DNA from: an uncultured Nitrososphaerales archaeon
Lineage (GTDB): Archaea; Thermoproteota; Nitrososphaeria; Nitrososphaerales; Nitrososphaeraceae
Direction of reading: 5' to 3'
Length of the DNA: 64,000 bases
NCBI GenBank assembly: GCA_963695855.1
Contig: CAVOHZ010000003.1
Span: forward strand, 420,619-484,618
Each line of letters starts with the position of its first letter. Positions within the stretch are counted from its first letter, which is position 1. A program made the translations under genes and the position numbers. Positions 1 to 64,000 of this stretch are shown piece by piece. The notes below the pieces were generated by a model. It made no database searches, was not told the origin of the DNA, and worked only from the letters and a program-made list of their open reading frames with translations.

Positions 1-1274
1 GATACATAATAATTGTAAACGTATTGTTCATTTTTGTTTTCTTCACTTTCTTTTCTTAGTTTAACATCTCTAGTTCCTGAAAGAAATGGAAATGTTTAGA
101 GATGAAAATTAAGAAGAATGTGTCTAAATTGAACTGGATTGGAAGATTTTTCTCATATCAAAATAACAAGGTAAAAAGAATTCAGAATTTTTGATAGATG
201 ACAATCTTTTTGATATAAATGAACTTCAAGAGTTATTGCTTGTGGAGAACCACTACAGAGAGGATTACTTGAAATTTCAATTTATATCTCTGAAGAAAGA
301 CATACATCTCTTGTCGAATTTATTATCATATTAGGTATTTAAAAGTGGAGAAGACATAACTGGTATCCTGAGGCTGTAGTCTACCGGCATACTAATTTTA
401 TACATTTACTAAATAAGAAGGTAAAGTTTGCTGGATTCCATCAGTATTTTAAGTATGGAAGTGGATCTTATGATGACTACTATCGATATCTATAACGAGC
501 GGAAAACTAAAGAAGCAATTTATCATATCAAGTAGGACGGAACTATGCTTATTTTATATTGATATGTATACGAAAAGTATTCATTGAAGAGTTGAAAAAT
601 AACTGATAAGTCTTAAATTAACACGCGACAGATAGCATATGAAATAAAATCACTCTCTTATAGAAGTCTCTAGATATCGATGTATTTTTTTCAGTGATTA
701 TTTTACGGAATCTCTATCCAATGTTCGTTATCTTGAAATACATCATAAACATTTTAAAATTAAAGTGTTTAAATATTCCAAAGTCGTATTATATTATACC
801 ACTGGATAATCATGGATGGTGAATTTCTGAGCAATATCCTCCGACAATCTAACAAGAAAAAAATACGACGCTTCACCATACGCAGAATTTTCGCTAACAC
901 ATTCAGTGAGGTTCAGTGGTGTTGGAGAGAAAATAAAGATCCAAACTAAGAAGAGACCTTACCATTTGCGGCATGGTTAAGAACTCTAATTCCTTACACA
1001 AACTACCCTCCAACTGTAATCTTAAACCTATTATTGAATAGATATGGATCTCTTGGTTATTTTAGTTTCATATTTAGATTTATAACCAATCTATCAAGTT
1101 GTTGTTGCTTGTATTATCCTTTCTGATGACTTTTGAAAAACAACATGTATAATATTGCAATAAAATTTATTATAAACCAGACACATATTCGAAAACAGTT
1201 TTGTACAACTAAACTATCAAAACTTGCTTATATTATTGAGCTAAGAATAAAAAAATAAAAGAAATGATGATTGA

Positions 1275-1777
1275 TTATTTTGCTATGTTATCCAGATGTC
1301 CTAAAACCACTCCATCGTCTTCTACCAGGTTATAAGCTCCCCTATAATCAAAGAGATTCTGAAGCATGAGCAAGCCTGATTGTACTTCAATTACATCTTC
1401 AGAATTTGTATTTTTTTGTTCTGGAATAAATCCAACAAAGATCGTTTGTGCAGTTTTCAGGTGGTCTCTAGCGACCTGATATTCTTTCTGATCAACTAAT
1501 TTTCCTTCACCCACTCCCTTTACCTTTTCTATGAGTGTAAGGTTAACGGCTACAGGAGTATGTTCACCCTCAACATACTGAGCTCCTATAGCCTTGGCAA
1601 AGGATTGTAAGCTTGATCAATGTGTGTTGATACTTCCTGAACTGACGTCTTGACATCATCCTGTCCATATACATTATGAGTCGATACAGCATGGTAGCCA
1701 GAAAAAGTAGCTACTAACAAAGATAGCAACAACAAGCCAAGGAAAATTACTTCCATTTGTACAGTTATTCGCTTCAT
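1275..1777 (-). pseudogene. Frameshifted secreted/membrane-anchored hypothetical protein
   Basis: ORF 1586-1777 has an N-terminal hydrophobic segment. A frame change near 1600 gives QSFAKAIGAQYVEGEHTPVAVNLTLIEKVKG, which runs directly into ORF 1275-1514. Confidence 0.55.
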
Positions 1778-2290
1778 TCTAGGTATATGTGATACCTCAT
1801 TTTATAAGAAATAGGCGTCAATATATTGCACTGCAACAAGTGATAGTATATTTGAAATTTCCCTTTATTCTTATGAAAATGGTATGTAAAATATGAAAAA
1901 ATGGTATGTAAAATATAAAATAATCAGATTAAATTATTAAAAATGATAACCGTTTTTCAGTATTAGAAATGTTTTCTATTTGTATTCCAGTATCCATCAA
2001 ACAATTTAATATCAAGAATTTATCGCTCATCCTAAACTATGTTCATTTATTTACCTAGGAAAAAAAGAATTTATTAACTATTATCTTTCCGACACAAAAG
2101 ATGGTCTCTTCAGTAACATCGTATATTATTTTTTTCAGAATGTCAAAACTTAATACATTTAAGTCGACCCGATTCGAATTAAAGATATTTGGAAATTCTT
2201 TCTTTTTGAATCGTTTTTTTGCTAAATGATAAAATAAAAATAAAACGAAAATAAATAGATAGATAGATAGTATTCACATCAGAAAAAAAA

Positions 2291-2704
2291 TTATGATTTT
2301 TTAGGAAATACTTCTCTCCTCAGAAGATTTTTTTCTATTGATAAGGAACCAGGTCCTGTCAAAATCAAGCTTATCATTAATGCAAGATACAATAGTTCTA
2401 ACTCGAATCCACCTATAAAGCCCTTAGATAATTTTACTGTAAATATAGCACCTATCATGTCCATTGCCAGTAAAATTGCAGAAATCCTTGTTAAGACTCC
2501 TAAGAGAATTGTTAGCCCTCCTATGAACTCTAAAAGTCCTATAACAATTGCCAATTCCGGTGGTAATCCCATTTTTATAAAAGAATTTTGACTGTTTGCA
2601 ATATCAACAAGTTTAGGAAGGCCATGAGCTATAAATCCCGCTCCAGCTATTATCCGTAATGGTAAAGGTGCAAAATCTATTAATTTCTGCTGATTCAAGA
2701 CCAT
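2291..2704 (-). CDS. DoxX family membrane protein
   Basis: LRIIAG..FIAHGLPKL, GLLEFIGG..ILLGVLTR and GGFELELL..GPG.LS motifs. Confidence 0.9.
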   Translation of the reverse strand: MVLNQQKLIDFAPLPLRIIAGAGFIAHGLPKLVDIANSQNSFIKMGLPPELAIVIGLLEFIGGLTILLGVLTRISAILLAMDMIGAIFTVKLSKGFIGGFELELLYLALMISLILTGPGSLSIEKNLLRREVFPKKS

Positions 2705-3132
2705 TAGTAAGAATCTTAGTAATATTTATTTTTTGTTTATTTAGAATTTTATGTTTCTTAATCTGTAATAAATATTTAATTCTTTCAGTGGTTTCCATGT
2801 TATTAATCCTATGTTTTGGAACCCTCTATGTCGAATTTCGAAATATAGAGAGTAATAATAATTTTTTTAAATCTAATTCAGACCAAGATAACATTTCATC
2901 CAGTATTGCCATCAACTAGATACTTCATTCAAGCGAATTTCAATATTGAAAAACAAAGTAATAATTGAATAATTGATTGAAATCACATATAATAAATTAA
3001 CTTTCATTTTTACGATTTTTATTTCCTCTCAAATTTATTTAAAATTAAAAAGATTAATTCAGGACTTTACTAAATCATAATAGAGATACAAAATAAGCAA
3101 CATTATTATTTGATAATAATATTCGATAAAAT

Positions 3133-3660
3133 GTGCTCTTACAAAAAAAGTATATTTACATAACCGTGCTTTGTTTTTCTTCGCTTATCGGTATTGTCCA
3201 TTATTTTTCTATCGATGCTGAAACATCAGAGAATTCAATTAAGAATAACACAATAATAAAGATAAAAAATATCGATCCTTTCTATATAGCAACAAGCGGT
3301 GGATGTACAAGTTCCAAACAAGTTAAATCTTATCCATATGTAGTTTTAGAAGATAAATGTACTGAAAATGCAACAATAAAGAATGTCGGTAAGGTAATAA
3401 ACAATGTTACATTTTTAAACACAGTAATTGATAATAATACTATTATTGGACAGGGACATGGAAAGATAGTTTCTGAAGATGGTCAAATGATAGGATGGGA
3501 GTCTTATGATGTAAATCCTGTCGTTGCGATACATCCTGGGTACAGAGGTATCATATATTTTAATTCTACAATAGATGAAAAATTTTCCTTCCTGAATAAT
3601 ACCATTGGCATTTATAGAAGTGATGCGGATACAATAAGATCAATATGGCTCTTGGAATAA
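3133..3660 (+). CDS. Secreted hypothetical protein
   Basis: 175-aa ORF with an N-terminal hydrophobic helix followed by a beta-rich region. Confidence 0.65.
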   Translation: MLLQKKYIYITVLCFSSLIGIVHYFSIDAETSENSIKNNTIIKIKNIDPFYIATSGGCTSSKQVKSYPYVVLEDKCTENATIKNVGKVINNVTFLNTVIDNNTIIGQGHGKIVSEDGQMIGWESYDVNPVVAIHPGYRGIIYFNSTIDEKFSFLNNTIGIYRSDADTIRSIWLLE

Positions 3661-4379
3661 CATAGTTATTTCATTATCGTTAATTTTAATAATATTTATA
3701 TCTATATTCTAGAAAAATTGGATTAAATGGGAATCGATAAGAAATTCAAGACAGTATTACAAATAGAAAACCAATTATTTTTACAGTTAATACATTTCAT
3801 GACTGGGTAAAATTAAGTTAAGAATAAAATGTCTGCAAAATGAGGCTATAAATCATTGAACTCACTTATTATTTAAATATGAGGATAATCTAATTCTTGC
3901 TATTTTGTAACAAACATAACCTACATTTTAGCATAAATAGATCTTAAATATAAGAACATTATAAGAATGATTATTTCAAAAAGAGGATATAATGAGTCTC
4001 TTTATTATCTAAATTTATATTTTAGATTTAAAGCATATTATGTGTAATACATATTATGTGTAATACATCTTATTTCATAAAAAATTAAGAAATAAAATAC
4101 CATGGTATGATATAAATGGTTATGAGTGTTATATTTCTGGTGAATGTCAATAACATTTCCTAAGATAAAAGATTTATGAAAATGATCTTTAATTTGAGGT
4201 CCTGACCTTTTTTACTAAATTTTTGTTTTAACACATTAGTCTTTTTCCTACGCAAATAAAATTTAGATCACTTGTAATACATTATTTTTAACAGTTTTGT
4301 ATATTATCTATTTTTGGTACAACTAATAGATTATGATTCAATTACATTTCAGTAAAATTATCCAATCTGCAGATTATTA

Positions 4380-4655
4380 TTAACCATTGTTTGATCTTTT
4401 ATGAAATTTGAACCATTTATTTAGATCTCCAACATCATCCTTTATCAAACCAATTCCCAGACCAGTTATTAAAGAAATTATTGATGGAGATATTTTTCCC
4501 ATCGTTAAAATACCGAGTAACAAAATTCCTATCTCTCCGTGATGCAATCGTCTATCAAAAATATATATCTCTGATGAATGATTTTTCTTCCAGTAATATG
4601 TAATAATTTCAGAGATAGCAAAACCAGCAATTCCTGAAATTATTAAAGGTATCAT
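4380..4655 (-). CDS. Small membrane protein
   Basis: 91 aa, about three hydrophobic segments, RLHHGEIG motif and GLIKDD. Confidence 0.65.
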   Translation of the reverse strand: MIPLIISGIAGFAISEIITYYWKKNHSSEIYIFDRRLHHGEIGILLLGILTMGKISPSIISLITGLGIGLIKDDVGDLNKWFKFHKRSNNG

Positions 4656-5462
4656 CCTTAAAAATCTAAGAAGAACCAGATTTAAAAATTTATGGATAAA
4701 ATACCGTTTATTAAATAATCAATATATGAAGATCGATATCATATGAAAATAGACCATAAATAAAACAAGATTTCCTTGCTGAATTTCTTGTTTAAAAAGT
4801 TCATAGATAATTAATTATAAAATTGAATACTAACTGGTTTTCAAATTTTTTCATACGGAATTCTTTTCGATAATATATAGGCATAAAATTTTGCATAAAG
4901 TTCAATTAAATCTTTTTTATCAATATTGAATAAAAGAGAACATACAATCGTTTTAAAAATAGGAATAAACTATTTTATTATCATTCTTTAATATATTAAT
5001 AGTGAAAGAAAAGGTAGATGCTTTGGCATCGACCGTTCTATCATTAAATGATTGCAACAGGATATCATTTGAAATTTGCTATGGATGTGTGAATTAAATT
5101 TGCAAATAGATCTATATTCAATTTTATTGTGTTTGTTCAGGATTTGTTTCGACCGGAGCTATGACATTTATAGAAATCCCATTTTGGAAGAGATGGGAAT
5201 TAACTGGTATCTTAGATTGGCACGAAAATCAGGGCTTGAAATGCAAATTTTTAAGGCTTCCACCTAGCAGTCTTCATTTCTGGGGTATATTTCTGTTGCA
5301 CTTTGTAAACGCAAGTCTTGGCGGATTAGGACTATTATTTGCTTTAATATTTTTTCCTTCTTTAACAGAAAATCCTTTAATGGCATTGTGGGTGTTTTAC
5401 GGTTTTTTTCTATGGATTCTTTTGAACATTTTGAATGTTGAATAACTATTTACTCTCAGCAT

Positions 5463-5831
5463 TTAATCATCTATTATTCCGTCAGAATCCATATGGGAAT
5501 TGTTATTTTTATTTTCATAAATTAATATTGCCGTATAACTAGATTCAGAACCTGCCAAGTATTCTTCATTAGATTGTAGATGAGATTCATAATTGTATTT
5601 TATGTTGATATATTTAAATTGCTCTCCAAAACGAGTTGTACGATTTTCAATCCAATTGTTTATCATCTCTGTTAATTCAGATAGCAAAGGTGCTTCAAAA
5701 TCCTTTAGTTTGATCAATATTACATTAGTATTAAAATTAAAAGATATTTTAATCCACTGATTATTTGTATATTCTTTTGGATCCTGAAGAAATGAGAACA
5801 ATAGTAACAAAAATAAAAATAAAAAAAACAA
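5463..5831 (-). CDS. Hypothetical protein (start uncertain)
   Basis: The C-terminal half (LIKLKDF...SYTAILIYE) looks like a small globular domain. Confidence 0.4.
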   Translation of the reverse strand: MFFLFLFLLLLFSFLQDPKEYTNNQWIKISFNFNTNVILIKLKDFEAPLLSELTEMINNWIENRTTRFGEQFKYINIKYNYESHLQSNEEYLAGSESSYTAILIYENKNNNSHMDSDGIIDD

Positions 5832-6468
5832 ACCAGATGTGATAATAGTTAAGAACGAGAAAATTAAGTGAACAACTATATCAGTAATAATAATATTGAT
5901 GATGATGATGTAGAATTAGAAAATAAAGAAAAAATTAAGCATACAGCCAGAGCGAGTATTTCTAAATATGTGACGTTTGTGAATAGTGATAAGAAGGATT
6001 TTAAAGTTGAATTCTAACATGAAACTCGAGGCATGGCAATTTTCTGGATTATATGCTAATGACCTAACACCGTTTTATTATTCATTATTTACATTAATTG
6101 ATAATGAGAAATACGACTAGATATAGATATATTAATAGAATAATTATTAAATTCATAAGTCAAAAAAAAGAAGATAGAATTACTCTTATTATCCTTCTTC
6201 ACCTGTCAGTGCGTGAATAAATAACTTTCAATTCCTTAAAATTATAATATTCTTCTTCTAATTTTTTGTCTTTGATTTGAATGCATCGCGATTAATGACT
6301 AGTGTGAATATGGAAGGAATAATCGCATCCTCTTTACGATAATGACTTTTGTCCCTTGAAATGAAGGTAAAGGAAAAGATAGAATAGTGATGAAATTGAG
6401 CAAATAAAAAAGTAATGCCTACTTCGTTGAATAGAAAGGTTTTTGCTAACTTATTCTAAAATAATTTA

Positions 6469-7323
6469 ATGAAATATTATCTGGGCTGTTCTGGATGGAG
6501 TTATGATGAATGGAAGGGAAGGTTCTACCCAGATGATTTGAAAAACAAATATTGGCTTTCATACTATTCCCAAATTTTCAATTTTGTTGAAATAGAGTCT
6601 ACATTTTACAAAATTCCATCCAAGTTAATAGTACAGAGATGGATGATGGAAACACCGAATGACTTCAAGTTTACTGTTAAATTTCCCAAAATGATTACAC
6701 ATAACAGTCGTCTATCAGACCTCCGACAAATCATGCAAAAGTTCTATAAGGTAATGAGACCATTAAAAAACAAGATTCTCTCATTTCTAATACAGTTACC
6801 TCCATGGCTAGACGTGTTAGAAGGGATTAATTTTTTAAATTCCCTGGATGTCCTGTTAGACAAATCCTTTAGATATGCTATAGAAGTCAGACATCCAAGC
6901 TGGTTTAATGACGTTTCCTACAACTATTTGAAACGCCACGATTATTGTCTGGTTTGGAGTCAACATGATAAATTGGCCACACCTCCAATCATTACATCAG
7001 ATTTTGTATACATGAGATTGATAGGAAATAGAAGTTTTGATGACAAGAATTTTGGGAAAATAGTCTTTGATAGAACAGCAGAAATGGAAGTATGGTCAAA
7101 GATATTGTTAGTTATTCAAAAGAAGGTAAGAAACGTGAGTATGGCTATAGTATCTGCAAACAATTACTATTCAGGTTTTGGCCCAGCTTCTGCTAAATCG
7201 ATGGCTGAATTGATGAAACTAGGACAAACAATGACCTTTCCGATTACAAACTATAAACTTTCAATCGATGATTTAGAGGATAAGAAAGATAAAAATTTTT
7301 CCAGATTTGATAACATAAAATAG
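6469..7323 (+). CDS. DUF72 family protein (YecE-like)
   Basis: GCSGWSY..W...FYP, VEIESTFY..P, FTVKFPK.ITH, LIQLPP, AIEVRH.SW, YMRL.G. Confidence 0.95.
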   Translation: MKYYLGCSGWSYDEWKGRFYPDDLKNKYWLSYYSQIFNFVEIESTFYKIPSKLIVQRWMMETPNDFKFTVKFPKMITHNSRLSDLRQIMQKFYKVMRPLKNKILSFLIQLPPWLDVLEGINFLNSLDVLLDKSFRYAIEVRHPSWFNDVSYNYLKRHDYCLVWSQHDKLATPPIITSDFVYMRLIGNRSFDDKNFGKIVFDRTAEMEVWSKILLVIQKKVRNVSMAIVSANNYYSGFGPASAKSMAELMKLGQTMTFPITNYKLSIDDLEDKKDKNFSRFDNIK

Positions 7324-7407
7324 AAGACAATATACTCATCTATCTAGAATTCTATTGCATAACCTTTATGTTTATAACTAAGTCAAAACTACTTTTTTTA
7401 ATATCAT

Positions 7408-7626
7408 CTATTCCTTCCTTAGTAATGAGACTTTATTATTAATGTCCTTTGATGAAACTGGAGGCATAAATTCCAATTTCTGGGTTTCATAGGTTCCTAT
7501 AACTGGTTCATTACAAGATGGACATAGCTGATAATATACATAAATAGAATTTTGTCTTTTATTGAACCCTAAAAAATGAAAGCCCATTTGTGGATGAAAA
7601 TGATTGTCACACGATAAACATTTCAT
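7408..7626 (-). CDS. Small zinc-finger protein
   Basis: CLSC...CPSC pair in 72 aa. Confidence 0.7.
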   Translation of the reverse strand: MKCLSCDNHFHPQMGFHFLGFNKRQNSIYVYYQLCPSCNEPVIGTYETQKLEFMPPVSSKDINNKVSLLRKE

Positions 7627-8512
7627 ATCAAGAAAAAGTAACCTTGTAAATATATTTGTTAGAACTTTTTACACGCTCTATCAGATCTTTGGCATAATTA
7701 GAAGGCTTAAATCTAATCCCCTTCTCTGCCACAATTCTTTATAGATTTGCTTAATTATCATAGATAATTTGTAAAGCCATTATCGTTTTGGCCATTTAAT
7801 GAACTGGAATTATCTGATTTTGATTCTTTTTCTGCGAAAGACAATCAGAATTCACAAAATACAGTATAAGACGTTTATCCAAAAGAGAAAAAAGGACAAT
7901 AAGTGAACAAGATGGAACACATTTTAAACATTCAGTAAAAGACAGATTTCTCATGCATCTTATTTATTACAAATCAGATTATACAATAAGTAACTAATTC
8001 ATTATTAGGATTTTTCTTGTAATATGAAGGCGATGTATATAGAGAATATACAATAACTTAAAGATCTAGTAAAAGGCTGTATTCAGCTACCTCAAAGATT
8101 CTACCATCTTACAAGTAGAAAATTGCCCTCTTCTATTTTTCTTTCGAGTATAAAACTAATGTATAAGGTGTTTTTTGGGATTTGATTGAGATTGTTCACA
8201 GATGTGCAATTAACATCAAACATCCGTAACTGTAGAAATGTCGATAAGATTTGGTCTAAATTTCAAATTGTAAATTACTTGATTCTATGGTCGTTGAAAG
8301 GAAGCGATATTTCAGAGAACAGTGCGTTAAATCTTATATTTGTATTGAGATCAAGGAACTTCGTCTCCCATATAGATAGGATCAGAAATTAATATTACAA
8401 TTTTAAATCTAATATCGGATCATACAAATTAAAAATTTAGTTTTGAATATCAACAATTAAAGACTTGAATGATGGTACATCATTTAAGTAAAACTAATAT
8501 TCTATTTTTGTT

Positions 8513-9373
8513 ATGAATCGTGAGAAAAGGGTTGCAATTATTACAGGTAGTTCAACCGGTATAGGCTATGAGACTTCCCTGTATATGGCAAGAAATGGCT
8601 TTAAGACCTATGCAACTATGAGGAATTTAGATAAAGCCAAAGGATTAACGGAAATCAAAGATAACGAAAAACTTCCCATTGAGATAATCAAGTTAGATGT
8701 GGATAGTGACGAATCCGTACACGAATCAATAAAAAAGATTATAGATCAAGATGACAGAATCGATGTATTAGTGAACAATGCAGGCTATGATGTAGCAGGG
8801 GCCATTGAAGAACTCACATTAACAGAATTCAAAGCACAGTTTGAAACTAACTTTTTTGGGGTTATAAGAGTTATCAAGGAAGTGGTTCCCATTATGCGAA
8901 AACAAAATCACGGTACTATAGTAAATGTTAGTTCAATAGGAGGAAAGGTGGGCGTTCCACTTAATTCTGCATATATTGCAAGTAAATTTGCATTGGAAGG
9001 ATTGTCAGATTCTATAAGATTTGAATTGCAAGAATTTGGCATAAATATCATTCTTATAGAGCCTGGAGTGGTGAGATCAAATTTTTTCGAAAATGTCAGC
9101 ATGGCAACAAATGCTTCACCCCATTCACCATATTACCAATTAACTCAAAAGGTTTTCAGTGGATTTGTACCTCTAATGGGAGAGACATCATCATCTCCAA
9201 AACAAGTTGCTGAAACTATCTTAGAGGCAGTTACAACAAATAATCCACAAATAAGATATGTTGTAGGAAAAGACGCTATTTCCATACTTGAAAACAGGAA
9301 AAAGTTATCTGATAGAGATTTTGAAAAATGGATGATTGAGAGCCTCGTTGATCAAAAGGGATTTGTAAGATAA
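8513..9373 (+). CDS. Short-chain dehydrogenase/reductase (SDR)
   Basis: TGSSTGIG, NNAG and YIASK catalytic motif. Confidence 0.96.
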   Translation: MNREKRVAIITGSSTGIGYETSLYMARNGFKTYATMRNLDKAKGLTEIKDNEKLPIEIIKLDVDSDESVHESIKKIIDQDDRIDVLVNNAGYDVAGAIEELTLTEFKAQFETNFFGVIRVIKEVVPIMRKQNHGTIVNVSSIGGKVGVPLNSAYIASKFALEGLSDSIRFELQEFGINIILIEPGVVRSNFFENVSMATNASPHSPYYQLTQKVFSGFVPLMGETSSSPKQVAETILEAVTTNNPQIRYVVGKDAISILENRKKLSDRDFEKWMIESLVDQKGFVR

Positions 9374-9498
9374 TTTCAACAATCATTTTTAATACTATGT
9401 TACATTACTCCAGGTAAATTTAATATTGAAACGGAGTTTACCCAAAGTATAACCATAAAAATAAGATATTTAATTGCTGAGGCATAAATAAGATTACA

Positions 9499-9749
9499 AT
9501 GGAAGAAAAATCCTTTTTTCAGGTTTTGGACGAACGTAGGTCTGTAAGAAGTTTCAATAATACAGAAGTAGACAAGGCAATTATAAAAAAAGCATAGAAG
9601 TATGCGATTTGTCTCAATCAGCAGGGGGCTTACAAAATTTTGAAATTTATTATGTTGACAATATAAGGGTTAAAAAATAGATTGTCAAAGCAGCGATGGA
9701 TCAGGAGTTTATGGTAGAAGCACCCATTTTGTTAATTATTATAGATTAG
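9499..9749 (+). pseudogene. Nitroreductase family, truncated and frameshifted
   Basis: Manual translation: MEEKSFFQVLDERRSVRSF...; shifted frame SAGGLQNFEIYYV..*..AAMDQEFMVEAPILL. Confidence 0.75.
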
Positions 9750-9978
9750 ACAAGGTTTCAAAATTTTTCCATTGCCTTCCATTTTTGGGTAAAAATATAC
9801 ACAATAACCCACCTTTAAGATTTTCTCTTGGAAACTACATTTATGGGATTATCAGAAATGTGAATATTCCTTTCTAATTTTTTCCTAATTAACATGATTA
9901 CATGGCATATGGCATAATTGTTATAAGGTCCAACTGCTCATAACTTATTTATTACGATTAAAAAAAATTAACAAACAA

Positions 9979-10374
9979 ATGGTAGTAAATAGTGAATTTC
10001 TTGGTACTTTTGTTAAAAATATATTGAATGCTGACAAGTCAATCAGATGGATTGGTATAACAGATAAAAATGGCGTTTTTATAAATGAAAGATATCAAGA
10101 TGGGATAAGACCGCTGCTTAGCAAAGAAGAGAACCAAGAATCCGCAGTCAATGCAATTAACAGACATAGAACAAGATTAAAATTTGAAGCAAAGATCGGT
10201 AAATTAACGTATGCATTTGGAAAATATGAAAATTTATCTAGATCTATAATTCCACTAAGTGAAAATTATTATTTACTTGTAACTATTGATTCTGAGGAAT
10301 CTAACTATGATAAAATAATAATGGAAAAAATTATTCCTATAGTTCAAAAAGAAATAGAGAGATTTATCGTTTAA
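9979..10374 (+). CDS. Thaumarchaeal roadblock/profilin-like protein (DUF6659-like)
   Basis: ILNADKSIRWIGI.DK.G, PLLS.EE and KIGKLTYAFGKYE pattern. Confidence 0.7.
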   Translation: MVVNSEFLGTFVKNILNADKSIRWIGITDKNGVFINERYQDGIRPLLSKEENQESAVNAINRHRTRLKFEAKIGKLTYAFGKYENLSRSIIPLSENYYLLVTIDSEESNYDKIIMEKIIPIVQKEIERFIV

Positions 10375-10644
10375 TAAAATACGGTTAATCCATTAATAAT
10401 TAGGAAATATTTTTATGAACCGCAAATTATCAAAAAAGATAGCATCACTAAAAACAAGAAATAAGATGCTGGTTTTGGTCATATGATAGATCTAGTATGA
10501 GAATGTGATGAAACAAAAAAATGACTAAAGATGTCTCAGAATTGAGTATTAAAGATGAAATTGAAATTTCTATGAAAGGTATTGTAAAATTATTGATAAA
10601 TCGTATAATAACAGTGCTAAAAAATGATTTAAAATATAACCTTA

Positions 10645-11079
10645 ATGCCCAATCCATTGGAGGCTGCATTAAAGTATCAGTATCAATTTTATTTTAGCAA
10701 GCCTAGAAGCATAAAGGAAATCATGCAGTTTATAGCAGTAGAATCTTGGCTTTATGACAGTGTTCCAATAATTGGTAAGGTATTTGAGCAAATCATCAAC
10801 GATGTTTACAAGGAGAATCTTTTGATTCAAAATAAAATGATGCTTGGAAAAGACCTACTTGGTCTCAAAAAAATTACCATGCCTGTATTGAACATAGTTG
10901 GAACCAGAGATGATCTGGTATCGGCAGAGTCTAGCAGAACAACCACTGATGTGATTTCAAGTAAATACAAAAAAACATTGGAATTTCCAACTTGACATGT
11001 TGGATTGTGCATTAGCCGTAGTGCATACAAATACCTTTGGCCAGAGGTCGGAAAATGGCTCACAGAGCATTCTATATGA
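10645..11079 (+). pseudogene. phaC: Class III PHA synthase (PhaC) C-terminal fragment
   Basis: Y.EN.L, L.KITMPVLNIVG.RDDLV, FPT*HVGLCIS...LWPEVGKWL. An in-frame TGA at 10993 replaces the Gly before the catalytic His, and the N-terminal lipase box is missing. Confidence 0.75.
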
Positions 11080-11409
11080 AAAAGCATCCATAGAATTTAA
11101 AACTGGAATAGACATCATATTTTGAAATAAATTCTAACTCGATTTGAAGATCCAATTCTAAAGCGAGCTTAAATAGAAATGACATGTCCAAAAAAAGGTA
11201 ATGTACGACGATTCAAATTAATCCTAAATCTGCCATGCAGTTTAGTATAATGCCTATATGTTTAAGAAATAATAAAAATTGCTGTACTTAAAGGCAGGTA
11301 ACAGATTTACTTACCAATATGTATATTCGTAAAAAATACTAGCTACAAAAAGTTTTATCTATATTATATATCTTAAACTGTTATAAACTATCATGCCTTA
11401 ACTTTTTTA

Positions 11410-11910
11410 ATGAAAATAGTTCTAGCAATTACAACAACCTTGACTTTCCTTCTAGCAATGGGTATTGTTGGTATCAACAATAATAATAATAGTAATACAT
11501 GGAATGCGTTTGCTCAAGTAGATCCAGAAAATCCTCCGATGATGGATGAGAGTACTGCGATGACAATGCCTAATCAATCTGAACCGACCAAGATGATGAA
11601 CTGGACGGGAACAGTAGAGGTAGAGTCCACTATAGTGGAAGCATTCAAATCTAAAGTAAAAGTTGACATTATTGAAGCTATAAAAGCAGCCCAAGGAAGT
11701 GTGGGATTAAATTCTACTGTGAAGGAAGCGGAGTTAACACATGCACATAACTATCTTATCTACAAGGTCAAAGTCATAGACGAGGACATGAAAGAGTATA
11801 AAGTCATAGTAGATCCTGGAGATGGAAAAGTTTTGCTGAAAAAGGAAATTACATGGTATGATGAACACAATATGAACTACTGTGAAGACAAGGGCGAAAA
11901 GTACGGATAA
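11410..11910 (+). CDS. Secreted PepSY-domain protein
   Basis: Signal peptide ending AFA; EAIKAAQ...AEL...YKVKV...KVIVDPGDGKVL. Confidence 0.85.
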   Translation: MKIVLAITTTLTFLLAMGIVGINNNNNSNTWNAFAQVDPENPPMMDESTAMTMPNQSEPTKMMNWTGTVEVESTIVEAFKSKVKVDIIEAIKAAQGSVGLNSTVKEAELTHAHNYLIYKVKVIDEDMKEYKVIVDPGDGKVLLKKEITWYDEHNMNYCEDKGEKYG

Positions 11911-12571
11911 GAATATAATCCGATGAAAGATAAGAAATATTAGGCAATATAATAGAGTTTATTCAACATTCTTTTTCTTTTTTTTTAAAAAACAGTACTT
12001 TATCCCAGGTAATATTTCTATCCCTAGAGAAATAGATTAATTAACCAATTAAATCAACACAAAAAAGAAAAATAAATTTCGGTTTTATTATCCCTATTTT
12101 AATAGCTCAACTAATCCCAAACTTGCCGAGTATTTTACAATTATCTATATATCCCAATAGGAATGTGTTCTCCATCGAATAAAGCTTAAGTTCCTCTATT
12201 CTTTTTCGTTAGTAGCTTGTTTATCAAATCCGTTAAGTGTTAGCTGCCTTCCTCAATATGGAGCCACTCAAACATTAGAACTTAACTTGTTACTGGACTT
12301 AAATTATAAAAAATATACTATCATAACGTCATATTGAAAAAATCTTTAAGAATTAATTAATTGTGTCTATATATAATATATAATTTTATTTGGTTTTACT
12401 CTACATTGCAGTAAAAACAACAACAAAAACTAGTGCAATCTTAGCGCGCGTAATTGAACTCATTTTGTATACACATTTAGTGTCCTTAATATAGTCATCG
12501 GGTTAGATAAAAATGGTATGTAAATAGAGGTATCTAAATATATCGTCTGGATTTACAATGCAGATGGCCAT

Positions 12572-13531
12572 TTATGTAACAATATTATTTAAGGGAGAGA
12601 TAAAGAGTACTCCCCAAGTTGTTGATTTGAATTTTACTGGTGCGTATACAATTAACATATCTTTATTGCTAATATTTTCAATCTTGTATCCAGATATGCC
12701 AGCTATAACATCTTTAAAGGATAAAAGAGAAGAGATATCACCTGATTGATTTTGATTATTAACATATGACGAATGCGACGAACTGGCGATAACTTGGCCA
12801 TTGTTATCTACGTATATTGCAGTTTCATTTTCTGATAGGGGAAGAGATTGTAATGATTTGTTAAATGTAGAAATGTCCTGATCACCAGCAAATAATCCTA
12901 TCAAATTCTCAGTATTGTTATCCCTATTACTGACATTAGCAGAATATAATGGTATAGCAATATTCACTTGGGGAAGGCCAGAAGAGGCAGATATGAGTAC
13001 ATTTCCAAGATAGGTATCGCCAGTCAAAACGGCTCCCTTGTAATAATCTCTAAATGCAAAGTTATCTCTAGTGAGGATATCCTGTGCCGAATAAGGCTCT
13101 TCAAAGTACATATCTCCATTTGGCATTATATAGAAAATTCGTCCAAAATCCTCATCTATAGATAATATATTTTGTGCTACTTGTCTTTTTGACATATCTG
13201 CATCTTTTGGAATGCCATGGAAAGAGGGATCTATTAAACTCGCATTAGGTAGAGTCCTCATTTGCGCAAGCTGGCTTGCTATTTCTAATATTGCAACTGA
13301 TTTATTGAGCTTAGTTTCTAAGTGATTTGCTAAAAGTTGAACTATGATATTTTTATCATGAATTGATAATTGAGTATGATTGCTTTGTAATAGAGAATCA
13401 TTATTTATTGATATTTCTTCTTGTGCAATTAGCCTTTCAAATATCCTATCATCTTGAATATTAAGAAAGATAAATGTTCCTATGATAATAAGAATTACAA
13501 CAGAGCCTATTCTACTATTTAGAATTCTCAT
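12572..13531 (-). CDS. Membrane-anchored Cache (dCache_1-like) sensor domain protein, no output domain
   Basis: N-terminal TM; NFAFRDYYKGA, ISASSG...NIAIPLY, YVDNNGQVIA, VYAPV...TWGVL. Confidence 0.85.
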   Translation of the reverse strand: MRILNSRIGSVVILIIIGTFIFLNIQDDRIFERLIAQEEISINNDSLLQSNHTQLSIHDKNIIVQLLANHLETKLNKSVAILEIASQLAQMRTLPNASLIDPSFHGIPKDADMSKRQVAQNILSIDEDFGRIFYIMPNGDMYFEEPYSAQDILTRDNFAFRDYYKGAVLTGDTYLGNVLISASSGLPQVNIAIPLYSANVSNRDNNTENLIGLFAGDQDISTFNKSLQSLPLSENETAIYVDNNGQVIASSSHSSYVNNQNQSGDISSLLSFKDVIAGISGYKIENISNKDMLIVYAPVKFKSTTWGVLFISPLNNIVT

Positions 13532-14654
13532 TAATGGATATAAATCTAGCCATCTTAAATAATTTTTTAATGCAAAGAAAATATTATTAAAGCCAAAATA
13601 ATATGCATTCGTTCTTTGACCAGGTACACAATTGAACTCCCTGTTTATTAAATTTTACTTCTTTCAATTTTATGTTACATTTATATGCTCTTAAATAAAC
13701 AAAAAAATTTTACTATTAATTAAAATTCGTATAAATTTTTTTTTGATTGGAATATTTCTAAAAGAAAATATTTACAATCTGGCATAGCCAAGCTATAAAG
13801 ATGTTAAAAAATAAGTTCTATATTTATTTATACACAGCATATCAACTATCAATAAGTTTCAAAACTTTTAATACTTAGGCTGCATTCGCTGAAGTCGATT
13901 GTTTAGTGTAAGGCTGTACCATTGTCTCATTTTTAGCTTTTATTATTTAGAAATTTATTTAAATTATATAAATATAAAAAATAAAGATTCGTTAAGAAAT
14001 CAAAACAATATTTGAAAAATGCTGTTATATAGGATTAACAGAGATTATTACTGAGGGAGTACTATCATCAAAGTTTACCACATACATTCTCTCATATACT
14101 GGGTCATAAGGTACACAAACTGTATTACCTCCCAATCCAGTTATAGCATACTGTTACTTTACATCTTGGTTGTGGAGCACCAACTTTTGTCTGACCGTTC
14201 TCATTCTAACTGATAGATATGTTTACCAAGTTCTTTTTGAAGTTTATTCTATCCCCAAGACCGTAGGCATTTTGAGTATTTGGTGCTGCCTGCTCATTTG
14301 CTGCTTATGCTGCTCCCAACTTATCACTAGGTCCTAAGGTATCTCCGCAATATCTATTCCTTTATTAGTATCTTCAGGTGCCGTACATCCTTCTTAATCT
14401 TTTTACATTTCATAAAAATAAAATGGCTGGAATCGGGAGCTATTTTTTATCATGTTTTTTTATCAAATCTAGGATACTTTTTGTCCCTTCATCGAGATCA
14501 CATTATAATCGGGCGCGGTTCAAATCATTGGGAAAGTCTCATTGGCTTGTAAATTTAGATTTCATAATTTGTAAGACTAAAAAACTGACTATTAGATGAA
14601 GTGCTAGGTTAATGTATATAACTTAGTATTCACAAATTATATGTATATCATATC

Positions 14655-15203
14655 GTGAAATCATTTGTAGAAGATAGCAATACTAAGGTAGAAGAGATAA
14701 TGTCTACGAATGTTGTTTCTTTAGATATATCAAAAATAGCATCTCACGCAGCGGATTTGATGACCGAGAAAAAAATAGGAAGTATTGTTATAACTAAAAA
14801 TAACAAACGGTTTGGAATAATTACCGAACGAGATCTTGTAAGAAGATATGCTCGTGATAAACCTCTTGGTGATTTGGCTTCCCATCCACTCATTACAGCA
14901 AACCTCAGTACAACAGTTGAAAAAGTAGCAAAAATCATGTTAAAAAATGGAATCAGAAAGATTCCAATTGTCGACCAAAATAATGATTTAGTAGGCATGA
15001 TAACAACAACTGACTTGGTAATGTTTCTTTTGCCTAAAATAAAATCAGATTTGGCTTCTTCCATATTGCGAACGGCCACTAGAGGAAAGGGACCTACATG
15101 TGACTCATGTGGTAGCTCCATTGAAATACAGTGGTGTGATAGTTGTGGTAGATTTATGTGTCTAAGTTGCGAAGACGCGCTGCATACTGTAGATTTACCC
15201 TAA
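14655..15203 (+). CDS. CBS-pair protein with C-terminal zinc finger
   Basis: GIITERD and GMITTTD CBS motifs; C-terminal CDSC..CDSC..CLSC..H. Confidence 0.9.
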   Translation: MKSFVEDSNTKVEEIMSTNVVSLDISKIASHAADLMTEKKIGSIVITKNNKRFGIITERDLVRRYARDKPLGDLASHPLITANLSTTVEKVAKIMLKNGIRKIPIVDQNNDLVGMITTTDLVMFLLPKIKSDLASSILRTATRGKGPTCDSCGSSIEIQWCDSCGRFMCLSCEDALHTVDLP

Positions 15204-15734
15204 TATAACTATATTAAGACACATGTAATGATTATTTGATGTTTTAGTAGTAAAATCATTTAACTAATAAAATCAAAGAGAGGTATAAAAAATTTTTGTA
15301 TAGTAAAAAGACATCGTCTATTACCAGAATTCATATGAGTATTCTGCCTTTTTATTCTGACTAATATCGATAGGCGTGAAAAAATAACACTCTAATTGTC
15401 TAGTAAACGAATTTAAAAGCTTAAACTTTTACAGTCCAGAAATGAAAGACATAGATTCTAAATCTCACATCGATATTATGGAACTGGTAATTATTCTAAA
15501 TTTGATAGGTTGAAATATAAAAGGATAAGACAATTTTATATTAAAAATTTTTTAATAAAAAAAAATACTTTGTAAATTTAGATTAAATTACAAAGATGAT
15601 TTTATAAATTACAGAATTTGAATCCGGATCGGTTGTGGGACTATTTAAAGATATGAGAGTGATCTTTAAATGCTATAATATAATTTAAAAAAATAGACAT
15701 AAAAGATTAATTATACCAATTAAGATAAATATGC

Positions 15735-16154
15735 TTACTCACCTCCAACCAGGTAATTTCTCATATTCAGATTGAATCTTTTTGTTCTAAAATATGTAGA
15801 TATTTTGATTATGAAATCTGTAAATGACCGATAGTATTGTAGGACAAGCAGATGGTTTTTGGCTATATTCCAGCATTCTTCCAGTACCATAAATTCTGGA
15901 GATGCTGTTGGAAGATATACTGGAATCAGATCCTTTTTGTGTTTGTCAAAATATTGCAGTACCTTTTTTGATTTATAGTGTTGTTTTGCTTTATCCAGAA
16001 ATATATAACATTTTGGAAATTTCCTGTGTATCTGTTTTAGATAATTAAGAAATGTATTTTCATCAAACCAGTCATATTGCCTGAACAGTTGTTTTCCTTC
16101 TAAACTTGTGGCACCAAATAGAACTGACGCCTGATGAGATCCATTAATTCTCAC
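15735..16154 (-). CDS. IS630 transposase, DDE ORF (probably reached by frameshift from the HTH ORF)
   Basis: FLDKAKQH and YLPTASPEFMVLEECW; the frame extends upstream to the TDES catalytic Asp near 16225. Confidence 0.88.
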   Translation of the reverse strand: MRINGSHQASVLFGATSLEGKQLFRQYDWFDENTFLNYLKQIHRKFPKCYIFLDKAKQHYKSKKVLQYFDKHKKDLIPVYLPTASPEFMVLEECWNIAKNHLLVLQYYRSFTDFIIKISTYFRTKRFNLNMRNYLVGGE

Positions 16155-16231
16155 TACTGGTCTTTCATCTTTTCTTATCCAGACTCTTCTTACAAGAGAG
16201 TCAAAGAAAAAGAATGATTCATCAGTAGATA

Positions 16232-16741
16232 CTACTGTAAATCCTTCTTGGAGATTATCCAGTATCTTTCTTGCTCTTTTTTAAAACCTTCTTTCTCTTC
16301 TTTTGGTGCAGTGTTTACATGTACTTTTCTAGGTACTTTCTGTTTGAATCCCCATCTGCGAAGTAAGGTGTAGATGTAAATATGATGGTAGTGTATACCG
16401 CTATCTCTGACTATGATATCATAAACCTGTTTTGTAGTCCATCCCTGTTTGCTAGACGACAGTTTATTTTTTATCTTGTATACTGTCTCTTCTGGTATAT
16501 CTGGTGGTCTACCACTTTTTGATCTGTTTTTTAATCCTTCTATACCTTCTTCCCTGTACCTCTTTAACCAATCAGAAGCCCATGTTCTGCTTCTGTGGAG
16601 ATCTCTTGCAACCTGTGCAGGAATATGTTTGTCATATACTACGTTTAACACAAGCAACATTCTTTCCTTTACACCTGCATCAGATTCTCGTTTATACAGT
16701 TGCTCAAATCTTGTTCTAGAAAGATTGTTGCTCTCAATCAA
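16232..16741 (-). CDS. IS630 transposase, N-terminal HTH ORF
   Basis: W.KRY.EEG.EGL..R.KSGRP and LLRRWGF..KVPR. Confidence 0.9.
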   Translation of the reverse strand: MIESNNLSRTRFEQLYKRESDAGVKERMLLVLNVVYDKHIPAQVARDLHRSRTWASDWLKRYREEGIEGLKNRSKSGRPPDIPEETVYKIKNKLSSSKQGWTTKQVYDIIVRDSGIHYHHIYIYTLLRRWGFKQKVPRKVHVNTAPKEEKEGFKKEQERYWIISKKDLQ

Positions 16742-17126
16742 ATGGATAAACTGTATGCTTCCTTTCTTAGCTAAATCTATTATTGTCTAAAGTGTATGAC
16801 CATGATGTTAAATTAATGTCAGCATAATTATATTAATTGGTATAATTAAATAATTTAGGTTTAAAAAAAATACTATATGAAATTAGATTGAATTATACTA
16901 CTTGGTTGATGCCATAGTATAACAATTCATTTTATCTTAAACACTCATCCAAGATTTCATATCAAATTACAACAAAAAATGGTCTTTCTGACGATCTATA
17001 TGACATCTCTAAAAGTATAGGATATTAATACAAATATGTAATTGGAAAGCAAGTGTAACACGCATGTTGAAAGAAATGCATAATTACCAGGTCAAATATT
17101 ATATAATTCTAATTGTAATTTGAAGT

Positions 17127-17417
17127 ATGGGAAAACGATTAATAGCACAGCATGTTTGTTGCAAAGAGGAAACTGATAAAAGGGGGTCAGATGATATCTA
17201 TATTTTCAATTTTCGAGGTAACACGATTACTACATTTGATACTAATATTATCGTTCATGGTCCAGGAGAAATTCGGGACATCTTTGATAGTAATGATGAT
17301 TGGTCACAAGATATTCCAATATCTAAGTCCATTCCATCTTCAGTGTATCTTGTCCAATTCAATAGTAAAAAAAATGTCATGAATACTAAGAACACAAATA
17401 TTTCAAACTACATGTGA
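17127..17417 (+). CDS. Hypothetical protein, possibly truncated
   Basis: 96-aa ATG ORF with VCCKEETD..GSDDIYI. Confidence 0.4.
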   Translation: MGKRLIAQHVCCKEETDKRGSDDIYIFNFRGNTITTFDTNIIVHGPGEIRDIFDSNDDWSQDIPISKSIPSSVYLVQFNSKKNVMNTKNTNISNYM

Positions 17418-17453
17418 TTCTAGGCATTGGCAGATTATAATGGAGATGCGTAG

Positions 17454-19001
17454 TTGGATATATTACTAAAAAGTAAAGGTTATCAAAATAAAAAACTACC
17501 GTTACTTTTACTTCCTTTAATTTTAAGTGCAGTTATCAACACCTGGAATATAACAGGTTTTCCTAATTTACACGTTGATGAAGGATATTACATGTGGAAA
17601 ACAATGTCTATACTTCAGGGTCAAGGTCTCCTAACATCAGATAGCTATTTGGATAGATATTTTGCTCCTTATTTTGGTCCGATATTTTTAGCAGGTCTTC
17701 TTGGAATGATAGGATATCCTGATATAGTTAATCCAACTCTTGATACTGCTTCGATAGAATCACTTTATTTAATCCCACGATTAATTATGAGTATTTTTGC
17801 AATCTTAGATACTTTTCTTATCTTTAAAATAGCTGAAAAAAGATATGACATAAAAATAGCATTTATAGCAGCGGTTCTTTTTGCTGTAATGCCATACGAA
17901 TGGTTACTTAAGAGAATATTTCTGGAAACAATCCAGTTGCCTCTGCTCTTGACGTCAATATTGCTAGTACTCTATCTGAAAAAGATCCCAGATGAAACAA
18001 AAAATACCAAAGCTGAAATAAAAAATACTATTTTGATTCTATTTTCAGGTGCTCTATTAGGTTTGGCTATATTTACAAAAATCCCTATTTTTGCAATGAT
18101 TCCACTAATAGGATATCTTATTTATGCAAATACCAATAAAAAAAATAAATTTAAGAGTCTTGGATTGTGGCTTATTCCAGTCATTTTAATTCCTATGTTA
18201 TGGCCTGCTTTTGCTTTTTCTATAGGCGAATTTGATAAGTGGATTGAAGATGTCTTACAACAAACTCAACGAGAGAGTAAACCACTTGTTAATACACTTA
18301 CAACATACCTTGAAAATGATCCCGCAATGTTTTTGTTGGGATTAGCAGGAATAGTGAATGCAGCTATTAGACGAGATTATTTTATATTGTTATTTAGTCT
18401 TCCTTTCATCTTATTTTTATACTGGATTGGTTATGTATCAACTTTTCATATAATACCTCTTTTTCCGGTATTTGCAATTGGTGGTGCCAAAATGATAATT
18501 GATTTAACAAATTTAGTACCAAATCTAAAATTTTGTAAAACTATCCCATATGTTATTTTATCTGCTATTGCTGTATTTTGTCTCATCTCTACATTTCTTT
18601 TGATCTCGATTGATACAAACTCTGTAGTATTTCAAACACATTTAGCTGTAATCCAGGAGTTACAAAAGACTAATGGAACTATTACTCTTGTTGGAAATGC
18701 ACTTTATTTATGGATGCCACACTATATTTTTGATCTACCTTATAAAACTGCAAGTTTCGATTCGACTAATCCTCTAGATAGTGAACATTTCATCCTAATA
18801 GCTGATCCCAGATATAAAGCGATCATAAAAGAAAACAGTCCTCGAGGAATTTTTCATAAAGACCTGTTTCTACAATCTCAAATAATTGAAACAATCAAAC
18901 CGGATCATCCAATTAAAAAATACAAGCTCAATATTTATCCATATACAAATTTAAGACAATCATCAATAGTAAGAGATGTAGAAATACGATCTAACTACTA
19001 A
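17454..19001 (+). CDS. GT-C fold glycosyltransferase (PMT/ArnT-like, GT39-type)
   Basis: HVDEGYY after the first TM, multiple TMs, GLAIFTK motif. Confidence 0.88.
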   Translation: MDILLKSKGYQNKKLPLLLLPLILSAVINTWNITGFPNLHVDEGYYMWKTMSILQGQGLLTSDSYLDRYFAPYFGPIFLAGLLGMIGYPDIVNPTLDTASIESLYLIPRLIMSIFAILDTFLIFKIAEKRYDIKIAFIAAVLFAVMPYEWLLKRIFLETIQLPLLLTSILLVLYLKKIPDETKNTKAEIKNTILILFSGALLGLAIFTKIPIFAMIPLIGYLIYANTNKKNKFKSLGLWLIPVILIPMLWPAFAFSIGEFDKWIEDVLQQTQRESKPLVNTLTTYLENDPAMFLLGLAGIVNAAIRRDYFILLFSLPFILFLYWIGYVSTFHIIPLFPVFAIGGAKMIIDLTNLVPNLKFCKTIPYVILSAIAVFCLISTFLLISIDTNSVVFQTHLAVIQELQKTNGTITLVGNALYLWMPHYIFDLPYKTASFDSTNPLDSEHFILIADPRYKAIIKENSPRGIFHKDLFLQSQIIETIKPDHPIKKYKLNIYPYTNLRQSSIVRDVEIRSNY

Positions 19002-19130
19002 CTGTTTTGAGTTTAAGTCAATTTTTTTGTTATCCTGTTATATGGTTAGGTACAAAGTGAAATCCTAGGAGTGCAATAAATAACTAAAAATATTCATTTC
19101 AACTTTTTTTCTTATCATTATAATCATAAA

Positions 19131-19340
19131 ATGGCTAGGTCCGTACCATTAGATAGTAGATTTTCAAAGTTGACTGAAGTTGATAAACCTCAACACTCTA
19201 TGATTCTACCTGAAAGTACGTATCAAAGGTTAAAGAGGAATAGTCAAATGTACTGAGATTCAGAAAGTTATGATGATATGCTGATTAAGTTAATGCAATT
19301 TTATGAAGAACATAAAAAATACGATTTCATTATTAGCTAG
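19131..19340 (+). pseudogene. Small RHH-like DNA-binding protein interrupted by in-frame TGA
   Basis: Manual translation MARSVPLDSRF...SMILPESTYQRLKRNSQMY*DSESYDDMLIKLMQFYEE; TGA at 19254. Confidence 0.55.
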
Positions 19341-19479
19341 AAAAAGATAAAAAATAAAGTTCCATAATAAAATCAATAATGTTCTAGAACATTTATCACC
19401 CTATATTTAACTAGATCGATAGCCTGTATATTGTAAGGTGTAAGATGTATGTTAGAAATGATAGGTAAGAGGACGATAT

Positions 19480-19728
19480 ATGTCAACAACCAGGAGTTTT
19501 AGTTCAACACAAGGTTTGGATTTAGCACGGTACATCATGCATAGGTTAAAGGATGACCAAAATTTTAATACTGATATGATTGCAAAAAAATTTGACAATA
19601 ACGAAAAATTTGTCAAATCTATATTGGACTTTCTGAAAGAGATGGAATGGATATCAGAGGATCAGAATGGGAAATATTGTCTCACATCTCTAGGACATGA
19701 AAAATGCTTAGATCAATTGAGATTCTGA
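19480..19728 (+). CDS. Small winged-helix protein
   Basis: IAKKF....KFV.SILDFLKEMEWI......YCLTSLG. Confidence 0.7.
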   Translation: MSTTRSFSSTQGLDLARYIMHRLKDDQNFNTDMIAKKFDNNEKFVKSILDFLKEMEWISEDQNGKYCLTSLGHEKCLDQLRF

Positions 19729-20233
19729 ATATCAATCGATATTAATTAGCAATAATGCCAGAGTAATAAAATTATTGTTAGGCTTAAATAATTGAGAAAA
19801 TAAAAAAGAAAAAAATCTTCTACTGTTAACTTCATTACTGGTAGTAACAATGTCACAACAGTAATAGGTTAATTATGGAAAAAAAGAAGAAAATGGCTGT
19901 TTCATTTGTATACTAGTTGTCAAGGTTTCCTTGGCATATATTTTCCTAGATAATTATTCTCCGTGTAGAATTTCAAAATGGTTTTCTATATTACACGTAT
20001 GTGATTCTACCGGTCCTATTGTTCGGGTTGCCTCAATAGGCTTAGTAGGACTTGAAGTACAATCTCCTGTAAATATTACAATTTGTATACTAACGCCACC
20101 AATGGTTGGGTTTTGCTGGAGAAAATCATTCGGTTGTCTCGAATTCGCAGTCCTAGTAAGAACTGTATTTGATTTCTTCATAAGTTGGTATATTTATATA
20201 CTAATAGCTCATATCTATATAAAACAGAGCCTG

Positions 20234-21244
20234 ATGGATGCTTATAACAATAATAATTTTACCAAACTAATATACAAAGAACATATTATGCTATTGTACG
20301 ATGATAAGAATAAGCGTAATAATATTATAATAGAATATATTAATGAAGGATTAAAAAATGGCTGTTTATGTATATATGCGTCGGTGGATATAGACAATTT
20401 TAAAAGTATTTCATTAATAGATAGTTTGTCTTCTAGAGTAATAAATTATGAAGAGAATATTAGAAATGGAAATCTACTATTTATCAATTTTAAAGCTTAT
20501 TATGAATCTGCACTTAAAGGAGATTTAACACTATTTGAAAAGTTGAAATCAGAATTAGAATATGCATTGTATAAGCGTCTTTCTGAAGGAAAAAAAGATA
20601 AAATACTAATCTTTGCCGATGCAGCTTGTGCTTTATCTGAAACTAGACATTTTAAAGAATGCATAGATTTGGAAAAATGGTGGCAGAAAGTTAATTTAGA
20701 TTGGGTAAGAAATAACATGGATATCACCGTAGTATGTCCTCATGCCAACTATGTCTTTAAGGAAAATTCATTACAAGAAATAAAGAATAAAATTAGCAAT
20801 TTTCATGATGCCACCATTGACATAGAAGAGGAACAGTCTTTGCAATATTTTTATAATTTAATTTTCAAAAGTAGGGATTTTGATGATTCGGTTAATTATG
20901 AACAAACAATCAAGATTATGAAAGATATAAAGCACAATTTTATGGAAGAACATAAGAATATCATCAATACGTATTATTCAATATATTCTAAATGTTTAGA
21001 TGATATAATTTATCATAATTTGAATAATTCAAAAACTATAGAAGAATATTCTAAAATATATGATAACACAAACAGAAATTTAATGAATAATCAAACTAAT
21101 AATACAAGAATGATCGATGATATTATTAATAAAAATATGGATACATTTATTAAATCAATAGAATTTGCAAATAAATTTTACTTTGACGTTGTCCAAAGCT
21201 ATTATAATTATATAATGAGGATTAACAAATCAGCGGAAAGATAA
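20234..21244 (+). CDS. MEDS-domain protein with C-terminal helical domain
   Basis: EHIMLLYDD...EYINEGLKNG..CIYAS, LEKWW and VVCP; likely start is ATG 20234 within ORF 19931-21244. Confidence 0.85.
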   Translation: MDAYNNNNFTKLIYKEHIMLLYDDKNKRNNIIIEYINEGLKNGCLCIYASVDIDNFKSISLIDSLSSRVINYEENIRNGNLLFINFKAYYESALKGDLTLFEKLKSELEYALYKRLSEGKKDKILIFADAACALSETRHFKECIDLEKWWQKVNLDWVRNNMDITVVCPHANYVFKENSLQEIKNKISNFHDATIDIEEEQSLQYFYNLIFKSRDFDDSVNYEQTIKIMKDIKHNFMEEHKNIINTYYSIYSKCLDDIIYHNLNNSKTIEEYSKIYDNTNRNLMNNQTNNTRMIDDIINKNMDTFIKSIEFANKFYFDVVQSYYNYIMRINKSAER

Positions 21245-21648
21245 TCTTATTATCTTATTGTAGAACTATTATTAATGCTAATGATACAATAAGTATTTGT
21301 ATTCCAGAAAATATTGGTTTAATCAAATATTAATAATTTACTTCAGATAGATTTATTTAAATTTTTTATACTTTAATTTATGTATAATTTTATAACAAAT
21401 AACAACAATTTACTTACCAAAATTAAAACATAAACTTAAAACTGTTTTGTATTCAAAAACCTAAAATCTTAATGATATAGTTGGTGGTATTGTCCAAATA
21501 TAAATCACTTAACGAAAAATAGTATATATCAATTGGTGATAAAATTTAGATAAACGAAAATACAATACGATACCATTTATTAATTTCTTTTTTAATTGAA
21601 TCTCGGAATGGAAGTTTCAGGTTTGAATAATTTGAAAAACATGATTTA

Positions 21649-22553
21649 GAGCCTATCCCAAAAATAGATAGGAATATAGCTCCTTTGTTTCTTATCATAT
21701 CTGATAATGTTTAATAAAAAGTATGGTAGAACAATCATACGCATTCCAGATGATCTTTGGAATGAAATTGAAGATATTTTACCAGATGAGAAACCGGAGA
21801 ACACCATAGGTCGTCCAATTGTTCCATACAGAAAAGTCCTTGATGGAATAATGTTTATACTAAGAACTGGATGTCAGTGGAAAATGTTACCCAAAGAATA
21901 TGGTTCTGGTTCAACATGTCATAGAAGATTTCAAGAATGGGTACAATCAGATATATATATTTGATAGAATCTGAACAAGATTGCTACAAATATATGATTT
22001 AACGAAGGGAATCAAATGGAACTGGCAATCACTTGACAGCATCTCTATAAAGTCACCTTTAGGGAGGCGAGGACAGGCCATAATCCTACTGACAGAAGCA
22101 AATTAGGCACCAAAAGACATATTCTTACAGATAAAGATGGTATTCCTCTCTCTACTGTTATAATATCTGCGAATACTCACAATGATGTTACTACTGTTGC
22201 AATTGATACAGTTGATAACATTGTAATCAAAAGACCATCATCATCTTCCAAAGTAAAGCATAACCAGAAGAAACAAAATCTGTGTCTTGATAAAGCATAC
22301 CATTCCAACGAAGTAGAACAAGAAATGGTCAAAAGGGGATACATACCGCATATACGACACAGAAGAGAAAAAGAAAGAATATTTTCTACAAAATATCCCT
22401 CAAGAAGATGGGTTGTAGAGAGAACAAATTCATGGCACAATAGATTGAGGAAGTTATTTACAAGATATGAAAAAAAGGATGAGAACTATCTAGGTCTTGT
22501 ACAATTAGCAAATAGCATAATTGTTTACAGGAGGATAATTTTGGGATAGGCTC
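21649..22553 (+). mobile_element. IS5 family element, transposase inactivated
   Basis: 15-bp TIR GAGCCTATCCCAAAA / TTTTGGGATAGGCTC with TTA target duplication on both sides; LRTGCQWKMLP and RWVVERTNSW motifs; frameshift in the ATATAT run near 21950 plus an internal stop. Confidence 0.93.
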
Positions 22554-23191
22554 TTAGTAATAAAATTACATAACGAAAGAAAACATATAAAGAAATCGCC
22601 TCTATCACTCACGCATCTATAAAGGATATAAAACCCTCAATAAAACATATGAGCTAGAGTTGGCACCAGAAATATAAAGAGGAGATGACCAAACTAAACC
22701 TATTAAAAAAATTTCTAGAAATAGTAGAGCATACGAATTATTGTTACAAAAAATCCAGTTGAGGTTACATCTGAATTATATTTGTGTTATGAGTAAAAAG
22801 AAAATTTTCACACGAGTTCGGTGGGACTAGGCTTGCTAGCAATCTGTTTTTGGAACTCTAGAATACAATATAATTTGAATTTTAATGCTAGTAATTAACT
22901 GATTTTCATCTATTTATTTAAGACAAACAACTAGCAAAATCTATGTTTTTACCAGTTGTAGGGGAATAATATAAAGTATGTAATACTCCCATATACTGGA
23001 ATACTGTAAAAAAAGGGGAGTATTCGAAAGTCCTACAAAGACAGGAAACATATCTGTCCGTATTTGCAAAAAGAAGAGCAAATACAGCCACATTAAACAA
23101 AAAATAAGAAATACAAAATTTTTATTCTAAAATCTTCTGCGACTCAGACTATTACTTGAATAGTAATATTGCTGGAGTAATGACAGATTAG

Positions 23192-24050
23192 TTAAAATAA
23201 AAAAATGTGGAGGTTATTAAATAGATTAGTTTGTAGCAAATCTAATATAGTTTTTGACCGTGCATACTTTATTTCCCCTGCTGCTAATGTTACGGTACTG
23301 CAATCGTTATCCTGTTCATCTACGTATTTGAAACATATCAGATATAGATTATTAGGAAGAGTTGGAAAACCAGGGTTGAACAGATCTCCACCATCAGAAA
23401 ATCCATTACTAACGCAACGTTCTTCGGTTTGTGTTTGTGGATTTGAATATAACACATTGGGAGGAAACAAGCCACTATCATCTTTTATCTCGTTTACTGC
23501 ATATGTACCTGCCTGTAGATTTTGAATCGTTGTCCCATCCACACTTCCTTCAAATTGCTCTAGTTGTGTATTCTGACTATCTAATACTTCTATATCGAAT
23601 AGATTTTCTGTTAATCTCTGACAGAATTTTGGATCGGTTGGATCGTTGGTGAATGCACCAGGATCGGTACAGGGAAGCCATCTTGAATCATCGTGCAGGT
23701 CTTCACAAGTCATTCGCGCCTCAGGAGTATCAGGATCAAAAATATTGCAACCAAATACCTCTTTTTTCACAGTCAATGAGGCTGTTTCTGGTTGTGTTAC
23801 ACGACTCTGTTCATTCACATTAACATTTACGCATATATTTACTAGATTCTTGTTAAAGTTTATTTTATCTGCAAAACCATTACCATTCTGTGCATTCCTC
23901 CATCTGGACCTGGCGCCTCTTCATTTGCTGCTCCTAAGGCAGTATCGTCATTAGGTATTTCGGTAATATCTATACCATTGATATCGGTGTTATCGTTTAA
24001 ACATGATATTTTCTGTATTTCTACCTGAGATCTTCCAACTGCATCTCCTG
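23192..24050 (-). pseudogene. Cys-rich secreted-type protein, 5' part degraded
   Basis: ORF 23192-23818 (ASLTVKKEVFGC...YAVNE...C....AAGE.K); upstream frames are broken (IQKISCLNDN.., VNICVNVN). Confidence 0.5.
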
Positions 24051-24815
24051 AATTTATGGTACTGGAAGAAATATGGAATATATCTAAAAACGATCTTCTG
24101 GTCCTACAATACTATCCATCATTTACAGATTTCAGAAATAAAATATCCATATATACTTTAGAACAAAAAGATTCAACCTTAATATGAGAAACCATTTGCT
24201 TGCTAAAATTGATAATTAGAAAACATAAGCTAGTTGGTATAGTTAGAAATGATTTTTAGGTATAATGTAAAATCCTCACAATAGCAATCTCGCTAGAGAT
24301 TTCAAGGTTCTGAATTATTGACTATAAGAAGAATTGAAAATGATGATTACGTAATAAGTATAATGTTGCGACGAGAGATTTCTATATAAGTATGGTTTTA
24401 AATACTATCCTAAAAGCCAAACTGGACCATAAACGGCTTAAGTAAAAATAGGTTATATACATCCGATTTTATATATACAAGCGAAATTCGTACAATTATA
24501 ACAGATTTTTATAATAATTACAGAACGATATTTTAGTTATAGTAAATTTTTATAAAAATAATAATTATAAACAATAAAATTTATATTCTAACTTTGTTAT
24601 ATAATACACACGTTCAAATTCTTTTGGGCGTCGATAAAGTGAACGTCTAGATATATCTGTCAACTATCTGGATGTTCACAATATAATGTTTTTTTGCTTT
24701 TACCATATTCCATGATCGGGTTCGGTGGAATGATACAGAAATTTCGATACAATCTAATTACATAGTGCAATGATTTTTAATAGTTATATGAATATAATGG
24801 TTTAGTATTGATAAA

Positions 24816-25202
24816 CTATTGTAATTCCTCTTTTATCTTATTTACCAATTCTTCTGCTTTAACAGATTTGCGTATAAAACATCCTACATTTAAATCAGGA
24901 AACTCTTTTTTTAATGACTCATAATAAACCTCATATCCTGTAACAAAGCACTTTTTTATGTCTAGATTTTTGTTTTTCTTTCTTATTTGTTTGTAAAATT
25001 CAAATCCATTCATCTCTGCCATCTTTACGTCAACTAAAGCCAAATCATATAATCTTGGTTTAAAAGTTGATAATGCTTCTAAAGGATTGGAAAATGAATG
25101 AACTTGAAAACCAGTATTTTCTAATATTTGTTTAATTGCTATTAAAAAATCGTTATCATCATCTACAAGTAAAATTCTGTAGAATGGTTGGGATTGGCAC
25201 AC
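24816..25202 (-). CDS. Stand-alone response regulator receiver
   Basis: ILLVDDD, DLALVDVKMAEMNG and FVTG. Confidence 0.92.
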   Translation of the reverse strand: MCQSQPFYRILLVDDDNDFLIAIKQILENTGFQVHSFSNPLEALSTFKPRLYDLALVDVKMAEMNGFEFYKQIRKKNKNLDIKKCFVTGYEVYYESLKKEFPDLNVGCFIRKSVKAEELVNKIKEELQ

Positions 25203-25265
25203 ATAGGATGGGAAGATAGGAGTAAAAAAATTTTATTGAAATAATGATTAATTTTTGATATACTT

Positions 25266-25526
25266 CTATTTAGTTGAAATTAATTCATCCTCAATCTGAG
25301 AGAATTCTTCTAATGCTGATTCAAGGTTTTCAACTATTTCTTGTGCTATTATGTTTGGTGTTGGAAGATTTTCAGAATCTTCAAGACTTGCATCTCTAAG
25401 CCAGAAAATATCAAGGTTGACTTTATCTCTTTTTAAAACTTCGTCATATGTAAAACCCTTGAATCTTTCCGTGCCTTTTCCTCTGTGTCTATTTTCAGGA
25501 TTATAGCATTGTATAAAATCTTTCAA
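25266..25526 (-). pseudogene. hsdM: Type I R-M methyltransferase (HsdM) C-terminal fragment
   Basis: DFIQCYNPENR...ERF..FTYDE...RDKVNLDIFWLRD.SLEDSENLP.P..IA.EIVE.LE.AL. Confidence 0.8.
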
Positions 25527-25583
25527 ATCTTCGTATTTTATTTTCCTCCAGTATCATAATCTTTTTAAAATAAAATTGTAATT

Positions 25584-26291
25584 TTAAACTAAACCAAATC
25601 CAAATGCTATAGCCATAATAGCCAATATTATTGCACTTATTTTTGGAAGATATTTAGTATAATGAATTATTTTATCTTGTATAGTAGTAATTACTTTAAC
25701 TGATAAAATTGTAATACCTATTAAAGCAACAGATACCGATAGAGCATATACAATCATTAACAATAATGGATTTACTCCTGCTGCTGCTAAAGAAAGTATT
25801 ACAAATTCTTCTTCATGTGCAAATCCTAATACTAAAGCAGAACCTGCTAATGCTGAGAGAGATGGTAATATTCTTATTTGATGTGTATGTAGATGTCTAT
25901 GAAATCCTTCATCTTTATGCCAATGAATGTGATTATGCTTAACCTCCTCAGAAAATTGGTGCAAATGACCATGTTGACTCTTCACTACATCCTCTGGTTT
26001 TTCTTTCCAAAACATATAAGCCAATATTCCAAGTGCAATTGCTGCAGCATAGTTGAGATAATTCTGAGGTACATAGATATAAGTGCTAAATAAAATAAAT
26101 GCTAAAACTACAACTATTGAAGAAAGAAAATGAGCCGAAGCAAGTATGCCAGAACTTAAAATACTACTTAGTAGAGGTTTTTTGCTTCGCAGTCAATACA
26201 AAACTGCTATTGTCCATCCATGCGATGGGTTTATTCCATGTAAAAAACCAAAAATGATTATACCAGATAAGATGGCTATTATTTCTTGCAA
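25584..26291 (-). pseudogene. His-rich Ni/Co transporter (NicO/RcnA-like) with one in-frame TGA
   Basis: Upstream in-frame FGFLHGINPSHGW..AVLY*LRS (TGA 26193-26195), His-rich loop, LGFAHEEE. Confidence 0.8.
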
Positions 26292-26750
26292 TTATGTGGA
26301 TACTAAATAAATATTTCATCTATTATAATCCTTTTTGGAGAAAAATCCAAGATTCTCTAACTAATTTTATAAAAATATAATCTGAAACAAAAATACTATT
26401 TTCTATTGCGTAATAAAATATATTTTAGAAATTTTGAAAATGTTCTTCATGTTGCATATGATGTCACTAAATTAGACGAAACTCGTTCAACTCTTCTAGC
26501 AGAAGTAGAAAAACTGAAACAAACGAGAAATAATTATCAAAATATTAATAAATGTATAATTGAGAGAATACCAAATGCTAGTCCTTGTCCATTTGGATTA
26601 CCGCCCATCACATGGAGATTTCGAACAAATACAAATAATCCATTTTGATATTTAAGAGAAAATTATTCAATATATCATTTTTGAAAATAATTTTAAGTTT
26701 TGTAATTTTAATTATATATGAGCTTATAATATAATATAGAAAATAATACG

Positions 26751-26850
26751 CTCTCATAGTCCAAAATAGTTTCTACGTGTGACATCATCCTTAGAACAAG
26801 ATTGTCACACGATGAAAGCAAATTTACCCTAGAGAGAGAGGCAGATAAAA
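26751..26850. repeat. ~100-bp imperfect palindrome, copy 1
   Basis: CCAAAATAGTTTCTACGTGTGACA...TGTCACACG.TGAAAGCAAATT...AGAGGCAGATAAAA, shared with 28887-28980. Confidence 0.8.
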
Positions 26851-26897
26851 TAATAATATTCATATGATTATATGAATAATTTGTAATTTAGATATAA

Positions 26898-27875
26898 TTG
26901 CCATATAATCATAAATCAAATTCTCCATCATCATCTCCTCAATCAGATAAAGATGATTCCATTCTTCTTATTGTAATTGCATTTTCTATGGCCATAGGAA
27001 TATTATTACCATCTTTTGGAATTATTTTTGAGCCATTTCTTTTGGTATGGTTAGGATTTTTATTATTTCTAAATCTATTAAAAATGGATCCACAACAGTT
27101 AACATTTATAATTAAAAAACCTCTTTTGATTGTAATATTTACAATTATCAAGCTTATAGCTATTCCTATATTATTATATGCAATTACAAACATAGTTTAT
27201 CCTTCTTTGGCACTTTCTGTACTTTTACTTTCAGGAATATCTACTGGACTTGGAGCACCATTTGTAATCAATGTATTTGAAAAAAGCAATAGGCTCCCAT
27301 TTGTTGTTGGAATGATAATTTTAACATCTATTGCTGTACCATTTATTTTGCCTTCACTTGTATTTCTTTTAGTTGATGTGTCTAAATTTGAAATACCTGT
27401 TGAAAATATGATCATATTATTGGCAGAAGCTCTTTTTTTGCCTTTATTTGCAGGTTGGTTTACAAAAAGAAAAGCTTCAAAATTAGCAAAGAAAATAGAA
27501 GAAAAATCATTTCTTCTTTCAATGATTTTGATATCATTTATAAATTTTGGAATATTTGCAAAATATTCTAATTACTTTTTTTCTCAATACTCATTTGTAA
27601 TAACAATGACCGTTGCAGCATTTGGTTTGTATTTTGTATATGGATTAATAGGTTATGTTTCGGCATTTCTTCTTGGAGAAAAAGATTGATCATTTAGAAT
27701 TGCTGCTTTTGTAATTATGAGTTATGTAAATAATATACTAGTAGTGGTATTTGCATCCGAATTCTTTGGAAGCGAAATAGCTGCTTTGGCAGCATTTTAT
27801 AATTTATCCTATTATAGTTTGATAATACCAATGAAAAAGATTTTTTATTTGAAAAATGAAAGGAAGGATAGATAA
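26898..27875 (+). pseudogene. Bile acid:Na+ symporter/ACR3-like transporter with one in-frame TGA
   Basis: Multi-TM ORF. The frame stays open and hydrophobic after TGA 27687-27689 (SFRIAAFVIMSYVNNILVVVFA...) until TAA 27875. Confidence 0.75.
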
Positions 27876-28318
27876 ATTATTTTTTATACAGTATGTTTAT
27901 TTTCACTAGTTTACAAATACAAAATTTTTACTAATAATTTATAAATTAAGAAATATTAAATAATAAAATGATGTATCAATAACATAAAAAAATTAAAGCA
28001 TTTAAAGAAGTCTAAATTTTTAATTTAATACTACTTTAAATTCTACTAATATACCATATTCTCATTACTAGAGAAATTTTAAGATAGATGAGAGCAAAAG
28101 TAGTTTATGATAATTTAAATGCTGGGTAGAGGTAGTGAATGTTTAGCTTTTGCAATAATTGAATTATAAAGTGAGATGGATTTTGTTGCTGATTTGGTGA
28201 CAACGCAAAAACCAAATTTATAAGAAGGAGAAAAAGATCATACGAATAATCAATTCTATTATCTTATGATATTGTCAAGTAAATAATGATTAAGAGTAAT
28301 ATTACATTATAACCATGA

Positions 28319-28807
28319 ATGTGTATAAACATGATAAAAATCATTAATGCAAGTCCTGAATTTGGAAAACCTCTGACAGAACAAGAAATAAATGAATTTT
28401 TGACATCTAGCAAACTCAATATGCATTTAGAAACAATAGATGATAATTATTATCCAAATATTCATCCTACATGGTATCATTTTGATTTATCAAATAAGAA
28501 AATATATGTTGAAACATCCAAACTTTCAAAAAAGACAGATAATTTAATAAAGAACAAGAATATTTATTTTTGTATTGATGATCCTAACCCGCCATACAAA
28601 GGAGTCAAGGGAAGAGGTATATGTAGAATTCATGATGATATAAATCACAATATCCCAATTGCAGAAAAGATCATGACAAAATATTTAGGAAGCATGCAAC
28701 ATCCTGTGGCACAAAAGTTAATGTCATTTGTAAAAAATCGCGATAGTGTAATTATAGAAATTAGTCCAAAATACTTTTCAACTTGGCACTATAATGCATC
28801 TAGGTAG
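28319..28807 (+). CDS. Pyridoxamine 5'-phosphate oxidase family (split-barrel flavin/F420-binding)
   Basis: LT..EI.EFL, P..HPTWY, KK..NL..N..I.FCIDD..PPYKGV. Confidence 0.88.
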   Translation: MCINMIKIINASPEFGKPLTEQEINEFLTSSKLNMHLETIDDNYYPNIHPTWYHFDLSNKKIYVETSKLSKKTDNLIKNKNIYFCIDDPNPPYKGVKGRGICRIHDDINHNIPIAEKIMTKYLGSMQHPVAQKLMSFVKNRDSVIIEISPKYFSTWHYNASR

Positions 28808-28886
28808 AACTATTCATAGACCATAATAGAAGTACTATAATAATACTGACATTCAATGATTTACATAATAATAAAAAATATTGTCC

Positions 28887-28980
28887 CTCTCTGGTCCCAA
28901 AATAGTTTCTACGTGTGACAGTGTCACATGAAAAATGTCACACGCTGAAAGCAAATTGACTCTAGAGGCAGATAAAAAAA
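28887..28980. repeat. ~95-bp imperfect palindrome, copy 2
   Basis: Direct-orientation copy of 26751-26850 with a different loop. Confidence 0.8.
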
Positions 28981-29525
28981 ATGATAATAGGTACTCTAAA
29001 AGCAGTGATTTTACCTTTTAATAGAATTTACTTTTAGAGTTAAAATACAGATATAAAATAAAAATTGGCCTCTCTGGATCCAGGAAGTTTCAAGCGTATA
29101 CGTTCTGCATTTGTCACATATTCACATACTGAAAATAGATTTATTCTGCCAAAGTTGAGAAAGAGTAACAACCAGTAGCTCAAAAAATGAGGAGATTTAT
29201 TCTTGACCATTTATCGTATCAATTAATATTGTTGGTTAAATCTGCACAAGAGAAAGAGAAAAAAAGTAGATCGAACTAATAATATAAATTATTTTTTAAA
29301 TATGGGGCCAGTGGTTTGTGAAACAAATTTGACCTAAAAAATTTATTTTTAATTAGCATTATATATTTCATTATAAAAGTGGGTTCATATGTCTTCGTAG
29401 TCAAATCAGTTGGATTTGAAGCCCTCCATAAAGTGAGACCATTCAATACTTTAAACATCGTTTAGACATAGATTTGAGATAAAAACATATATTCAGTCCT
29501 TACCAATACGAATAGTAATAGTGAT

Positions 29526-29720
29526 ATGCAGAATCTAGAATCTAGCTTATTAACAATATCCTTCAATTCCAGAGAGGAAGAAGTAGAAGGATTCTATGTA
29601 TTATTGTCAAAAAAAGTTCCTATAAAGAGTACAGGACAACACAAATATACTATAAATAGGAACTATATTAAAATTTTAGATACCATGGGTATAAATTATA
29701 CAATTCAAAAGAATCCATAA
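29526..29720 (+). CDS. Small hypothetical protein, first gene of a pair
   Basis: 64-aa ORF 13 bp upstream of 29734. Confidence 0.65.
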   Translation: MQNLESSLLTISFNSREEEVEGFYVLLSKKVPIKSTGQHKYTINRNYIKILDTMGINYTIQKNP

Positions 29721-29733
29721 AATTCAATGTAAG

Positions 29734-30060
29734 TTGTCATCAGCCTCAATCAGAGTAGATATTTATTTACCGTTATATTATAACAATAAACAACCAGTAG
29801 AAAAATCAAAATTTGTTGACACTTTTAATGAATTAGTTGAAATGTTTGGCGGATGTTCTGCTGATGAACATACTATACTTGGAAGTTGGAAGGATCCAGA
29901 TTCAGACATTTTGTATAATGATGAAAATACGATATACCATGTTATATCTGAAGATCGAAAAGAAAATAGCAATCTTTTAAGTGGATATAAAGAGAAGTTA
30001 AAAGAGAGGTTTCGACAAAAAGAAATAATGATGTATTATATCAGTGTGAATAGATTTTGA
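29734..30060 (+). CDS. Ferredoxin-like/PII-like small protein (DUF3574-like)
   Basis: IYLPL.YN...PV....F.....EL...FGG.S......G.W......Y.D....LK.RF.Q.EI. Confidence 0.65.
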   Translation: MSSASIRVDIYLPLYYNNKQPVEKSKFVDTFNELVEMFGGCSADEHTILGSWKDPDSDILYNDENTIYHVISEDRKENSNLLSGYKEKLKERFRQKEIMMYYISVNRF

Positions 30061-30263
30061 AAATAGTAAGTATAATAACAAATAATAGCATATAATTATT
30101 TGATTTTCATAGTTCTTCTTAATAAAACAATACTTTTTAATTTGCTTAATAAAATAAAATAAAGATTAATAAATATATAATATAAAAAATACCATAGATT
30201 ATTAGACTAGGTTATATATTAAAACCTAGTCGATTTTTGGTTACTGCTGGTATTATTTCTAAA

Positions 30264-30992
30264 TCATTGTCTATTAACTGATTGTCCTACTGATTTTATG
30301 TAACTAGTATTTGTTCTTACCAAATCCTTTAGATTGTCGCGTGTTTGTTCTAATGCTGTATTATATATCCTCATATTTGATGCTAGAGCGTTGTTTATGA
30401 GATTACTAGTGTTTAACAGGTAACTTGTAAAGTTATTGACTAGTACTGCGTGGTTTTCAACAATTTTCTGTGGATTATACCAGTCCCATAGTCCGGTGAA
30501 GTTCACACCACTGTTTTTGTCTACTTGTTGTGATTGAAAAGAGTTTATTACTTCTTTTTCTGCTTCAATAAAGTCAGAGGCAATATCTTTTATAGTTTGA
30601 ATGGTTTGTTCTTGATATTCAGCAATACGTTGTGTATATTTTGGAATTTCTCGTGTAGCTTCATCAGTAGTTCTCTTTATATTATGTAAGGTGTTGTCGA
30701 GTGTCTTGTTTATTACATCTTGTTGTTGATTTAAGGTGTTATTAAAGTCTCTATTTGCTCTTTCATTGAAATTACTGTGGTCTTTGTTAAATTTAGTTGT
30801 ATTTCTTTCATTAAATTCTTGTTCATTTACAGCTATATTTTCATTTCGTTTTATTTCTTCTTTTGTCGTCACAAATATATATACGTTACTAAGGTATATA
30901 AACGTAGGTAATGATGTCCAGTGAATAGTCATATTGATTTTTGTAGGACCTACATATTTGTATAATTGAAGGTAATATATTTGCAAATACAT
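30264..30992 (-). CDS. Asn/Gln-rich helical protein (possibly phasin-like); true start probably GTG near 30871
   Basis: Amphipathic helical composition, and similarity to the C-terminal domain of 20234-21244. Confidence 0.7.
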   Translation of the reverse strand: MYLQIYYLQLYKYVGPTKINMTIHWTSLPTFIYLSNVYIFVTTKEEIKRNENIAVNEQEFNERNTTKFNKDHSNFNERANRDFNNTLNQQQDVINKTLDNTLHNIKRTTDEATREIPKYTQRIAEYQEQTIQTIKDIASDFIEAEKEVINSFQSQQVDKNSGVNFTGLWDWYNPQKIVENHAVLVNNFTSYLLNTSNLINNALASNMRIYNTALEQTRDNLKDLVRTNTSYIKSVGQSVNRQ

Positions 30993-31219
30993 TTATTCAT
31001 CGACATTTTCTTCCAAAGCTATTTCATTAGATATTATTACTATCGTTTAGATATTCCAAGATGTCAGTATTAAAGTCAGAACCGCTTTAGGGAAAGAGAG
31101 ACACAGGATAGATAAAAAAAAAGAAGCGGATAAAGCCTGAAAAGTACTTGCTTGTCGGGCTGGGCGGAATTTTTATACCCATTTTTAGGATAGGATAAAA
31201 CCAAATTTTAGATTTAAAA

Positions 31220-31255
31220 CCTATCCCAAAATTATCCTCATGTAAGCAATTATAC
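31220..31255 (-). mobile_element. Isolated IS5 right-end remnant
   Basis: CCTATCCCAAAATTATCCTCaTGTAAgCAATTATaC is the reverse complement of the IS5 3' end at ~22515-22550 with 3 mismatches. Confidence 0.75.
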
Positions 31256-31340
31256 TTAATTAAGAAGATAGAATATTAAAATTAATATCTAGAAATTATG
31301 AAGTTATCTTTATAAATATTAACTGTCCCCTTATATCATA

Positions 31341-31363
31341 TGGGGCCAGTGGGATTTGAACCC
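31341..31363 (-). other. tRNA 3'-end fragment (att-like scar)
   Basis: Reverse complement GGGTTCAAATCCCACTGGCCCCA = T-arm plus acceptor 3' strand; no 5' half present. Confidence 0.75.
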
Positions 31364-31445
31364 TTCTATAAAGTGAGACCAGTTACTTTGAATAAATATT
31401 AGTATCTAAATATTCTTTAATTTTGCATTCTTATTTTGAATTTTT

Positions 31446-32192
31446 ACTACTTTTGCTTATTGTTTTACGTTAAATACTCTACAACTATTATTTGCACATT
31501 AAATAACGATTCTAGAGGGTATTGTGTGTGCCCTATAAATATATAGATATAGGTATTACGTTTCTAAAGTCAAGAAAGAATGAGTGTAATCCTTTTAGAA
31601 TAAGAAGTTTTTTTAAAATGTATCATTTTTCTTAGCTAACATAAAGTTAGGAATCTGTCCGTACTTTAACCACCAAAATTGTAGTAAATTTATATCTTCT
31701 TAAGGAAACGATTGTCAAACTTTTTCTATTTTAACCAAAAATCTTATCTATTACTGATCTCTTTTTTTCAATAATGTTAAATAACAAGACAGCTAAAAAC
31801 TGTAATAACATTTTTTTAATTTTTGTTAGTATTAGTCTCATTATACCACTTCTGATCTTTTATACACCTATTTCGTATAGTCAAACAGATTCTGATCAGT
31901 TTGTAAGCGATAATACAACCGATGAAAGTTTTGGAGATACCAATGGTGATGGAGTAGTAGATGCTTTGGATGAAGCAACAGCATCAACAACAGAAACAAC
32001 TACTACTGATAATGCATCCTCTACTGATGCTGTTGATGAAATCCAGATGGATACCAATGGTGATGGAGTAGTAGATGCTTTGGATGAAACAACAGCATCA
32101 ACAACAGAGACAACTACTACTGATAATGCATCCTCTACTGATGCTGTTGATGAAATCCAGATGGATACCAATGGTGATGGAGTAGTAGATGC
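31446..32192 (+). repeat. 747-bp inverted repeat, left arm
   Basis: Reverse complement of 38858-39604; no mismatches noticed. Covers 328 bp of upstream DNA plus ~139 codons. Confidence 0.95.
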
Positions 32193-32256
32193 AACCAGTT
32201 CCGGAGATGATCAGCTCCCAGAATCAGGTTCTGATCCTACAACTAGTTTAGAGTAA
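31774..32256 (+). CDS. Secreted acidic DxNxDG-repeat protein; truncated duplicate of the N-terminus of 36430-39276
   Basis: First ~140 aa identical to the 948-aa protein, then a unique ~20-aa tail. Confidence 0.85.
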   Translation: MLNNKTAKNCNNIFLIFVSISLIIPLLIFYTPISYSQTDSDQFVSDNTTDESFGDTNGDGVVDALDEATASTTETTTTDNASSTDAVDEIQMDTNGDGVVDALDETTASTTETTTTDNASSTDAVDEIQMDTNGDGVVDATSSGDDQLPESGSDPTTSLE

Positions 32257-33213
32257 TATTTCCTCAATATTCTAAATTTAATTCAAAATAAATGTTGTAC
32301 TCTGTCAAATAAAATATTGACTGTTTGTTAAGGCTATTCGTTTATTGATAGTATTTCAGTCAATTTCTTGCAGAGTTTATGTAACAAATTTACCTGTGGT
32401 TATGTTAGGAATTGGAAAAGTAACACTTGGACTATTATGATTATTCTGACTAAAATGCATATGAATTAATACTTGTCATTGCATTAAAATACCCATTATT
32501 GTTCTTTAATTCTGGAAGGATTGTACATTTATGTTTGTATAATACTATAACATAAACATTATATTAAGATGTACTATTTGTGGATACCAATACTACTATG
32601 CTAAAATATACTATGATATTTATAAAAAATGATTGCAATACTCAAAAAATATTATTTTTTTAAAATCTAAAAATAACTTTTCAGATTATATTTTTTGGTC
32701 GCCGAAAAATTTTTTACTGTAATGATATAACAGAGACCTACTCAAAAATACCGAGTTGAAATTTCATATACAATATTTATTTAGACATGATAGTTAGAAT
32801 TCTTATAGATTTGTATTCACAACCATTTTTATTATTATTTTTTATAATTTTTAGCTTCTAAAAATTGTAAATAGAAATGAAAAAGATTACAATAAAGCTC
32901 CTGATAAAGATATCATGTTCTTACTTTATACTTATAAATCTTTATTTTTATAAATATACACAATTTTAGATTTTTTCTTAAGAAATTGAATAAGGAGGTC
33001 AAGGTATCTTAAATATGTTCAATATGTTATTAATTCAATGATAGAAATTTGAAAAGAATAAAGTTAATAAATTGAAAATCAATATTCAGACTTTGTTACC
33101 GTGATGACTACAAATATTCATTCAATATGTCTACATCTCTAAAATTTATTATCATTTATTTGAAGAAAAGATTATTAATACTTCACCTCCAACTAAGTTA
33201 TTGCATTATAAGA

Positions 33214-33480
33214 AAAGCTCATTGAGTTTGGATACGGTTATTATTTGTGAAGATATTTTTATACAAATTCACTAGTTTAACCTGTTGTTCAAAATTAAAA
33301 AAATGATGATATCTATTCAAGGTAGATGTAAAACATTAATTGGAGCAACTCCATTGATAAGCCTTGGAAGCTCTTCTTGTTTATCAACGAATTCTTGATA
33401 TGTTTCAGAGTAGGAAGACCCTTTTAGGAAGACCTCTTTCCTGAAGGCCAAGGGTCATTATTGTAAAGAATTGTTCTTTT
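33214..33480 (-). pseudogene. Orphan C-terminal domain remnant plus 3' flank, copy A
   Basis: Minus strand TILYNNDPWPSGK/GSSYSETYQEFVDKQEELPRLINGVAPINVLHLP* (stop 33317); homologous to 36152-36420. Confidence 0.7.
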
Positions 33481-33816
33481 AGACAGCATGACTGGATTGA
33501 TTGATAAAAATAGTTTTTGTGAGTATCTAACACATTCGCAAAAAAAAAATTTTAAAATGCTTCCTATTAGTTGATAAGGCAAATTAGGAGTAGAGATCAA
33601 AATAGGTATTGATCCAGTATATCTTGAACAAAAATGCCGGAATTTATGTATTAGCAAATATGGTACATTTCTAAAACCTATCTCCATACACTATTAATTA
33701 TTCTCTACACAAGAATTGACAAATAAACGCTCGGATTTTAGGACAAAAAAATTTCATTTGTATATGAGACACTAGTAGCTAGGAAATATTAGCTAACTTA
33801 ATCTAATCGATATAGC

Positions 33817-35433
33817 TTATTTCTTAAATTTTGGAGGATCGTATTCAATGTGGATATGAGGACCTGTTGTTACACCTGAAATAGGTTTATTATGTTCATC
33901 TACAATATCATAATCTTTCTCGAAAAGGCTTCTTAAATCCTTGACGATAGATTTTACTACGTCATTGGATAAATGTTTTGTTCGTAAATCAATAGCTTTT
34001 CCATAATCATGCAATGATTTTCCACCATCGGATCTCTTGGCTGATGTAATTTCACCAGGCAAGCCTGTGTGTTTTATGTATATTGCATTTATATCCGGAA
34101 AAATATTGAGCATTTTATCTGATAGACCAGCCATGTTTATTTTTCCGCAATCCCTACAAATTATTAGTCCACCATATTTATCATCAGCTTTTAAGGAATC
34201 AGCATTTAATTCGGAAGGACTTGTAACTAAGGGATTATTATATAAGTCACATAACTTTGCCCAGGTTTTTTCTCCAACTTTTCCATCTTTTACCAAACCA
34301 TTTTTGCCTTGGAATTGAATAACTGCTTTTTCAGTATTTGGTCCGAATTTTCCGTCTATTGCCTTTGGATCGTGGCCCAATTTCGTGAGAATAGTTTGAA
34401 GATTACTAACCGCAATTCCAGAAGAATCTTTCTTCAATAAGTCCTCAGCAGAATTACATAGAGTTGGTTCTTGGTCTATTGCTGCTAATTTTTCTAGGTC
34501 TGTTGCCCCTGTATCTGTACCAGAATCAGTTGTTGTCTCTGTACCAGCATCAGTTGTTGTCTCTGTTGCGCTTGTATTAGTCTCTGTATCTGTACCAGCA
34601 TCAGTTGTTGTCTCTGTTGTTGTCTCTGTACCTGCATCAGTTGTATCAGTCTCTGTACCTGCATCAGTTGTATCAGTCTCTGTACCTGCATCAGTTGTAT
34701 CAGTCTCTGTACCTGCATCAGTTGTATCAGTCTCTGTACCTGCATCAGTTGTATCAGTCTCTGTACCTGCATCAGTTGTATCAGTCTCTGTACCTGCATC
34801 AGTTGTATCAGTCTCTGTACCTGCATCAGTTGTATCAGTCTCTGTACCTGCATCAGTTGTATCAGTCTCTGTACCTGCATCAGTGGTTGTCTCTGTTGTA
34901 TCAGTCTCTGTACCTGCATCAGTGGTTGTCTCTGTATCTGTACCTGCATCAGTGGTTGTCTCTGTATCTGTACCAGCATCAGTGGTTGTCTCTGTATCTG
35001 TACCAGCATTAGTTGTTGTCTCTGTTGCGCCTGTATTAGTTTCTGGTTCTGTACCAGCATCAGTTGTTGTCTCTGTAACTGCATCAGTTGTATCAGTCTC
35101 TGTAACTGCATCAGTTGTATCAGTCTCTGTAACTGCATCAGTTGTATCAGTCTCTGTACCTGCATCAGTGGTTGTCTCTGTTGTCTCTGTATCTGTATCT
35201 GTTGTATCAACATCAGGTGTTTCTCCTTCTGCTGGTACTTGTTCCTCTGCAAATTGATCTGTTGTATCTGATGAACTAATATTTTCATTGATTATATCTT
35301 CTAAAGGTTCATCAGGTCCCTGACCATATGAAGTAGGAATATAAAACATAAAAAGAGATAGAACAAGACTGGCAAGGATTAAGATAATGGAAGTATAATT
35401 TTTAGTAGTTTTACTATTTAACATTAATAGCAA
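33817..35433 (-). CDS. Secreted peptidoglycan-binding-domain + M15-family Zn peptidase (endolysin-like)
   Basis: Signal peptide; Thr/Asp repeat stalk; PG_binding_1 (LQ..L..LG......[14 protein letters not shown]....L..DG.VG..TW); ITSAKR....SLHDYGKAIDLR...HIHIEYDP (HxxxxxxD...HxH). Confidence 0.9.
   Translation of the reverse strand: MLLMLNSKTTKNYTSIILILASLVLSLFMFYIPTSYGQGPDEPLEDIINENISSSDTTDQFAEEQVPAEGETPDVDTTDTDTETTETTTDAGTETDTTDAVTETDTTDAVTETDTTDAVTETTTDAGTEPETNTGATETTTNAGTDTETTTDAGTDTETTTDAGTDTETTTDAGTETDTTETTTDAGTETDTTDAGTETDTTDAGTETDTTDAGTETDTTDAGTETDTTDAGTETDTTDAGTETDTTDAGTETDTTDAGTETDTTDAGTETTTETTTDAGTDTETNTSATETTTDAGTETTTDSGTDTGATDLEKLAAIDQEPTLCNSAEDLLKKDSSGIAVSNLQTILTKLGHDPKAIDGKFGPNTEKAVIQFQGKNGLVKDGKVGEKTWAKLCDLYNNPLVTSPSELNADSLKADDKYGGLIICRDCGKINMAGLSDKMLNIFPDINAIYIKHTGLPGEITSAKRSDGGKSLHDYGKAIDLRTKHLSNDVVKSIVKDLRSLFEKDYDIVDEHNKPISGVTTGPHIHIEYDPPKFKK
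34625..34882 (-). repeat. 27-bp coding tandem repeat (TDAGTETDT), ~9 perfect units within a larger degenerate array (~34500-35210)
   Basis: Direct inspection. Confidence 0.93.
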
Positions 35434-36151
35434 GAATTGACTATTATAGATAAGGTTTTTGGTTAGAAATATCTCTATGAGTTACCACCCAAATACGTTG
35501 AACTATTTTAGTCGATATTGAGAAGACGGATTTACATCGTATCTTATCAATAACATGCAGTAGATAAGAAGATCTTGCCAGATCTAGATTTGATACAATA
35601 AGGTCACAAATGATTGGATACATATGAGATTTGTAGGATCTTTTACTACAGAATAAGGAACAGATATAGATGAGCAGATGTCAACACTTATAAGAAAAAG
35701 AGAACATTATGAATATGAAGTGGAATTGTGCGATCACCAATAGTGTTTTCGAACAACTGGATCGAAAGACAATAGTAAATATATAATTATCCGTTATGAT
35801 GTAATAATTATGTTACTTATTTGTGAATTTATTGCAAATAAAGATATTATATTGTCTAGAAAAATTGAAAAGTATTTCACTTCGAACTTCTCTTGTGGTA
35901 CATAAAACGGTATAAAAGGTTGAAATAAGGGACATTCTGCTTCCTACGTCTAAGACTTATTTTAAATATCTACCGTTATTCTAAAAACTTATGAAACATT
36001 TTCAATATGTATCTTCTGAAAAACACCAAAGTAACTCTCTACTAATAATTCTTCCATCTCTACGGGTTGTTCTTATTTACAAGTCGTTATTCGGTCTATT
36101 GAATCCATTTCTCTAGAGACAAAATTACTACAATTCTTTTGATTGAAATTC

Positions 36152-36420
36152 AAAGCTCATTGAGTTTGGATACGGTTATTATTTGTGAAGATATTTTTAT
36201 ACAAATTCACTAGTTTAACCTGTTGTTCAAAATTAAAAAAATTATGATATCTAATCACGGTAGATGTGCAACATACAATGGATCGACTCTCCTAACAAAC
36301 CTTAAAATTTGCTTGTTTATCAACGAATTCTTGATAAGTTTCAGTGTATGAAGAACCCGTTCCTACAGCCAACGGGTCATTAATATAAAGAATTGTGCCT
36401 TTCGGCGTGCAGTTAATAAT
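36152..36420 (-). pseudogene. Orphan C-terminal domain remnant plus 3' flank, copy B
   Basis: Minus strand CTPKGTILYINDPLAVGTGSSYTETYQEFVDKQ.../DPLYVAHLP* (stop 36255); 36152-36252 is nearly identical to 33214-33314. Confidence 0.7.
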
Positions 36421-36429
36421 ATCATCAAC

Positions 36430-39276
36430 TTATTTCTTATATTCTGATAAGTAAACCTCTTTGAAGTTTGGATAATTATATTCCCAATGCCATGGTTCCT
36501 GGTTAAATGGATGGAAATTAAAGTCTTTTGCAAATATAACCAGCCATTTATAAATAGACGAACCTCTCATATCCATTATGTTACTAAATGGTGAAGTCCT
36601 TCCTTCACCTGATACTGTTTTCCCATCCTGTTTAACTTCGAATTTTTTAATTCCGTCACTCATTTTTAAGTCAGCAGTTACTCCCAATGCATGCGAAATT
36701 CCTCCAATGGCATTAGGATTTTTTGCCTGCTCTGCTCTTTTCTCATCCAGGACTGGATCGCGATATGTTGAGAATGGAACAATTTCAATTCCCTCTCCTT
36801 TTGCAGCGTCCTGCATTTTAATAAACGAATCTACTACATGTTTGTTCATTCTTTGTTTGGAATAACCCGGAATTTCCTTAGTCTGCTTGTAAAAATAATC
36901 ATTATATTTTGTTTTGTCTTTTTGATATTCAGAGTTAGGTAGTATAGCATTTGATAGATGTGTAACACGATCTTCCAATATTATATTATTTAATTGATTT
37001 ACTAGTTTTCGAGTTTCACCTTCGTTAGGTCCTATAGGGTTGCCCAGATAATCAGATGGATCCCATTTGAATTGTTTGAATGCCTGTCCATCTTTTAATA
37101 AATCCAGAGTAGATACCTTTGGGTTTTTAACAAAATTGTTTAATATCAATTCTCTATGTTTATTCTTGTCAGTAGAAGAGGTACATATCTTTTCAATTGT
37201 TATCTTATCTGCAATTCCTGTTAGTGCTAACTTGTTAGAAATCTGAAACAATCTTACAGACATCTCCGTCTTAGGTCCAAATTTCTTTAAAGTTTGATCT
37301 AGTTCATATGGATAATATCCGAGTTCTTTAAGGTTTTTTTGAAGCATAACGATCTCGTCTCCTGAATCCCCTGATTTTAATTCAGGTTTTGTAATTTTAC
37401 AGATTTCTCTTTCTCCTACCTGTACAACATCACCACCAGGAGTAACACCACTTCCACTTCCAGGAGTAACACCACTTCCACTTCCAGGAGTAACACCACT
37501 TCCACTTCCAGGAGTAACACCACTTCCACTTCCAGGAGTAACACCACTTCCACTTCCAGGAGTAACACCACTTCCACTTCCAGGAGTAACACCACTTCCA
37601 CTTCCAGGAGTAACACCACTTCCACTTCCAGGAGTAACACCACTTCCACTTCCAGGAGTAACACCACTTCCACTTCCAGGAGTAACACCACTTCCACTTC
37701 CAGGAGTAACACCACTTCCAGGTTTACCTGATTGTGAGGTCGAATCTGTACTCTTTGCAGGTAACTTATCCTCTTCATAATCTTTCATGATTGCATCTAC
37801 AGCTGCGTCTGAATTCTTTTTCTCTTCATATAGTGCACATAACTTTGCCCATGTTTTTGCTCCAACTTTTCCATCTTTTACCAAATCATTTTTGCCTTGG
37901 AATTGAATAACTGCTTTTTCAGTATTTGGTCCGAATTTTCCATCTATTGCCTTTGGATCGTAGCCCAATTTCGTGAGAATATTTTGAAGATTACTAACCG
38001 CAATTCCAGAAGAATCTTTCTTCACTAATTTCTCAGATGGATTACAGACGATCTCTTCCTCTGGGAATGGGTCTTTTGTATCCACCTTTATGGGTGGTTC
38101 TTGGTCTGTTGCTGCTAGTTGTTCTAGGTCTGTAGCTACTCCTGGTTCTTGCTCTCTTGCTGCTAGTTGTTCTAGGTCTGTAGCTACTCCTGGTCCTTGG
38201 TCTGTTGCACCTGTATCAGTTGTTGTCTCTGTTGCACCTGTATCAGTTGTTGTCTCTGTTGCACCTGTATCAGTTGTTGTCTCTGTTGCACCTGTATCAG
38301 TTGTTGTCTCTGTTGCACCTGTATCAGTTGTTGTCTCTGTTGCACCTGTATCAGTTGTTGTCTCTGTTGCACCTGTATCAGTTGTTGTCTCTGTTGCACC
38401 TGTATCAGTTGTTGTCTCTGTTGCACCTGTATCAGTTGTTGTCTCTGTTGCACCTGTATCAGTTGTTGTCTCTGTTGCACCTGTATCAGTTGTTGTCTCT
38501 GTTGCACCTGTATCAGTTGTTGTCTCTGTTGCACCTGTATCAGTTGTTGTCTCTGTTGCACCTGTATCAGTTGTTGTCTCTGTTGCACCTGTATCAGTTG
38601 TTGTCTCTGTTGCTGTTGCTTCATCCAAAGCATCTACTACTCCATCACCATTGGTATCCATTTGGATTTCATCAACAGCAGCAGCAGAGGATGCATTATC
38701 AGTAGTTGTATTTGTTTCTGTTGCTGTTGATGCTTCATCCAAAGCATCTACTACTCCATCACCATTGGTATCCATCTGGATTTCATCAACAGCAGCAGCA
38801 GAGGATGCATTATCAGTAGTAGTTGTCTCTGTTGTTGATGCTGTTGTTTCATCCAAAGCATCTACTACTCCATCACCATTGGTATCCATCTGGATTTCAT
38901 CAACAGCATCAGTAGAGGATGCATTATCAGTAGTAGTTGTCTCTGTTGTTGATGCTGTTGTTTCATCCAAAGCATCTACTACTCCATCACCATTGGTATC
39001 CATCTGGATTTCATCAACAGCATCAGTAGAGGATGCATTATCAGTAGTAGTTGTTTCTGTTGTTGATGCTGTTGCTTCATCCAAAGCATCTACTACTCCA
39101 TCACCATTGGTATCTCCAAAACTTTCATCGGTTGTATTATCGCTTACAAACTGATCAGAATCTGTTTGACTATACGAAATAGGTGTATAAAAGATCAGAA
39201 GTGGTATAATGAGACTAATACTAACAAAAATTAAAAAAATGTTATTACAGTTTTTAGCTGTCTTGTTATTTAACAT
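36430..39276 (-). CDS. Secreted protein: DxNxDG repeats + Thr-rich stalk + two PG-binding domains + VanY-like (M15B) D,D-carboxypeptidase
   Basis: Signal peptide; 5x DTNGDGVVD; two PG_binding_1 units; F..MQDAAK.EGI.I...STYRD...[10 protein letters not shown]...WL...A..F.F.PF..EPWHWEY (SxHxxxxAxD- and ExxH-type motifs). Confidence 0.92.
37436..37722 (-). repeat. 24-bp coding tandem repeat (GSGSGVTP) x~12, linker between the PG-binding domains
   Basis: Direct inspection. Confidence 0.95.
38200..38610 (-). repeat. 27-bp coding tandem repeat (TTTDTGATE) x~15
   Basis: Direct inspection. Confidence 0.95.
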
Positions 39277-39604
39277 TATTGAAAAAAAGAGATCAGTAAT
39301 AGATAAGATTTTTGGTTAAAATAGAAAAAGTTTGACAATCGTTTCCTTAAGAAGATATAAATTTACTACAATTTTGGTGGTTAAAGTACGGACAGATTCC
39401 TAACTTTATGTTAGCTAAGAAAAATGATACATTTTAAAAAAACTTCTTATTCTAAAAGGATTACACTCATTCTTTCTTGACTTTAGAAACGTAATACCTA
39501 TATCTATATATTTATAGGGCACACACAATACCCTCTAGAATCGTTATTTAATGTGCAAATAATAGTTGTAGAGTATTTAACGTAAAACAATAAGCAAAAG
39601 TAGT
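38858..39604 (-). repeat. 747-bp inverted repeat, right arm
   Basis: Reverse complement of 31446-32192. Confidence 0.95.
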
Positions 39605-39672
39605 CATGATCTGGCTTTTAAGCTGTTTGAAAACCTTTTTTAGGATTATCTAAAATAACATCATATAGTGAA

Positions 39673-40449
39673 TTGGACGAAGTTAGTGAAGAAGTGATTG
39701 AAGATGAAGTAAAAATTCCAATTTCTGTACATGATACATATGAAAATAAAGATAAAATGTTGAAAGGAGTTTTCTCGATTCCTCCTAATTCCAATTTCCT
39801 GGTTATCTTTGTTCATGGTAGCGGAAGTGGAAAGAATAGTGAGAGAAACAAGTATCTTGCCCAATTTTTTAACAAGGATGGTCTTGCAACATTACTTGTA
39901 GACCTACTTACAGAGGATGAAGTGAATTCAGACATAAGAACAGAAAAAATTAGATGCAAAATTCCTGGACTTGTATTAAATAAGTTCAATATTGGGCTCC
40001 TGACAAAAAGAATCATATCAATAACCGACTGGATGATAAGAAATACTAGATTACAAGAAAAGAGATTTTTGATTGGATACTTTGGATCAAGCACAGGTTC
40101 TACAGCAATGATAGAAGCAATAGGTCATTTAGATTCAATTGTAGAAGGTGAAGATCTCATCAGTGTTTTAGTTTCAAGGGGAGGAAGAGTAGATTTGACT
40201 AAAGAGGATTCGTTGTCCAAAATTAAGATTCCCACTCTTTTTGTCATTGGACAAAGAGATCATAAATCAATTATTGAAAGTAACAAAAAAGTATTAGAAA
40301 AAATAAATTCTGAAAAAAAGAAATTGGTTTTATTGGAAGGTGCGTCCCATCTATTCGAGGAACCAGGTAAAATAGAAGAGGTGGCAAAAATAGCATCCGG
40401 ATGGTTTAGATGTTATTTTCAGATAAAAGCAAAATCGATTCAAGTTTAA
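39673..40449 (+). CDS. Alpha/beta hydrolase (dienelactone hydrolase-like)
   Basis: VIFVHGSGSG..S.RN, GYFGSSTG, VSRGGR.DL, GASHLFEEPG. Confidence 0.92.
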   Translation: MDEVSEEVIEDEVKIPISVHDTYENKDKMLKGVFSIPPNSNFLVIFVHGSGSGKNSERNKYLAQFFNKDGLATLLVDLLTEDEVNSDIRTEKIRCKIPGLVLNKFNIGLLTKRIISITDWMIRNTRLQEKRFLIGYFGSSTGSTAMIEAIGHLDSIVEGEDLISVLVSRGGRVDLTKEDSLSKIKIPTLFVIGQRDHKSIIESNKKVLEKINSEKKKLVLLEGASHLFEEPGKIEEVAKIASGWFRCYFQIKAKSIQV

Positions 40450-40899
40450 TAGCGGGTTATCAATGAATGAATTATTTGAGACAAGTGTCAAAGCTCGTTG
40501 GAAGATGAACTGAGCAGACTGCATGATGCCAATTACCATCATTATATGACTTTGAAGTGCGTTAGGACTTTCTATAATCTTAATCTCCTGATAGGTGCAC
40601 CATGTTATGATTGCTTATGCATTGCTAGTATATTGTCCCAGAAAGACTGAATTTCTCACGGGTTCGGTGGTATCCGTCATGCTAGCACTCTAATAAAAGA
40701 ATCCTAAGTAGGGTAAATAAAACAAGTTTATAAATTTTATGTATCGCTGTTATTGTAGATTTATTTTTAAATTCTGATATCTTCTCACGAGATAATAATG
40801 CCTTTCTTTTATGAAAATACATTTGAGAATTTCAATCCTAGAGGAGGCTCAGAATGCTCGGTTCCAAATTTAAGGGTCGACAGGGAACAATACCAATTT

Positions 40900-41496
40900 G
40901 TTGTTGATGATCTAGAAAGAAATAGTAAAAAATCCAAATATTGATTGGACAATTGTAATGCTTCATAAACCATTTTATAGTTCCACTTCTAAGCAACTTC
41001 AGGAATTTATTATTAGGGATAAATATCAACCTCTATTTGACAAATACGGCGTAGACTAGTAATTCAAGGGCATAATCACATTTACAGTAGAAGATTACCG
41101 ATACATTTCAACAGTGCAGACATTTCTCAACCTCTACTAGATGACAATACCCCTAATTATGCGAACAGCAATAATAACAATAATAATTCTACATTTATCA
41201 ATCCAAAAGGAACAATGTATTTGACTGTCAGAACCGGAGGCGATGAGCTTTACAGAATAACTGAAAGGCCCTATTACATTGCCAATGATTATAATAAAGG
41301 CTTTGGATTTGTTGAAATCAAAATTGCTGGTAAAAAATTGCACAGTTCTTTTTATGATATTAATCTAAATTGTCAAACAATAATTACTAAGACAGGTTTG
41401 GAGCTTATAGATCCAAAATCATGTTTACCACCAGCCCCGGGAAACAACTCCTTAAAAATAATAAATCATTTTACCATTATAAAATTAGATATCTAG
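40900..41496 (+). pseudogene. Metallophosphoesterase C-terminal remnant
   Basis: Broken frames with YQPLFDKYGVDLVIQGHNHIY.R.LP and NPKGTMYLTV.TGG. Confidence 0.75.
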
Positions 41497-41586
41497 AGTA
41501 CCTTCTTTTTTGATCATATCTGTTATGGTGATCATTTCGTTAAAGATAAAAATGAAAATGATCATATGAATACAGGACTAAAACTA

Positions 41587-42630
41587 TTATTTTTTGTCTT
41601 TTATAATCTTAAATTCATCTTTAACATCTTGTTTCTTTCCGTTTTCAATAAATTTACCTGTTAATGTCTTTCCATCAGTTTCAAAAGTAATGTCCAATAT
41701 TCCAAAATCACCTTCAACACCAACTGCTGAAAAATCTGCTGATGAAGATAAGGTCATAGCATGGGCTCCTCCGGTTCCCACGGTAACAAAAATTGGTCCT
41801 TTTGGGTTTTTATAGGTATTCTCATTTTGATCTTGTATTATTGGTTCATCGTCATCATCAGGATTGAATGTAATTGGATAGGTTCTTTCATAGACATGAA
41901 GATGACCTTGTAAAGCCAGATCTACTTTATATTTGTCAAATAGTGGATGATATGTTTCTCTAAAATCGTCTTCCGCTTCTAAGCTAGAGGCCGAAGCATA
42001 TGCATATCGATGATAAAATACAATTATCCAATCTATCAATGCATCATTAGAGTATTTTTTAAGATCTTGCTCAGCAAATTTATATTGTTCCGACTCATCA
42101 TCATAAGATGTCTCAGTAGATAATGCTAGAAAATGAACATTCTTATGGTTAAAAGAATAGTATTGTTCTTTCATACCAAAATGTTCCATATAGTCTTCCA
42201 TCAAGTCTGAAGAATCTTCATGATTTCCTAAAACAATTTTTGTCTTTTCGTCTATAGGTTCTATTACCTCTAACCAACATTCGGCTTCACCATTATATGA
42301 AAGGTCACCTAAGGCCAAAACAAGTTCTGGGTCCTGCTCACCAATATTGTCTACGGTGTCTTCTGTTTCAGATGTACAGTCCCAATCTCCTACAGCTACT
42401 ACGTTGAATCTTGGGGTTTTCTTGGTATTGTCTTCTTTTTCTTCAGAATCCTCATCATCATCATCCTCATTTTCCACTCCGTAGGCAGGTTGTAAAAAAT
42501 TTATATTTAAAAAGTTTGAATGATTATTAACGCTATCTAGTCTTCCAAAAAAATCAGTATTGCTCAATATAATAGTAAAAAATATGGCAACAAAGAATAG
42601 CTTTGTAACATTATAATGGCGAATCTTCAA
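41587..42630 (-). CDS. Secreted metallophosphoesterase (purple acid phosphatase-like)
   Basis: GDW, GDLSY, GNHE, FYH and GHLHVYER. Confidence 0.93.
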   Translation of the reverse strand: MKIRHYNVTKLFFVAIFFTIILSNTDFFGRLDSVNNHSNFLNINFLQPAYGVENEDDDDEDSEEKEDNTKKTPRFNVVAVGDWDCTSETEDTVDNIGEQDPELVLALGDLSYNGEAECWLEVIEPIDEKTKIVLGNHEDSSDLMEDYMEHFGMKEQYYSFNHKNVHFLALSTETSYDDESEQYKFAEQDLKKYSNDALIDWIIVFYHRYAYASASSLEAEDDFRETYHPLFDKYKVDLALQGHLHVYERTYPITFNPDDDDEPIIQDQNENTYKNPKGPIFVTVGTGGAHAMTLSSSADFSAVGVEGDFGILDITFETDGKTLTGKFIENGKKQDVKDEFKIIKDKK

Positions 42631-43748
42631 AGATCAGCAATTGTATGTAGATATTATTAATTGTTGTTCTCATTACTTGAATGGAATATCGATATATGTT
42701 GATATTTAATAAAGTATATTTAACCTTCCTATCAACAGAGGTTAATCAAACAATTCAGTTTATAATATCATTAACCTAATAATTTTTATGGCTCACTTTA
42801 ATATCTAATTCTCTTGTTTTTTATATCAACTGCTACAAGATATATCTTCAGGTTCATCATTTAACAGGAGAGTTATGGTATTCGTCAGGTTCACATCATA
42901 GGATTAAAATTGGTTAGCTAATGGGCTCAATTCAAATTCAAGATATATACGGTTAAAAAAATATAAATCAATATTATTAATTTTAGTTACATATTTTTAC
43001 CACTTTACTATTTGATAGTAGAGATGACTTGACACTGCTTGATTGATAAGCAGTGGAACTTTCTAGATATCTCGTAAGTGTTGAAAATATTTTTGGTGAA
43101 CCCTTATCAGGAGATGCAAGACGACCCTCATTACAGTCATACAATATTGTTTTATTATGGAGATTTGCATTACTGGATGATACAGTATTTGAAAGACACA
43201 ATAGAAAGTTTTGATGACTACCATCCTTGTATGCAACAGAAATGTAATCTATTTCACGTACATAACTGGATACAATTCTTTGTTTCAATGTATAATGATA
43301 CTATAGCAAATAATAAGAATTATTTTTGATTAAAGGAGGTGGATATTAACTTAATTTAGCAGAGCCGAAATATAATTTTATCATGCTTTATTGGCTTCGG
43401 ATATGTTAAATTCAAACGTGAAAGATGTAACATAATAAAAGGATATTTATTTGAATTAGTTAAAAAAATAATAGTACAAGAACGTATTTGTTATCATGTT
43501 ATTTTAAATACAAATTTGCTAATTGTTACATACTCGTACCAATATATTCGCTAATTGTTACATCCTTGTATCACAATACCTTTATTGTTATTATTTAATT
43601 ATTATATAAATGAAAACTAGACAATATTCTATACAGAAAGGATTATTCCTTTTTCAAAAAATTCTATATAATGCTTTGTATAATGTTTTGAAAACAAGTC
43701 AACATATACAATTTTATAAATAAGATTATCAAAATGGTGAAAAAATAG

Positions 43749-44771
43749 ATGAAATATATTGTTTTATTATATGTTCTATTTACAATGTTAGTTACTTCCA
43801 TAATAATTAGTGGTAACCTTGTTTACGCTAAAGATCCTTCTCCAAGTAATAATCTCATAGAAAAGGAAAAATCTTTCAACATAGCAATTGCGTCGGATTG
43901 GGGATGTAATGAAGACGCTAAAAAGACCTCGCAAAATATCCAAAATAAGAATCCTGAACTTGTAATTGCTGGAGGGGATCTAAGTTACGAGAAATCCGGA
44001 GATTGTTGGTCTAATCAAATTTCACCATTTAAATCAAAATTAAAGATAGCGATGGGAGACCATGAATATAGTGATACAAAAGGTGGTAAGATAGGTGTAA
44101 TTAATGAATATTTGGATCCTCTTAATTTAGGGAAAACTTATTATTCTATTAATTTGAATAATGCCCACCTTGTTTTTATAGATCCTTATCTTGATTATGG
44201 TCCTGGATCAGATCAATATCAATTCATTGCAAATGATTTAAAGAATGCTTTTAAAAATCCGAAAATAGACTGGACATTCGTTGTAGAACATATTCCATTT
44301 TATACTTCTCCTTCAAAACATCCATCTGATTCTTCTATTCGGAATGTATTTCATCCATTATTTGATAAATATGGTGTTGATTTAGTATTTAGTGGAGATA
44401 ACCATAACTATCAAAGAACTTTTCCACTAAAATATAACAATAATGGTGACAATTCTAATCCTTTAGTATCCAATAAAAATACAAATGAATATAACAATGA
44501 TGATGGAGTGATTTATATTATTTCTGGTACTGCAGGACGATCTCATTATGAAATTAAAGAACAATCATCTTTTATCTCAAAACAAGATGATAAAAATTTT
44601 GGATTTCTAAATATTGATATAAAAGGTAAGTCATTGAAAGGAATTTTCTATGCAAATCCAGTGTCAAATTATAAAGATATTAGTACAGGTAATAATAATG
44701 ACAGGATAATAGATCAATTTAGCATTTCAAATGAAAATAACGGGGCAGACAATAAATCTAATAACCTTTGA
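43749..44771 (+). CDS. Secreted metallophosphoesterase (purple acid phosphatase-like)
   Basis: Signal peptide; SDW, GDLSY, GDHE, VEH and GDNHNYQR (variant metal ligands). Confidence 0.92.
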   Translation: MKYIVLLYVLFTMLVTSIIISGNLVYAKDPSPSNNLIEKEKSFNIAIASDWGCNEDAKKTSQNIQNKNPELVIAGGDLSYEKSGDCWSNQISPFKSKLKIAMGDHEYSDTKGGKIGVINEYLDPLNLGKTYYSINLNNAHLVFIDPYLDYGPGSDQYQFIANDLKNAFKNPKIDWTFVVEHIPFYTSPSKHPSDSSIRNVFHPLFDKYGVDLVFSGDNHNYQRTFPLKYNNNGDNSNPLVSNKNTNEYNNDDGVIYIISGTAGRSHYEIKEQSSFISKQDDKNFGFLNIDIKGKSLKGIFYANPVSNYKDISTGNNNDRIIDQFSISNENNGADNKSNNL

Positions 44772-45299
44772 GACGAAGTACCTGTATTTTTTTTTATGTA
44801 ATACAGAGCTGTTTAGCACTGAGATATTAGACAATTAATTAAGCTATACAATTCAATTTTCAAAAATGTATTATTACATAACTCGTTGTTAGGGATTATT
44901 ACTCGACTGCAGAAGGAAGATAACAAGGAGTGTTATTTCGGCTCTGACTATATGAAAATCTTTATTGCGTATCAATCCCTCTTGTATACAGGCTAGGTTC
45001 AAACTTAACATACTCCGTATGAGAGTAAGGCTCTGACTGAACCAAGAGTAAGGCTCTGACTGAACCAATATCCGAGCGGCTATACAAGTACCTCATAAAG
45101 AAGGTGGATGGATTTTTGCCGCCTGCAAGCCTAAATAAAAAAAGAAAACAGAACATAAAAAAAATGAATGAAAAATTAATGAAAAGAAACATATCTAGCA
45201 TAGGCTACTTTAGATAATTTTTAATACTACGAATATTATAGAATATTGCGCTTGACAGGAACATAAGGATAACATAATACAGATGGAGATTTTCATGGG

Positions 45300-45815
45300 T
45301 GTTAATGTTAGGTTAACGATGTTGTTGTTTATCATCATTGTTGGATATAGTGACTTTACACCCAATACGTACACCCTTTGTTGATAGTATCCTTTTGTTG
45401 GTTCTATAACATACCCACCTGTGTAACTCTTCTTTTTTAATAGTTCTTGTTGTTTTGGTTCTCCGAACTCTCTTTTTATTATATTGGTCCACTACGTAGA
45501 CACACCAGTATGAGAAACTCTATCAAAAGGTAATCTGGTAATAATAGAAATTGCATTCATCAAATCTAAGATTTCATAATTATTATGTTTAGATAATTTT
45601 ATTGCAAGATTAGCGTCATGGATAATATATTGCAATAGTTTATCTTTTGGAATGCTTTGAACATCACACCAGTTCAAATTTTCATATTTACCTTCGTTTA
45701 TAATTGCTTTCGATACTGATTCAAGACTTAGGTCATTGTATTTATTATTGTAAATTATTGATTTTACCATGGTTTCTTGTATACATTGTAAAGGTCGACA
45801 TGATAATACCAGTCA
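45300..45815 (-). pseudogene. Family B DNA polymerase internal fragment
   Basis: HVDLYNVY, LSLESVSK, LLQY..HDA (ExoIII-like), then past a TAG: YTGGYVIEPTKG....VLGVKSLYPTMMI..NI (motif A with D to G). Confidence 0.85.
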
Positions 45816-46632
45816 AATTTGTTTTGTTGTAAATAATAGTCAATTTCAGTCGGGTTCGGTGCAAATCATGAGGAATTCCACATGAGTTAACAATATCGAT
45901 ACAACAATAAAATTATAAAATCATATGTATTAATTAACTTCATTTTCTGTTTATATTTTTATGTGTTGATTATCTGTTCTATAAAATATATGTGTAAAGT
46001 ATCTTAAAATTTGTTAGATTGTTCATCATTGTCTTTTTCTTTTTGCTTACTGCAATAAAAGATGTTTGAGGTATCACATTTTCTACTTTTTTTCGTTGAC
46101 TTTACATAATCCTTCCAGTTCAAGACTTTTCGATCGACTATAGAATAGACCATGTAGAGTTGGTAGACAACAATCTTGGCTTCGCACATTCTGCAGGAAC
46201 TACATTCATGAAGATAATACAATATACTTTAGTTACTCATCGATCTACCTTTGTTATTAAAAATTTAAGTTCTATTTGCCAACCCAGCAAGGATTTAGAT
46301 CAATATAGCTGTACATATTTTCTATTATAAATAAAGATAAACCACTTTATCGTAATTGAATTTACATCCTTCGTAAACTTACCAAGCGGTTCCGGAACGA
46401 AGAAGGTGATCATTTCTACCCCCTTCTACTGCGGAATTATTGAAAATTTTGATTTTATATTGACAATATCGCTAGAGTAATAGATTTATAAATTTATAAA
46501 AATATTTTTTTAAATTGTTATAATATCATGAGAAAATAGAAAGATAGAACTATTGATACTATCTATATTATATAGCAATACTTTAAAAAATAGAAATGTG
46601 ATTAATTATACTAAGAAGTGAAGTAAAACAAA

Positions 46633-46767
46633 ATGAACGTTAGATCGTGCTATGGCTGCGATATTCCAATATATTGGCATCCCTCAAAGGGAGAATATTT
46701 GGAAGTGCAGACCAACAAGAAACATATTTGTGAATATCTAGAAAAAATACAACAAATACAAAAATAA
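46633..46767 (+). CDS. 44-aa zinc-finger microprotein
   Basis: Manual translation MNVRSCYGCDIPIYWHPSKGEYLEVQTNKKHICEYLEKIQQIQK (CxxC...HxC). Confidence 0.65.
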   Translation: MNVRSCYGCDIPIYWHPSKGEYLEVQTNKKHICEYLEKIQQIQK

Positions 46768-47183
46768 TAGTATTTCTATTTATCTATCTATTTATTCCAC
46801 AGACATAACATAATATAATATTTTATCATGTTAAATTACATGATAAAATAAAAAACAAATTTTTATTCTAAAAGCATATCCCAAGGATTATAAGGATAAG
46901 GAATTACAGGATGCAAGAAAAATATTTCAGCAATTAATGCTCCAAAAGGATGAAGAAATAAAATTAATAAAAACAGAACAATTAACTTATAAAGAGATGA
47001 TAAGAAGTGAAGTAGAAGACCACACAATATACAATGTCATAAAGTAACCAATGAGGTAGAACAACAAATTCTGGATTTACGTATAGCAAAAAGATTTGGA
47101 TGTAACCGGATCAGATTCAGGTAATAAATTGATTAAAAAAGAAAAGAGATACTTAGAGGTATTCTTCTATAAATATATTCATC

Positions 47184-47752
47184 TTGAGCTTAAAAAGTAC
47201 CAATATTTCGAATTTTATGTCAAGTAATGTGAAGACAAGTCAATTAACAAGACCATTATTCCAAATATGCCAAATTATGAAAAATAACAATATCGGCAGT
47301 CTTATAGTAGTAAATGAATCTAATGATCCTGTTCGAATAATCACAGAACGAGAGATAGTATACTGTAATGCGCAAGAAGAAGATACTCTACAATTACAAT
47401 CACAAAAGATTTACAATTACAATCACAAAAGATAATGACTTCACTAATTACAATTAAAGATTCTAATTCGTTAATAGAGGCCTTACAAATTATGCATTCA
47501 CATAACTTTAGAAGACTACCAGTAATTAATAATGAACAAAAACTAATTGGAATAATTACTGATAAAGATATAATTAAAGCCATTCTGAGTAATAAAGACT
47601 TGTTGTCTGATTATTATGACAGTAAAGAGTTTGAACCTTCTTATTCTATTTTGGAACAATTTCGGGATCGGATTTTTGATACTATTTATAACCTTGATTA
47701 TTTTCCATTTTTTTCTTCGTATCCAAACAATCTATTCAATATAGATTTATAA
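47184..47752 (+). pseudogene. CBS-pair protein split by a 23-bp tandem duplication
   Basis: IITERE and GIITDKD CBS motifs in two frames; TACAATTACAATCACAAAAGAT repeated at 47389 and 47412. Confidence 0.85.
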
Positions 47753-47980
47753 AAAATAAAAGTGTGAGATTTTATTGAGCAATGGAGATATGTTACCTAT
47801 TGGTAATAAAAACAAGTAAGAACAAACCTCATAGATTAAATCTCTAGAATCTCCAATTAAAAATATGACAGAAAGTAAAAATTTTATTAATATTATCGAT
47901 TAAAACTTGAAAATCTAGTTAAGTAATCTTGTCGCTAATATTGATTATTGAATTGCTATTACATTATTAATTTTCATGCT

Positions 47981-48829
47981 TATACCAATTAAGATAAATG
48001 TGTTTACTTACTCACCTCTAACCAGGTAATTTTTCATATCCAGATTGAATCTTTTTGTTCTAAAATATTTAGATATTTTATTTCTGAAATTGGTAAAGGA
48101 TGAATAGTATTGTTGTAGAACAAGCAGTTCGTTTTTGGCTATTTCATCTTTTCTTATCCAGACTCTTCTTACAAGAGAGTCATAGAAGAAAAATGATTCA
48201 TCTGTTGATACTACTGTGAACCCTGCCTGCTGGTGGTGTAGACTATCCAGTATCTTTCTGGCTCTTTTTTAAAACGTTCTTTCTCTTCTTTTGATGCAGT
48301 ATTTACATGTACTTTTCTTGGTACTTTCTGTTTGTATCCCCATTTTCGAAGTAATGTGTAGATGTAAATCTGATCATATTGTACACCGCTTTCTCTGACT
48401 ATGATATCATTAACCTGTTTTGTAGTCCAACCTTCTTTGCTAGATGAGAGTTGGCTTTTTATCTCATATACTGTCTCTTCTGGTATGTCAGGTGGTCTGC
48501 CAGTCTTTGATCTTTCTTTTAATCCTTCTATACCTTCTTCCCTGTACCTCTTTAACCAGTTTGAAGCTCATGTTCTACTTCTGTGAATATCCCTTGCAAC
48601 CTGTGCAGGGACCCTTTTGTCATATACTACACTTAAAACAAGCAACATTCTTTCCTTTACTCTAGTATCATGTTCAGATCTGTATATTTTCTAAAACCTT
48701 GTTTTTGATACCGTTGTTGTAGTCAAATGAATAGGTTGTATGCTTGCTATCTTAGCTATATCCATAATTATCTAAATTGTGTGACAATAATGTTAAATTA
48801 ATGTCCGAATACTTATATTAATTGGTATA
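47981..48829 (-). mobile_element. IS630 family element, internally deleted and non-autonomous
   Basis: Same TATACCAATTAA termini as 15712-16844; about 300 bp of the DDE region is missing near 48143. Confidence 0.9.
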
Positions 48830-48953
48830 GCTGAGGATATCCTCTCATATTCTATGAAAACTATGAAAGTAAATTGATTTTAGTTTATTGAAGATAAAGG
48901 GTTACAAATATAAATAAATCTTGTCAAATATATTACTATTATAATATAATACC

Positions 48954-50309
48954 ATGAGATCATCCTTTCAAACTGATAATAAAGGCTTTCTGAATTTTGA
49001 ATCTTTATACATATGGAAACAGCTAAAAGAGAATAGGGGAACGGGCTTACCTTGGTACTTCGCTGTGTCAACAAATCGGATGCCTGCCAAATACTTGATT
49101 TCCAGATCCATACCCTGTAAATTTATGGATTTATCAGGCATAAATGAACAAAAACTTTGGGAAGAATTTACAAATCTAACAAAAATATTCCTAGAGAGGT
49201 GGAAATCAATAAGATCTGAAGAAACTGACATAATAACCGAATTAAAACAACATAAGAAAACCTCACTACTGGATTTGACTGTTGAGCTTGTCAAACGCAT
49301 GCTAACACACTGCAACTTTTGTCGCTGGAATTGTCAGATTGACCGATCTAATCAACTAACAGTTAATGAAGACGGATCATGCCAGACTAAAACACATAAA
49401 AAGCGTGGTACTTGTCAGCTTGAATCAACTTCTAAAGTAAGCAGTTATTTTCATCATCGTGGTGAGGAACTTATTTTCAGAGGAACCAATGGATCAGGAA
49501 CAATTTTTTTTACAAGCTGCAATATGAGGTGCTCTTTTTGTCAAAATGGAGATATAAGCACAGACAAGGAAAATGGTATTCTTATTACCCCAAATAATTT
49601 AGCCTTAATGATTTGGCAGCTTAGAATGGAAGGATGTCATAATATTAACTGGGTTGGGGGTGATCCAACTATACACCTCCATACCATTACACAGGCAATA
49701 AGTATGCTCGACTCCTTCAAGATAGACTGGATAAATAATATAAAGGATCTTGATTATATTGAATCGGTCAAATCTGATAAATATTTTGACAATTCACCTC
49801 CTGATTCGGGATATGCATTCTATAAACAGTCTATATTCAATAGTCCACAGCTCTGGAACTCGAACTTCTTTATGAGTAGTGAGACAATGAGTATTCTGCG
49901 CACACTCATGGACGGCTGGCTACCAGACTTCAAGTTTGGTCCTGGCAAATGTGCGTTAGACCTTTCTAGAACTCCTTGGTACTGGGAAACTGTAACTAAA
50001 AATCTAAAACTTGTGCATCGATGGGGAGAGGATTTTGTAATACGTCATCTAGTAATGCCCAATCATATTGAGTGTTGTACTAATCCTGTTTTAGAGTGGA
50101 TTGCCAAGAATATGCCAGAAGTTCAGATCAACATTATGGATCAATACCATCCAGACAATCTATGTAATCCATTGTCCCCAAAATATAAAGATCGGTATAA
50201 TGAAATTGCAAGATCTCCCACCAAAGAAGAAATAAAAAGAGCATACAGATATGCTAATGATCTAAATCTTAACTTTAAACCATTATCTTTTGAGAAAAAT
50301 GTCTATTGA
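48954..50309 (+). CDS. Radical SAM protein, PflX-like
   Basis: C.FC.W.C..DR, GSGTIFFTSCNMRCSFCQN (CxxxCxxC), HNINWVGGDPT, LPDFKFG, IRHLVMPNH.ECC. Confidence 0.93.
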   Translation: MRSSFQTDNKGFLNFESLYIWKQLKENRGTGLPWYFAVSTNRMPAKYLISRSIPCKFMDLSGINEQKLWEEFTNLTKIFLERWKSIRSEETDIITELKQHKKTSLLDLTVELVKRMLTHCNFCRWNCQIDRSNQLTVNEDGSCQTKTHKKRGTCQLESTSKVSSYFHHRGEELIFRGTNGSGTIFFTSCNMRCSFCQNGDISTDKENGILITPNNLALMIWQLRMEGCHNINWVGGDPTIHLHTITQAISMLDSFKIDWINNIKDLDYIESVKSDKYFDNSPPDSGYAFYKQSIFNSPQLWNSNFFMSSETMSILRTLMDGWLPDFKFGPGKCALDLSRTPWYWETVTKNLKLVHRWGEDFVIRHLVMPNHIECCTNPVLEWIAKNMPEVQINIMDQYHPDNLCNPLSPKYKDRYNEIARSPTKEEIKRAYRYANDLNLNFKPLSFEKNVY

Positions 50310-50532
50310 ATATTGATAGAATAAGGATTTAAGTGGATTTAGATGTGTAGCCTTTATAATTTATTATTACAAATTGCATACATCAGAAATCAGCTGTAAT
50401 ACGGACTGAAAGGGGACTCAACTGTTTTTGACACAATTTTGTAGTTCGCCAAATTCTATGATAGGATTGTGTTTGAATTGTTATCATAATATAGTATCTT
50501 ATTTTTTTGAATCTATCTAAACCACGAATAAA

Positions 50533-50556
50533 GCGCGGGGAGTGGGATTCGAACCC
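50533..50556 (-). other. tRNA 3'-end fragment (att-like scar)
   Basis: Reverse complement GGGTTCGAATCCCACTCCCCGCGC; no 5' half present. Confidence 0.75.
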
Positions 50557-50638
50557 CTGTTCATCAAATGTGGGTTCTGTATTCTGATATTAAAAGATAT
50601 TCAAATAACAAAGATATTTCTATTCAATTATTAATTAT

Positions 50639-51214
50639 CTAAAAAAAATATCTAGTAGCAAAGTTTGACATTATGAATATTATTATAAACTGAAGAATTG
50701 CCTGAGTTGCAACAACTTTGACATATCTACGCATAAGTTTTTGAATTTTATTCATATCCGGTTCCTTTTTCCTTAACTCATAATATACTCTAATGTTAGT
50801 TGGAAGAAGAATACCAAGTCCTTGAACAAGCATAACAGTGACAATAATTAGTATCGTTATAATCCAGTATACGATTGGAGATTCTAAAGTAATCAAACCC
50901 ATTTTTGATGCGAGAAAGTAACCAGCAGTAGTTGTAACAGATGATACAGTTGGCATATAAAAAACCATTTTTGGCATAAGCCATGAGATGATTTCCTTAC
51001 GCGTTGAAAGGCTTACCTTTCGAAGTATAGGACCAAGCAAAAATGCCATAAAGATATCTGTTCCAGTCCATAATATTGAAGTAAATACGTGAACGTAATT
51101 TAAGAGCAGAAGGTTAGCAGTCACTATTGCTACAATTAAGGCGCCAATTGGAATAACAATCCATATGTTTGAGCGTAATGATATTGTCGGTGGTTTTTGT
51201 ATTGCAGTATCCAA
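50639..51214 (-). CDS. Multi-pass membrane protein
   Basis: About five TMs; YVHV....LWTG.D.F..F.LGP. Confidence 0.8.
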   Translation of the reverse strand: MDTAIQKPPTISLRSNIWIVIPIGALIVAIVTANLLLLNYVHVFTSILWTGTDIFMAFLLGPILRKVSLSTRKEIISWLMPKMVFYMPTVSSVTTTAGYFLASKMGLITLESPIVYWIITILIIVTVMLVQGLGILLPTNIRVYYELRKKEPDMNKIQKLMRRYVKVVATQAILQFIIIFIMSNFATRYFF

Positions 51215-51404
51215 TTGAATATGCTACTTGCATAACTTGATACCTTTTATTTATGTCTTATAATTCTTATATCGTAGTTTTCAAGTTCTCGTATTTCTTT
51301 CAAAAAATACTGCATATGATAAAATATTAAACATTATTACAAAATAGAAGAATATTATTATAATAAAAATAAGAATAAATATTATTATTCCAAAAAAAAC
51401 AATT

Positions 51405-52088
51405 ATGGGAAGTAACGAATTGCCAGAACAAAACAAGAAAAAATATCATAAAAATTTACAAAGAGCAAATGAAATTAATAAACAAATTATAGAAGGTGGT
51501 TGGGATAATTATTACAAAAACGAAAAAATAGAAGAAATTCCTTGGGTTGATAAAGAACTAGATTTTGACTTAGAAGAGGAACTAAATATTCTGCAATTAA
51601 ATAATGGAGTTTTTCTAGATCTTGGAACTGGTACAGGAACTCAAGCAATTCAACTTGCACAAAGAGGATTTAATATCATTGCATCAGATATTTCCGAGAC
51701 TATCATTAAAAAAAATAAGATTAATTATGAAAATAAATATCCAAATATAAAGTTTATAGTAGACAATATTCTTTATTCAAATCTCGAGGATGATTATTTT
51801 GATTTTATTTTTGATAGAGGTTGTTTTCATCTTTTTACCAAAGAGGATAGATCAAAATACTACAAAGAGGCTAAAAGGATACTAAAAGAAAAAGGAATAT
51901 TATTTCTAAAATGTCTTAGTTCGGAAGAACCAGTTATAAATGCAGGGTATAAATTTTCTACTGAAGAGATTAATGATATTTTTGGAGGCGATTTTACGAT
52001 CCAAAAAATAAAGAAAACATTCTATCGAGGTACTTTTGATCCTTTACCAAAAGCATTGTTTGCTGTGATGAGATTAATAAAAAAGTAA
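51405..52088 (+). CDS. Class I SAM-dependent methyltransferase
   Basis: FLDLGTGTG and FDFIFDRGCFH. Confidence 0.92.
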   Translation: MGSNELPEQNKKKYHKNLQRANEINKQIIEGGWDNYYKNEKIEEIPWVDKELDFDLEEELNILQLNNGVFLDLGTGTGTQAIQLAQRGFNIIASDISETIIKKNKINYENKYPNIKFIVDNILYSNLEDDYFDFIFDRGCFHLFTKEDRSKYYKEAKRILKEKGILFLKCLSSEEPVINAGYKFSTEEINDIFGGDFTIQKIKKTFYRGTFDPLPKALFAVMRLIKK

Positions 52089-52379
52089 TAATAAATGATT
52101 TTTACATATATTTTTAGGACATATAATTAAAACAATAACAATAATTTAATCGTTATTATTTAAATTTGTTTTCCCTATAAGCTATTTTTCTGCTGAATAT
52201 TTCCATCAATTTTTTCGTATCTTTTTTTATCTACGGACACATAATCTGCAGATGATTTCTTATTATACTTCTTTGAAATGATCTACACTATCAACTCATA
52301 AACTTTATTTCTTCTTCTTCTTGTTTCTATATATTGTTAGATAATTTCTAAGAGATAGAATCTCAATAAATAATAAAAG

Positions 52380-52625
52380 ATAGTTGAAAAACATTATAAT
52401 AATATGGGATAAACTTCATTTCACCTAAGCTTGAGGACAAGAGAATATATCAATGCACAGAAAGAAGACTGGCTTACTGTAATATATCTTCCAAAGAGGG
52501 CTTCATACGCGAATTCAAATGAGAGAAAGATAAACCAGAAGATAAAATTAGACGTATGTACAAACAGAATCTATACCAATATAGATGAACAAAAATATGC
52601 AGTATTAGAATATCTATATAAATAA
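52380..52625 (+). pseudogene. IS630-type DDE transposase remnant, different from the other IS630 copies
   Basis: IIIIWD..., TREYI....WLTVIYLPKRASYANSNE (degenerate LPxYSPxLNPxE). Confidence 0.6.
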
Positions 52626-52826
52626 GAGACGTAGATGGTATATTGACTTTAATAATGATCCTTGACTTATGTTTAAAATGATTTTTATTTTTGACAGCCA
52701 CATTTAAAGTTATTTATAAATAATAAAAAATTTAATTTAATTATAAAATTTATTTAATAGAAAAATTTTAAATAGAAACATAATCATAGCACACATTTAT
52801 AATTTTGATTATATCCATTTTAATTG

Positions 52827-53192
52827 CTATTTTTTATTAAAAACAATCTTAATGTCTCCAGAAGTACTGATCCATCTTCTACCACTTAATGCATTTTTTA
52901 CGTGTCCTTTTAAACTTTTGCGATAATTTTCAATTTTATCATCATCTATTTCTACAAAATCTACATTATCTATTTCTATGTTGAATCCCCCCATGTTGTG
53001 TCCCCCTCTGTTGAATCCCCTATTATTAAAAACAATTTTAATGTCTCCAACGCTTTTAACAAGCCTTGTAGTTAATGCATTTAATATTTCATCTTTTAAA
53101 CTTTTACGACATTCTTCAATATGATCATCAGTTATTCCTGCAAATTCTATATTATCTATCTCTATATTTATTGAATGACTTTTACCACTCAT
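52827..53192 (-). CDS. Hypothetical protein made of two tandem ~50-aa domains
   Basis: NIEIDN..F..I.DD.IE..RKSLK.....AL..R...S.GDIKIVFN occurs twice. Confidence 0.75.
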   Translation of the reverse strand: MSGKSHSINIEIDNIEFAGITDDHIEECRKSLKDEILNALTTRLVKSVGDIKIVFNNRGFNRGGHNMGGFNIEIDNVDFVEIDDDKIENYRKSLKGHVKNALSGRRWISTSGDIKIVFNKK

Positions 53193-53269
53193 TATTCATA
53201 ATTATAAAATACAATATTTAAAATTTTTTAACTCATAAAAATTGGATTAATAAATTAGATTTTATAGGT

Positions 53270-53690
53270 TTGAACTATTACCGCAAAATGGTTGTTTATG
53301 AGAATAAAATAGTTTCTTTATCTTCTGCAAAATTCATAGGATGTGCTGTTATAAGTAGTCTTCATACTCAACATAAAAAAACAGAGGATAATACTATTTT
53401 AAATGATCTAGGTTGGGAAATTTATCCCATTGGAATTTACAATATGGCTAAAATTCATAACAAATGTGCAATTATTCCAATTATCATAACTGAAAACGGA
53501 ATAGCAGATAAAAATGATAGAAATAGAGGTTCATTTATTATTGCTCATCTTGAACAACTAGGAAGAGAAATTAACGACGGGGATAAATATTATTGGTTAT
53601 CTCCATTGGTCTCTATTAGATAACTATGAATGGCAAGAAGGATATAACCCAGAAAGAAAATTTGGATTATTGTATATTGATCATGAAATT
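53270..53690 (+). pseudogene. Glycoside hydrolase family 1 C-terminal fragment
   Basis: NDLGWEIYP.GIY, IITENGIAD, then shifted frame HWSLLDNYEWQEGY....KFGLLYID. Confidence 0.85.
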
Positions 53691-54446
53691 TCACCATCTG
53701 TTTTTTATTTCGTGATAACCTATAATTGGAATAGCATTTATCTCTCCATTTTTATTAAAATATGTTTTATCGTTAACTACTTGTACGAATTTATCAAATA
53801 ATGCTTGTGATACCTCTGGTCCATATGGATCTCCTTTCAAGGCATGGTTAATTTTATAATGTACTCTATCATATGACCATTCCTTGATATCGAATTTAGT
53901 GGTAAACGTAGGTGTCCCATCAGAAAAATATGGTCTGCAATCAGTAGATACAGTATCAGAACCATAATTGGCTATGTATATTGTATTTGTATTTTCATTG
54001 ATAGCAATAGGTGTAGGCTTTTTTCCTACAGGTATGTCTTCTCCTACCTTTGCATTATTCTCTGCAGAAATTACAGATACAGTATCAGAACCACTATTGA
54101 CTACGTATATTGTGTCCGTAGAATAGTTGATATCAATAGCTACAGGCCCATCTCCTACATCAATCTTAGAACTTATTGCAGAATCCAAAGTTTGATTTAC
54201 CATATCATATAATGTTTTATTATGCAAGCTCAGTGCAAACGCAAATGCATTGTTTGTCAATATTATTACAAATGCAAAAGTTACTATCACCAACAGTGTT
54301 AGTAAAACAGATAGTAGTCTGGATGTATCATCTATTTGTTTACGTTTATTCCAATCTAGTTTTTCTAATATTGATGCATTGCCTTTTGAATCAGGGCAAA
54401 GGGTTCCGTTTTCTTGAATTCTCAGATTGAAGTTGACCACTGCCAT
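53691..54446 (-). CDS. YVTN/YncE beta-propeller repeat protein, probably truncated or chimeric
   Basis: IDVGDGPVAI.IN..T.TIYV.N.GSDTVSVI repeats; ends at PIIGYH (polysaccharide deacetylase-like start). Confidence 0.65.
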   Translation of the reverse strand: MAVVNFNLRIQENGTLCPDSKGNASILEKLDWNKRKQIDDTSRLLSVLLTLLVIVTFAFVIILTNNAFAFALSLHNKTLYDMVNQTLDSAISSKIDVGDGPVAIDINYSTDTIYVVNSGSDTVSVISAENNAKVGEDIPVGKKPTPIAINENTNTIYIANYGSDTVSTDCRPYFSDGTPTFTTKFDIKEWSYDRVHYKINHALKGDPYGPEVSQALFDKFVQVVNDKTYFNKNGEINAIPIIGYHEIKNRW

Positions 54447-54447
54447 C

Positions 54448-55746
54448 TCAAAATGAAAATTTCTCGTCTACTTTTTCTGATATCATGTCATGTTTTATTA
54501 TCCCGTTTTCAACATATGGAACATGACTTCTAAAAATACTCTTTCCTCGCTCTGGCTTTTCATGAGCTAGCAAATCCACTCGACGATCGATAAGAGCATC
54601 TTCGGCCACAACAGTTGTGCGTGGATCAATATCTTGTCTATTAGCTGTTTTAGACGAAATCTCTTTCAAGGCACTGAGTATACTTTGATAATCAACTGAA
54701 TGCATACCCAATACCCAATTTTCTAATAATTTATGTAATTTATGTTTCCACCAGTCAGCAATGTAACCTTGCATCACATATTGACCATCTGCAATCTTGT
54801 ACCAATATTCCTTCCAATGGTAATCTGTGCCCACACCCAAGACAGCACCATTCCTACTAACAATAATATCGTATCTTTCGGAATCTGGTAATTCCGGGGA
54901 TATGGTAAAGGGGCCACGCTGAACACGCATCCCAGATATTTCTAGGTTTATTTGGTCTTTGAACTGATTGTAGTTTAACCAAAAGAACCATAACCTAATA
55001 ATAAAATTGTTCTCATCCAGCTTGAATAAGTCAGTACAAAAAGTGGCTCCACGCATATCTCCGACAATCAATGCTATATCTTTTCGATCATCGAGTGTAA
55101 CTTGCACACTATCTTTATGATGTCCTGACTTGTTGATATTCAAATGTATTTTAAACTTGGGAATCTCAGAATGATTGTAATATCCATCTGAAACCAGTTT
55201 ATTTGACTCTGGAAACCATCTTGGATAATAAAGGCCAACTAATGTACCTTCATAAACTATTGTTTTTTTATCAATGGGTTCTTGGTGAACTATTTTTGAA
55301 CCGGTCTGAAGAGGATGGAGTTTAATTACAATATCTGGTTGTGGAGTATCTTTATTTAGTGCAAAAAGGTCCATTTTGATTCTAACTTTAAGGGTAAGGT
55401 CGTAAGAAGCCTGAAATTCACTTTTATGATCAATGAAAATATAGGCATACCGTGTTTGACCAACATCAAGGGAAAGTACACATCCTTCCTCATCTCCACC
55501 CCCCCAACTAAGAAGTATTCCAGATTCGTTCCGTGTGTCACTATCAACAAAACCACAACAATACTCATTATCCTTACGTGAATTTTTCGGCGTTATTGTG
55601 ATGGTCATCTTTTTTTGCTCTTCGTTCGTCACCCTTAGTTTTAGTGTTGAGACAGAAAATGGGAGGTAAGCAACGTTATGAGTGCCATCATGTGACTTGT
55701 CTGATGTATTTACTACAGCAATAGTGCACCTAACCACGAAATACAT
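54448..55746 (-). CDS. Hypothetical protein
   Basis: 432-aa ORF, visibly more GC-rich than its flanks; no family recognised. Confidence 0.75.
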   Translation of the reverse strand: MYFVVRCTIAVVNTSDKSHDGTHNVAYLPFSVSTLKLRVTNEEQKKMTITITPKNSRKDNEYCCGFVDSDTRNESGILLSWGGGDEEGCVLSLDVGQTRYAYIFIDHKSEFQASYDLTLKVRIKMDLFALNKDTPQPDIVIKLHPLQTGSKIVHQEPIDKKTIVYEGTLVGLYYPRWFPESNKLVSDGYYNHSEIPKFKIHLNINKSGHHKDSVQVTLDDRKDIALIVGDMRGATFCTDLFKLDENNFIIRLWFFWLNYNQFKDQINLEISGMRVQRGPFTISPELPDSERYDIIVSRNGAVLGVGTDYHWKEYWYKIADGQYVMQGYIADWWKHKLHKLLENWVLGMHSVDYQSILSALKEISSKTANRQDIDPRTTVVAEDALIDRRVDLLAHEKPERGKSIFRSHVPYVENGIIKHDMISEKVDEKFSF

Positions 55747-56040
55747 CTCTTATACATTTATAAAAAATTAACTACCCGCTTTATATGACTCACTTCCTTT
55801 TTTTGGTAGCAGCCGCAACGTGACAAAGGTAATCGTATAGAGACTTAATCATGGGTATTTGAAATAGGACATGTTAGCTCGGCTTTAGGTTCAGGGAAAA
55901 CAAATGTAGAAGATGCTATAAATCATTACAACAACGAAAAATGATATAACAACAAAAATCAAATACTTGAGAGGCATTTTCATTTAATATTGCTAGGATT
56001 TGTTAAAATATTATTGTTACCATTTGTAGTAACTTATAAT

Positions 56041-56129
56041 CGGGTTCGGTGGGATTCGGACCCACGACATTTTAACCCTCGAAAGACTGGTTAAGAGCCA
56101 GACGCTCTACCTGGCTGAGTTACGAACCC
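56041..56129 (-). tRNA. tRNA-Lys(CTT) with a 15-nt non-canonical intron (~56072-56086), no encoded CCA
   Basis: GGGTTCG acceptor pairs with CGAACCC; D arm CTCAGCCAGGTAGAG; anticodon arm TCTGG-CTCTTAA-CCAG|A; T arm GTGGG-TCCGAAT-CCCAC. Confidence 0.92.
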
Positions 56130-56437
56130 TCCTTTATTATCCAATAATCTAACTATTTATACCAAACTAAATTAATGATCAAAAAAAACCAACATATGAT
56201 TAACAATATCGTTGTCCCTAAAAGATATTCTACTCTTTAACGCAAAGGAATACCATTCAGAAGCTTCGGACGGTGGAAGATTCCGATATAATCGGTTCCT
56301 CAATTCGAACAATGTCGTATGATCTAAATCTCGTTTGGAATATTTTCTCATTTCTCTGCCATAATATGGTTGTTGGGGTTGATCGAATGGATACCGTTGT
56401 TGGGGTTGATCGAATGGATACGAATCTGAAATTGAAC

Positions 56438-56734
56438 CTAATGGCTTTGAATAAACATGATTAGAATTTCCGTGTAATCGCGAATGCGATGTTGAATAAA
56501 ATTTCCCAAATTGCTTTTTTTGCCATATTTTCCATCCAAAAAGGAATCGGTCCTAGTATTATAAAATTTGTTATTTCTATTTAAACTCAAATTTTTACTT
56601 GTTTTTTCTATTTGATTAAAAAAATCATTCGGAAATGTTTTTGGTATGGAGTGAACATCCTTGAGATGTCGTTGAAGATTCCATCGTCTTGAAAATATTT
56701 TTTTACATATTTTACATTGATATTTTTCTGGCAT
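56438..56734 (-). CDS. C2H2 zinc-finger protein
   Basis: YQCKICKKIFSRRWNLQRHLKDVH. Confidence 0.75.
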   Translation of the reverse strand: MPEKYQCKICKKIFSRRWNLQRHLKDVHSIPKTFPNDFFNQIEKTSKNLSLNRNNKFYNTRTDSFLDGKYGKKSNLGNFIQHRIRDYTEILIMFIQSH

Positions 56735-57005
56735 TTCTGAACATAAAGAAAATTTATTTATAAAGATAACATATGATTTTGTTATATCGATGTTTATTAA
56801 TTATGTTAAATTTGAGAATTTTTAATCATGGATTAACTCCGAGTAACTCGAAATCATCTGAGAGCAAATTGAAATCATTTGACCGTAAATATGAATTGTT
56901 GCTTTAAAATAAATATCAAATTCAAAAATAAATGGGAAAAAAGATAAAATTTAACAAACTCAAAGGAGAAATATATGAAATTCTTGACTCCAGAGTACGT
57001 ATATC

Positions 57006-57611
57006 TTATACTGTGTGTTCGGTAACCGTAGTTTGCTCTTTATTATTTTCAAACAATTTTACTATCGTTTCAGAAACAGAACAATTCAATCTTTCTTTTT
57101 CTTTTAGAATTATTCTATAGGCATCCAAGGTTATATACACTGGAATTGAACCTGTACCTTCCAACAAAGCTTTCACATTATACAATCCATTCTCAATTCC
57201 CCTCTCTGCAATTTTCTTCAGCTTTACCTTGTCAAGAAATCCTCCTAAGGGACCCATTGGCATATCATAGTCAACTTTAATCATTGTTTTCGTTGTCTTT
57301 TCGCCAATTTCTTCAAAATCGACCTCTATTTTCCATTTTTTGAATGGACCTTCGATCATTTTTGCAACAATCTTTCTATGGGGAATATAGTCAATGGTTT
57401 CACAATCCCATTCTAATCTTTTACCATCGAAATCGCCACTTATTCTAAAAATTGTCCCTATACCAAAACCATTTTTTACTTCAATTGGAATAACATTGAG
57501 TCCCATGTTTTCTGGAAATTGATCAGCCATATGTTCAGGACGAGCAAAATACGTAAAAACTTCGCTAACTGGAGAGTTAATTGTCATCGACTTGTTTATA
57601 GTTGTAGTCAT
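57006..57611 (-). CDS. SRPBCC/START-family protein with RHH-like C-terminal extension
   Basis: S.TINSPVSEVF.Y, EGPFKKW and DYDMPMGPLG; tail IPVYITLDAY..I......SVSETI.KL. Confidence 0.85.
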   Translation of the reverse strand: MTTTINKSMTINSPVSEVFTYFARPEHMADQFPENMGLNVIPIEVKNGFGIGTIFRISGDFDGKRLEWDCETIDYIPHRKIVAKMIEGPFKKWKIEVDFEEIGEKTTKTMIKVDYDMPMGPLGGFLDKVKLKKIAERGIENGLYNVKALLEGTGSIPVYITLDAYRIILKEKERLNCSVSETIVKLFENNKEQTTVTEHTV

Positions 57612-57761
57612 AACCCTATCTGCACTTCATATTCAATATTATGAATTTAAAGGTTTCTTACTGGTATCATTATATTAAAACAGATTTACGATTTACTTTT
57701 TTTATTGTAACCTTTACACTGTTAATAACCATATCCTGTATAAGCAAATGATAGTAAAAAA

Positions 57762-58712
57762 TTATGCTAGTGGATTTTTATTCAGAATCTCGTCTAGACA
57801 CTTGATAATATCTTCTTTTGTAACTTCGATTGGATTGTTATCAAGATGACCTCTGTCTGGCATGATCACATCTGCTGCTTCATCAAGTGGCTGTTTTAAA
57901 GTAAGAGGTTCGAATTTTAGCTTTTGACATATCTTCTTGAATCTTTCATAGAAAATGGAGTTGTTAAATTTGTGTGCTACTGTAGTACAAGAAGAAAGAG
58001 AATAGCCATGTGGTACACCTTCATTAGAAAATACGTATGAAAGTGCGTGTCCCAAAGTTGTAGAAGAGTTGCCAAAACCAATTCCAGATAGCATAGCTCC
58101 ATATGGAAGAAGGTCAGGTTTGTCATTTATTATTGCATCTTCAAGGATATCAAATGCCTCTTTACAGAAAAATCTTGTAAATGGATTTCCAATTTTGCTA
58201 TCATATCCCTCAGAAGCTTGAGCAGCGGCATCGCAAGCTGAATTTCTCATGATATTAAATGGTGTTCCTGGTAGGAAGTACGGATCAACTATTGCCGTAT
58301 CAGCCAGAAAGGCTTCATCTTGTAAGAGTTTTTTCTTGTGACTAAAGCTTACCACAGCATAGGTAGTCATTTCTGCTCCCGTTCCAAATGTCGTCGGAAT
58401 GAGAATCTTTGGAACACCAGTCAATTTACTAAGATATTTACAGACATCCATAGAGCTCCCACCACCAAGTCCGACGTAAGTAGAGATATTCTTTCCTTCA
58501 AATTCATTCTTTATCTTTTCAATTGTTTCAATGGAAGGATCCGGAGTAACTTTATCATAAATCTCGTAATTTGTAACTCCCATGTACTCTGTCCATTTCT
58601 CATAAACTTCTGGGCTAGTAGTAGTAATAATCAAAGAATTTTTTGGATATTCAAACTCCTTTGCAGCATTTGCCCCAAAAACTATTTTTTTAGGCATCAT
58701 TACTTTCCACAT
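57762..58712 (-). CDS. Iron-containing alcohol dehydrogenase, probably malonic semialdehyde reductase of the thaumarchaeal 3HP/4HB cycle
   Basis: GLGGGSSMDV.K, IPTTFGTGAEMT, GHALSY and PHG; resembles, from memory, the Nitrosopumilus enzyme. Confidence 0.85.
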   Translation of the reverse strand: MWKVMMPKKIVFGANAAKEFEYPKNSLIITTTSPEVYEKWTEYMGVTNYEIYDKVTPDPSIETIEKIKNEFEGKNISTYVGLGGGSSMDVCKYLSKLTGVPKILIPTTFGTGAEMTTYAVVSFSHKKKLLQDEAFLADTAIVDPYFLPGTPFNIMRNSACDAAAQASEGYDSKIGNPFTRFFCKEAFDILEDAIINDKPDLLPYGAMLSGIGFGNSSTTLGHALSYVFSNEGVPHGYSLSSCTTVAHKFNNSIFYERFKKICQKLKFEPLTLKQPLDEAADVIMPDRGHLDNNPIEVTKEDIIKCLDEILNKNPLA

Positions 58713-59222
58713 AATACACTGAAAGAATCTTCCAATTATTTTAAGTTTACAGATAATAGAATAGTCAAAATTGTGAATTCTTTAATTAATCCATTTCAAA
58801 TAATTAATTCTATTAGCTGAATTTACAAAATCAAACGTTTATTTTTGCTTTTATGTATTTCATCAAGGGTTGGAAAAATTGCTTAAATAAACCTAATATG
58901 TTACCTATTATCACTTAAAATCTACTTCTTAAAAATAAGCAGATAGAAAGAAATTAACACAATAGTAGATTGACAATCGATAAAAGTAAAGTCGATAGAG
59001 TATAAATCGAGTAATCTAAAATAAGAATTTAAAATAATAAAATAATAGATTATTGAAAATATTTCGATTTACACAGAACTATCTTCGTTTTTTCCTTACT
59101 ACGTCCCAAATCCAATTAATTATTTACTAAATACAATTAGTCACGATCTTTAACAAAGTTAATCAATTAATTTACATAAACAAACAACGATATTATTAAA
59201 TCAAAAAAAGATTTCTTTTGAC

Positions 59223-59777
59223 ATGTGGAATTTCTTTAGGAAAACACCAGATCATAAAAAAGTATACGATAAAAATGATAAAGAAGATCCTCCGCTAGAC
59301 TCAAAAAAGAGTGATATTTTTTCCATCAGTGATTTTCCTGAAAGAATGTCTAAAATAAATCAGGCTTATCCACTATTAAAAGAAAAAGAAAATAAGACGC
59401 TAATGAAGATTTTAGATCTAATTAAAAAAGGCAGACATAAAGAAGCAAGACAGCTATTTGAAGAATTGAATAGAATCAGAAGGGATATTGGAATTCTAGA
59501 TACATCAAAAAAGGTCATCGAACAGACATCTATTAGGATTTCGTTAATTCATGATATTGGTGATGCATTACATACTTTGGAACCTACAACAAATGTTGAA
59601 ACATGTCAACAAACAAATTGTAAATTAATGGATGGGATTGAGCATTTTGAAATGAAAACATTTACTAAAAGCATGTTGGAAGATATCCTAAAAAAAGACT
59701 ACAAGGATATAGATATCGAATCTATAGAAGAGATAGACAGAGTTTTCAATAAAATAATGCAAGAAAAAGACAGTTGA
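59223..59777 (+). CDS. Divergent ESCRT-III/Snf7 (CdvB-like) protein
   Basis: AR.L.EEL..IR......SK..IEQ..IRI..IHDIGD...TL.P pattern; helical. Confidence 0.65.
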   Translation: MWNFFRKTPDHKKVYDKNDKEDPPLDSKKSDIFSISDFPERMSKINQAYPLLKEKENKTLMKILDLIKKGRHKEARQLFEELNRIRRDIGILDTSKKVIEQTSIRISLIHDIGDALHTLEPTTNVETCQQTNCKLMDGIEHFEMKTFTKSMLEDILKKDYKDIDIESIEEIDRVFNKIMQEKDS

Positions 59778-59950
59778 AAATATATAATCTAAAAATCTAA
59801 TTACTAAAGATACAACTGAATTATAAAAAAATTCAGATCCATAAAAGCCGATCGGCTACAGAAGCCGATCATAAACTAATATTCAGACTAATCTAACAAG
59901 ATATATTAAAAAGATATGATTATATGTTTTTAGTTTTTTGACTATCCATA

Positions 59951-60508
59951 ATGAGAACATTCATTGCTGTAGACTGTGAAATAAAAGATAGGTTTAGAGA
60001 GATACAGCAAGAGGTTTTAGATCAAGTTATTGCGAATAAAAACTATCTAAAACCGGTTGATGTAAATAATTTGCATTTTACATTATTTTTTTTAGGAGAG
60101 ATAAATGACTCTCAAGTAGAAGCCGTTAAAAAAGAAATTTCGCAAATAAAATTTGAGAAAACGATATTAGTGTATAGCGGCATAGGAGTATTCCCTTCTA
60201 TAATGTTTCCAAAGATAATGTGGATAGGGATAGATGAAGAGGGGACCAAAGATCTAGTAAAGATATTTAATATGATTAACGAAAAAATGAAGCAAATTGG
60301 CTTTAAAACGGACAATAAATTTGTACCGCATCTAACTATCTTTAGGGTGAAAACAAAGATCCAAAACATAAAAGAGATATGTAAAAAATATGAGGGCATG
60401 AAATTTGGACAGGATACAATTGATAAGATTTATCTAAAGAAAAGTGATATCAGACCAACTGGGCCGATTTACTCCAACCTATTAACAGTTTATGCCATCA
60501 ATAGATAA
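59951..60508 (+). CDS. thpR: RNA 2',3'-cyclic phosphodiesterase (2H family)
   Basis: MRTFIAV, HFTLFFLGE and PHLTIFR. Confidence 0.93.
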   Translation: MRTFIAVDCEIKDRFREIQQEVLDQVIANKNYLKPVDVNNLHFTLFFLGEINDSQVEAVKKEISQIKFEKTILVYSGIGVFPSIMFPKIMWIGIDEEGTKDLVKIFNMINEKMKQIGFKTDNKFVPHLTIFRVKTKIQNIKEICKKYEGMKFGQDTIDKIYLKKSDIRPTGPIYSNLLTVYAINR

Positions 60509-60525
60509 ATACAAAGTGAAAAAAG

Positions 60526-62017
60526 ATGATAACAAAAAATAAAACAAATTCAAAAATCAAAAATCAAGTGACGGCTACCACAAGTAATAATAGCATCAAA
60601 AATCACATTGCACTGGATCTTGATAGAGTTATTCAAAAAGCGTTGAAAGCATGCCAACCCAATAAACTGGAATTAAAAACACTACGTTCCGTTGAAAAAG
60701 AGATAATAAATGAAATCAAGAATAACTTGGTGCCAGAAGTGGTAGCTATAAAGTCTGGTGGTTCATTTGCAAAAGGAACAAACCTAAAAAATGACACAGA
60801 TATTGATATTTTCATTTTAATAGACAAAAAAGTTAGCGAAAGTCATTTTGAGGGAATTGCCATGGACATTGGTTTCAAATCACTATCCAAGTACACACCA
60901 AGAACAAGATTTTCAGAACATCCTTATGTCGAGGGTTTTGTATGGAAAAACAAAAAAGAGTGTCAAGTCAGAATCAACATAGTACCTTGCTATGCCGTAG
61001 AAAAAGGTAATTGGAAAAGTGCTGCAGATAAGATCCCAATATCACACAGAATATATGACCAAGAATTTATCAAAGGATCATAAGGATCAAGTACGAATTT
61101 TAAAAAAATTTTTAAAAACTATTGGAATCTATGGAGCAGAAATGCTTACCTCTGGATTTAGTGGATATGTTTCTGAAGTATTGGTTTTAAAATATAATAC
61201 ATTTAAAGATGTGCTAGTAAATATTTCAAATTTGGAAAAAAAAGAAACCGTGATTTCTACATATGAAAATAAAGAAATTGACGAAACCAAATTTCATAGT
61301 CCCATAATCATTATCGACCCAATTGATGAAAATAGAAATCTAGGTGCTGCTATCTCAGCTGAAAGTTTATCAAAATTCATAATGGCTTCCAGAACTTTTT
61401 TGAAACATCCTTCGATGTACTTTTTTAACTTTCAACAATCATTTAACAAAGTAACCAAAGTAGTTGCGGATCAGAGAAAAAGTGATATACTTTCAAATTT
61501 GGTCGTTATGAAATTTCATTACAGTACTAGAAGCCCAGATGTAATATCCGGACAATTAAAGAAACTGACAAAAGCCATTGTCAATCAAACAAATAGTATT
61601 GACTTCAATATATTAAAAAGTCAATGCTACATAAAAGATGAGTGCAATCTTGCACTAATCATATTATTATTAGAATTTAAAAAGTTACCTTTCTATATGG
61701 TTAATAAAGGACCAGACGTTTTTATGAAAGACGAAGTTAGCAATTTTATCAAAAAAAACAAGAACAATTCAATATTCACTTGGATAAATGAGGAAATGAA
61801 AATTTCTTGTCTGAAGGAACGAAAGAATGATGACATAATAGAATTCTTAAAGGAAGCAATAACCAGTAACACAGAGATAGGAATTCCAAAAGGATTGAGA
61901 TCTGACCTCAAGAAAGGAGTTGGATTATTTTTCCTAAATAGTAAAAAAATAAGAAAGGATCCTATATATCAGGATGTATTATATGACTTTATATATCAAG
62001 AATTCGATGATCTTTGA
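60526..62017 (+). CDS. cca: Archaeal CCA-adding enzyme, split by a +1 frameshift near 61030
   Basis: GGSFAKGTNL..DTDIDIF, EHPYV, IVPCY, SAAD/RSQYHT, GIYGAE....GFSGY.SEVL, DPID..RNL.AA. Confidence 0.9.
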
Positions 62018-62775
62018 AGATTGATATAAATTCTCCAATAGTACAGCATTTAATTTCGTATCCAAAATTTGATCATTTTGTATATCAAGAAAGGGTTAAA
62101 GAATTAATTGATCTGGGGATAGAAGAAATTATCATTTCTGGTCCTACAAAAATACATAATTTAGATATTCTTGGAAAAGGTCACTCTGGCATAGTTGTCA
62201 AAGTAAACACGAACAGGGGGAAGAATCTTGCCTTAAAAATCAGAAGATCTGATTCTCCTAGAAAGAATTCACATGAAGAAGCAAAAATGATGATAATTGC
62301 AAATATACTAGATATTGGTCCAAAACTCATAAATCAGAAAAAAGATTTTATTCTAATGGAACTAATAGATGGAAAAAAAATTTCTCTATGGATTGATGAA
62401 CAGGGTAATTGCAATAATCTAATTTCCAAACAGGCTGTAAAAAAGGTAATAAATGAAATCTTGGAACAATGTTATCACTTAGATGGAATCTATCTTGACC
62501 ATGGTGAATTAACAAGAATAGATAACCATATAATTATCTCATATGAAAAAAAAGTTGTTATAATAGATTTTGAGAGCTCTTCAATCAATAGAAAAACTAC
62601 AAATGTTACATCGATAACACATTCTCTAATTTTAGGTGGATTACTTGCAAAAAAAATAAAAAAGATATTGGATTTTAACAAGGAAGACTTGATGGTTGAG
62701 AATCTAAGAGAGTATAAGAAGGAGAAAAACAGGAAAAACTTGGAGAAAATAATCTCGTTGATAACAGAATCTTAA
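62014..62775 (+). CDS. Archaeal RIO-like Ser/Thr protein kinase
   Basis: LGKGHSGIV, ALKIRR.DS, DHGEL and IIDFES. Confidence 0.88.
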   Translation: MKIDINSPIVQHLISYPKFDHFVYQERVKELIDLGIEEIIISGPTKIHNLDILGKGHSGIVVKVNTNRGKNLALKIRRSDSPRKNSHEEAKMMIIANILDIGPKLINQKKDFILMELIDGKKISLWIDEQGNCNNLISKQAVKKVINEILEQCYHLDGIYLDHGELTRIDNHIIISYEKKVVIIDFESSSINRKTTNVTSITHSLILGGLLAKKIKKILDFNKEDLMVENLREYKKEKNRKNLEKIISLITES

Positions 62776-62871
62776 ATATTTCTAATACCTTTACAAAGAA
62801 TTATGAATTTTTAGTCTTATAACCAATACAATGAAGACGAAATTTACTTATTACAGGAAATATTTAATCTA

Positions 62872-63189
62872 TTGAAAATGAACGAAAAGAATAGCAGCAG
62901 TTCAACAGAAACGTCTAGTCCAATCCCCTTTCCGACCCTAACTATTTTGTATTTACCTGAAAGTGCTTCAGATGTAATAGAAGAGGTTAGTCAAAAATAC
63001 TGCAATATTACCGCAGAAGATTGCTCCGGCTATTTTCACGATGGCATAAAAAAAAGTTACAAAAAGATAACGATATGGAGTCAAGGTATAGATAGCTTGT
63101 GGTTCAATGCAATAATAGCTAGGATCAAAGAACTTGCCAAAGTTGAACAAGTGCCAATTGTATCTGGTGGAATAATGTATTCTGTTTAA
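62872..63189 (+). CDS. Hypothetical protein
   Basis: 105-aa ORF co-oriented with the core cluster. Confidence 0.7.
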   Translation: MKMNEKNSSSSTETSSPIPFPTLTILYLPESASDVIEEVSQKYCNITAEDCSGYFHDGIKKSYKKITIWSQGIDSLWFNAIIARIKELAKVEQVPIVSGGIMYSV

Positions 63190-63296
63190 AATACTCAACA
63201 ATATTATTTTGAGTCAATATTTTGACTTGAATTGTAAAAATATAAAAAAATAACAATTAATAATATTATATTTATTTTTTACTTTGTAATAAAAAT

Positions 63297-63626
63297 TTGG
63301 AAAATTCTGAGGCAACAAGTAAGTATATGATAAAACAATTGGTGGACAATGGATCCAATGTTACATTATCTTTGAGTGAAGATATAGAATTAGAACCTAT
63401 TTCACAGCAACAGATGATATTGGAGGCTGTGGATAGAACAGTAACAGACGACGAGGTCAAACAACAGATAAAACCCTTACTAGAAGCTATATTAAAATCA
63501 CAACCACAGACAGTCATCAAAACATATCCTAAAACCGTTATACAGATAACAATGCCAAAAAGAAAATATCAAATTATGGGAAATCCGCAGGTAGGAGAGA
63601 TTTTACAAGTCGACATCAAAAGGTAG
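63297..63626 (+). CDS. Conserved hypothetical protein, possibly arcadin-1-like
   Basis: C-terminal IQITMP..KY..MG.PQVGE.L.V.I pattern. Confidence 0.55.
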   Translation: MENSEATSKYMIKQLVDNGSNVTLSLSEDIELEPISQQQMILEAVDRTVTDDEVKQQIKPLLEAILKSQPQTVIKTYPKTVIQITMPKRKYQIMGNPQVGEILQVDIKR

Positions 63627-63819
63627 TATAAAAATAATAATAAATATAAAAAAATAGGATATTCTCTGTATCCATTTATATTTTCAATTAAATAATTAAT
63701 AACGGAAAGATAATGTAAAAATAGAGTCTTGATAATAAAGATTATACTAAAACAAGATACATTTCGTATCTGTTAATAAAAAAAATCATATTAGAATTAC
63801 ATTTATCTAATCCTAAACA

Positions 63820-64000
63820 AACGGTGGAAGAAAAAAAATACAATATTGCAATCATTCGGTGGAGGAAATATAGGGGTTTCTATTGGATATTTTTTGGCAT
63901 TAAATCGTGAAGCTAATGGAATAATCATTGAAGCAGGAAAGAGATGCTGGGATACCACACGAGTTCTATAAACACTGGAAAAGTCATTCACCTTTCTTAT
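63820..64000 (+). pseudogene. FAD-dependent oxidoreductase N-terminus, frameshifted, running off the window
   Basis: KYNIAII / GGGNIGVSIGYFLA....IIIE / GYHTSSINTGKV in successive frames. Confidence 0.65.

Follow-up and report, generated by a model that had tools for sequence, protein, structure and literature searches.

Copies of the tRNA-Lys(CTT) 3' end beside its gene in a soil ammonia-oxidising archaeon: probable att scars of integrative elements

Introduction

The serial insertion of mobile elements at tRNA genes is a familiar route of gene gain in archaeal chromosomes. The question raised by the locus described here, which lies in a 64,000-nucleotide stretch of the genome of an uncultured Nitrososphaerales archaeon (the window), is why the last 12 nucleotides of a tRNA-Lys gene should be repeated over some 33 kb beside that gene, each time on the plus strand. 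Are these copies the scars of elements that targeted the tRNA, the products of later rearrangement, binding sites for a protein, or simply a coincidence of base composition? The original prediction had favoured the first of these, with at least 33 kb accreted by repeated insertion at the tRNA.

Copies of the tRNA-Lys 3' end

ARAGORN and Rfam agree on a single tRNA, a tRNA-Lys(CTT) whose length of 89 nt implies an intron and whose 3' end, in the plus-strand reading, is CGGGTTCGGTGGGATT (Table 1). The gene, syntenic with an Fe-ADH gene, is present in 10 relatives of the same genus. The sequence CGGGTTCGGTG is found exactly at 24717, 40659, 45851 and 56041, and with one mismatch at 22813, with all five on the plus strand. 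The four copies outside the tRNA all lie on its 3' side and share its orientation. They represent direct repeats of the intact tRNA 3' end (12/12, 12/12, 11/12 and 11/12 positions), with core-to-core intervals, the last of them reaching the tRNA itself, of 1.9, 16, 5.2 and 10.2 kb. The same-orientation copies of the original prediction are thereby confirmed, with coordinates correct to within 1-2 nt: the starts given at 24715 and 45850 take in one or two bases of flank, which agree with the tRNA flank as well, and 40660 becomes 40659.

The claim that such GC-rich matches are unlikely to arise by chance also holds, as 100 dinucleotide shuffles of the window gave a mean of 0.08 matches against the five observed and none of the 100 reached five. 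The genome-wide count that had been proposed as a check found nine exact 11-mers in 3.55 Mb (11 contigs), of which four are in the 64-kb window, and the motif is thus over-represented and strongly concentrated beside tRNA-Lys. Around eight further units, each consisting of a core and an adjoining arm, are found on other contigs, far from any tRNA-Lys. In the window copies the shared identity starts exactly at the last base of the tRNA, and at eight of nine sites on other contigs it ends exactly at the tRNA terminus; C10:277840 also has about 26 bp of the downstream hairpin, flank (i), in common with tRNA-Lys. Within 2.5 kb of 11 dispersed core-plus-arm sites the ORFs included no gene family common across the sites.

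Two other origins for the motif were considered and rejected. All core copies are intergenic, which disposes of a motif carried within a paralogous coding region, and a retro-element primer-binding site for a CCA-tailed tRNA primer would need TGG 5' of the core, where ATT, AGT or TCA is found instead.

Table 1 Features of the tRNA-Lys(CTT) locus, in window coordinates.
Feature	Position	Strand	Basis or detail
Possible sixth, decayed core copy CCGGATCGG (3-nt deletion)	15624-15632	plus	alignment to intact G014 copy
Possible decayed core copy with 31-bp arm common with G014	15624-15663	plus	G014 collinearity ends at 15663
IS-like repeat	15712-16844	n/a	up to 27 other copies in genome
IS5-family repeat, DUF4096 ORF at 21707-21964	21644-22565	n/a	up to 41 other copies
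Core copy (11/12) with decayed b-type arm	22813-22841	plus	palindrome TGCTAGCA at 22834-22841
Core copy (12/12) with a-type arm	24717-24753	plus	palindrome GAAATTTC at 24738-24745
Segment A (alpha/beta-hydrolase gene)	39605-40652	plus	98% identical to C5:7886-8938; ends 6 bp ahead of core
Core copy (12/12) with b-type arm	40659-40867	plus	palindrome TGCTAGCA at 40680-40687
Core copy (11/12) with c-type arm	45851-45889	plus	palindrome GGAATTCC at 45872-45879
403-bp insertion right behind c-arm	45890-46292	n/a	one X2 contig joins 45889 to 46293
IS-like repeat	47981-48829	n/a	up to 36 other copies; missing from one X3 metagenome contig, joint 47982->48826
Flank (i), hairpin GTTAC-N8-GTAAC directly downstream of tRNA-Lys	56016-56033	plus	sequence
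12-nt core CGGGTTCGGTGG: discriminator base, 3' acceptor strand and first T-stem bases	56041-56052	plus	sequence
tRNA-Lys(CTT), intron-bearing, presumed attB-bearing target	56041-56129	minus	ARAGORN and Rfam RF00005 (49 bits)

Flanks, arms and palindromes

The right arms fall into three otherwise unrelated families, and yet at 11 of the 17 non-tRNA sites examined positions +22 to +29, counted from the first base of the core, form a perfect 8-bp palindrome, with the sequence GAAATTTC at six sites, TGCTAGCA at four and GGAATTCC at one. These palindromes may represent protein-binding sites. The a-arm of the window recurs at C6:89981, C2:118269 and C3:374019 in the host genome, in two copies in the relative G010 and in G011, and in decayed form at C1:82302; in both the window and G010 it is directly 3' of a response-regulator gene. 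The b-arm copy at 40659 has 209 bp of homology (94%) with C5:27127-27335 that begins exactly at the core, and in this C5 counterpart an apparently frameshifted integrase gene ends 15 bp ahead of the core, a call that is soft, as are those of other broken integrase genes elsewhere in the genome, since the assembly contains indel errors. The c-arm is common to the window copy at 45851, C10:277840 and C10:1757565, with the homology between the first two beginning 1 nt ahead of the core. Homology breakpoints at the core are therefore found in both the C5 and the C10:277840 comparisons.

On the other side of the core, the immediate flank of tRNA-Lys is of at least three unrelated types among the 10 relatives. 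Flank (i) adjoins the same tRNA-Lys in G010, G004 and G011, as well as core copies at C10:277840 and at G011 L017:11282, whilst the GAAATTTCATT type, found at tRNA-Lys in G003, G005 and (more loosely) G016, is the left flank of most window copies. By tblastx, the DNA downstream of tRNA-Lys shows no conservation among the relatives past about 35-140 bp. The recurrence of flank (i) in three other species could mean that it is the native trailer, in which case the target site beside tRNA-Lys would be unoccupied.

Comparison with other assemblies gives some further boundaries. The closest relative, G014, has an assembly without the tRNA-Lys region; its collinearity with the window ends about 30 bp beyond the decayed 15.6-kb copy, on its right, but this is also about 50 bp ahead of an IS. 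Metagenome contigs, all from one study, diverge from the window around the border of the core, at 40670 (X2), 40673 (X3) and 56052 (X3), and a contig from X1 diverges at 40652, the end of segment A. The metagenome runs exist as contigs in which no more than 0.37 of the sampled words are present, the uncovered parts being uninformative, and among the contigs listed none bridges two cores across an interval. A loose end in X4 before 56041 coincides with the edge of tRNA conservation and is uninformative either way. Contig C11 of the host genome ends exactly at the core border within the tRNA, which is tempting as a sign of heterogeneity; it is given little weight because C11 serves as a bridging contig and its ends are rich in errors.

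Content of the intervals

The cargo between the cores comprises a response regulator, a transporter, peptidoglycan (PG)-binding and VanY proteins, phosphoesterases, a radical-SAM enzyme and a methyltransferase. Among the 44 ORFs of the stretch from 17 to 63 kb, a Pfam search found no hallmark genes for replication, packaging or conjugation, with cellular-type cargo and an IS5 fragment accounting for what was seen. IS and MITE copies are densely packed between 15.7 and 56 kb, and at C10:277840 an IS occupies the point equivalent to the 403-bp insertion. In the interval nearest tRNA-Lys, positions 46293-50365 have 95% paralogues on C10, one of which has a flank (i), a core and a c-arm of its own ahead of it at C10:277840.

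The left side of the 40659 copy, where segment A ends, is a secondary rearrangement junction and not the end of an element. C5 has counterparts of both segment A and the b-arm, 18 kb apart; the idea that the junction arose when an 18-kb element was excised from an arrangement like that of C5 was rejected, as C5:8938 lacks a core copy. In relatives, several interval genes have homologues that diverge about as much as the syntenic flanking genes do, but on scattered contigs, and some are paralogues of other parts of the host genome. Parts of the intervals may thus be rearranged resident DNA rather than foreign insertions.

Integrases and other tRNA genes

As the original prediction had it, there is no integrase in the window. 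Pfam found none among the same 44 ORFs, genome scans with PF00589 and PF16795 gave no match on contig C3 (PF16795 matches being restricted to C1:76865-78392 and C6:224754-225125), and tblastn of 14 integrase queries against the window returned a best E of 0.031, with no fragment beside any window copy. In SSV-type integration the integrase gene is divided into two halves, one on either side of the element; the window shows neither an attP within an integrase gene nor Int(N) and Int(C) halves flanking an insert.

At the same tRNA-Lys an integrase gene is present in two relatives of the same genus. In G003 a gene for a 420-aa protein starts 41 bp from the 3' end of the tRNA, and this protein, which matches PF00589 weakly (E 0.029), shares 28-29% identity over 250-409 residues with the PF00589-positive integrases of the host in tblastn (E down to 3e-30). 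A homologue (about 75% aa) occupies the same place beside tRNA-Lys in G016. A search for related loci with the G003 integrase returned the query's own record only.

Is the tRNA-Lys gene exceptional in this respect? As a genome-wide control, extra copies of 13-mers from the 3' and 5' ends of tRNAs were counted and proved far more numerous for the 3' ends, with 10 versus 2 for Lys, 15 versus 2 for Arg-TCG and 15 versus 1 for Val-TAC. For eight tRNAs picked for their many extra 3'-end copies, 22 of the 23 copies within 60 kb have the orientation of the tRNA and 21 are downstream of it. At least three other host tRNA or tRNA-like genes have same-orientation downstream ladders, two of them with an adjacent integrase. 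At tRNA-Arg(TCG) and tRNA-Val(TAC) an integrase lies directly downstream. The same tRNA-Lys also has ladders of direct repeats in other species, with two extra copies in G010 and one each in G011 and G012.

Origin of the array

The favoured explanation, to which a probability of around 0.7 is attached, is that the copies are att cores of tyrosine-recombinase integrative elements that repeatedly targeted the 3' end of tRNA-Lys(CTT). In the attP of each element, a 12-nt stretch imitating the tRNA terminus would lie between a left arm and a right arm, the latter with its 8-bp palindrome. Recombination with the tRNA gene, the presumed source of the core copies, would restore the tRNA and put a partial copy of it at the element's distal end, and each newcomer at the restored tRNA would displace the older elements outward. 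The outcome would be a ladder of copies in one orientation with internal junctions that resemble attP. The host array would then be a fossil, its integrase genes lost and its intervals altered by insertions of IS and MITE copies, by segmental duplication and by deletion.

How do the other explanations compare? Chance recurrence of a GC-rich 11-12-mer has the shortness of the match in its favour and nothing more, and it is refuted both by the shuffles and by the flanks, which form conserved families across contigs and species. That the unit of about 60 bp, a left palindrome, core and right palindrome, is a cis-acting protein site such as an operator or terminator, with a coincidental 12-nt match to the tRNA, would account for palindromes at a fixed offset, for the intergenic position of every copy and for the a-arm just 3' of a response-regulator gene in the window and G010. 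It is very unlikely, however, given that at nearly all sites the identity ends precisely at the tRNA terminus, that other host tRNAs show the same excess of copies of the 3' end alone, that relatives have an integrase at tRNA-Lys with the same left arm, and that no gene is consistently tied to the unit.

A more serious contender, though still an unlikely one, accepts the core-plus-arm units as genuine att or attP remnants and holds that the cluster was built mainly by IS-mediated rearrangement and segmental duplication rather than by successive insertions at tRNA-Lys. The IS and MITE content of 15.7-56 kb, the 95% C10 paralogues of 46293-50365 with their own unit, the presence of segment A and the b-arm on C5 at places 18 kb apart, the eight or so units elsewhere and the scattering of interval genes in relatives are all in keeping with this. 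Random relocation, on the other hand, would not yield four out of four copies that are downstream and in the tRNA orientation, and it leaves unexplained the 22 of 23 same-orientation copies near the eight selected tRNAs and the independent tRNA-Lys ladders of G010, G011 and G012.

Serial integration at tRNA-Lys is partly supported, as a probable account of the cores, which behave as att sites in the orientation of tandem integration, but not in the stronger sense of one element per interval or of insertion as the sole route of accretion. With no integrase in the window, intervals that are mosaics of IS, duplications and genes, and one secondary junction, serial accretion of 33 kb is plausible but unproven. 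The hydrolase locus does lie between two of the copies as proposed, with the hydrolase and PG-binding genes between 24717 and 40659. A more speculative and rather improbable idea is that the array is a working gene-capture platform, in which integrase-less cargo blocks with a 12-nt core, modular arms and three interchangeable fixed-offset palindromes are moved in trans, by integrases encoded elsewhere, between the tRNA-Lys site and the dispersed cores. If so, integron-like or CIME-like shuffling would be taking place at several tRNAs of soil ammonia-oxidising archaea.

Relation to known systems and significance

In streptococci, ICE and integrase-less CIME accrete in tandem at one att site, and mobilisation in trans has been demonstrated. 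The archaeal array resembles these in having integrase-less, att-flanked blocks in one orientation beside a site used by an integrase-bearing relative; the streptococcal systems differ in being bacterial and in this demonstrated mobility. In Sulfolobus, gene capture at tRNA genes by SSV-type integrases was reportedly described by She et al. in 2001-2004, with partial tRNA repeats bounding captured DNA that is unable to leave. Partial tRNA repeats likewise bound stretches of DNA here, but there are no integrase halves in the window and the core is 12 nt long as against the 29-69 bp of crenarchaeal att sites (Krupovic et al. 2019, PMC6563490).

Close parallels also exist with thaumarchaeal integrated mobile genetic elements (iMGE). 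According to Krupovic et al. (PMC6563490), thaumarchaeal att sites have a median of 17 bp and a minimum of 8, 39 of 68 elements are in tRNA genes, intron-bearing ones included, with all but one of the 39 at the 3' end, elements integrated by tyrosine recombinases form arrays by re-using one site, and many are 'cryptic' with ordinary cargo. The present locus has the same type of target, a core that fits the short att sites, ordinary cargo and a probably re-used site; it differs in having four to five scars and an array without an integrase, and its intervals would consequently fall outside that paper's definition of an element. On the same source, short att sites borne by tRNA genes are already described for Thaumarchaeota, as are arrays at sites used more than once, and the current understanding of archaeal integrative elements is unchanged by this array.

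For the organism, the implication is that in a soil ammonia oxidiser the 33-40 kb or so beside tRNA-Lys is variable and probably fed by horizontal transfer, which provides a context for the unusual peptidoglycan-binding and VanY genes within it. The fixed-offset palindromes offer an att-site architecture, open to experimental test, for a family of integrases that is hardly detected by Pfam. More broadly, several tRNA genes of the genus appear to serve repeatedly, through their 3' ends, as landing pads, with multi-copy ladders as the result.

Copies of the tRNA-Lys 3' end

The sole tRNA gene of the window is a tRNA-Lys(CTT) on the minus strand (56041-56129), which at 89 nt is therefore intron-bearing and whose 3' end reads CGGGTTCGGTGGGATT on the plus strand. 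The 11-mer CGGGTTCGGTG is found exactly at 24717, 40659, 45851 and 56041 and, with a single mismatch, at 22813, in every case on the plus strand; 0.08 matches are expected in shuffled sequence, and five were reached in none of 100 shuffles. The ladder of tRNA-end copies described in the original prediction is thereby confirmed. When the five sites are aligned, the 12-nt tRNA end, here termed the core, is the only part in common. Across the genome (3.55 Mb, 11 contigs, C1-C11, GC around 31%; the window is C3:420619-484618) the exact 11-mer occurs nine times, four of them inside the window, and a relaxed search (at most 3 mismatches over 16 nt) adds C2:118269, C3:374019, C10:277840 and C10:1223426. 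The motif is over-represented everywhere in this genome, and it is not equally frequent throughout, being about 25-fold denser beside tRNA-Lys. Around eight core-plus-arm units are distant from tRNA-Lys, and no conserved gene was found adjoining these.

Architecture and breakpoints of the sites

Identity with the tRNA starts at its last (discriminator) base in the window copies and in 8 of 9 sites on other contigs, the exception being C10:277840, which also matches tRNA-Lys over about 26 bp of its hairpin flank (i). The shared stretch covers 11-12 nt, with a weaker likeness over a few further bases. To the right of the core lie three unrelated arm families (a, b and c; see Table), each with one perfect 8-bp palindrome (GAAATTTC, TGCTAGCA or GGAATTCC) whose distance from the start of the core (+22 to +29) is identical across families; with relatives counted in, 11 of the 17 non-tRNA sites examined have a palindrome there. 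To the left, most sites carry flank (ii), of the GAAATTTCAnT type, and flank (i), a GTTAC-N8-GTAAC hairpin, is present at C10:277840 and at tRNA-Lys itself, where it might be the native trailer. A tRNA-end core with conserved arms and a fixed-offset palindrome has the look of an att site, and the palindromes are putative binding sites of a recombinase or accessory protein.

Coordinates of core-plus-arm sites, integrase copies and related units (positions without a contig name are window positions)
Feature	Genome	Position	Remark
a-type arm	this genome	24717, C6:89981, C2:118269, C3:374019	decayed at C1:82302 (= C9:839)
b-type arm	this genome	40659, 22813, C5:27127	decayed at C10:1223426
c-type arm	this genome	45851, C10:277840, C10:1757565	
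Extra direct core copies downstream of tRNA-Lys	G010	L013:4487 and 5447	a-type
Extra direct core copy downstream of tRNA-Lys	G011	L017:11282	a-type, (i)-like left flank
Extra direct core copy downstream of tRNA-Lys	G012	L011:7284	b-type
G003-type integrase copies	this genome	C5:25832-27112, C8:155780-156984, C8:107551-108695, C3:358131-358715, C3:367959-368850	
attP-like units, tRNA-Arg(TCG) family	this genome	C10:1217384, 1327255, 1328918	
Further GTGGGATTTGAACCC-type units	this genome	C3:349024, C8:119259, C8:157080, C8:172081, C10:1386027	

The window and C5 are homologous over 209 bp (94%), starting precisely with the 40659 core; on C5 a frameshifted homologue of the integrase of the relative G003 (50% identity) stops 15 bp before the core. 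With C10:277840, homology begins 1 nt before the 45851 core, is 39 nt long, and picks up again past an IS on the C10 side and a 403-bp insert on the window side, the latter missing from one metagenome contig. Contigs from metagenome runs X2 and X3 agree with the window across the 40659 core and part from it at 40670 and 40673, and an X3 contig matches 55787-56052 (flank (i) and core) before 54 nt unlike the tRNA body; these breakpoints, from few contigs of related strains and with both runs from one study, give the att reading weak support. The segment 39605-40652 stops 6 bp short of the 40659 core, on its left side; on C5 the segment continues into other DNA, where no core copy is present, so this left junction represents a later rearrangement.

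At 23244-24241 and at C10:1755-1779 kb lie members of a repeat family (roughly 230 bp plus 50 bp) that numbers dozens of copies; some of those on C10 follow each other in tandem with a period near 1.3 kb. There is one unit to the left of the 24717 copy, and there are two to the left of C10:1757565.

The same tRNA in related genomes

The tRNA-Lys(CTT) was located in 10 of 18 same-genus genomes. Its 5' side is syntenic, comprising genes for polyketide-cyclase-like, Fe-ADH, Snf7-like and CCA-adding enzyme proteins and the tRNA, and on its 3' side the genomes compared have nothing in common beyond about 35-140 bp. Among ten relatives with the tRNA, the immediate flank is of type (i) in G010, G004 and G011, type (ii) or (ii)-like in G005, G003, G016, G001 and G015, and neither in G012 and G017. 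In G003 a 420-aa gene begins 41 bp from the tRNA end; its Pfam integrase match is weak (PF00589, E 0.029), and its product aligns with PF00589-positive integrases of the genome under study at 28-29% identity over 250-409 residues (tblastn, best E 3e-30). A homologue of about 75% identity holds the same position in G016. These two genes, together with the extra direct cores in G010, G011 and G012, indicate therefore that the site has been re-used across the genus.

This integrase family, barely seen by Pfam, has five copies in the genome under study, 42-64% identical to the G003 gene and all frameshifted or partial in the assembly; those on C5 and at C8:156k share 86% DNA identity until the opening bases of two distinct tRNA-like cores. 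The evidence that integrase genes are broken is soft, since the assembly has indel errors: the 7.9-kb C3/C11 overlap shows 25 differences, among them an indel in the gene for the CCA-adding enzyme. That gene (60526-62017) forms two overlapping ORFs in C3, and between it and the C11 duplicate there is a 1-nt indel at 61030, which points to an assembly error and not a real pseudogene. C11 (17044 bp) is a bridging contig: it matches the end of C3 over 9100-17044 (99.7%) and the start of C1 over 2-4437 (99.9%), which makes C3 and C1 probable neighbours. Its end coincides precisely with the inner border of the core within tRNA-Lys.

Other tRNAs of the genome

Is tRNA-Lys exceptional? When 3'-end 13-mers (at most 1 mismatch) of 36 ARAGORN tRNAs are set against 5'-end 13-mers, extra copies number 10 versus 2 for Lys, 15 versus 2 for Arg-TCG, 11 versus 2 for Arg-TCT, 15 versus 1 for Val-TAC, 13 versus 1 for Leu-CAA and 30 versus 1 for a tRNA-like gene at C8:91508. 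For eight tRNAs picked for high copy number of their 3' 13-mers, copies within 60 kb of their own tRNA share its orientation in 22 of 23 cases and lie downstream in 21 of 23. For instance, 3'-end copies follow Arg-TCG directly repeated at +4.6, +5.9 and +10.5 kb, and Val-TAC at +13.9, +25.2 and +35.8 kb. Immediately downstream of each of these two tRNAs is a PF00589 integrase gene (C10:1147941 and C10:1701948).

Within C10:1147352-1157966, tRNA-Arg(TCG) is followed, from about 0.5 kb downstream, by an open frame of 444 aa that matches PF00589 (integrase). The gene at C8:91508-91603 has no ARAGORN assignment and an anticodon loop 'caac'; its 3' 13-mer has 30 copies in the genome, nine of them direct and within 39 kb downstream, a bigger ladder than that of tRNA-Lys. 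A related unit of about 35 bp consists of a T-arm-like GTGGGATTTGAACCC and a conserved tail.

Proposed serial accretion and its alternatives

We favour the reading of the core copies as att scars, with a probability of roughly 0.7. Parallels exist in Sulfolobus gene capture and in streptococcal ICE/CIME accretion. The original prediction went further, with at least 33 kb accreted serially at tRNA-Lys; the scars themselves are supported by the core, the arms, the relatives and the other tRNAs, but the amount of DNA and the equation of one interval with one element are unproven. Against simple stacking, no integrase or fragment was found in the window by Pfam, genome profile scans or tblastn with 14 queries (best E 0.031), just as had been claimed, nor was any replication or packaging gene found there. 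IS and MITE copies crowd 15.7-56 kb, 46293-50365 is a 95% paralogue of C10 DNA, and homologues of the Metallophos and radical-SAM genes lie on unrelated contigs of the closest relative, G014, which other parts of the present genome match equally or more widely. The dispersed core-plus-arm units, the rearranged junction left of 40659, the chance that flank (i) is the native trailer and the soft calls of broken integrase genes also count against it. That the array is a still-active platform, with modular arms and cargo shuffled by trans mobilisation, seems distinctly improbable.

The minus strand of 33817-39276 encodes a pair of large proteins, of 538 and 948 aa; PG_binding_1 is present in both, and the larger additionally has dockerin, EF-hand and VanY (D-Ala-D-Ala carboxypeptidase) motifs; this stretch has a GC of 36-37% versus 26-31% around it, and the gene for the larger protein contains four tandem repeats of about 69 bp each (37436-37720). 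Peptidoglycan-directed domains are odd in an archaeon.

For Thaumarchaeota, Krupovic et al. 2019 (PMC6563490) give a median att length of 17 bp and a minimum of 8. Of 68 elements, 39 are in tRNA genes, and only one of these is not at the 3' end; targets include intron-bearing tRNAs, and tyrosine-recombinase elements build arrays via site re-use. The tRNA-Lys locus works like these elements, but its array has no integrase inside, and it is thus classed as a decayed array.

How far does the variable region extend? The window is collinear with G014:C55 over 2231-15663 at 86-89% identity, and collinearity stops about 30 bp beyond a core copy, past which G014 has different DNA; G014 has this copy intact (CCGGTTCGGTGG), whereas the window has it in decayed form (15624-15632). 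As an IS begins at 15712, the break is explicable by an old att site or by the IS; if an old att site caused it, the variable region would span about 40 kb.

Follow-up and report, generated by a model that had tools for sequence, protein, structure and literature searches.

The window analysed here, a stretch of 64,000 nucleotides from an uncultured Nitrososphaerales archaeon, carries two co-oriented genes, A (33817..35433) and B (36430..39276), which lie on the minus strand together with all of their modules described below. The gene A reading frame encodes 538 aa when counted from a TTG codon; the true start is most likely the ATG of codon 4 at position 35424, the point from which leader and upstream context can both be aligned to those of the paralogs. 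Its leader (residues 4-38; 35320..35424) comprises a Lys-containing start, about 20 hydrophobic residues and Ser-Tyr-Gly-Gln at the end, and shares 51% identity with the leader of gene B and 63% with that of a third gene on another contig (C10). The stalk that follows (residues 39-325; 34459..35319) is 40% Thr with 86 Asp+Glu vs 1 Lys+Arg, and is encoded by about 21 copies of a 27-nt unit. It leads into one PG_binding_1 domain (residues 340-394; 34252..34416; 65 bits, E 7.1e-18, Pfam, with a curated cut-off of 23 bits), which also has a match within the same genome, and then into a zinc peptidase domain of LAS fold. An ortholog (P0158) keeps the leader, PG_binding_1 and the catalytic motifs while its linkers diverge, a pattern that would favor selection on gene A.

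Gene B encodes 948 aa, in the order leader, calcium-loop repeats, Thr-rich stalk, PG_binding_1, Gly-Ser-rich linker, PG_binding_1 and VanY/LdcB-like peptidase. The leader (residues 1-37; 39166..39276), a hydrophobic stretch similar to that of gene A, precedes five Asp/Gly-rich repeats of dockerin/EF-hand type spaced 38 aa apart (residues 55-228; 38593..39114), encoded by 4.4 copies of a 114-nt tandem unit and recognized marginally by Pfam (Dockerin_1 25.4 bits, cut-off 22.9; EF-hand_5 27.4 bits), with Dockerin_1 reaching up to 85 bits in relatives. The repeated Asp/Asn/Gly calcium loops resemble those of cellulosomal Dockerin type I; however, they are set apart by Thr/Ser-rich linkers rather than packed as a compact two-helix pair, and no cohesin was found in the host genome. 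They may be no more than spacers that calcium stiffens. The Thr-rich stalk (38201..38613) is built from 15.3 copies of a 27-nt unit that are 100% identical; residues 38-228 and 229-365 contain 23% and 53% Thr, respectively, and neither segment has a Lys or Arg. The first PG_binding_1 (residues 425-479; 37840..38004), found by Pfam and by a match within the genome, is 93.6% identical in nucleotide sequence to the gene A copy, and is separated by a Gly-Ser-Gly-Val-Thr-Pro linker (37436..37720; 11.9 copies of a 24-nt unit, 100% identical) from the second (37189..37365; 48.1 bits), the two copies together scoring 108 bits (E 1.9e-31). In both proteins strong hydrophobicity is confined to a single stretch close to the N-terminus (19-aa Kyte-Doolittle mean 2.43 in A and 2.61 in B); every other window stays at or below 1.6. 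The architecture proposed in an earlier note on this DNA, namely a signal/anchor helix, a very acidic Thr-rich repeat stalk, PG_binding_1 and a C-terminal zinc peptidase with intact motifs in each protein, is thus borne out, the motif residues H475/D482/H526/H528 of A and H862/D869/E927/H930 of B all being present.

The catalytic domain of gene A (residues 418-538; 33820..34182) carries H475-x6-D482, E513 and H526-x-H528 and, judged from profile searches and a predicted structure, is a LAS-fold domain whose nearest counterparts are the N-terminal domain of Hedgehog and the M15A peptidases of phages. Among 1.84 billion representative proteins, 140 are related to it; in the 60 that were aligned, the four His/Asp positions of H-x6-D and H-x-H are invariant, and the catalytic Glu is present in 53. 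No Pfam family, HH_signal, Peptidase_M15_3 and M15_4 included, reaches significance with this domain. Its profile matched the Sonic hedgehog N-domain in the PDB at E 3.5e-8, and the top structural matches of its AF2 model (pLDDT 86) are LAS-fold only, led by the Hedgehog N-domain (VIA Z 9.5) and the LD-endopeptidase VldE (8.5), with phage endolysins, MepA, DD-peptidase, LdcB and VanX at Z 6-7. Ten viral matches were found at E<=0.001, mostly phage proteins labeled 'Peptidase M15A'. The assignment of the 538-aa protein to M15 in the earlier note therefore stands as regards fold and motifs, but not as a family-model match. Gene A shares with Hedgehog/DD-peptidase (M15A-like) domains, a group that takes in the phage 'Peptidase M15A' lysis proteins, the H-x6-D and H-x-H motifs, the catalytic Glu and its best sequence and fold matches, but differs from that group in its archaeal host, in the lack of a significant Pfam model and in the deletion of a family-typical His, found in 43 of the 60 relatives a few residues before H-x6-D. 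This residue is the counterpart of a transition-state residue of Sonic hedgehog; its deletion was counted against the peptidase reading. As in the bacterial Hedgehog-like proteins described by Roelink (2018; PMC6027127), a text in which the word 'archaea' does not occur, the LAS domain is C-terminal in a larger protein.

The catalytic domain of gene B (residues 808-933; 36478..36855) carries R839, H862-x6-D869 and E927-x-x-H930, the Arg and the two motifs characteristic of VanY/LdcB enzymes (MEROPS M15B; LdcB/YodJ 4ox3, phage endolysin Ply500 2vo9). A profile of this domain alone matched Bacillus subtilis LdcB/YodJ (4ox3) in the PDB at E 5.2e-6, across the domain and with the Arg, H-x6-D and E-x-x-H aligned, and Ply500 at E 8.8e-4. 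The description of the 948-aa protein in the earlier note needs correction to a VanY/LdcB-like (M15B) peptidase. Its Pfam VanY score of 27.6 bits barely exceeds the cut-off of 25; three of four close relatives tested also exceed it (31-40 bits). Differences from VanY/LdcB include an identity of only about 30-39% to bacterial relatives, an additional loop, some 8-10 residues long, that follows H-x6-D and is missing from close relatives, and fusion to a long stalk and a pair of PG_binding_1 domains, PG_binding_1 being absent above cut-off from all seven bacterial relatives tested. Structure prediction for this domain gave a pLDDT of 44.5, which was counted against the peptidase reading. Enzymes of the VanY/LdcB type often act as carboxypeptidases, removing a terminal residue without lysing the cell; gene B need not be bacteriolytic.

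The two genes had been described as co-oriented paralogs. Co-orientation is evident, but paralogy extends only to the leader and PG_binding_1 parts, the latter region showing 74% identity over 103 aa. Between the catalytic domains identity is only 28% over 85 aa (E 0.007); profile-profile comparison paired them with a probability of 1.9%, and they fall into separate LAS families, that of B being VanY/LdcB-like and that of A Hedgehog/M15A-like.

Duplication is also apparent around the genes. A perfect 747-nt inverted repeat flanking genes A and B is a new observation: its left arm (31446..32192) holds the promoter region, leader and first calcium-loop repeats, its right arm (38858..39604) the 328 nt upstream of gene B and the first 140 codons, and the arms are 100% complementary (confirmed by blastn). 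The left arm gives rise to a truncated ORF of 160 aa on the plus strand (31774..32256) consisting of the gene B leader and three calcium loops followed by an unrelated tail. Segments downstream of the two genes also resemble each other, 36152..36358 (gene B) sharing 87.6% identity with 33214-33421 (gene A). Also new is the third gene, on contig C10, which has the same promoter and leader joined to an uncharacterized C-terminal domain; the region upstream of gene B (39277..39604, minus strand) is 94% identical to the region upstream of this gene, and within it a short block, lying about 30-50 nt ahead of the ATG, is conserved upstream of gene A as well.

The host is a soil ammonia-oxidizing archaeon whose genome, 99.87% complete, encodes archaeal AmoA. 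A search of it for Mur ligase (Mur_ligase_M), PBP transpeptidase and transglycosylase, with controls that gave matches in 10-12 of 14 genomes, yielded none of the three, in agreement with the earlier view of an archaeon without peptidoglycan. With murein-synthesis genes missing from an AmoA-encoding host, a foreign substrate, as previously proposed, is the simplest reading. The earlier note had also allowed that the locus might prove to be a bacterial chimera, which is unlikely, since the genes flanking it have homologs in 18/20 and 20/20 other genomes of the genus and the catalytic parts of A and B are host-like in base composition (GC3 0.24-0.26; neighboring genes 0.23-0.32). The surroundings of the locus are native archaeal sequence. 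Within the archaeal family the catalytic domains of A and of B are rare, each occurring in 2 of 121 genomes; orthologs of the two ORFs are 62-80% identical with conserved motifs, and relatives occur in soil and rhizosphere DNA libraries of several studies. The catalytic domain of gene B falls within a clade made up mostly of bacterial sequences, suggesting that it was acquired from bacteria.

As read from their sequences, both proteins are built like exported, wall-binding zinc peptidases, and we favor, with reasonable though far from complete confidence, the view that their target is bacterial peptidoglycan, which they would bind and cleave in its peptide portion. A Sec-type N-terminal leader would carry each protein across the membrane and then be cleaved or kept as an anchor; the long acidic stalk, probably glycosylated, would act as a spacer, stiffened by calcium loops in B; PG_binding_1 would keep the enzyme on murein; and the C-terminal LAS-type domain, with zinc bound by His/Asp/His, would hydrolyze a stem-peptide bond. 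Coming from different LAS families, the catalytic domains of A and B would attack different bonds. As the producer makes no murein, the substrate would be foreign, and might be either wall debris or living neighbors, which would be antagonized or lysed for their nutrients.

The same enzymes could instead serve nutrient scavenging rather than killing, trimming the stem peptides in bacterial wall debris in soil so that D-Ala or peptides are released and mineralized to ammonium for ammonia oxidation. The soil ammonia-oxidizing lifestyle and the soil and rhizosphere origin of the holders suit such a role, as does the kinship of gene B to LdcB, an LD-carboxypeptidase of non-lytic type and its closest solved relative. 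No delivery system was found near the locus, nor does a candidate immunity gene occur next to A and B or in the interval separating them, the second point as already remarked in the earlier note. However, no uptake or D-amino-acid catabolic genes linked to the locus were found, so rare and patchy a distribution suits conflict genes better than a core nutritional trait, and the phage M15A-type matches of gene A point to lytic enzymes; we regard a purely nutritional role as rather unlikely.

More doubtful still is that the proteins act on the archaeal surface or matrix itself, with PG_binding_1 attached to a glycan or glycoprotein of the archaeon and matrix proteins processed by the LAS domains, as proposed for Hedgehog. 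Hedgehog-type LAS domains may act on non-murein substrates (Roelink, 2018; PMC6027127), and the Hedgehog N-terminal domain is the best sequence and fold match of gene A. PG_binding_1 is present in 18 of the 121 family genomes and is fused in relatives to S8 subtilases and other, unrelated domains, so that its role in these archaea may be a general one at the surface or in the matrix and not specific to murein; the dockerin-like loops would suggest assembly on a surface scaffold. Yet no cohesin partner was found in the genome, the rarity of both catalytic domains is odd for a housekeeping envelope function, and all named structural matches other than Hedgehog are murein peptidases. That the locus is a mis-assembled bacterial fragment or a set of decaying transfer remnants is very improbable: GC is raised over 34-40 kb of the window (0.36-0.37 vs about 0.30) and the inverted repeat, other duplications and truncated copy could be read in this way, but the rise stems from Thr/Asp/Gly repeat codons, both ORFs are intact and have orthologs that keep the motifs, a gene on a different contig of this genome has the same promoter and leader at 94%, the flanking genes recur across the genus, and relatives are present in soil libraries of several studies.

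Activity of A and B on bacterial walls, which their sequences make probable, has a precedent wider than the haloarchaeal one cited in the earlier note, and novelty is correspondingly lower: modular peptidoglycan hydrolases have been reported in 175 of 3,706 archaeal genomes, across most archaeal phyla, and two haloarchaeal ones kill a bacterium, Woldo and Danwoldo of Halogranum salarium being examples of such enzymes (Strock et al., 2025; PMC12352652). Nitrososphaerota are not named in the main text of that study, whose supplementary tables S2/S10 may list such genes. Those hydrolases likewise come from archaea without murein, combine a signal peptide, PG_binding_1 and a peptidoglycan-cleaving domain, are patchily distributed with signs of bacterial transfer and domain shuffling, and can number more than one per genome. 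The characterized haloarchaeal enzymes carry M23 N-terminal to two PG_binding_1 copies, whereas A and B, in an ammonia oxidizer, have LAS (M15-type) domains at the C-terminus, preceded by stalks of 290-400 aa. A Pfam-defined screen of that kind would miss gene A, whose catalytic domain has no Pfam match. With these differences, genes A and B would fit the archaeal kind of modular peptidoglycan hydrolase first described in 2025 (PLoS Biol; PMC12352652).

Gene A (33817-35433, minus strand, 538 aa) and gene B (36430-39276, minus strand, 948 aa) are co-oriented open reading frames, as described in an earlier note that read them as tandem secreted peptidoglycan hydrolases in an archaeon without peptidoglycan. 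The delivery parts named in that reading, a leader helix, a very acidic Thr-rich stalk and a PG_binding_1-type domain, are present in both. Each protein has a single hydrophobic segment near the N-terminus, with Lys ahead of it and Ser-Tyr-Gly/Ser-Gln behind it, and no second hydrophobic window is present in either; the segment would fit a Sec-type leader or a signal anchor. The gene A stalk (residues 39-325) is 40% Thr and contains 86 acidic residues against one basic residue. In gene B, residues 55-228 comprise five Asp/Gly-rich calcium-loop repeats at a spacing of 38 aa, followed by a 53%-Thr stretch, and a second, Gly-Ser-rich linker lies between its two PG_binding_1 domains. Dockerin_1 (PF00404) matches gene B only marginally (25.4 bits vs a cut-off of 22.9), as does EF-hand_5, and the genome has no match to Cohesin (PF00963), although a partner of another type may exist. 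At the DNA level the stalks are tandem arrays, two of which in gene B are 100% identical among copies (27 nt x 15.3 and 24 nt x 11.9). The size range of close relatives (550 to 767 aa) would fit a spacer of rapidly changing length.

PG_binding_1 (PF01471) scores 65 bits in gene A and 108.4 bits over two stretches in gene B against a curated cut-off of 23, and these matches were confirmed by a search of the genome itself. The domain is present in 18 of 121 genomes of the family (the window's own included), spread over nine of 18 genera. Nine PG_binding_1 proteins from these genomes and the window's own were inspected: two carry an S8 subtilase, one VanY and one a weak reprolysin-like match, and five have no other Pfam domain. 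The domain has several different partners across the archaeal family, and an S8 subtilase fused to PG_binding_1 is found at loci L007 and L012 of two genomes of that family, G005 and G022.

The earlier note assigned both C-terminal domains to M15-type zinc peptidases with apparently intact metal ligands. The ligands are intact in both genes; the family assignment holds for gene B, which passes the VanY/M15B model (PF02557) at 27.6 bits vs a cut-off of 25, whereas the gene A domain matches no curated family. The pass in gene B is marginal, and its relatives score 31-40 bits. The gene B motifs, R839, H862-x6-D869 and E927-x-x-H930, are conserved in relatives. A catalytic-only profile built from three sequences matches Bacillus subtilis LdcB/YodJ (PDB 4ox3) over the full domain at E 5.2e-6, with its Arg, H-x6-D and E-x-x-H aligned to those of LdcB, and matches the Listeria phage endolysin Ply500 at E 8.8e-4. 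A PDB search with the single sequence of this domain gave no matches at E<=10, and an AF2 model from a shallow alignment of eight sequences reached a pLDDT of 44.5, too low to support a fold. Among VanY/LdcB relatives are carboxypeptidases that do not lyse cells as well as L-Ala-D-Glu endopeptidases that do. At 36591-36707, the loop after H-x6-D, contigs of relatives from soil-metagenome and RNA libraries diverge from the window (one has 91 nt replacing 115), and the window protein is 8-10 residues longer than close homologs. Within 35200-37430, two RNA-library runs from one study yield short contigs over parts of the gene B coding sequence (36460-37377) and no depth across the intergenic bins 35275-36400, which have some depth in one DNA run; these contigs come from relatives and may reflect DNA carry-over, gaps in cover carry no weight, and the contigs are not counted as evidence of transcription.

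The final 140 residues of gene A have no Pfam match, and HH_signal, Peptidase_M15_3 and M15_4 do not match the domain at E<=0.1 or E<=0.05. Among 1.84 billion representative proteins it has 140 relatives at E<=0.001 and five at E<=1e-10, mostly proteins of 100-125 aa; of 60 that were aligned, 27 touch HH_signal, 12 M15_3 and three M15_4 (E<=0.05). The ligands H475, D482, H526 and H528 (H-x6-D plus H-x-H) are invariant in all 60, and E513 is kept in 53. A further His shortly before H-x6-D, which we take to be the second active-site His (H135 in Sonic hedgehog numbering), is found in 43 of the 60 and falls in a gap in gene A, where it is deleted. The top PDB matches of the gene A profile are the N-terminal domains of Sonic, Indian and Desert hedgehog (E 3.5e-8), whose metal motifs align with its own. 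An AlphaFold-type check proposed in the earlier note returned a LAS fold, the zinc-peptidase fold group that includes VanY/LdcB (M15B) and Hedgehog/M15A: the AF2 model (pLDDT 86) superposes on Hedgehog N-domains with Z 9.5 and rmsd of about 3.0-3.6 Å over 103-108 residues, on the pneumococcal LD-endopeptidase VldE with Z 8.5, and at Z 5.9-6.9 on the endolysins LysECD7, Ply500 and LysB4, MepA, a Streptomyces DD-peptidase, LdcB and VanX. Because motifs, profile and fold agree, gene A is predicted to encode a Hedgehog/M15A-type zinc peptidase with a LAS fold, lying outside current family models; the features defining that group were taken from portions of PMC6027127.

A viral library gave ten matches to gene A at E<=0.001. 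A protein from Microviridae ranks first (E 1.7e-8), and several of the ten are 'Peptidase M15A' proteins of phages. Assignment by sequence to a known phage family was rejected, with a PHROGs endolysin match for one of the 60 members and none for the window's domain. A single-sequence PDB search was likewise set aside, as it gave weak matches only, led by an unrelated V-ATPase subunit (E 0.0088). Among ten gene A-family clusters looked up, a taxon is named for one, Desulfovibrio.

The view of the two genes as paralogs holds for the frame and fails for the catalytic ends. Their leaders are 51% identical, their PG_binding_1 regions share 74% protein and 93.6% nucleotide identity, and a common 209-nt downstream segment is 87.6% identical. 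The catalytic domains share 28% identity over 85 aa (E 0.007), and hhalign of the two catalytic families gives a probability of 1.9%, the metal motifs being the aligned part; they are not demonstrably one family by sequence comparison. This would amount to a shared delivery frame on which the catalytic ends have been swapped.

Both genes are bracketed by a perfect inverted repeat of 747 nt. Its right arm (38858-39604) consists of 328 nt upstream of gene B and the first 140 codons of that gene, and the left arm (31446-32192) copies the start of gene B and therefore yields a truncated 160-aa open reading frame on the plus strand (31774-32256) that has the gene B leader and three calcium loops. 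The 100% identity of the arms suggests that the duplication is very recent or that gene conversion or inversion is still going on; since the arms are identical, inversion of the 6.7-kb segment would alter no protein. The same identity may instead be an assembly artefact. The outer end of the right arm is the exact start of a 1,054-nt stretch 98.4% identical to another contig of the genome (C5), a coincidence that marks a recombination junction. The alpha/beta-hydrolase-like gene to the right of the arm (39673-40449, within 39604-40652) has a 98.4% copy on C5 and a partial one on C3.

Other repeated DNA is present in the window. A 1.7-kb genomic repeat at 29302-30992 is 93% identical to a copy on contig C8 and 97% identical to one on C6, and includes a 242-aa open reading frame (30264-30992, minus strand) without a Pfam match. 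This frame belongs to a multi-copy family with 20 matches in the genome, present in 21 of 21 genus genomes searched, many copies of which are read through in-frame stops. A segment of about 190 nt at 43180-43376 recurs at 88-92% identity as a short dispersed repeat, at 10 or more sites across five contigs. The tRNA-Lys(CTT) at 56041-56129 (minus strand) exceeds the standard tRNA length, at a reported 89 nt, and may hold an archaeal intron.

The leader occurs at only four loci of the genome: genes A and B, the truncated frame and a third gene on contig C10 (C10:1317321-1320224, corresponding to L018:5322-8225, L018 being a stretch of that contig). This gene encodes 967 aa with a Gln/Thr-rich stalk and three PG_binding_1 domains, and its start is 94% identical in nucleotides to the promoter-plus-leader cassette of the window. 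Searches of Pfam, PDB sequences and the protein atlas gave no match to its 340-aa C-terminal domain (L018:7194-8222); three of the four database homologs of this domain carry PG_binding_1, and it is a candidate for a new wall-acting domain. A conserved AT-rich block lies approximately 30-50 nt 5' of the ATG of gene A (35450-35480), gene B (39300-39330) and the third gene (L018 ~5270-5300), and may represent a promoter or regulatory element that all three share.

The window is the final 64 kb of a 484-kb contig in a 3.55-Mb genome of 11 contigs and ~31% GC, whose completeness is 99.87% and contamination 1.61%. Its gene for archaeal AmoA lies on a different contig (E 1.4e-117). That the locus is a bacterial chimera is unlikely: elsewhere in the genus, 18 of 20 genomes have a homolog of the right-flank gene and all 20 have one of the left-flank gene, base composition in the catalytic and binding parts of genes A and B is like that of the host (GC 0.33-0.35; GC3 0.24-0.28, against 0.23-0.32 in neighboring genes), and the raised GC of the region is due to repeat codons. 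Close homologs of the two genes are labelled Nitrososphaeraceae or Nitrososphaerales in public records.

The related claims that the host makes no murein and that no immunity gene is evident also stand. Family-model searches of the genome gave no matches to Mur_ligase_M, PBP Transpeptidase or Transgly, with controls positive in 10-12 of 14 genomes; this is a producer without murein-synthesis genes, as the definition of archaeal modular peptidoglycan hydrolases has it (no murein or pseudomurein in the producer). Among open reading frames of at least 35 aa in the two intergenic stretches, no conserved small frame resembles an accessory or immunity gene, and tblastn with both proteins found no decayed gene copy in the intergenic DNA.

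Both catalytic domains are rare in the family. That of gene B occurs in two of the 121 genomes, the window's own and G110 (34% identity), and in none of 13 other genus genomes searched, and the gene A profile likewise matches two of the 121, the second as a 21-bit fragment. The gene B catalytic profile finds 218 relatives in species-representative genomes; the nearest among the matches listed is from a Nitrososphaerales archaeon (52%), and the next listed are from bacteria of many phyla at 30-39% (including Sumerlaeota, Planctomycetota, Verrucomicrobiota, Lysobacter and Brevundimonas). A quick maximum-likelihood tree was built from 64 rows, comprising the window, G110, six metagenome proteins and 56 loci, the latter being those of 80 listed (of the 218) with at least 115 aligned residues, while 24 were dropped. 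The window falls in a supported archaeal clade of eight rows (SH-aLRT 99) and a second archaeal clade has three rows (SH-aLRT 100); both lie inside a mostly bacterial subtree of 36 rows (97) in a tree that is unrooted and in which the branching between clades has no resolution. In ten relatives, PG_binding_1 is above cut-off in none of seven bacterial and two of three archaeal proteins, and it is present in gene B. These patterns would fit a history in which archaea acquired the catalytic domain from bacteria once or twice, a direction that we infer from the distribution, and joined it to the archaeal delivery frame.

The main text of Strock et al. (2025; PMC12352652) describes modular peptidoglycan hydrolases for 175 of 3,706 archaeal genomes, which span most phyla; signal peptides were present in 32%, the distribution is patchy and domains are shuffled, and two haloarchaeal enzymes were shown to kill a bacterium. 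That main text has neither Nitrososphaerota nor M15/VanY, and the supplementary tables could list such genes. The present locus would fit that kind; gene B combines VanY and PG_binding_1, and gene A lacks a catalytic Pfam match. It differs in its ammonia-oxidizing host, in catalytic families of the LAS group rather than M23, in long repeat stalks with calcium loops, in a promoter-leader cassette common to three genes, and in having one catalytic domain not seen by Pfam. The literature searched, including the main text of PMC12352652, gave no description of peptidoglycan hydrolases in ammonia-oxidizing archaea. The novelty claimed in the earlier note is reduced, as archaeal peptidoglycan hydrolases are already in print (as the main text of PMC12352652 documents); some of the architecture is unusual and the ecological setting is interesting, so that the gain is one of host range, architecture and ecology and not of principle.

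The observation itself is real and well above chance, and the interpretation first placed on it is reasonable but unproven. We consider it somewhat probable, from sequence and model comparisons, that genes A and B encode extracellular peptidases of bacterial peptidoglycan. Both proteins would be exported, with the stalk holding both modules, binding and catalytic, at a distance from the cell; retention of the leader would leave the proteins tethered, and its cleavage would set them free. By our estimate, a mucin-like stalk of 290-400 aa at full extension could reach across tens of nanometers. PG_binding_1 would dock on murein and the zinc site would cut a stem-peptide bond, and the presence of two LAS families on the same frame suggests that A and B cut two different bonds. 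The outcome could be killing, partial lysis or debris trimming, which sequence cannot tell apart; if the proteins are such peptidases, antagonism is somewhat favored over scavenging.

A more speculative reading, which we regard as improbable, is that the three genes represent a small 'polymorphic effector' family that opens bacterial walls, with one conserved delivery cassette and interchangeable C-terminal warheads shuffled by recombination. The cassette would comprise promoter, leader, glycosylated stalk and PG_binding_1, and the warheads would be VanY-like, Hedgehog/M15A-like and the 340-aa domain on C10, which has no known fold. Recombination among near-identical cassettes, including the perfect 747-nt inverted repeat, would shuffle the warheads, and walls would be opened at contact distance, freeing nitrogen for ammonia oxidation. 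If true, this would be antagonism or predation by a nitrifier, and the domain of the third gene would be a new class of wall-acting enzyme.

The locus provides two candidate enzymes, from different LAS families but on a single scaffold, that can be put to the test, and with them a third, uncharacterized domain found alongside PG_binding_1. Pfam-based censuses miss some archaeal candidates, as the lack of a catalytic Pfam match in gene A shows. Ammonia-oxidizing archaea control the first step of soil nitrification and are usually regarded as peaceful chemolithotrophs. Secreted enzymes directed at bacterial walls would give them a direct means to fight, prey on or recycle their bacterial neighbors, with consequences for how soil nitrogen turnover and the partnership of ammonia oxidizers with nitrite oxidizers are modeled.
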